Source: Sphyrna mokarran
Lineage: Eukaryota
DNA length: 64,000 nucleotides
Direction of reading: 5' to 3'
Assembly (NCBI GenBank): GCA_024679065.1
Contig: JAGIQG010000040.1
Coordinates: 5,580,001-5,644,000, forward strand
Shown: positions 1 through 64,000 of the stretch, one piece after another
Position numbering within the stretch: the first letter of the stretch is position 1
Layout: every line of letters starts with the position of its first letter
The notes under the pieces: model-generated
Seen by the model: only the letters and a program-made list of their open reading frames with translations
Databases searched by the model: none
What the model was told of the DNA's origin: nothing
Translations under genes and position numbers: made by a program

Positions 1-1870
1 AATGTATGAGGGACAAGGTTTAAAAGAAATGTGTGAGGCACGTTCTTTACACAGAGGGTGATGGGTACTTGGAACTCGCTGCAGGGGAGGTAGTGGAAGC
101 AGATATATAGAACATAGAACATTACAGCACAGAACAGGCCCTTCGGCCCTCGATGTTGTGCCGACCAAAATAAAGAGCAATGCCCCTCCAAACTAAACCA
201 TTCCCTTCTCTTCCGTATACTTATCAATTAACCTCTTAAACGCCACCAAACTTGGCGCATCTACAACAGCTGCAGGCAGGGCATTCCACTCCCTAATCAC
301 TCTTTGAGTAAAGAACCTACCTCTGATATCCGTCCTATAACTCATACCCCTTAATTTAAAGCTGTGTCCCCTCGTGCTAGCTTTCTCCATCCTAGGAAAA
401 AGGCTATCACTGTCCACCCTATCTAAACCTCTAATCATCTTATATGCTTCAATAAGATCCCCTCTTAGCCGCCTCCTTTCTAACGAAAACAACCTCAAAT
501 CCTTCAACCTCTCTTCATAGGACCTGCCCTCCATACCAGGCAACATCCTGGTAAACCTCCTCTGTACCCTCTCCAATGCCTCCACATCTTTCTTATAATG
601 TGGCGACCAGAACTGCACACAATACTCCAAGTGCGGCCGCACTAGAGTTTTGTACAGTTGCAACATGATGCTGCGGCTCCTAAATTCAATCCCCCTACCA
701 ATAAAAGCTAAGACTCCATATGCCTTCTTAACAACTTTATCCACTTGACTGCCTACTTTCAGGGATCTATTGACACATACACCAAGATCCTTCTGTTCCT
801 CAACACTATTAAGAGCCCTACCATTAGCCCTATACTCTACACATTTATTGTTCCTGCCAAAGTGCATTACCTCACACTTTTCCACATTAAACTCCATTTG
901 CCACCTCTCGGCCCAGCTCTGCAACTTGTCCAAGTCACTCTGTAAACTATAACACCCCTCTTCACTATCTACCACTCCACCGACTTTAGTGTCATCTGCA
1001 AATTTACTAATCCATCCTTCAATACCCTCATCCAGATCATTTATAAAAATTACAAACAGCAGGGGCCCCAAAACAGACCCCTGAGGCACACCACTTGTCA
1101 CCGAACTCCACGATGAATATCTCCCATCAACCACCACCCTCTGTCTTCTATCTGCCAGCCAATTCCTAATCCAATTAGCTAAATCACCCTCTATTCCACA
1201 CATCTGCATTTTCTGTAGAAGTCTTCCATGGGCCACCTTATCAAACGCCTTACTAAAGTCCATATATACTACATCAACCGCCTTACCCCCATCCACCTCT
1301 TTGGTCACTTTCTCAAAAAACTCAATGAGGTTAGTAAGGCATGACCTACCCTTCACGAAACCATGCTGACTATCCCCAATCAATTCATTTCTCTCTAAAT
1401 AACTATAAATCCTATCCCTAATAATTCTCTCCAATACCTTGCCCACAACAGAAGTAAGACTCACTGGCCTATAATTCCCTGGAAGGTCTCTCTTCCCCTT
1501 CTTAAACAATGGGACCACATTCGCTATCCTCCAGTCCTCCGGAACCACACCCGTAACCAACGAGGACCTGAAGATCAGAGCCAGAGGCTCTGCAATCTCC
1601 TCTCTTGCCTCCCAGAGAATCCTAGGGTAAATCCCGTCCAGCCCAGGGGACTTATCAAACTTCAAACTTCAATATGATAGTTGTTTTTAAGTGGCTTTTA
1701 ATGAACAACATTATTCATGTTGAAAAATACATGAATAGGATGAGAATGGAGGAACATGGTCACTGGAAGGGTGGGAGCTTTCATTCAGTCGGGCAGCATG
1801 GTCTGTGCAGGCTCGGAGGGCCAAAAGGCCTGTTCCTGTGCTGTCATTTGCTTTATTCAATGTTCTTTGG
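1..1870 (+). mobile_element. Older degenerate CR1 3' end, split by the young CR1 (pieces 1-107 and 1671-1870)
   Basis: 1-107 reads like the CR1 C-terminus (ttctttacacagagggtg...gtagtggaagcagata). It resumes at 1671 (atgatagttgtttttaag...) and ends in the CR1 3'UTR motif gggccaaaaggcctgttcctgtgctgt. Confidence 0.75.
108..1670 (-). mobile_element. Young 5'-truncated CR1 LINE (RT domain and C-terminus of ORF2, open frame 193..1665)
   Basis: 490-aa stop-free frame with RT motifs (NYRPVSLTS, DFSKAFDKV, GVPQGSVLGP, FADDTK). 3' tail of TTCTATG repeats at 108-121 on the - strand. Confidence 0.95.
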
Positions 1871-3273
1871 TTTCTTCATTGCTACAAGTTGCAGTTGTGA
1901 GAAGTGTTTAAACCCTTTAGGGGAGTGATTTCTCAAAATTGTCAAAAAACAGGCTTTCGTCAGATAAACATTTATTTGTTACAAAATGTGGAAAATGCAG
2001 CCATCACTTACTCCTGAAACCCACAGACACACACATAAGAAAAGTTGTTTGTCACAAAAGTGCTGATATCGGCGCATGTGAAGTGTCCACACTGCCAGCC
2101 TCCCGATCGCTGGCCAGCTCGATACTAAAAAATAGCAGTGCAGATGCTGAAATGTTAGAATGGAAACAAAAAATTTAGGAAAAGCACAGGAGCTTTTGCA
2201 GCCTCTGTGCAGAGGGAACCTGAGTTAATATTTCAAGTCAGTCTGACCTTGTCCTTCGAGATGTAAATGGTCATGGGTTGGAAGGTGCTGTGAAAGGATC
2301 TTTGGTGAATTACTGAAATGTATCTTGTAGACAGTGCACAAGGTTGCTGCTGAATTTATCCTCTTTTGCCCATGCTGTTACTTGTCTGCTCTTGTTTTTT
2401 TCGTACATGTGGAGGTGCTGTTCAAACGCAACGTAATGAAAGAACTGCATTGCCTTCTTCCTGTCCTTTTCCATGTTTATATATTGGGAAATCATCCAGC
2501 TGTACTAGACCAGGTTTGTGGGTATGTTGTATTATTCGTAAAAATCTTAAAATTCAATGAAAATATATATAAAAATAACATTTGAGGGGACGTTCCTCGT
2601 GCTGCTGAACACATGTCCTGCTGAGAGTGACTAACACAGGCATTCCGTGGACAGGCACGGGTCAAGTTATAAAGACATGTGTCAGAGCTGTTGAAACATC
2701 CCCTCCAACGTGAATACCACACCGGAGGCATTGCAAAGTAAATGTAAAAGCTTCCTCCTTCATTCTATTGCTTCTGAGCATTTTTAGCTTGCAACTTTCA
2801 CTATGTGGATGTGACTATCATAGACAGGTGAGAGAACGAAATTAATTTCAAACAGGGAATTGGACAAATCCTGAAGGGGAAGGATTTGCAGGAATCTGGG
2901 GAATGGACAGATGAACGGGATTAGTTGCAGTAATGAAACCAATAATGCGAATATTCACATGGAAATGAGGAATTATTCAATGGATGGGCTGGGCTGAGGC
3001 AGAAGTGAGGATGTGTGATCTTATTGAGGTGGCTGAGGACAGGGTTTGGGATGGGGAGAATATGGGGTTGGAAATCCAATCAGGGTAAAAGGGAGATTGT
3101 AGGTTGCGGGAAGCCTCTGATAGCAACCAGAGAGGGGAGTGGAACCGTGGAATATGGGATGGAATGAGTAACTGGAGCTTAAGAGAATGAATTCATTCTT
3201 TCCAAAGTGTAAATAACCAGAAAAAAATGCAGTCTGAGGCAGTTAGAATAAGTAACTGGATAGAGAAACTTAC

Positions 3274-3445
3274 CAGGGACACCAACAATAGCGAGGATGG
3301 GATAATATCCCTCTTGAATACGTATTAGTACATCGTTAATCTGATAATGCCATGGTGTCTGAACATCAATGGACTCGGTAATGTTCAATTGGAAATCTTC
3401 ATCGAGTGTAAAATTCCAAACTATTGATCCCAGATACTGATCCAT
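3274..3445 (-). CDS. Coding exon 1 of a GPR139-like class A GPCR (N-terminus to start of TM1); exon 2 lies outside the window (<1)
   Basis: MDQYLG...IQEGYYPILAIVGVP ends at a phase-1 donor (CCTG|gtaagt, 3273). It has N-glycosylation sequons NFT and NIT, and an upstream TATA-like TATTAATAA at ~3545. The phase matches the exon-2 type seen at 61641. Confidence 0.75.
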
Positions 3446-3949
3446 TGTTGTAACGTTCCAATCTACTCTCGGATTCTGATCTCTCCTCCCCCCTCACTCA
3501 GGCGGCGAGTGCCACACTTACACTCCCATTGAAAGGAATGCCTTATTAATAGAAGAGGGAAACCCTCTAGTGGCACACTTCGGATCTATGGAGACTGTCA
3601 TTTATTCCATTCACTAAACAAACAAGTGCAATTAACTCTTTCAATCCAAAACATTTTGTATCACAATCAAATCAAACATTTACTTGGTATGGGTTGGATG
3701 TATGAGGTTGACTGAGGACAGGTATGGTGGAAATATTGAATATACTGACCATAATATTTCAATCCTCCTTGGATATGGGAATGGTGCCAGAGCATGGGAG
3801 AGCTATACACGTTCCATGTTTAGAAAAGGAGAAACCACTGAACCAATAAAAAAAAGTTAAGGTGAAATAAACGCGGGAAAGGGGGTTTTCCAGTGTAAAA
3901 TGTTGTTCCTACCGAATGTTGCAGACCGACACATTTTAGATTCCAAGAC

Positions 3950-5430
3950 TCCAACATTTTCATGCACAGGTTCCAAAAAGACTTTCTTACCGCACAGGAC
4001 CTTCAACCGATGCTATACACTAGATACATCGATGACACTTTCTTCTTTTGGACTCATGGCGAACAAACAGTGAAACAACTATATTAACAAGTTCTATCCT
4101 ACCATCAGACTCATCATGGACTCCCGAATCGGTGGCATTCTCGGACACACGCATCTCCATCAAGGACGGTCACCTCAGCACCTCACTGTACCGCAAGCCC
4201 ACAGGCAACCTCACAATGCTCCACTTCTCCAGCTTCCACCCTAAACACGTTAAAGAAGCCATCCCCTACGGACAGGCCTCCGTATACACAGAATTTGCTC
4301 AGATGAGGAGGATCGTGACAAACACCTCCAGACGCTGAAAGATACCCTCGTAAGAACAGGATATGCGCTCGACCCATCGATTAACAGTTCCGAAATGCCA
4401 CAGCGAAAAACCGCACCAACCTCCTCAGAAAACAAACACGGGACACAGTGGACAGAGTACCCTTTGTTGTCCAGTACTTCCCCGGAGTGGAGAAGCTAGG
4501 ACATCTTCTCCGGAGTCTTCAACATATCAGTGATGAAGACGAACATCTCGCTAGGGCCATCCCCCCACCCTCACTTCTTGCCTTTAAACAACCGCACAAT
4601 CTCAAACAGAGCATTGTTCGCAACAAACTACCCAGACTTCAGGAGAACAGTGTCCACAATATCACACAACCCCGCCACAGCAGCCTCTGCAAGACGTGCC
4701 GGATCATCGACATGGATGACATCATCACACATGAGAACACCATTCACCAGGTACACGGTACATACTCTTGCAACTCGGCCAACATTGTCTACCTAATACG
4801 CTGCAGAAAAGGATGTCCCGAAGCATGGTACATTGGGGAGACCATTCAGACGCTACGACAACGGATGAATGAACATCGCTCGACAATCACTAGGCAAAAC
4901 TGTTCCCTTCCTGTTGGCGAACACTTCAGCGGTCACGGGCATTCGGTCTCCGACTTTCGGATAAGCATTCTCCAAGGAGGCCTTCACGACAGCACAGAGC
5001 CGCTGAGCAGAAATAAATTGATAGTTCTTCACACATGAGGACGGTCTCAATTGGGATCTTGGGCTCATGTCACACTAGCTGTAACCCCCTTGACTTACTT
5101 GGATTTGCAAAACCTCACTTACTGTAGTGTCTGGAAACAATACACATCTCTTTGACCTATAGCTAATGTTCCTTCCACTCACATTGTCAGCATCTTTAAG
5201 AATTGAATAGCAGGTCAGTTGTAAAGACTCGCTTTCTAATCAGTAATCTGTCAGCTGTCTGTGCTGTTATATGCTCTGTCTGAGGCCTGAACTCTCCATT
5301 CACCTAACGAAAGGGAAAACCTCGAAAGCTTGTGAGTTTACTATCAAATAAATTGGTTGGATTTAAACCTGGTATTGTCAGACTTCTTACTGTATTTACC
5401 CCAGTCCAATGCCGGCATCTCCACATTACA
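3950..5430 (+). mobile_element. Penelope-like element (RT C-terminus, GIY-YIG endonuclease, pseudo-LTR), degenerate
   Basis: ORF pieces TSLYRKPT...SFHPKHVKEAIPYGQ and NIVYLIRC...WYIGET...LRQRMNEHRS (GIY-YIG). Frameshifted. 3' repeat contains a hammerhead-like remnant at 5301-5334. Confidence 0.9.
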
Positions 5431-6236
5431 ACAGCTGGTTACACACACTGTCAAATCAATATTTTCCTGTGCACACACATCCCAAGATCAATCTGCAGAA
5501 ATCCCACCAGAAACAGTGGGATTTTATATAGTTATATTTACTGCGTGGTTGTAACATTAGCTGCCCACGAGTAACAGCACAAACTTTCCTGAAACTAGCT
5601 CTATCCATGCAATGGAATGTGTTAAAAGGAAAGTGACATTCGGTTTAAAATATCATCCGCATTGGAGACGGTTACGTCAGGTGAAAATGTTGATAATTAA
5701 ATGAAACATGCTAATTGTCCTTCAGTGTGAAATAACATGGGAATATTAACCAAATATTGCGCTGAGATGTCAGCAGATTCTGAGCGTTTGCTGCCACCTT
5801 TTGGGAGAGTTTAGAATTTCTCCCCGTCATGTTCCGTTCAGTTCAGAATATTATTCAGGAATTAGTTTTGCAAAAAATTCGAAAGACTACACCAAAGCTG
5901 TCTTGTCATTAAATATTGCGTTGTTTGGTGTAAGTGCTATACTGAACTTTATCTCTATTTATAATATTTCATGCCTTTTTTGCTATTGTAACACTAAACT
6001 AGTTTCATGTATTATTTTATTAGATAATCTTATTTTGATCACGCAAGGCCATGCCTTGCTAACAACTGTCCAGACTATGCCTCTTCTCACAGGGCACAAG
6101 CCAGTGTCTCAGCTATTATGACACTGAGCCCATATGTCTGTCCTAATTCCACTGGATCGGAGCCTGTTTACATTACAGGAAGGCTGTCTCCTTCCTTCAA
6201 CATTATTTGGCCCCATTGGGTAGTACAAAATCAGCA

Positions 6237-6308
6237 GTTTCTGTGGTGTAGTGGTGATTGTGTTCGCTTCACACACGAAAGAAACCTACTTCAAAGCTAG
6301 GCTAGAGT
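6237..6308 (+). pseudogene. tRNA-Val(CAC)-derived pseudogene
   Basis: GTTTCTGTGGTGTAGTGGTGATTGTGTTCGCTTCACACACGAAAG aligns to vertebrate tRNA-Val; the T-arm/B-box is decayed. Its downstream flank is paralogous to that of the 7333 gene. Confidence 0.7.
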
Positions 6309-7332
6309 GTTATTAGTATTTGTTTACTAAGGGTGAGGAAAGTTTGCATGATTTAAATTTGTTGCTGAACATTGCCCGAAATTCGATATTAAAGCTATAT
6401 TATCTTTGCTGTGACCTCGGCCTCAAAATCTTTCAGCAAAATCTGAAATTTTGTATTTTTATGATGCAACGAGAGGAAATAGATGCCCCTGTTTTAAAAC
6501 TGTGCTCATGACAGCAACTTGTTCAGTCCACAACAGAATTTAATGGCTTTATTAATGCAGACGAACAAAGTTAATCATCATCTGAAACATGTCTAACAGT
6601 ATTGTGTACTCCGAAAGACAGATATGCGAGAAACTGTAACTGAACTAGAGGAAATAGTGCACATTGCACACAACCATCTTTTTAACATCGTTCTTCAGAG
6701 TAAAGAATTCGGAAAAAACCACTCAGACAGATGAGGAAACCGAGAATCAGTGCGGATCTGCTGAACTTCCTACAGATGAATGAGATTTAAGCGCCAGAAT
6801 GTTTCATACTCAGAGTAAAGAGGAATCAAGTATAACTATCAGATCATTTTAAATCTCTTCCCTTTAAAAGTACTTGATTTTGTTTAAAATCTATGGTCAA
6901 TCTCAACTACGCACCATGGGATGTGTATTACCCAGTGATTCGGTTCCTTTTGTTGGTCAGTCATGTTTGCAACTCAGTATTGTATATTTCAGAGATATTT
7001 CATTCAGAATGAGGAGATACGTAATTAATAAAAATACATTATATTATACATTGAGCAGCAAACAAGTACTGGATAGAAGTGGTTGAAATTATCCAAACGA
7101 AGATGAGAATGCTGCATTAATGATTGAGCAGAAATCATTGCTCCTTAAATAATTGCTGGACGACCGCTTTTAAATGCTAAAGTTCACATAAGTTGAGAAA
7201 TAAGGTTGAAAGAAATGTTTTTTTGCCTTGTGTTAAGTGACTGAGGCTCTCAGTGTAACCATTAGGACCTGTAGCAAGATAGTGGAGTTGAACATTGTAG
7301 TTGGGCCATTTGGTGGAACTGTGCTGTCAGTT

Positions 7333-7405
7333 GTTTCTGTAGGGTAGTGGTTCTCACATTCGCCTAACACGCGAAAGGTTCCTGGTTCGAAACCAGGCAG
7401 AAACA
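7333..7405 (+). tRNA. tRNA-Val: tRNA-Val(AAC)
   Basis: 73 nt, GTTTCTG...CAGAAAC acceptor stem, anticodon loop CT-AAC-AC, GGTTCGAAACC B-box. A few D-arm mismatches. Confidence 0.85.
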
Positions 7406-8164
7406 TTAACTTCTTAATTATGAAGGTAGTTTTGCATAGTTTCAGTTTTTGCTGCATATATTCCAGATGTCGATGTTACACCCATATTACCTTTGCTCTG
7501 ACCTCGGACACAAGTGCTCTCAGCTAAATCGGTAATGTTGTATTTTGAAACGCAATCTGGAAATAAATGTGTGTATTGTTCAGTCCACAACAGAACTTAG
7601 TGGATTTATAAATGCAGACTAACATAGTTAATTTCAATGTAAGTATTGAAAAGAACTGCTGAGAAAACTACAAAAAACCATCCAGCATCGAGTCTTTCGG
7701 AAACCTGTGTCTTTGTGCTTGGGATTTTAAACTGCAGAAAGCAGGCTGCAGAAAACAATTTTACAACATCTGTGTCCAAAACAGCAGCCAGAGTCCCAGC
7801 AGAGTAAAACAGGTTTTGAATTGACCAATGATTTTAAAACAAGCTCTCAAACACAACAAACAATTGCATTTAAATTGGAGTGTTGGTGACAGTCTCAAGC
7901 CACTCAAATTGCAGGAATATGCGAGGAAATTCTAGGGATTTAAACCCGGACAGGGGGAAACAATGGGGACAGGGGAAAGGGAGAGAGAGAAAAGAATTTG
8001 GAATTACACAGCACAGAAACAGACCCTTCGGCCCACCAGCTCCATGCTGGCCATCAAATCCCAATCTATACTCCTCCCAATTAAGAGGATAGAAAAGGAA
8101 AGGGACCTGGGAGTGCAGGTGCACAAATCTCTGAAGGTGGCAGAGCAGGTGGAGAAGGTTGTGA

Positions 8165-8620
8165 ACAAAGAACAAAGAACAAAACAACACGGGAAACAGG
8201 CCCTTCGGCCCAACGAGCCCGCGCCGCTACCCCGATATTCCCACCTCTACCCGTGATCTCTGTCAATGTTTATAGATCTATTATAGACAATTTGAGACAA
8301 TTTAGGGAGAATTTGTTTTGCCAATTAGCCTAAGAGCACATCTTTGGGATATGGGAGGAAACCGGAGTACTCGGAGAAAACTTACGAAAGCACGGGAAGA
8401 ATGTGCAAACTCCCACAGACACAGGCCCAAACCCATGTATCTGCACAGCACAGCGATAGTCACTGAGCTGTCGTGTTGCCCATCAAATGGTGCAGGTCAA
8501 GCGTACACTAACGACGTGAAGCACTCGGATACTCTCGAAAAAAATTCAAGAAGCAGCCCTCTCACGACCCATCGCGTGTATGCCCCTCGTTAGACAATAA
8601 GGTGGACCAAAGCACCTGTA
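8165..8620 (-). mobile_element. 3'UTR fragment of a CR1 subfamily with a SINE-like core, flanked by other CR1 scraps (8000-8165)
   Basis: The reverse complement aligns with 53940-54352. TTCTTTG-repeat tail at 8165-8185. Confidence 0.7.
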
Positions 8621-8859
8621 GGGTAAAAACAAGTACATCAATATCATCATCTATTTACACACTTCCCAGGGATCTCCTAAGGCTCATGATCCCTATTTTA
8701 AATCAGTTTTCTATACCCCTCCATTCCCATTCTGTTCATGTGCCCATCTAAGTATTTCTTATTTCTCAAGAAACACTTAAGAATATATTACCAAATTAAT
8801 AAATATATTATTAATAAATATATTCCCAAACTAAAAAAATTGGGGCAACTTAGGGTATG

Positions 8860-9160
8860 AACATTTGACTATTTATAGAGTTTGATGTCCCAAAGTGTTT
8901 CCCGGTCACTGTGGAAAATACAATAGCCAATTTGGATTCACTGTGTCATTTCATTCAGTAATATTGTAGTCTTCTGTCTGTTTCAGTAAGTGTGATCGGT
9001 GAACAGACATCAAACAGGACATTTCCCTGTCCTTCTTGGAAACAGTGACCATGTGATATGTCATCTCTAGCTGAGAGGGAAGATGGTGTCCTCGATTTAA
9101 TAATTCACCGAGATGCTGGCAGCTCTGACGGCGCAGCATTTACTGAGCACTGCACTGTCT
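8860..9160 (-). repeat. Ancient SINE fragment (DeuSINE/SacSINE-like core)
   Basis: gctctgacggcgcagcatttactgagcactgcactg resembles the reverse complement of the Deu core domain. Recalled from memory, not searched. Confidence 0.4.
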
Positions 9161-9614
9161 CCTCGGGAAGTTCTCGGATTCTTATTCCTGCCAGACTGCC
9201 TGTGTCCTTTGGCACGGAAAGAATTTCTGAATCGACTGGAGACAAAATCCGGGAAATCCGAGGCGGTGGTGGCCCCTCCTTAACCCAACCTGGGAAAGAA
9301 ACGGATTAAAACCAAAAGTAAATTAAAAATAAACATTTCTGGCCCATGGAAACATGAGCCAATTAATTTAATCTCCAGAAAGAAATTGCAGTCGATAAAA
9401 GAAAGAAAGATTTTTATATCCCTTTACAGACTTCAGCGCTTTCTAACCCAAGGAAACTCATTTCCACTGTCGCCACTGTGGCGATGTTAGAAACTTTATT
9501 AACACAGAAATCAGTGGGAATGTTTAATTCTCTGTCAGACAGGGTTGCCACACTGATCCAGGAATAAAGAGATTGCGGACCCCAGGTATGTGAATGTTAC
9601 TTTGAACTCTCTGT

Positions 9615-9626
9615 CACACACACAAG

Positions 9627-9669
<43 letters not shown>

Positions 9670-9692
9670 TGTCTCTCCCTCTGTCTCTCTCT
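9615..9692. repeat. (CA)n followed by (CT)n microsatellite
   Basis: Directly visible. Confidence 0.9.
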
Positions 9693-10847
9693 TTACGATT
9701 CATTGAAGAACCGCATTGATTAGAAACATTCTGCTCAACGTCGTATTCAGATTACTCAGTGACATTAAAACGCAATTATTTCTACCTCGCTAAGTTTCCT
9801 GTGTCTCCCTCCTCATTGTCCCAGGGCACATCTTGAGATACCTCTGGTTGACCAAACTTAAAAATAGATTGGTGCATGATTACGCCAGACAAAGTCCTGC
9901 AGTGGACTTTCCACTAACTCGTGCAATATCGGTGACCGTTGAACTCACCAGGTCTTACCACCTGCCATTAGGCATATTGGAAAAAATGCAAGCTATAATC
10001 CACTTGTGTTACTGGAGCGGAATCCTGTCTCTATAGTCATACAATATCGAAGTGTTTCTATTCCGGAAATCCTGAAATTCTCATATAGACCCTTCCACGA
10101 AACACAATGTGGTTTGTGGTGTGAAGACTCACAGATATTTCCTATAACCCCAGCTGTCACCTGTGACAAATTGAACTCATGGTTCTGCAAGTTTTAGCAA
10201 AAGATGAGGTCTTGGAGCGTCACCTGTCAAACTGCGATTCTCAATGTTGTTAACGTTGTTGCATGATATTGCAGAATTTTTGTGTAGCCGTTTTATTGCA
10301 TGTTTTATTACTTTGATGAAACTACTACTACTACATCTGATGTCTTTGTCATCGTTTTGACATTGTTACATTTGATATTTAGATTTGGTTTCAGAGCATT
10401 TGTCCCGTTTCCGGTCGAGTCTGCGCCATGAGCACAGTACCTGCTCTGTTGATTAGATGGATGAATTTCGCTTTAATAAACTCAAAAATCCAGAACTGAT
10501 AAGTCTGGATTGATCATTTCGAAAGAACGGACGACTTGGACGCTCGCTAATATTCAAATACGTATGACAATAACATTTTTAAAAAGCCAATGTATCAAGC
10601 CAATATGTTTTTAATGTTTCTACTGAGGGTTAATCTGCAAGTTTTATTGTGATAGACAATAAAACAAGTTTAATGTTAACATTTAATTTAATATTAACAT
10701 AATTAACATTATGTTAATCACAAGCAGAAAGTTTTGTATCGGGATTGCTTGAATCATGCTCACATCTGAGGCATTTTGGTGTTGTGTCTACAGTCCCCCT
10801 GTCGAGAGAGTTATTGTACAAGCTCCTGATCTCTCTGTTTCACTGTG

Positions 10848-11128
10848 TCTCACTGCACTGTAATACACCGCAGAGTCTGGCAGCTCAACCGTGTGAACAG
10901 TGAGAGTAGTGGAGCCTTTCTCACGGTCCGCAGATACCTTAAACCTTCCCCCAGCTCTTTCATCTCTGAATGTGGAAACGAGATACTCTGGAGCTTGATC
11001 GGTCAATTGTCGGTACCAGAATACAAAGTCACTTGCAGTGACAGCGACATTGTGATGAAGAGAGGTAGTCTGTCCTTGCGTTGCCAAATACGTTGAGATC
11101 TGAGATGTCTTCGACTGACAAGGAATAG
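10848..11128 (-). pseudogene. TCR alpha/delta-type V pseudogene (open frame, both canonical Cys lost)
   Basis: QGQTTSLHHNV...FVFWYRQ...DSAVYYSAVR. Followed by a 23-RSS: CACAGTG (10847-10841), 23 nt, ACAATAACT (10817-10809). Confidence 0.85.
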
Positions 11129-11615
11129 CTGTCAAAACAATACAATCAATATAAGGACATATGTAGAGGGATAATTGAATAAAGTCCCTGTGTACATAGA
11201 CAGAATTAACTAATTTAAGCGTCTATTTATTTATCTGTCTGCCTGTCCATGTCTATATCCATTCATCTGCGTACTATCGACACTTCCATCTTCCTATATC
11301 CTTGTTCAGGATTTTCTCCCGCATATCTATCTGCATAGATATCTGAAAAGCAGTTATTTTTCCGGTCTGCATTTTAATTTGTGTGTGTAACAACGAAACA
11401 ATAGAGATAACTGAATTCCGACAGATTGCATCTGTAATGACAATTATAGGATATTGTAACTCTATCCAATTCAAGGTTAAAGGTCGGAAATCACAGCTTC
11501 TAATATCTCTGGCACTTCTAATAGCTCTGGTTTAGCGAAAATTTCAAAATGCTGTGTATACAGGGCAGAGAACAAGATATTCTCCAGCCGGATCCGCTGT
11601 CTCTCTCTCACTGTG

Positions 11616-12072
11616 TCAACTTCACAGAGCTATACATTCTGGAGTCCTGGACCGCAGTGTCATCGAAAGAGATGGTGTTGGAATTTCTTTACAGTGTCAG
11701 TTGGAAACACTGTGCAATGTCCTTTGGTCACATTTCTATCGTAAATGGAGGTGACAAATATCGGAGCCCTGTCAGTGTTTGTCTGTACCATGCTACAGAG
11801 TCGTCTGTAGAAATGGAGAGTCAACAGTTATGTTCAACCTGCTCCCCTTCCCGAGAAACAGCCTACTCATGTTGACAGCTCTGACCCTGACCCTGACCGG
11901 CTATGGACAAAAAAAATCACTCACAAACTAGATGGTATGAAGAGATTGTTAAGAACAACACATCTGATGAGAAAAATAACAACTCACACAATAGCAGCAA
12001 GGTCACAGCTTGAACAGGAAACAAGTACTTGCAGGGATTTCGCTTCATGGTGATGAAGATGCACAAGAGCAT
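11616..12072 (-). pseudogene. TCR V pseudogene with leader remnant and 4 in-frame stops
   Basis: Exon from acceptor at 11900 translates REGEQVEHNC*...DSVAWYRQ...VQDSRMYSSV. Heptamer CACAGTG at 11615-11609 with a degenerate nonamer. Leader-like MLLCIFITM at 12072 and TGACGT promoter motif at ~12218. Confidence 0.7.
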
Positions 12073-13245
12073 AAAGCCGGGTGTGGTTTTATACTGGGAC
12101 TTGCAACCGAGGCTGAATTGTGAGAAGGGAGAGAAGTGAAAGCTTTGTATTGTCCCTTCAATGTGAGGCTGAGGGTCCACATTGTCACCGATTGGATTCT
12201 TATGGGATGTCGGTCACTGACGTTGCTCACTGTGCCACTGTGCGATTGGCTGTTTCACAAACGATAGCCCACTTGAACCGCCAATGCCTCCGACTCTTTC
12301 TGCTTCCTGTGTGTTGCAACATAGTATACTATTTCACAACAGGTGTGCTCTGTTGTCTTTCTAAATGATCAGAGCCGTTCATTGTCTGAGAATGATAGTC
12401 TTAAAACAAAAATAGAGACCATTCGGCCTCATGCTCATGAAATGTTTATGCTGAAGGAGTATCAACTTTTCCTTTATCAGCAGCTTGCTTTCAATGTAGT
12501 TTATATTTTCAAAATTTCCATTTACTGCCCAAATATTTAAATATTTTTGAAAAATACTTCTAGATTATGTCTCCATTACAGATTGACATTTATCATCGCA
12601 ATTTCGAACAGTCAACTGCTCAAAACCCAAGTCTCCGAATCGTTCGCTCTGCTTTCATGGAGTTAACCTGAAATGTCACCATCAATTCACCGTCTCTGAG
12701 ACCAGCCGGATTAACCCTGTTTCTTTTTAACCTTTTCCAAACCTGTCTTGATTGGATAGAAGTCTCTTGCTTACGAAGTTCTGCTCTGTCCGGTGTGGGG
12801 ATGAAAATGCCCCCAGTTGTTCAAGTGCCACTCCACTCAACACTGCTTTCTTATCCCAACTCCACCTTTCCCAGCGTCTCACCCACTGCCTGTGAGGTCA
12901 ACACTGAAAGAAGAAAGAGTCTCCCGCTCAGCATGGCACATTCCCATCCTAACTCTATCTTTCCCAATCTCTCTCACAGATTCCTCATTTTCTGTCCACT
13001 CTTCCTACAATGACTGAAATTTCCTCTGTCCTGTTTTCCAATCACTCAGTCTAGTTTACATGCTCCCTCTTTCCTCTTCACCATTTCTGTTTTTAACTCT
13101 CTTCATTTCTGACGGAATTTTAGTAATTAAGTTCTATATTTTATTTTCAGTTGCGCTCATTTCCTTTTTTGATTTTTTAAAAATAATCCCATCACTCACT
13201 CTGCCGACACTGCAGACACACAGAGTGGCTCTCACAGTCGATGCA

Positions 13246-13284
13246 GGTTTTTGTATGGGACCCCGCTGTGTTTGTTACACTGTG
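13246..13284 (-). other. 23-bp spacer recombination signal sequence
   Basis: CACAGTG, 23 nt, ACAAAAACC (consensus heptamer and nonamer). Confidence 0.95.
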
Positions 13285-13617
13285 GCTCACGGCACAGAGA
13301 TAGGTGGCAGTGTCTGTAACTCCGGCGTCTCTCACAGTCAGGGTGCTGAATTTGTAGCCTTCCCCGATTGAGGCAGTGATCCTCTCGCTTTGATCGGTTT
13401 CCCTTCTGGCCATCACCAGATGTTGGGGTGGCTGATTCGGGGACTGTCTGTACCAAGACAAGCTGTTAAACGCAGTGGTTATAGTGCAGTTGATGGATAT
13501 GGTTTCCCCTTCGCTGACAACCTTCCACAGAGGAAGCTGCACCACCTCATCTGCTCCAGTCACTCCCGTGAAGATCAGAGTGAAAAGCAGCAAAGAGAAT
13601 CTGTAAATTCGGAACAT
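13285..13617 (-). CDS. TRAV: TCR alpha/delta V segment, apparently functional; leader and V in one exon
   Basis: MFRIYRFSLLLFTLIFTGVTG|ADEVVQ...INC...WYRQ...DTATYLCAVS, with a perfect 23-RSS. Confidence 0.9.
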
Positions 13618-24899: not shown

Positions 24900-26240
24900 C
24901 GTTTTGGCCTCAACGACTTTCCTGTGGTCGTGAATGCTGTGACTTCGCTACTCTCTGGGTGAAGAAATCTCAGCTCACTTCAGTTCCAAAATGACTTTCA
25001 AACTCCCACTCTTAATTCTGGACTCCCCCGTCATTGGGAAAATTCTTTCTGGATCTATTCTGTCTAATCCCCGAGAGAGAGAGCACAGGGAAGATTTAAC
25101 AGGCTGATTTCTGGGATGGCAGGTTTGTCATATGAAGAGCGACTAAATCGGTTAGGGTTGTATTCACTGGAATTTCGAAGTCTGAGAGAGGATATCATAG
25201 AGACTATCAAAATCCTAAGAGGGTTAAGCAGTGTAGATTCAGAAAGAATGTTCCGAGTGATGAAGGAGTCCAGAAATCGACATGATAGCAAAGTGGTTAG
25301 CACGGTTTGTGTGGAGTTTGCACATTCTCCTCGTCAGTGTGGATTTCCTCCGGGTGCTCCGGTTTCCTCCTACAATCCAAAGATGTGTGGGTTATGTTGA
25401 TTGGCCATACTAAAAACGTTGCGCTTAATGTCCTAAAATGTGTTGGTTAGAGGGATTAGTGGGCAAATATTAGGGATATTGGGGTAGGGCCTGGGTGGGA
25501 TTGTAGTCGATGCAGACTCGATGGGCCGAAAAGCCTTTTTGTGTACTGTAGGGTTTCTATGATTCTAACTAGGGATCATAGTTGGAGAAAAAATGGGGTA
25601 AGCCTATTAGAACTGAGGTAGGAAGAAATTTCTTCAGCTAAAGGGTGGTGAATGTGTAGAATTCACTAACACTGAATGTATTTGAGGCCAAAACGTTTTC
25701 TGATTTCAAGAAGAAATTAGATATAGCTTTTGGGACTGAAGGGATCAAAGTATATGAGAGGAAACGTGAATCAGGATATTAAATTTGATGATCAACCATA
25801 TTCAAAATGAATGGCGGAGCAGGCTCCAAGGGCTGAATGGCGCATTCCTGCTTCTATCTGTTTATGTAATCCTCCTGGAATATTATTAGTGTCTATGAGA
25901 TCTCCTCTCACTCTTTTGAACTTTAATATATATAATTCTAACTGATTTATTCTCTATTGAAAAGACAAAACTAACATCCCGAGAAACAGCCTGGTAAAAT
26001 TTCTCTGCAATCCTTCTGTAGCAAGGACATCGGATGAGGATGTCAAACCTACATACAATACTCCAGGTGTGGCCCCAACAATGCCCGATAGAATTGCAGC
26101 AAAACCTCCCCTATTCCTATACTCAAATCCTCTTGCTATGAAGGTTAGCATATCATTTGTCTTCTTTATTGTCTGCTGTAACTGCACGTTTTCTTTCAGC
26201 GACTCACGCGCGAGGATATCAGGCTCTCGCTGAGTATCCA
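24900..26240. mobile_element. Nested CR1 fragments (both strands) with an inserted SINE
   Basis: + strand GLSYEERLNRLGLYSLEFR (25116) and - strand TFIARGFEYRN (26250-25954). SINE at ~25290-25570. Confidence 0.75.
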
Positions 26241-26255
26241 TCTCGCTCATGTTCT

Positions 26256-26432
26256 ATCACTTTGGGAGGATAACAAACTTTAAGCCCAAATTTTGAGATC
26301 GAACTTTAGTATAACTACTAAGATCACTAACGTAATGATTAACCAAGTCTTCATCTCCGACACTGCTGTGTATTTCAATGTCATGAGTCCCGACACAGCT
26401 GCAGAGATGTAACGGGTCCCAGTCAAAATTCC
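26256..26432 (+). pseudogene. 3' relic of a V segment with degenerate RSS
   Basis: Translates ...VMINQVFISDTAVYFNVMSP, then CACAGCT (26394), ~22-23 nt, (T)CAAAATTCC. The 5' part is replaced by CR1. Confidence 0.55.
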
Positions 26433-28399
26433 ACAGCGACAATTCCAGAGACTAAGCAGCAGAGGGCGCTCTCACACTGGTGAAGAACAGCAATAATTCA
26501 CTCAGCGGTGTGAGAGCCAGAAGGATCTTCCTCAACCTGCAAATAATACAAAACACAACAATAGATTGTGAGGTCCACTCGTAGATCTGTATTATTTTAT
26601 GATTTCAATTCGCAACATATTAAAAATAGACTCCACAAGTACATCAGTGGAACCTTAATTGTTTATATGTTAATTGTCCTTGCTCCTTTCCATTTATTTC
26701 CCCACTCTTTCCCTTCCTGCCTTCAGTTTCCAGTTTTCACCTGTAATTGCTATACTTTTTACCAATATTTACTTCAACGATTCAGAACTTTATTTTCTGC
26801 TCGGCATCTTAAATCATTCCGACAAAATTCCACTGAGCCACAAACTAAACTGTCAAGCGAGACCAATGAATAACCAAAGATTCTCTCCCCTTCTGTCCAC
26901 CGCCATTGGAACATTTCTCCGAATAAGCAGCAATGGCGGCACGTGGCACTGCTGCCTCACAGCGCCAGGGTCTCTGGTCACTGCCTGTGTGGAGTTCGCA
27001 CGTTCTCGTCTGGGTGCTCCGGTTTCCTCCCACAGTCCAAAGTTAGGTTGATTGGCCACACTAAATTGCACCTAAGTGTTGGGGAGACTAGTAGGGGCTA
27101 TCGGGACTGGGCCTCGATATGATTGCGAAGAATGCAGACTTGATGGGCCAAATAGCTTCCTTCTGCATTGTTTGCAATGATAATTTAAATGATTGAATCC
27201 AATTTGCTTAAATGTTTTGAAGAAGATATAGTGATTAATAATCAATACAAAAACACCCGCATTGTAGCAGGATTGGAGCCTGATATTGGTCAGAGACTAG
27301 AGCGAGTGAGAGAAGGTGTGTCTGATGTGGAACAGGATATGAAAATGTGAATGAAAATGCATTGTGAGAGCTGCTTTCTGAATTATTACACTGTAATCAT
27401 TTGAACACTATGTTCATTTCTTTGATGAATGGAAGTGATGCTGAAAAGATTTTCCTGGCCGACTGGTACTGAATTGTATATAATGAGGACAATCTTTACA
27501 TATCCTCAGGGGACTTTTTAGCTGCTGTCTGAACTTTGCTCTCGTATTTTGAACACATGATTGCCGAGTTACTAGAAGCGCTGACATTATTATCCCTTAA
27601 ACAAATTCCAAACTCCGAGGGTGGCGGTTCATTGAATACACGATAACTAACCCGATTGAAGTTAGTAATTCTAAACAGAGTGTCATTGAGAGACCCTACA
27701 TTAGTGGAAATGTTTATACTTCAAGATTGTTCCACGGAATGTTCATTGACACCCAGTACCTTTGCTCCAAAGCGGCAGGTATAATTTTTAAGCATATCGT
27801 CACAAACACAAGTCCCTTCCTTTGAACTATGTTGAGAAAGATTCCATAACTGATTATCAGACCCGCTGAACGGCGGGAGGACCGCTCCTTCCTTCAGTAA
27901 CAAATGTTCGCTTTATCCTTGAATTGGGAGTTTCCCTTCGAACGGCAGGGACGCTGGCAATGTGGTGAGTCAATCAGCCACTCCGACATAAAATGCAATA
28001 ACTGTTCAATAATTGTCTCAGTGTTGCATGAGGGAAATCTCGCAGTCATGTCTGAGACACTCCCCCGATGGTGAATGATCCTGAATGAATCAAATCCTGG
28101 AGCAAGCCTGAGTTTGACGGTCACAATAATCAGAATCGGGTTTCACTGTCACCATCTGCTGTGTAAAACGGAAATATTCCTTCCGTAAAGCACGGACTGT
28201 TCCCCGGCTCTGAGTGTTTCCAATCATTGACAGCCAGCCATTGGCATTCAGCTCAGCAGCCTGCCTATTCTCAATGTCACTGGGAAATATCAGGAAGTGA
28301 AATGAAAACATCCTGAGACTCACAGCAGATTAATGAAGGCGGGGTTTACAACATGTCTTCAAAATCCCCAACTCCTCTTCTACAGAGCAGACAGAGACA

Positions 28400-28865
28400 A
28401 TGCGGCTGCTCAGCATCTGGGTTGTGTGGGCAATATTTCTGACAGGTAAATGTGGACCAAACACATTTCAACTTGGATTTTTTACATTTTTCAAATATGG
28501 TGTAAAACAAAATTTTCTACAGTCGCCCGATCAGATTTTTTTAATATTTGTTTCTCAGATGTGATTCATGGAGATTGTGTCACTCAGTCACTTTCCACAG
28601 ATGTTGGGATAGAAGGAGAAGAGGTGACTTTAAATTGTAAATATGATACTGAACAGAGCTCATACTATCTATACTGGTACCGGCAGCACCCAGACTCACA
28701 GCCTGAGTTTATATTGAGGAAATATTCGGGAGGCGGTGAAGATAAAGCCGATTTTGCCAAAAGCAGTTTCGATTTTGAGCTCCAGACAGAGAATAAATTC
28801 ACCAGTTTAACTGTCCGGGGTGTGAAGTTGGCTGACGCCGCCGTGTATTACTGCGCTTTCAGTCT
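28400..28865 (+). CDS. TRAV: TCR alpha/delta V segment, apparently functional (leader 28400-28445, V exon 28559-28865)
   Basis: Leader MRLLSIWVVWAIFLT, phase-1 intron, DVIHG|DCVTQ...LNCKY...WYRQHPDSQPEFIL...DAAVYYCAFS. Confidence 0.92.
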
Positions 28866-28904
28866 CACAGTGACAGAAAACAAGCTCAGCCCCGTACAAA
28901 AACT
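28866..28904 (+). other. 23-RSS
   Basis: CACAGTG, 23 nt, ACAAAAACT. Confidence 0.95.
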
Positions 28905-30443
28905 GTCCTTTTTTTACTGCAGAATGTAGCTGCTATCTGTTGTCACTTGTGTAAAATCGCGGTCGATGTAACCACAATGCACAGAGAAAGGAAACCAAAG
29001 CAACTCCGAATGAAACTGTTCCCAGGAACAACTACACAAACAAACTGTCGGTTTCAATCCGACAAACAAATCAGCTCAGAGTCATGTTTGAAGATATCCA
29101 TTCTAATCCCTTTCGTAATTTGTTTTATGCCCTAGGGATGTTTTCTCCCCGCTTCCGGATGTGTCCCTGGTTCTGTGTGACCAGTTGGTGGCAATCTCGG
29201 ACTGACTCGGAAGAAAAGGGTCTGAACCCCGTTACAGTCAGAGCCTTCATAGGGGTATGGCGGCACTTTTAGAGGCTGAGGGAGGAGGAAGAGGTGGTCG
29301 GGGAATATAATCCTGGTCTGCAGATTACAATAAGAAACATGTGGATTGTTAGTTCTGACAGGGACCGCGTCAAACTTTTGGAAACATTCTGAAGAACAGT
29401 GGGCACAAAATCTACTTGGGGTTGGTTTAAAGATCACAGTTAACGCTTTGCGAAATCTATTCAATGTGTATAAGTTTCCTCTGATTCGGCAACGCATTTT
29501 GTTAAATAAACTGTGTGAACAGGCCGCGGTCAAAGACCCCAGAAAATTGGGAGGGGATATGGAGAGAAGGTTGTTCAATGTTACAGTCACGGAAAACACA
29601 TTGAAAGAAAAAAAGTACATTGAAGTAATAAAATAGATTTATGGAAGTTGCTCTCAATATAACTACGTTGGAGTTAATTAATACCATTGCACAAATGTTC
29701 TTGACGTTTTAGTTTTGAGACTGCCGGTGACTCAGACTTCCGAGAAGGAACTTTTGATTTTGTTTAACAATGCGAGAGCTGTTTGGAACTCCCAGTGTGG
29801 GATTTTAGTCCTGAATCTGTTACTTCTGTGTAGCACAGAAATGCAGTATCAGAGAAAACATCTTCCGTGGTATTTCACGGGACCGTTTTGTTTATTTTGT
29901 GAACATCAGCAGAGATCTTGTCTTGTACGTTTGGAGGCATTTTTCAGCCCTCAGAAACGGAGATTCTGGAGAATGTATCGACAAGATAGATCCCATTAAC
30001 GCCGAACAGAGGAGTTAAATGTAGGCCCTCTTGAATTGAACAATTGCATGCAACCCTTTAACGTTTATTTGGTAAACCGACCTTTTTAACATGCACTAAA
30101 TTTGGAAGTTTCACCTATTCACTTCCGTGATATTTCCCCACTCTGTTTGATATGTCACTATCACAGGAAAAATATTAGATCATCTTCCCAATTGACCCTC
30201 GTCTCAAACTCAGTCTGATTAATGACAGTGACTTAAATACACCGAACAGCTTCATCCACATTCAACACTTGCAATTCCTTCTTCAAGCCGATTTCTTTCA
30301 GGTCAATTGAAGGTAAAAAATATCTCTTAGCTTAATTAGGATCAACCTAGCTGTGTTTACCCGTCTCGCTCTGAACAGCAGAGTGTATCGTCAATGTCTC
30401 AGTTCTCTGTAATCAACAATTGTGTTGTGTTGAACAAAGTCAA

Positions 30444-30460
30444 TGACGTCAGACCAATCA
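30444..30460 (+). promoter_or_regulatory. CRE palindrome and CCAAT box in the V promoter
   Basis: TGACGTCA then GACCAATCA, ~150 bp upstream of the leader ATG at 30605. CRE-like elements are typical of TCR V promoters. Confidence 0.65.
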
Positions 30461-30604
30461 GATCCAGTGATTTCAGCTCTTCCTTCTATACGCCCTGTAG
30501 GAAATGAGGTCAGACCAGCCTCAGCCAATGGTCTCAGCCTTATCTTGATAGATATTCTGAGCTTTTGGAGATACAAGAGTCCCTGAAATCCAGGAACAGC
30601 AGCA

Positions 30605-31840
30605 ATGCGGCGCTCGGTCCTCACTGTGATCTGGGTGACATTCATTGTCGGTAAGTTTAACTCTTTAAAGAGGAGTGTAACTTCTATAGGAATGCATTTG
30701 AAAAGCAGAGCGCTCCACTTAATCAGACATTGACCATAGAGCACTTGAGTCTTTGCTCTTGGCTTTTCCTTACAAGAATATCAGTTGGCAAAACTCACAG
30801 CAAACCTGATACCAGAATTAGGAGATGGTAGCTATCACAATTCAATCTAAATATTATGGTTAATTTATCTTCTGGCAGAAGATTAAAGAGTAACCTGATT
30901 GATGTATTTCTAATGATGAAGAGGTTCAGTACTGTGGACGGCGAAAGGATGATTCCACTCGGGGAGGATTCCGAATCCATTTCCCAAAAATCTGAGTGAA
31001 ACCAAAAGATCAACTAAAGATTACAACGAATCTCCTTTCGAGGGGGTTCTGTAGAAAGTGACCCACATTAACACAATGAACACTTGAAGAGAGGAATAAA
31101 GACACAGTTGGGATGGGGAAAGATTAGCCGCTGAGGGGGAAAGGGACAGAGGCATTGAGATGGCGGATTCTTCTGGGGATTCTGAACGGTAGATCAGTTG
31201 GGGCGAATTTGTTATTATTTGGTGTCTATTTTTATGTTACATCGTCTGCGAATTTTCACCCTCAGTTCATAGAACATAGAACATTACAGCACAGAACAGG
31301 CCCTTCGGCCTTCGATGTTGCGCCGACCAATATAAAAAGCAATGCCCCTCCAAACTAAACATTTCCCTTCTCTTCCATATACTTATCAACTAACCTCTTA
31401 AACGCCACCAAACTTGGCGCATCTACAACTGCTGCAGGCAGGGCATTCCACTCCCGAACCACCCTTTGGGTAAAGAACCTGCTACCTTTGGGTAAAGTTC
31501 AGCTGAATGTTTTTTATTTCTTTTACCCTGTGTTCCAGATCTGAGCAATGGAGATTCTGTTACTCAGCAGGAATCCTCACTCACACGGACAGAGGGAGAA
31601 AATGTCACTTTAAGCTGCACCTATACCGACGATGCAAATTATTTATTCTGGTACCGTCAATACCCGGACAGACAGCCCGAGTTTGAGGTCCGGAGACATT
31701 CGGGCGGCCGTTCTGAACTGAAAGCGGATTTCGCTCAGATCCGGTTTTCTGATACAATCGAGAATTCAGAAAAGTTGTACCGATTGGCCATCTCGAAGCT
31801 GCTGCTGTCTGACACCGCGGTCTATTACTGTGCAGAGTCT
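30605..31840 (+). CDS. TRAV: TCR alpha/delta V segment, apparently functional (leader 30605-30650, V exon 31539-31840); missed by the ORF track
   Basis: Leader MRRSVLTVIWVTFIV|gtaagt. Exon DLSNG|DSVTQQESSLTRTEGENVTLSCTYTDDANYLFWYRQYPDRQPEFEVRRHSGGRSELKADFAQIRFSDTIENSEKLYRLAISKLLLSDTAVYYCAES has no stops. Confidence 0.92.
31270..31495 (-). mobile_element. Short young CR1 3' end inserted in the V intron
   Basis: Near-identical to 41101-41310, with a putative AGTTCA TSD. Confidence 0.85.
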
Positions 31841-31879
31841 CACAGTGATGAAAAGGAGTGAAATCCTCGTACAAAAACT
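31841..31879 (+). other. 23-RSS
   Basis: CACAGTG, 23 nt, ACAAAAACT. Confidence 0.95.
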
Positions 31880-33777
31880 GCCGCAGGTTTCTGGGTAACA
31901 GCTGCTGTCTGCTGGGTGCCGTTTATAACAGCGGCTCTGAAATTGGCGCGTCAATGTATTCCCGTGAACACAAACCCCGAGAACCATCCACACAAACACC
32001 TTTCAAAACCGTTCACATGGAAGGAAGATTCCTGCTGATTCTCAGATTCGCTGTACGGGGGAAGAATTGGCTGCTCTTTATTTGGGGGTCACTCGGCACT
32101 AACATTGAAAATACAAGTGAAGTTTCATTCAATAGTGTAAACTGAAACCTGCCAGCTGGGGCAAATCCCAATAACTAACCGCAACTAAACACCTGTCATT
32201 TAAATTCACTTACAGACTGTGAATTATTAACATGAGGAATACAAAAGGATTGTTCCAGTCATGATTAGGAGCTGATAAACAATGATTAATAGAGTAAATG
32301 ATTTAAAACGGAAGAATTGGGATGGCCTCAGCACTGGAACAGATGATATGAAAACGGGCTAAATACAGAAGCCGGATTGAAAAGAGCTTCAGAAAGTTTG
32401 CTAAAATCTCCAGAAGCGCTCTGGGAAATCGAAACACACCAGAGAAGTCATTATGCCCATAAAAGTATGTTCCTTTTCCTGCAGTTCCTTCTGTGTTATT
32501 TACTGTTTAATTCAATTAAAATGTTTCTTGTCATTGAGCTCAAGATTTGGACACAGATCTGCGAAATATTTATCTCAATAGAAACAATAAAATTTACTCA
32601 ATTAAAAAACCATCTCCGAACCCGCATCACTATTTCTATTGTCAGTGCTTTGGAGCCTCTTCTCTTCTGTTCTTTACATGTGATATTTCCAATTCAGACG
32701 CAGAAGAGGAAATCTCTCTGATACTGATTCGGAGAAGACCTGTGGTGACCAGGAAGTCACGCAGTATCGTTACACAGCAATAAGTCGAAATTCCCTGACC
32801 AGGGTCACGGCAATCATGTTAGCGTTTTTAATCAGTGATTCATTTGGTCATTTTTCAAACCGTTTCTGTCAAACCGTTCAGTGTGATTGGATTGAATCAT
32901 CTCACCTTCACCAGAGTAACTGCGGTGCTGTCGAAAATGCTCCAGAAGAACAGGACGATGAACGTGGAAGCAGTTGCCCAGATACCGCTGTTATCATCTT
33001 CATTGTCTTCAATCCAGATACAGTCGGTGGTGACTAGGGAATGTAGACAAGAAAACAGAATTACATGGTTTTATTTTCCAAGAATTCTTTTTTTTTAGTT
33101 CTCAGTTTGTATGTGTGCATCCTTCAGTTTCATTAAGATTTAGTCTTCCATTCTGTGTATCCGTGTAAATTTCTGGCATTCAGGCTTTGTTTTTAAAGCC
33201 GGATTATTTCATGAGGAAAGGTTGGAGAGACAAGGTTTATATCCACTGGAATTCAGAATAAGAGTAAGTTACTTGATTGATACGTATAAAATATAAAGGT
33301 AGATGTGAAGAGCTTAGTTTCTCTTCTAGATGAATCTATAATTAGATATCACTGTTTCAAAATAGGGATTCATGCAATTAAAATAACACTATACCTCAAC
33401 CTCCTCTAATGTGTGTCTGTATTTATAAATACTCATCTGTAGAATGTCAAATGGTCAAATAACAATAGAAAATGAAACATAAACTCTTTAACTGGTAGCT
33501 GCTCTCTCTCTCTGTCTCTCTTTCGCTGATCAACCTTTCAGTCTGATGGGATTCTGCTGTGTTTTGGCTCAGCCGATCCTGGATTGAACTGGGTGACAGT
33601 TTGATCCGGGGTTAATGTGGTTTCCTCTGGGTGTGTGTCTGAGCGGCTGACAGCGCCGCTGCTCAATCTGGCTGTTACTTTCTGTGGTTCTCTACACAAA
33701 CCTCAACAGACTGGAGCACCCAATGATAGCTGCAAAGCAGTTTTTGTACCGGAGTGAGACTGCTTTCTATCACTGTG

Positions 33778-34349
33778 AGTCTGAAAGCGCAGTAATAGCG
33801 GCCAGAGTCAGTCAGCTGGAGGCTCGAGATGGTTAAAATAGTTAATTTAGCCGCGGTCTGGAGATCAGCAGAGAAACGAGATCCAAAACCATCTCCTCTG
33901 ACTTCTTCCTCTGTATTCCAGGACGTTTTCCGTGTAATGAACTGTAAATCCTTCTGTGGCTGCTGTCTGCACCAATATAAGACATAGCCACTTGCTGTAG
34001 TGCTGTAGGTACATCGAATAGTCACCGTTTCACCTTCTCTCCTCTCTAAAAACTGCGGCTGAGAAACAGAATCTCCATCACTCGGATCTGTAACGTGTTC
34101 AAGAAGGAAAAGAAAGAATGATGTGTTGGATGTGCTGTTGAAATGATTTTAACACTTTACAATCCAAGTGACATAACCGGAGTTACAAAATTAAAACAAA
34201 TAAAGGCGGAATTATTCAGCATCGACAGGAAACATCACTGGAGAGAAGCAGAGTTAATGTTTCATATTAAGGTAACATTTAACCATATTGGAGTCCTGCT
34301 TACCGATAAGAAACAGCCCGAACACAATGCAGACGGTGAGGAACTCCAT
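33778..34349 (-). CDS. TRAV: TCR alpha/delta V segment, family A copy 1 (leader 34349-34304, V exon 34087-33778)
   Basis: gccgccATGG Kozak, leader MEFLTVCIVFGLFLI, DSVSQPQ...IRCTY...WCRQ...DSGRYYCAFR. 23-RSS at 33777-33739. Confidence 0.9.
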
Positions 34350-34420
34350 GGCGGCTGCAGAGCCCGGGGCTGTGACTGCCTTTAAAAATCCAAACACTGC
34401 CGGAACAGAATCTGTTTTTA

Positions 34421-34456
34421 ACGTCACTTCCTGATTTCAAAGTACCCGTCCAATCA
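34421..34456 (-). promoter_or_regulatory. ETS-CRE composite (GGAAGTGACGT) and CCAAT in the family A V promoter
   Basis: ~75 bp upstream of the ATG. The TGACGT core is conserved in the three paralogues (~40486, ~46865, ~51774). Confidence 0.6.
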
Positions 34457-35859
34457 AACAATCTGAAATCTTCCCGTCATAGATGAAGGTAAGATTTAAA
34501 TGAGTTTCAGTGATGGGCTGAAGCTCTTTAACCAACTGTATTAAATGTCTGAAAGTGGAGGGAGTCACTGAATGAGTGGAGTGTGTGGTGTGAGGGAAGA
34601 ATCAGCTTTGCTGACAAGACCATAAGATATAGGAGCAGAGTTAGGCCATTCGGCCCATCGCGTCCATTGCACCATTCAATCATGGCCGAAATGTTTAGAA
34701 TTCCTACAGAATCATAGAATCTGTACAGGACCATATTTCCCTGTTGCAGAAGGACACAAAGTGTGTCTGTGTCGGGAATATAGAGCGGTTCTATTTGATT
34801 CGGGTGATTGCAAACCTCCACCTTTTCAGGTGGCAGCTAACTTTTCTGAACAAATGCAAAGAAATACTGCAGGCGTTTAAATTCAGGGCTTTCGATGTCT
34901 TTATTCAACTCAATTCCTTGCCTTGATGTTGTTCTAATTGTTGTCACTCACACCCAGTTACTGGTTTGAAATGAGTCATATTGGACTCGGTACCTCGACT
35001 CTGTGTCTTGCTACAACATTTGCTGCAAGACCTGCTGAGAACACCCAGCACTTTCTGCTTTTATTATAACGTGTGTTACTCGCTTTAACATACCCATGAA
35101 CAGAATAAATAAGCGGAAGAGTAGACCACTCTGCCCATCTGGGCCTGTTCCACCAGTCAATGCCATCATGGTTGATGTGGGGCTACAACTCCGTTTTTCC
35201 ATTAGCTCACTGCATCCCCGGACTCCCCCAGACGCTACAAACCTGCGCATACCAACCTTCAATTTGCTCGATAATGGTGGAATTTCCAGAACAGCAGAAT
35301 AAATCTCTATGCCTCCACACTATCAAACCTAATCAGAATAACCTAGGTTTAATGTCATCGCGTTTCATTCTTCTAGAATTCGGAAAATTTCGGCCCATTT
35401 TACTCAGCCTCTAAGGGCAAACTCCTCATCCCATGGACCAATCTGGTGAACTTTTTCAGTACCCTTTCCAGCGCAAGCATTTCCTTAATTAAATGTGAAT
35501 TATCATAACTGCACAGAATATTCACCATGTGGTCTTAACAAAATGCTGGAGAACTGCAACGTTATTCTTGTACTCCAGTCTGCTGTCAATCAAAACTAAA
35601 ATGGAACTTCCCTTCCCACCTACTTGCTGCATATGGATGCGAACTTGTCTGAACACACGTATTTTGTTTTGAATATCAACACCTTTTTCACTTTTTCAAA
35701 TATGACATTCTCTTCCTATTTTTACGAAGAAGAAGAAGATATCTAATCATCAAAAATGCATCCGATCTGTGACCTTGCCTACTCGCCAAAGCTGTCTTGT
35801 GGCGCCTCCCAGTGTCTCTACGGCGACACTATAGCAACTCTTAGCTAAATTGTGTCCAC

Positions 35860-35931
35860 GGGCTCGGGCGAGAGTTAAGCCCGCGACCCTGGTTTATAAA
35901 GCCAGGGCCCTGATCACTGAAACATGGAGCC
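35860..35931 (-). pseudogene. tRNA-Thr(TGT)-derived pseudogene
   Basis: Reverse complement GGCTCCATGTTTCAGTGATCAGGGCCCTGGCTTTATAAACCAGGGTCGCGGGCTTAACTCTCGCCCGAGCCC aligns to tRNA-Thr. Degenerate. Confidence 0.6.
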
Positions 35932-36246
35932 ATCAGCTGTGCCAAGGTAAGTGTAGCATTATTAGTAAATTGAGGAATAATATGGATTTTTAGTTTGGAA
36001 ATTATTGATGGATGTGGAAATGTTTGAGATGGAGGCAGGAAGTTAAAAGATGCAACTTAAAAGTGACATAATTTGACATGTCTGTCGTGTGTGTGTCCTG
36101 TGATTTTTCTTCAGAGCGGATTGATGTTTTTATACCTCTGGCTTTTCAAGCTCTGATACAAGTTCATCCAGCTGGAAAATTAACTCCGTTCACAGAAGTT
36201 GTGAGACATGTTTTCATTTAATGAATAATTAAACAAAAAAAATTCA

Positions 36247-36310
36247 TTCCGTTCTTGGAAATCGAACCCGGGGCCCCTGCGCCCAATCCCGATCACTGCA
36301 CCCTTAGGGA
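36247..36310 (-). pseudogene. tRNA-Glu-derived pseudogene (internally deleted)
   Basis: Reverse complement TCCCTAAGGGTGCAGTG...CCCGGGTTCGATTTCC...GGAA. Confidence 0.5.
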
Positions 36311-36682
36311 AACTGATGTGAGGGATTTGGAATGAATTGATCACCTCTGTACTCATTGCTTCATTTCAAATAACTTTCACTAAAGACATGGTCACCATGA
36401 GGAATGATCGAAGCAAAAATTAAGGATTTGAATTTCAGTTATTAAATCCCAGTCTGTCCGCTGGGCCAGGAGTTCAATCTCAATGATTACAATCCTGTTC
36501 TTTACATCGTCTGATAATCAGTCATTCATCCTGTGTTCCCAACAGGAACAACTCCTTCCATACAATCTCCTTTATCCAACAACTGACTGCATTCGTACTG
36601 TCTGTCCTCTTTGTTCTTGCCAAAAACGATCCTGCACTCTTGCGTTCAATTTAATTGCAAGGACCAAGACTCAAATCCTTTC

Positions 36683-36766
36683 TGGTAGAGCGTGGGATTT
36701 GAATCCACGCCTCTACGAAGACTGAGGGCCTTAATTCAACGCCGTAGACCGCTCGGCCGCCATAGC
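36683..36766 (-). pseudogene. tRNA-Leu(AAG) pseudogene
   Basis: Reverse complement ...GGCCGAGCGGTCTACGGCGTTGAATTAAGGC...GAGGCGTGGATTCAAATCCCAC, with a long variable arm and several mismatches. Confidence 0.75.
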
Positions 36767-37989
36767 ACGTTAGACCACGTGGCCTTCATACTATTCACTG
36801 ATAATGTTACTGAAATTCATTTGAAGCAATGGAGCTGGGAAAGGCCATCAGGAGGTTTGAGCCTGCTCGTTGACTGAATCAGGAAATCCTGAAATGACTG
36901 ACAAACGGAAATTATCTCACTCAGAAATACAATGAGCTGCAGTGAAGGACACCTTTTAAACTGCCCTTAAGATAGTTCCTTCCCAATCTCCTGCCAGAAA
37001 TCACAAAAAAAACTCTTCTTGAATTTGCTCAAGGTCTTCACTTCAGAACATGAGGCAAGATTATATTTCATAAGTTCAATCAGGCAATAACTGACAATTG
37101 TTTTCACGGTTTGGATGAGAGCAGTAAATTTTCATTTCCAAACCAGTAATCTAAAGAGCTGCGAAAGAGTCAAACTCTGACCATCTGACCAGCATTTTAC
37201 AGCGTGGTTTAGAATTACTTTATCCACTGTTTTTGTTGCTTTAATTGTCACGCCAGGCCAATTTCACCACAAACAGCTTTCTCCTGCAAATTGGCTTCTT
37301 CTTCAACACCCGTACTGTGTTCTGCCAGTGACACCATATAACGAACATTCCAGTACGATTATCACTTTCACTTCCGATGTTCCAGAACCGGACATAAATA
37401 TTTCCAAATGCTTTTCAATGCAGAGTGAGAGAAAAGTTTCATAATCCAGTGTCAGTGTAAACGGTAAAATCTGACCCATTACCAGACAGATTTTAACTTG
37501 CAAAAGCGTCTCAGATTCTTTCACTCTCTCAGTCTCACTGTGCATCGAAACTGTTCCTTGTTTTGCTCGTTGTTCCCTCTATTCTATCGCTGTCTATCTT
37601 TAACCAAGGTTCACTGGATTTAATCCTGTGATGAAGCGATTGTCCTGGGAGGAGAGATTCAATGGGATGAGTCGATTTCTCTGTAGATTAGAATAATGCA
37701 CACCATGAGACCAGGGAACCCACAATACAGCAGCCGGCTGCAAGTCGTCACTGAAAGCATTTGACTCACTTGCTGTTGCTGCCACATGGAATGAAGAAGG
37801 TCACATGCTTTGAGTGATCATTTGCATCTGGCGACTATGTTCCTGGTTCTGTGGTGTGATGGTGAGAACTCTGGGCTGCCAATGTGGTAATCGGAATTCA
37901 GAACTCGGTGAAAGGTTGTTTTATTTCTGCTCAAGCCGATGATGGTTTTGCTGAAGAGCATTTAATTTTAAATTCTTCGAAAGTGGAAA

Positions 37990-51136: not shown

Positions 51137-51702
51137 AGACTGAAAGCGCAGTAATAGCGGCCAGAGTCAGTCAGCCGGAGGCTCGAGATGGTTAAAGTAG
51201 TTAATTTATCCGAGGTCTGGAGTTCAGCAGAGAAACGGGATCCAAAACCTTCCCCTCTGTCTTGTGCACCTCCAGATCTTTTCCATATAATAAACTGGAA
51301 ATCGTTCTGTGACTGCTGTCTGTACCAATACAAGAAATAGCCACTTGCTGTCGTGTTGTAGGTACATCGAATAGTCACCGTTTCATCTTCTCTCCTCTGT
51401 AAAGACTGCGGCTGAGAAACAGAATCTCCATCACTCGGATCTGTAACGTGTTCAAGAAAAAGAAAAACATCTCAGTGTTAGATGTGCTGCTGAAATAATA
51501 TTAACATTTTATATTCACCTCGGCATAAACTGGAGTTACGAAATAAAAGCAAATGATGGTAGAAATACACAGCAGGGTCAAGAACCACCACTGGAGAGAA
51601 GCAGAGCTAAAGGTTCAGATCGCGATAAAATTTAGCCGGGTTGGAGAAATTCTTACTGATAAGAAACAGCCCGAACACAATGCAGACGGTGAGGAACTCC
51701 AT
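51137..51702 (-). CDS. TRAV: TCR alpha/delta V segment, family A copy 4 (leader 51702-51657, V exon 51440-51137)
   Basis: IRCTY...WYRQ...DSGRYYCAFS. 23-RSS at 51136-51098. Confidence 0.92.
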
Positions 51703-52408
51703 GGCGGCTGCAGAGTCCGGGGCTGTGACTACCTTTAAAAATCCAAACACTGCCGGAACAGAATCTGTTTTTAACGTCACTTTCTGATCTCAAGCTTCCC
51801 ATCCAATCAACAATTTGCAATCTATCCGACATAGATTGAGATAAGATTTCAATGAGTTTAGTGTCAGCTGAAGCCCTTTGACCTTCACTATTACATATCT
51901 GAGACTCAGTGACTGAGTGAGTTCAGTGTGTGGTGAAAGGGAAGAATCAGCTTCACTGACAAGGCCGTAAGAGATAGGAGCAGAATTAAACCATTCGGCC
52001 CAACGTGCCTATTCCATCATTCAATTATGGCCGATATGTTTAAAATCCCTGCAGAATCATAGAATCTCTACAGTGCACAAGGAGGCCATTCGGCCCATCT
52101 AGTTGGAAACGGCCACAATTCTGAACCGAATATTCCAGGGATATTGATTAGGTTGATCAGCCACGCTAAAACTGCTCCTAAATGTCAGGGGGATTAGAAG
52201 GTAAAAGTATGGATTACGGGAATAGCACAGGACCTGGGTGGGATTGTTGTCGGTGCAGGTTCGATGGGTCAAACGGCCTCCTGCTGCATTGTAGAGGTTG
52301 CCTTCTGTGATTCAATCCCACCCAGGCCTATTCCTGTAACGCCACATATTTATCATGCTGACACCATACCCTGACACTAGGGTCAATTTGTCATGGAGAA
52401 TCAATCTT

Positions 52409-52781
52409 AGAACGTAGAACATAGAACATTACAGCGCAGTACAGGCCCTTCGGCCCTCGATGTTGCGCCGGCCAGTGGACCCTCTAACCTAAACTATTCC
52501 AATATCATCCATATGCCTATCCACCGAACATTTGAATGCCCCCAAAGTAGGCGAGTCCACAACTGCTGCAGGCAGTGCATTCCACGCCCTCACCACCCTC
52601 TGTGTGAAGAACCTGCCTCTGACATCCGTCCTATAACTACCACCTCTTAATTTAAAGTTATGTCCCCTCGTGTTGGTCATCACCATCCGAGGAAAAAGGC
52701 TCTCACTATCCACCCTATCCAATCCCTTGATCATCTTATACACCTCAATTAGGTCACCGCGTAACCTTCTTCTCTCTAATG
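52409..52781 (-). mobile_element. CR1 3' end insertion; TSD AATCTT
   Basis: YKMIKGLDRVDSESLFP...WNALP. AATCTT at 52403-52408 and 52782-52787. Absent from the sister units. Confidence 0.88.
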
Positions 52782-53480
52782 AATCTTACCCACATATCTT
52801 TGGGTGGAAACAGGAGCATCCGGAGGAGCCCCACACAGACACGGGGAGAACGTGTCGTCTCCACACAGACAGTGACCGGAGTCTGAAATCGGACCCGGGT
52901 CCCTGGCGCTGTGAAGCAGCAGTGGTAATCACTCTGCCACGATGTCGCTCCTGTGGGGTTTCTCAACCCCATTTTTGTACCTCGATCCTATAATCTTTGG
53001 TCCTTTTCCCAAGCAGGAACCTATCTATCTCTGTCTTAAACGTACTCAATGACCTGCTCTCCACAGCCTTCTATGGCAAGGAATTCCATGGATTCACCAC
53101 CATCTCCCTGAAGAAATTCCTCTATATCTCGATTCTAATGGATGTCCCTTTATTCTAAAGCGGTGCTGTCGAATCCTAATCTCTCCTACTAATGGAAACA
53201 TGTTCTCCACACCCAGTCTATCCAGGCCTTTCGGTAATTTGTAAATTTTAAAGAGGCCTCCCACATCCTTCTAAACAGCATGTAATACAGACCCAGAGGC
53301 TTTAGACGGTGGCAGTTTTATTTGATCGGTTTTAATCGCCCATGTTGAATTTTATTTATTTTTATGTAGCTTTGTGACGGCTTCTCAAGAATATTAATCT
53401 CATTGTCATGTGCGTGATCTGTTCACACTGAACGCTTCGCTCTGAAGAGTAGATTTCGTCGGGTTGTGACTTTAAATAAA

Positions 53481-54352
53481 ACAATAATCTGGTCGCCGTA
53501 CTACCGGAAGGATGTGGAGTCCCTGGAGAGAGTGCAGAGGAGATTTCCCAGGATGCTGCCTGGTATGGAAGGGCTGTCTTACGAGGAAAGGTTGAACGCA
53601 CTAGGGTTGTTTTCCCTTGAAAGACGTCGGCTGAGAGGGGATCTATTAGAGGTATATAAGATTATGAGGGCTATAGATAGAGTAAATGGTGGTAAGCTTT
53701 TTCCACCATTAGATTCGGATAGAATGAGGGGTCATGGCCTTAGGGTGAGGGGGGCTATGTATAAGACTAATATTAGAGGGCATTTTTTCACACAAAGGGT
53801 AGGGGGGGTGTGGAATGCACTACCGAGTAATGTGGTAGGAGCAGGCACGCTAGGGTTGTTTAAGGGTCTCTTGGACAGCCACATGAGCGGTCTGCAGATA
53901 GAGGGATATAGGAGGACTGTTTAAATACTTTAATTCTTTCCACAGACTGTTCGGTCCACCTTGTTGACCAACAAGGTGCATGCATTCGGCAGGCCGTGCG
54001 AGGGCTGCTCCTGGATGTTACTTTAGGAGTGGCCTAGTGCTTCATGTCGTTAGTGTATGCTTAAACTGGACCATCAGATGGGCAACATGACAGCTCAGAG
54101 ACTATCGCTGTTGCTGTGCAGACACATGGATTTGGGCCTGTGTCTGCGGGAGTTTGCGCGTTCTCCCTGTGGTTGCATGGGTTTTCTCCGGGTGCTCCGG
54201 TTTCCTCCCACATCCCAAAAATGTGCTCTTAGGCTGATCGGGTAACAAATTGTCCCGATATTGGTCTCTATATGTCATTAAGACGGTAGGATGGCGGCGC
54301 GGGCTCGTTGGGCCGAAGGGCCTGTTTCCCGTGCTGTGTTGTTCTTTGTTCT
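53481..54352 (+). mobile_element. CR1 insertion with long 3'UTR carrying a SINE-like core
   Basis: WSPYYRKDVESLERVQRRF...WNALP runs to the stop at 53924, followed by ~430 nt of UTR ending in TTCTTTG repeats. It interrupts taaataaa|cggattg of the sister units. Confidence 0.88.
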
Positions 54353-56509
54353 TAATAAATGGATTGTACATCAGCGGATTTAGGTGCAGATCCCCTCAGA
54401 GAAACAAATGCAGCAACCCGAAATATACAAGTTAAGAAATGAAGATAAACGAATAGAAAGGCAGTGAATGTATCAAGTGCCGATACCATGATCGAAGGAG
54501 AGAGATAAGTAGAGAGGAACAGATGGAGAGGCAGAGAGATAAGCAAAAGAAAAGGGAATGTCAGGGAGATAAATAGCGGGGCAGACATTGAGATAAGTGA
54601 GGGAGAGGCGGAAGCTGCAAGGGAAATGGATGATGATACGCTGAAGGGAGCAGATGCAGAAATGTAGAGATAATACAAGGAGATACAAAGAGAGACAAAC
54701 GAACGGATGACAAGAGAAACAGAGATAGACAGTGACAGAAACAAATATGTCCAACTTAAAAATCAATGGCCTAAATCCAATCAGAATTCCAGAAAGGGAA
54801 AGAAAATAACTTAATTTAGAACGTGATACCATCAGGGAGATTTCCGAGAGCCCCCTATACCCCTCAGAATGAAACCAGTATCACTATTACATTGTGACCC
54901 TTCCCGTGTCCCTGCGGTAAACACGCATGTGCGGTGAGGCACCTCCATCTGGCGGCGATCCAAGGTAATTTATTATTTTCTGGAAAACCACCCAATTCTC
55001 AGAATACAGAAGGACATCACTGCATTAGTTTTAAGCCTATGTTCATTTATTAGTGTCACAAGTCTGAACTAATGAATTCTGATTTTTGCTTTCTCTCTGT
55101 ACTTCTCTGGTTCTCCAGCTCTCTCTTCTTATGGGACCTAAGTACCTTGCTCTGTCATTCCGCCTCGGTTTCTCTATATCCCTTTGCTCTGCTTCTGATC
55201 GTCTCTGTCTTCACACATGCTCTACGTTCTTCTTTTTCTATCTTTTTCCCTAAAGTTTAGGGTTTTGACAATCCAATTTCTCCCACTGTCCCATTTCAAA
55301 GAATCCACAAATTACTCATTAGATTGGAGCAGCAATAATTGATAAAGTTAACAACAGGATTTGAGGGATAACAGTATGATGGAAAGATTTAAATGCAAAT
55401 AACCAAGGAATATAGGTAATGAATAAGAATCCAGGAACATGTTTCCTTTTTGTGTTGTTATTTTAGAGCAGGCATCTTATCTGAATCTTGATGGCTTCTT
55501 ATTGTTTAAAATGGGCTTTTATAACCATTGTTAATTGAATATAGCGAATCACCAGCAACTAAAATAACCTTGGGATTATCCCTCATGCATACGTTCAACT
55601 GGATTAAATTACAGTGTAATAATAAAAGTAATGGAAAAATAATCTGTCATAGTGGCAGATTGGTTAGCTCTGCTGCCTCACAGCGCTGGGGATCCGGGCT
55701 CAGTCACTGTCTGTGTGGAGTCTGCAGGTTCTCCCGTGTCTGCGTGGGTTTCCTCCGGGTGCTCAGGTTTCCTCCCGTAGTCCAAAAATGTGCAGGTTAG
55801 ATACATTAGTCATGCTACATTTTCGTTAAATGTACCCGAACAGGCGGCGGCGCGAGGCAACTGAGGGATCGCATGTTGCAGACTGACACATTCCAGAAGC
55901 CAAGATTACTTGTGAGGGATGCAGTAAAGCAAGGGGCAATCATCACATATGCACAAAATGGGAAGGTTGCTGTGGAAGACCTTTCAGCCACTGTGAATAG
56001 AAGGATAAGGGATGTTATAGATCAACTCGGACATTATGATCCACAGCGAATGCACACGGTTCATATTACATGTATCACATTTGGATTGAAGCATCTCAGA
56101 ATGCAACTCGGTCTGTGCAGACCACTTGAATATTTGTGTACTTTGTGTGATAGCCATTTTGTTCAGCACGTTTTTCAATGTATTTTACGAATGAAGGAAT
56201 CTCGGCACGAGAAACACCTAAAAATAGAAGAGGCAGAAACAGCCACCTTGCGGAAGGGGTGAAAAGTGGACTCAGAGGCCGTCACCATCATCTAGAGCCG
56301 AATGTAAAGAACAGAAGGATGTTTTACCACTGATAACGACTATTTTGCAATGTCTGCGATGTTTTTTTTTGACTGTATTGAATCACCATAGAATGCAACA
56401 CGATGTATGTAGAGAAACTGTACATACCTGTACTTTGTGGCCACTTCGAGATGCTTGTAATGCTCGACCAGGTATTTGACAAATAAAGTTTTTTTTGCAA
56501 AAAGCAAAC

Positions 56510-56790
56510 GCAATTTTGGATCTGGAATGTCAGAGCCTTCGTGGAGAACGTCAACAGGGGCAGACTCTAATGGTGTAATGCTATCAGTGGCTGAGAGCTC
56601 AGGCATTTCAATATTGACGTCAGTGCCCTAAGTGAGGCCCGGTGGGCAGGGCCAACTTCAGGAAAAAAGCTGACGGTTACACTTTCCCCTGGAAAGATAA
56701 ACGAGATGGAGATCGCTGACTCTATAGGGTTGGCTTTGGCATAAAATAAAACAAAGAAGCCTGCCACCTGAGAAACTCCCTTTGCTGGCT
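56510..56790 (+). mobile_element. RTE-type LINE endonuclease fragment
   Basis: Broken frame WNVRA...ELRHFNIDVSALSEARWAG resembles the RTE APE N-terminus. RT-like scrap AFLNPTNSFDTFNRQGL at 57680. Confidence 0.55.
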
Positions 56791-56869
56791 AAATTAATCC
56801 CTCATGAACATTTGGGTAAACGTAGCCCACAAGTAGTGCCGTGCTTCCAATGTTAAAGCAGTGCCTTTT

Positions 56870-57480
56870 GTGCTATACAGTCAAACATACCGTTTGTGAT
56901 GAAAGAGAAGGAAATGAAAAGGAGAGAGCGCAGAATATACTGTCACAGTCATAGCTTGGTGAAAAGTTTAATATGAGATAGGGCCATTCAAAAGTCTGAT
57001 GCAAACAGGGAAGAAGCTGCTCTTGATTCTTTTGGTACGTGTTTTCAGACTTTTGCATTTTTTCCCCAGATGGAAGAATGTGGAACAGGGGATGTCTGGG
57101 ATACATGGGGAACTTGATTATGCTGGGTGCTTTTCTGAGGCAGTGGGAAGTGTAGACGGAACCAATGTATGAGAGGCTGGTTTGTGTAATGGACTCGGTT
57201 ACGTTCACAACCTCGTCCAATCGTGGTCAGAGCAGGAGATAGACCAAGCTGAGATAAATTCAATAAGATTGGTTTCTATGGCGCATGCAAAAAAAACTGG
57301 TGAGGGTTGCAGTGGACAACTTGAATTTTTCAGCTCCCCGAGAAAGTGGAGACACTGGTGAGCTTTCCAAACTATTGTGCCAGCATGGAGGAACCAGGAC
57401 TCATTGTTGCTGATCAGAATATATGGAAAATTGAAGCCCTCGACAATCTCCACTTCGTTATCATTGATGTCGCCAGGGAA
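56870..57480 (-). mobile_element. Rex1/Babar-type LINE fragment
   Basis: CAIETNLIEFISAW and SIIKFPMYPRHPLFHILPSG; homologous to 15290-15960. Confidence 0.7.
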
Positions 57481-57836
57481 CAACGCCGCATAGGAAACAG
57501 GCTCTTCAGCCCAACAAGCCTGCACCACCCATTTTATCATTGTGAGTGCCCTCTTCTACCTATGACCTTTGTCTACGCTCATTGGACTCCACAATAAAGG
57601 AACCATAACCAGATTGAGGAACGACTAATTTAGGGACAATTTGTTAACACCAGTTAAATGCAGGTGATGGCAGCAAACTTTGTATATGGCCTTCCTTAAC
57701 CCCACAAATTCCTTTGACACTTTTAACCGCCAGGGACTATGCAGAATTCTCCTCCATTTTGACTCTTTCAAAGATTTTACCCCCACCTGCACCTGCTCCA
57801 CGATAACATGGAAAGTGTGGTCAATTATTTTTTCAG

Positions 57837-58634
57837 TGTTGCCTCCCGCACTGGGTGTTTTAACCCTTATACGGTGGGCAAATAACTATGAGTAGACATT
57901 TTGTTAGTGCGACCAATTTTTATTTAAACCCACAAAATCAATAATCACCCACCCGACCAACAATAAGTTACCTTACAGAAAATACTAGAATTCAAGTCCA
58001 ATACAAAGACCTTGACTTAACTTTGTGTGACTGGCAAGTACTCAAGCAGATATTGGCCATTATCTGTGCGCTGGTCTTTGGTAGTCATCTGCGTAGTCTG
58101 GTCCTTTGGTCTATTCTGGCTCTGGTCTTCTTCCTTCTTTGTCGGGTATGGAGGCTCTCCTCTTGCTGGCTTTGTTCATCATTATTGTAGGTCATTCGTG
58201 GGGTCAGACAGAGAGAGAGAGATTCCTGGTTGTGCAGTACCCTTTATACCCCATTTGCTTTCAGGCACTTTTTTAGGCATTGCCAATCAATTGATCAGGA
58301 TTTGATCTCCCTGATGGATAAGACTCCAATCAGCTACTAACACACCGATCTCTGTGTGTGTCCCTAACGGCCATGCGTTTAGGCGCTGGAGGCACATAGG
58401 AGACATACCTCTCTCCTAAATAAGGAATCACGGTGTCCTTATGTCTGGTACACAACTCAGTGTGACCAGAAAGTCTCTTTCATCCTGGAGATGACCCATA
58501 TCCTGTTTACTCACTCGTCAGGGTTGCAGTCTGTTTGTCTCTGTCTTTAAACTGCAATCTGTCAGTTTGGTTTCTTGTCCAATTGTCCCAGAGTGCTTTA
58601 CAAAACGCCATTTCAGATGGGCTGTTTGGCTACA
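57837..58634 (-). mobile_element. Solo LTR (798 bp) with 4-bp TSD TCAG
   Basis: TG...CA termini, TCAG at 57833-57836 and 58635-58638. On the - strand, TATAAA at ~58245 and AATAAA at ~57920. Confidence 0.75.
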
Positions 58635-58819
58635 TCAGTAAGCACAGGGAGGTGTTTGATGTTCAGAGGGGCACCCTGAAGCCATTCCTGGGAGTATTTG
58701 ACTCTGTATTCTCAGCTATTGTTGTCTCCTTCCATTTTTAAAATAGTGAACGTATTTTATTTGTAAAGTTGAAATATTATTGCATATAACTCTAGCATTA
58801 TTCTTTATTATCGTGGCCT

Positions 58820-59140
58820 TCTCTCCATCTCTCTCTCTCACTAACGTTCCCCGCTCCTCCTCCCCCACCTCTCTGTCTCTCTCTTCCCTGTGTCTACTTT
58901 CCACACTATCGTTTCTGCTTCTCCCTTTATGCTCCTGTTCTCTCTGCCCCCTTTTTCTTTATGCCTCTGCCCTCTTTCTGCCCTCTGCAGCTTTCCCTGT
59001 CCTCTCTCCCCCCTTTCTCGTTCTGTTCCTCTCGCTCTACCTCACTCTCTCCCCTTATTTCTCTTTCTCTCTCTCTCTCTCGCGGGTGTCTGATCTTATT
59101 TTTTTTTTGCGAGATATCTCGCCCTCCCTCTCTCCCGCTG
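58820..59140. repeat. CT-rich low-complexity tract
   Basis: Directly visible polypyrimidine and (CT)n stretch. Confidence 0.8.
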
Positions 59141-59479
59141 CGATTGATTCTGGAGCCTAATGATTTTCCTGTTTCCCCTTCGATCTCCGGTCCCATTTGA
59201 CTTCAAATTGACAATGCAACACTTAACTGTTGACCCAGTTAATTATGTAGGTGCGGTTTGTGATCTCACCTCCCTTCGGTTATCTCATGTCGTCTCTAGA
59301 AACTCAATTCTTCAGGCCACCCCCAGCAGTGTACTGTGGGAATGTAGAACCACTTACCAAGAGGATGATGTTTGGATGATTGCTGTCCAATCAGAGTGAA
59401 GTAGCGGGATAATGGGCAGCTGGAACGGTGAATCGGAGAGGAAATTATCTCATTGTCATTGTATTCAAGTCAGAACAAG

Positions 59480-60670
59480 GTAATTGGATCTTGGATAGTT
59501 GATCTAGCCAATAGAGGGTCCAATTGATGTAGTTCATATGGATTTTAGCAAAACTTCTGATGAGGGCCTACATGGGAGAACTGATTGACAAAAATGAAAC
59601 ACATAGAATTCGGGAGAACTTTGCAATGCAGATCCAAAACTGGCTTCGTAATTGTAAACAAAGTATCATCATAGAAGGCTGTTTGAGTGGCTGGAAGCCA
59701 GTGTCTAGTGGCATATCACAAAGATCAGTGTAGGGGCACTTCTTGTTTATTATCTACACAAATTATAAGATGAAATGTAGGGAAATGCTAAACAAGGTTG
59801 GTAGGGTGGTTAAGGGTAAAGAAAAAGGGTGTAGTTGTCAGGAAGATAGAGACGAATTGGTCAGATGACAAAGCAGTGCCAGGCGGTATTTAATCCTACT
59901 AAGTGCGACTTGATGCACTTTGGGAGAAATAACAAGACAAGGGAGTATTTAATGCATGCAGGACACGAGGAGGCTCAGGATAACAGATGGTTCTTGGGGT
60001 AAATACTCATAAATCCTTGAAGGCAGCAGAGCAGTTGAATATCATATTTAGGAATGCATACAGACGCTTGTTTTTGACAGTTGTGGCATAGAGTAGAAGT
60101 ACAAGGATAATGTTGGAGCTGTACAGAACACTGGTTAAGCCACAGCAGGTGCACTGCGTATGGATCAGATCATCTCACAGAAGGAAGGATGTGATTCCAC
60201 TGATACAGTGGATATTCACCACACTTCTGCCTAGAATAGAACATTTGAGCAATAAAGGAGACTGGAGAGGCTTAGATAGGCACAGAAGTGGCTGAGGAGA
60301 CATGTCTGAGGTGTATAAGATTATGAGGGGTATGGACAGGCTGAATGGAAATCAGATATTCCTTTTGGTCAAGGATCAATCACAAGGAGGTGTAGCATTT
60401 GAGGTAGCGGCAGGACATTCAGAGAGGATTTGAAAAAAGTCTCAGCAAATACTGAGAATCTGGAATGCACTGCCTGCAAAAGTAATGGAGGCGGAAACCT
60501 TATAAATTTTAACAAGTATGTGGATGAGAATTTGAAATATCATAACATTCAAGGATGTGGGACATTTGCAAGAGCATGCAAGCAAAGCGATTTGAGTGAT
60601 AGTTATTCTGGGTGCAAATTTGATGGACTGAAGAACCTTTTCTGCACTAGACAACTTCATGAATCTATGG
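59480..60670 (+). mobile_element. Old degenerate CR1 ORF2 3' half
   Basis: MDFSKT..., LELYRTLVKPQ..., and a CR1-like 3'UTR. Many stops. Confidence 0.8.
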
Positions 60671-60754
60671 AGATCCTGTCGTGTTTGTACCTCCCTTTTC
60701 AGGAAATGTAAACAAAAGAGAAATCTGGAAACTCTGAATGATTCTGTGTTTCTC

Positions 60755-61641
60755 TTAATGACTCTGAGTAAATGGATATTTCATCACATTCTTCAGCTGC
60801 TCCCTGAACTTAGTCTGGGTGACCGCATAAATAAAAGTGTTTGTGCTGCAGCTCAGGAGCTGCAACATGAATCCCAACGCTTCAACAAAAACCGCACTGT
60901 ATACATATGGATACCCTAACCAGAATATCTGGAAAGATAAAGTATCGATCATTATCGTTGACCATAACAGGATGAAATTGGCTGAAATAACAAACAGTAA
61001 AATGATGGAATTCCTTCGACTTTCCATTTCTGGGTCTCTGACACTCTCACCATTGCAGTGAGCCCGGAGCCTTCTGCGGGCTCTGCTCGTCACTAAAATG
61101 TATTTGACAGTGAGAAAATTGAGAAGAAGAATCAGAACAAATGGAATACATGGTGTTAGAATGTAATGGAAGAGCACAATTGCTCCCCAGACTGGAGAAA
61201 GCAGGACATCAAATGAATAATTACAAAACCAAGGGTCGTTCATCAATGCATACTTACGTGTTACCATAAAATACCAGAAAATATTCTTTAAACAGCTTAG
61301 TGCAGTCACTGTTCCCAGAACCACAGATGCCACTTTTTCACTGCAACATTTATTTTTCAGCTTCTGGCAACAAATGGCCACAAATCGATCAAAGGTGAAA
61401 GTGACGGTGAACCAGACAGAACAGTCAGTGGCTGCATAAAGCAGGACAGCGTGGATATTACACACGGGGATCAATTTCAGGAAATGAAACAATTCATCAA
61501 AAACAATCGGAATGTGTCTCAATATCAGGTCAAGGATAATAACCAGCAGATCCGACAATGACATGGCCACCAGGTAACGAGTGACACATCTGGAGAGACC
61601 ACAGTTTTTGCGAATGAGGATCACAATAGTGACTAAGTTCA
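60755..61641 (-). CDS. Coding exon 2 of a GPR139-like class A GPCR (TM1 end to C-terminus); exon 1 lies outside the window (>64000)
   Basis: Acceptor tttccctttctcacag|TG AAC TTA (phase 1). VNLVTIVIL...YLVAMSLSDLLV...CNIH...FTFDRFVAIC...TNTFIYAVTQTKFREQL. Open frame with 7TM hydrophobic pattern. Confidence 0.9.
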
Positions 61642-62049
61642 CTGTGAGAAAGGGAAATAAATAATGCAATCATACATCATGCTGCTGGCAAAATGACCAT
61701 TTGATTGAGTAGTTATTGAGATGTGCTACTGCATACTGAAATGTATTAAAGTAATCAACCTGATAGAACAAATGGGAACATCTGTGACACAATGGAAAGA
61801 ATCATAGATGAAATAAAATCAGGGTGTGCAGAAAGAACAGGGAGGCAGGAATGTCAGAGGGAGCCAGAAACGATGGAGAGAGTCTAGAGTGATTGGGTCC
61901 TGTGGTGGGATGCAGAATGATGCAGATTTCAGGAGTGATGCAGCGTTGGGGTTATTGGGAGGAACCATGGGTGATGGGCCTGTTAGGCACAGAAGAGGGT
62001 TGACAATTTATGTGTTTTCCAAATGATTTGAAACGATTTTTAAATAATT

Positions 62050-64000
62050 TTCATTTGGACATGAAAGACACTCCAACATGGTATGTTGCCTACCAGGTAC
62101 CAGGCTCCAGGATGTCTCTGAATGGGCAGGAAGAATTCTGAAGAGAAAGGGTTAAAAGCTATTGGTTGTGGTACATATTTGTACTGAGGTCCTGCAACAA
62201 CAGTTTGGGACTTTAGTAGCAAGTTGAAAAACAGTACCTCTTGAGTTATAATCTCAGGCCTATTCCCCGTGCCACTTGCCAGATGAGGCTAGAAATAGGA
62301 AGATAGCACCGCTCAACACGTGGCTGAACAGCTGGTGTAGGATGAAGAGTTTCAGATATCTGGACGATTGGGGTCACTTCCGAACCAGGTGGGAACACTA
62401 CAAGAAGGCTGGGATGCATCTAAACTGGACGGGCTTAAATATTCTGGCCTGGAGGTTTGCTCATGTCACAACTGAAGATTTCAATTCGTTTGGCAGGGAG
62501 TGGGAACCAAAAAAACGTGAATTAACTGTAAGGAACTAGAGAGTAGGGCCAGTAAACCTCCGAGAAAGAGCAAGCAGGATGTGGTTGCTCATGAAAGAGC
62601 GTCTGGTGGACTAAGTGCATTTGTTTCAATGCAAGAGGTGTAACAGGTAAAGCAGATGTACTTAGTTGCTATTTCAGGCTCTTGATTAAGGGAAGGACAG
62701 GATTGGCAGCTTAACTTTGAGCATATTGATGTATCAGGTTTGTTAGATGGAGAAGTCAAAGGGGTGAAGCAGTTAAGCATTAAGAAGAAACTCACAAGTG
62801 TACGGTGGGAGGGCAGCTAGAAGGCCCATGCAGTGAGGCAATATGGGTAGAGGTCAGGAATTGGAAGGATGTAGTCACAATGTTGGGGTTTACTATAGGG
62901 TGCCCAACAGCCAATGGGAGATAAAATAACAAATATTTAGGCAAAATTTGCCAAGGTGTAAAAGTAACATGCTGGTTGTGGCGGGAGATTTTAACACATC
63001 CTATATTGACTGGGTCTCCGTGCTAATGGTATGGATGGGGCAAAGTTATAAGGAGAATCCGGGTGGGCTTCTTGAAACAGTATTTAGATAGTCCAACTAA
63101 GGAACGAGCTGCACTGGACCTTGCATCAGGGAATGAACCCGGCCAGCTAGGCAACGTTTCAGTAGGGGCGCAGTTCGGGAACAGTGACTACAAATTTAGT
63201 AAGATTTCAGTACTGATGGATCAGGATATGTGTGGTTCTCAAGTTAAAGTGATAAATTGGGAGAAGGCTAATTACAACCATATTAGGCAGGAATTGAAGA
63301 ACGTAGACTGGGGCAGATATCTGAGGGAAAATCAGCACTTAGCATGTTGGAAGTTTTCAAATGTAAGTTGATAGTGATTCAAAACTGGCACATTCCTATA
63401 AGGATGAAGGATGAGAATGGCAAGTTTTGGTCAATTTGGACAACGGGAGATATTGTGAGCCTAGTCAAAGAGAAAAAAGTAAAAATTTGTCAAGGCTAAA
63501 AGGCTGGGAAAACACAAAACAAGTTTGGAATACAAGAAAAGTGGAAAGAAACGTTGGCGAAGAGTAAGGAGGGCGAAAAGGAATCACGGAAAATCATTGA
63601 TCAGCAGGATTAAGGAAAATTCCAAGGAAAGAGTAAGAAGGTAACAATGGAAAGGACAGGGGAGAGAATCTATGCGTGGAGCCAGAGGAAAGGCGAAGTG
63701 TTACTTTGCATCAGCATCCACCAAAGAGAAGCACTTAGTGCATGATGAGTCTGAGAAAGGATGTGTAAATAGTTTGAATCATTCTGAGATTAAAAAGGGA
63801 GTAAGTATTGGGGTTCTTGAGAAGCACTAAAGTAGACAAGTCCCCAGGGCCTAATGGGATTTACTCTGAATATTGAGACAAGCCATAGAGAAAATTGATG
63901 GGGCCTTGAAAGAAATTTTCGTATCCTTACTAGCTTCCGAGGAGATTAAAGATTATAAGGGGCATAGATAAAGTGGATAGTCGGAGGTTTTTTTCCCAGC
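62050..64000 (+). mobile_element. Old CR1: ORF1 esterase-like region and ORF2 endonuclease, degenerate
   Basis: RNRKIAPLNTWLNSWCRMKSFRYLDDW...LHLN-like (ORF1), then VAGDFN, PTKERAALDL...GNSD (APE) and KSPGP. Confidence 0.85.

Follow-up and report, generated by a model that had tools for sequence, protein, structure and literature searches.

In the mammalian TRB locus, trypsinogens are non-TCR genes that have been co-duplicated inside a TCR locus. A G-protein-coupled receptor (GPCR) counterpart exists at the alpha/delta locus, where a passage of PMC4574546 places human OR10G2 and OR4E2, and three mouse Olfr genes, among the first TRAV genes. In elasmobranchs, TCR alpha/delta, IgM, IgW, IgNAR and PSMB5 are linked in an antigen receptor complex (PMC12227049); no GPCR is named in that report or its table S1, and its stingray sheet gives one TCR delta constant gene.

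Here we analyse a 64-kb stretch of the Sphyrna mokarran genome (the window), which spans 5.58-5.64 Mb of a contig that we call C994 and lies inside a large TCR alpha/delta V region. The elasmobranch linkage is matched on C994, a small chromosome-scale contig that carries PSMB5 (an exon at 0.67 Mb, 85-89% identical to shark PSMB5), IgH-type V from 0.59 to 10.35 Mb (IgH being identified by V alone), NAR-TCR-type units, Cdelta and Calpha, and on which TCR V likewise occur in both orientations and spread over megabases. Unlike the stingray sheet, C994 yielded 10 Cdelta-like exons. The GPCRs that we describe among these V segments resemble the trypsinogens of TRB in that a multigene family has probably been multiplied as a passenger inside or next to a V array; locus and passenger family differ. 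As with the mammalian olfactory receptors (OR10G2, OR4E2 and mouse Olfr1507-1509), genes from a large family of class A GPCRs stand between TCR alpha V. However, the family is different and the shark genes have two exons; they also lie mid-array and were multiplied with V in recent duplications, whereas the mammalian genes are two or three at the 5' edge.

Results

V segments between two GPCR genes

A scan of the window for recombination signals (RSS) with a 23-bp spacer gave nine matches against a shuffle mean of 0.01, with none of 100 shuffles reaching nine. An open V frame precedes each of them, and all seven V frames tested matched V-set (Pfam), as expected of V-set exons ending in 23-RSS; six of the nine lie on the minus strand and three on the plus strand. 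The first (10809..11120, -) lacks both canonical cysteines and has a doubtful leader. Perfect 23-RSS follow the V at 13246..13617 (-), with a leader-like stretch in the same open frame, and the V with a leader exon at 20891..21366 (+), each found by Pfam and RSS scan. The same two methods recovered a leader exon, V and 23-RSS at 28400..28904 (+), where the V is 61% identical to that of a whale shark V-J-C model; relatives of window V at this level of identity were found within V-J-C chains from other sources. No leader was found within 600 bases of the V with 23-RSS at 31544..31879 (+). Leader, V and 23-RSS also occur together at 33739..34349 (-), the first among four tandem family members, and at 51098..51702 (-), both by Pfam and RSS scan, as well as at 39811..40414 (-) and 46185..46793 (-), by RSS scan.

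An HMM built from 86 local V added three stop-bearing relics, at 11632..11883 (-; 17.8 bits), 45297..45584 (+; without RSS) and 49852..50127 (+; without usable RSS). Twelve of the at least 13 segments or relics claimed in a preliminary description are therefore firm, and the thirteenth, a possible V 3' fragment at 26302..26385 (+), is doubtful, as it scored 2.1 bits and was not recovered by the HMM. The same description had reported no D, J or C here, and our motif and 12-RSS scan agrees, with no J motif, J- or D-type 12-RSS, D or C found within the 64 kb.

The array is flanked by exons of two separate GPCR genes, as had been proposed. On the left, coding exon 1 of gene A (3274..3445, -), encoding the N-terminus and the start of TM1, ends in a GT donor; its exon 2, paired by position, lies 8-9 kb left of the window (C994:5,571,026-5,571,937), and both frames are open. 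On the right, coding exon 2 of gene B (60755..61641, -) is open from the rest of TM1 to the C-terminus, is preceded by an AG acceptor and matches 7tm_1 (Pfam, E<=0.001). Exon 1 of gene B, found 2 kb beyond the right edge of the window (C994:5,645,954-5,646,141), carries a frameshift, so that this gene is likely a pseudogene. Exon order and the separate partner exons rule out a single split gene.

Linkage to delta and alpha constant genes

A search for TRDC, TRAJ and TRAC found all three in cis. A D segment with 12- and 23-RSS at C994:5,381,018 is followed by five J and a C at 5,363,163 (C and TM exons at 5.359-5.363 Mb), which we assign as delta because of the D-J-C layout. This unit is 199-217 kb from the window, and the sequence from 5.34 to 5.732 Mb is free of N gaps. 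Downstream of Cdelta on the same contig, 1.1-1.2 Mb from the window, are 99 Jalpha with 12-RSS (4.384-4.455 Mb) and Calpha (C exon 4.3794-4.3797 Mb, TM 4.3785 Mb), all on the minus strand. The window therefore belongs to the TCR alpha/delta V region of this shark, with both D-J-Cdelta and Jalpha-Calpha in cis.

GPCR islands in duplicated V blocks

Across the 834 kb of this region that we read there are 121 V-like matches, and seven V blocks alternate with six small GPCR blocks (13 genes). As the preliminary description had suggested, the V region is shared by a lineage-expanded GPCR family that is not olfactory. The picture given there of a V island in a GPCR array is inverted, however: because V outnumber GPCR genes by about 9 to 1, the GPCRs are the islands. 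All 13 GPCR exon-2 copies at 5.56-6.00 Mb, of which four are disrupted or have no exon 1 that we could find, form one clade with three copies from 10.0-12.1 Mb (SH-aLRT 96), in a tree made by a quick method from 37 own copies and 41 of 120 listed relatives.

Duplications in the region are 90-98% identical, and the duplicated blocks carry V and GPCR together. C994:5,550,552-5,580,110 has an inverted copy at 5,686,626-5,657,672 (97-98%), and 5,767,381-5,792,357 has a copy at 5,922,960-5,898,671 (95%), each with both gene types; in most blocks, the same V families flank the ends of the GPCR pair. On these comparisons, the six GPCR blocks are not independent meetings with V and probably represent one clade spread by segmental duplication. 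Within the window, a 20.5-kb block (20551..41100) is 99.84% identical to C994:5,700,499-5,721,047, 100 kb away, and would be either a recent duplicate or a false duplication.

Two junctions between GPCR and V-type DNA were examined. At 6211..6212, GPCR 5' flank passes into V-spacer DNA, and about 2.9 kb with one V is absent relative to paralogous blocks. At 55867..55869, V-block spacer on the left meets GPCR 3' flank on the right in a sharp join with 3-base microhomology, unique to this copy in the 1.66 Mb examined; the DNA to its right is non-repeat (8 matches in 1.66 Mb). Contigs of four DNA runs, other organisms included, covered 30 of 30 bins of a V-to-GPCR stretch right of the window, as short pieces none of which spans that stretch, where the junction lies on a high-copy repeat.

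A GPR139-related family beyond the locus

The window GPCR is 66-77% identical to many NCBI models from several shark orders that bear the automatic name 'probable G-protein coupled receptor 139' and share with it the 7tm_1 match and two coding exons. It matches only 7tm_1 (Pfam, E<=0.001) and no olfactory family, which rules out an olfactory receptor identity. GPR139 may be its nearest characterised relative, as the only PDB match and the name borne by its top atlas clusters. We reject GPR139 orthology on the copy number, as one exact motif occurs in at least 188 copies (at least 100 of 188 off C994), and on the weak match to human GPR139 (25 bits, E 8.8e-5); because of that weak similarity, the shark genes are GPR139-related paralogues and likely not orthologues.

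The family is huge, mostly V-free elsewhere and not V-specific. C994, with 0.44% of the genome, holds 46 of the best 130 GPCR matches, a figure biased by a query taken from C994. Another contig (C960) holds 44 of the best 130, counted by eye, and no V among the matches listed in three genome V searches; these used single V proteins as queries, and their best 150, 131 and 150 matches are lower bounds. In another subfamily, 113 of 133 matches form a pure, V-free array of about 112 genes on contig C1548. Additionally, other subfamilies adjoin V blocks at C994:3.62-3.82 and 6.31-6.33 Mb, the latter an 85-87% offshoot of the C1548 array. Pooled pN/pS of exon 2 is 0.34 over 66 non-independent pairs; with exon 2 under purifying selection, the copies are not dead cargo.

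Along the distal arm of C994, GPCRs also alternate with IgH and NAR-TCR units, the latter at 10.4-12.3 Mb. A catshark clade is sister to the window GPCR clade (support 99), and its genes share a 133,841,611-base record with catshark PSMB5, a chromosome sharing that we infer from record size and from accession numbers 15-29 apart. Because of this sharing, residence of the clade on the antigen-receptor chromosome looks old, at elasmobranch level. The literature that we searched describes neither a GPR139-like shark expansion nor GPCRs in a shark TCR locus, and relevant descriptions may exist beyond it.

Several stand-alone NAR-TCR-like units, each with its own Cdelta, lie further along the contig.

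Discussion

We demonstrate cis linkage of the window to TCR alpha/delta constant genes, V/GPCR alternation, a common GPCR clade, duplicated blocks with both gene types and sharp junctions between them. We consider it probable that the GPR139-like genes in this V region are passengers copied with their V neighbours, and not functional partners of them. In this view, a single tandem pair of GPCRs probably arrived between two V segments, after which segmental duplications, both direct and inverted, probably multiplied it together with them, giving all GPCR blocks a single origin. The window V would be in ordinary RAG use, minus-strand V by deletion and plus-strand V by inversion, so that GPCR genes between V and D/J would be excised or inverted in a rearranging T cell. 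Purifying selection on the GPCRs themselves maintains them, and the function that it preserves is likely one outside T cells.

Less likely, although the strongest competitor, is that selection maintains the clade as a permanent component of the antigen receptor complex, where it would either be co-regulated with TCR chromatin in lymphoid cells or act as the recurring core around which V blocks and entire NAR-TCR units are duplicated. The clade would then have resided in the complex since at least the catshark split, fixed in the duplication units that build V blocks and NAR-TCR miniclusters, the latter having Cdelta of their own and a V-D join already present in the germline. The catshark sister clade on the PSMB5 chromosome, the way GPCRs alternate with V blocks in this region and, distally, with NAR-TCR units, the pN/pS value and two inverted repeats centred on GPCR blocks (5.80 and 5.99 Mb) all suit such a history. 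However, an N gap falls at the centre of one palindrome, several unrelated GPCR subfamilies adjoin V blocks, and large GPCR arrays are without V matches. The two junctions examined are a deletion and a 3-base microhomology join, not recombination between GPCR copies, and V-J joining would be expected to delete GPCR genes in alpha/beta T cells. If this reading were true, TCR delta would exist in sharks as Ig-like clusters, coupled to a receptor family expressed in lymphoid cells.

It is improbable that assembly error, through a chimeric join or by setting two haplotypes one after the other, makes or inflates the alternation. The near-identical 20.5-kb block would be expected of such an error, as would inverted arms that meet at N gaps (5.804 and 6.125 Mb) and identical GPCR exons at 10.496 and 12.158 Mb. 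Yet the window contains no N, three GPCR blocks stand in one gap-free stretch, the join at 55,867 is clean with non-repeat DNA on its right, and inverted copies free of gaps match each other as closely (97-98%) as those flanking gaps. Such error might raise the counts, but the pattern would remain.

We see very little prospect for an ancient V-GPCR association common to sharks and the olfactory receptor genes among mammalian TRAV, which the preliminary description had raised. In the passage cited above, the mammalian genes do sit among TRAV. Their place is the distal 5' end, whereas the shark GPCRs lie mid-array in recent duplicates, and the families differ, GPR139 being the sole PDB relative of the shark GPCR. 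Because the shark family is not an olfactory receptor family, the parallel would be convergence at most. Least credible of all is the suggestion of an orphon V cluster, which drew on the lack of J, D and C within 64 kb and fails because Jalpha-Calpha and D-J-Cdelta lie in cis, the latter on the same gap-free stretch.

In itself, the arrangement adds modestly to what is known: TCR alpha/delta V arrays now have a second example of enclosed receptor genes, this time from an unrelated GPCR family. The region also offers a map of how inverted segmental duplications build the shark V repertoire. The GPCR family itself numbers hundreds to thousands of copies in each shark genome, which is at odds with a remark in a passage of PMC8455134 that cartilaginous fishes have few GPCRs. 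More novel than the V/GPCR arrangement are the stand-alone NAR-TCR-like units with their own Cdelta, and multiple Cdelta units bear on how cluster and translocon organisations of antigen receptor genes relate. Should the GPCR clade prove to be lymphoid, or should the duplications depend on it structurally, an expansion of orphan receptors would be tied to adaptive immunity.

V segments and receptor exons of the window

Scanning the window for RSSs and open frames yielded nine V exons, all of which terminate in an RSS with a 23-bp spacer; the RSS pattern averaged 0.01 matches in shuffled sequence, and none of 100 shuffles attained nine. All seven V frames tested matched the Pfam V-set profile, and an HMM built on 86 local V segments added three relics with stops. 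A thirteenth fragment, scoring 2.1 bits, is doubtful. A spliced leader is clear for six of the nine V; another carries a leader-like stretch continuous with its V frame, and a further one has no leader within 600 bases. Both cysteines are missing from the V at 10.8 kb. The V family of window positions 13246-13617 carries leader-like sequence and V exon in a single open frame, as if intronless. In another family (window 10809-11120, with five paralogues at 5.550, 5.687, 5.771, 5.824 and 5.919 Mb of the same contig, C994), both canonical cysteine positions are replaced; three of the six copies are open with an RSS, and it is either a pseudogene family or a disulfide-free V.

The receptor exon positions of the preliminary description are borne out (on the minus strand, with exon 1 ending at 3274 and exon 2 starting at 61641). 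No J motif and no J- or D-type RSS was found in the window. Long reverse-transcriptase open frames at 196-1668 (-) and 41490-42893 (-), with fragments elsewhere, belong to a LINE that we take to be of CR1/L2 type, and a GIY-YIG-like fragment near 4036-5035 is presumably Penelope-type.

GPCR islands in a V array

Across 834 kb (C994 5.340-6.174 Mb) we found 121 V-like matches, 87 of them open with an RSS, and seven V blocks alternating with six GPCR blocks that hold 13 exon-2 copies. The interleaving first described as a V island embedded in a GPCR array is real, but given 121 V-like matches against 13 receptor copies in six blocks, it is the GPCRs that form the islands. Open exon 2 accompanies an open upstream exon 1 in nine of the 13 copies; two have an exon-2 frameshift, one lacks exon 1 beside an N gap, and one, gene B of the window, has a frameshifted exon 1.

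Self-comparison of the 834 kb gave 141 alignments of at least 3 kb, mostly at 90-98% and in both orientations, several of which carry V and GPCR within one block. The V segments are linked in cis to D, J and C, alternate with GPCRs and have been duplicated together with them, and their RSSs are intact. The edges of the window itself are secondary. Relative to sister blocks, its left junction is short of about 2.9 kb and a V; the join at 55,867, between a V spacer and GPCR 3' flank, runs through three shared bases and occurs in this copy only among the 1.66 Mb compared.

We consider it likely that the GPCRs are passengers of the V region. A single GPCR pair would have been placed between V segments, followed by repeated duplication and rearrangement. 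Under standard V(D)J rules, minus-strand V would reach D/J through deletion, plus-strand V through inversion. Any GPCR gene in the interval between V and D/J would then be cut out or turned round in T cells using these V, which fits a GPCR role outside T cells.

Selection, relatives and assembly

The GPCRs of the V region are under purifying selection, with a pooled pN/pS of 0.34 and pairwise dN/dS of 0.14 to 1.01 among 12 exon-2 copies (one frameshifted copy excluded; pairs non-independent). That they have a selected or structural role in the region seems to us unlikely. A quick maximum-likelihood tree built from 37 copies of this genome together with 41 of the best 120 relatives unites the 13 copies with three from 10.0-12.1 Mb (SH-aLRT 96) and places those at 3.6-3.8 and 10.4-12.3 Mb in a separate clade. 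The sister of the window's clade is P0007 (support 99), a catshark relative in a cluster of seven sequences on a 133,841,611-base record. Catshark PSMB5 lies on a record of equal length, with an accession number 15-29 higher than the cluster's, and table S1 of PMC12227049 assigns catshark PSMB5, IgW, IgM and TCR V to chromosome 17, at 132.0-133.5 Mb. From accession order, we infer that the catshark GPCRs are near PSMB5, Ig and TCR V. What this shows is that the GPCRs reside on that chromosome, not that they are interposed between V segments, and such co-residence argues against a purely recent accident. In the cloudy catshark, a GPCR of another branch likewise occurs on one record with PSMB5, though this one measures 331 Mb.

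The window exon-2 protein has 2,303 relatives, and the 117 named ones among the best 120 are all shark models annotated as 'probable' or 'putative G-protein coupled receptor 139'. Human GPR139 is matched weakly (25 bits), and an olfactory receptor identity was rejected, as no olfactory profile in Pfam was matched. Family size and related invertebrate expansions allow a guess at a chemosensory or peptide-receptor role. Scoring 130 of 2,444 first-look genome candidates placed 46 on C994, 44 on contig C960 and 40 elsewhere (by-eye count); no V on C960 stands among the matches listed in three V searches, which give lower bounds. A motif from C994 copies has 188 exact genome matches (control 0), the first 100 listed falling on 19 contigs other than C994. 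Just beyond the last V match, C994 6.31-6.33 Mb holds a second subfamily, an 85-87% offshoot of a tandem array on contig C1548 that contributes 113 of its 133 matches. This array (C1548:103.6-105.05 Mb; about 112 GPR139-like genes in 1.45 Mb, nearly all on the same strand) is one among several large arrays of the family. Our literature search returned no account of the family in sharks or in a shark TCR locus, and the available parts of PMC8455134, PMC6504862, PMC12208981, PMC5931798, PMC6795676 and bioRxiv 10.1101/2022.10.17.512540 hold no description; it is undescribed within the literature searched.

Haplotype duplication may have raised the copy numbers, since N gaps lie where the arms of some inverted repeats meet and a 20.5-kb part of the window is present a second time at 99.84%; that assembly has inflated the alternation itself is quite improbable. 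A 28-kb inverted repeat (C994:6,096,336-6,158,184; 98.8%, with an N gap where its arms join) and V segments whose identity scores coincide at C994 5.20-5.30 and 6.18-6.28 Mb are possible false duplications. Contigs of other organisms cover both flanks of one V-GPCR junction, and none bridges it.

Olfactory receptor genes are documented among the first mammalian TRAV (PMC4574546, in the part available). The shark case works alike, but with another GPCR family and in another part of the array, and common ancestry of the two associations is very doubtful. The available text of PMC12227049 makes no mention of GPCRs.

Position in the antigen receptor locus

A whale shark constant region used as query located C and TM exons on C994, a 12.33-Mb contig with the window at 5,580,001-5,644,000. 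D, five J, Cdelta and TM occupy 5.359-5.381 Mb (-); their distance to the window is 199-217 kb, all of it free of N gaps. Another 99 J with 12-bp RSSs plus a distinct C exon lie at 4.379-4.455 Mb (-), which from layout we read as Jalpha-Calpha. With both in cis, the orphon V cluster offered in the preliminary description as an alternative is rejected as barely credible. The association first noticed is real, was partly misread and most likely has an ordinary mechanism.

A second D-5J-Cdelta-TM locus occupies the plus strand at C994:3,851,812-3,872,597 (stretches L065-L067); immediately upstream of it come IgH-like V and a block of six or more GPCRs. V matches span at least 2.5 to 6.28 Mb, IgH-type V matches at least 0.59 to 10.35 Mb, and PSMB5 lies at 0.67 Mb, a layout that agrees with the antigen receptor complex in the available part of PMC12227049. 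An IgH-type V-D-D-JH minicluster (C994:5,478,784-5,480,273; L010-L011) sits within the TCR V array, with Cdelta some 100 kb away. Another V array, at 12.61-12.85 Mb of contig C949, may be another TCR locus; a GPR139-like motif match lies 36 kb from its last V match.

Shark TCR is described as a translocon in the parts available of PMC6795676 and PMC12227049. The constant-region search found ten Cdelta-like exons on C994 and three on small contigs. On distal C994, stand-alone NAR-TCR-like units combine a NAR-type V, a supporting Vdelta, Jdelta and their own Cdelta and TM exon, with GPR139-like genes on either side (10,432,825-10,455,224; 10,511,278-10,533,183; 10,973,068-10,983,838; 12,209,682-12,229,280; stretches L072-L079, L140, L145, L151, L152 and L156); some may be haplotype duplicates. 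Three of the distal units were examined, and in each a copy of the Ddelta 3' RSS terminates the supporting Vdelta (L072:4590-4680; L077:5303-5393; L140:1710-1800), an arrangement that reads as a putative germline V-D join. Such a join resembles the germline-joined shark Ig and marsupial TCR mu clusters. That several NAR-TCR-like units each carry a separate Cdelta is a side finding notable in its own right.
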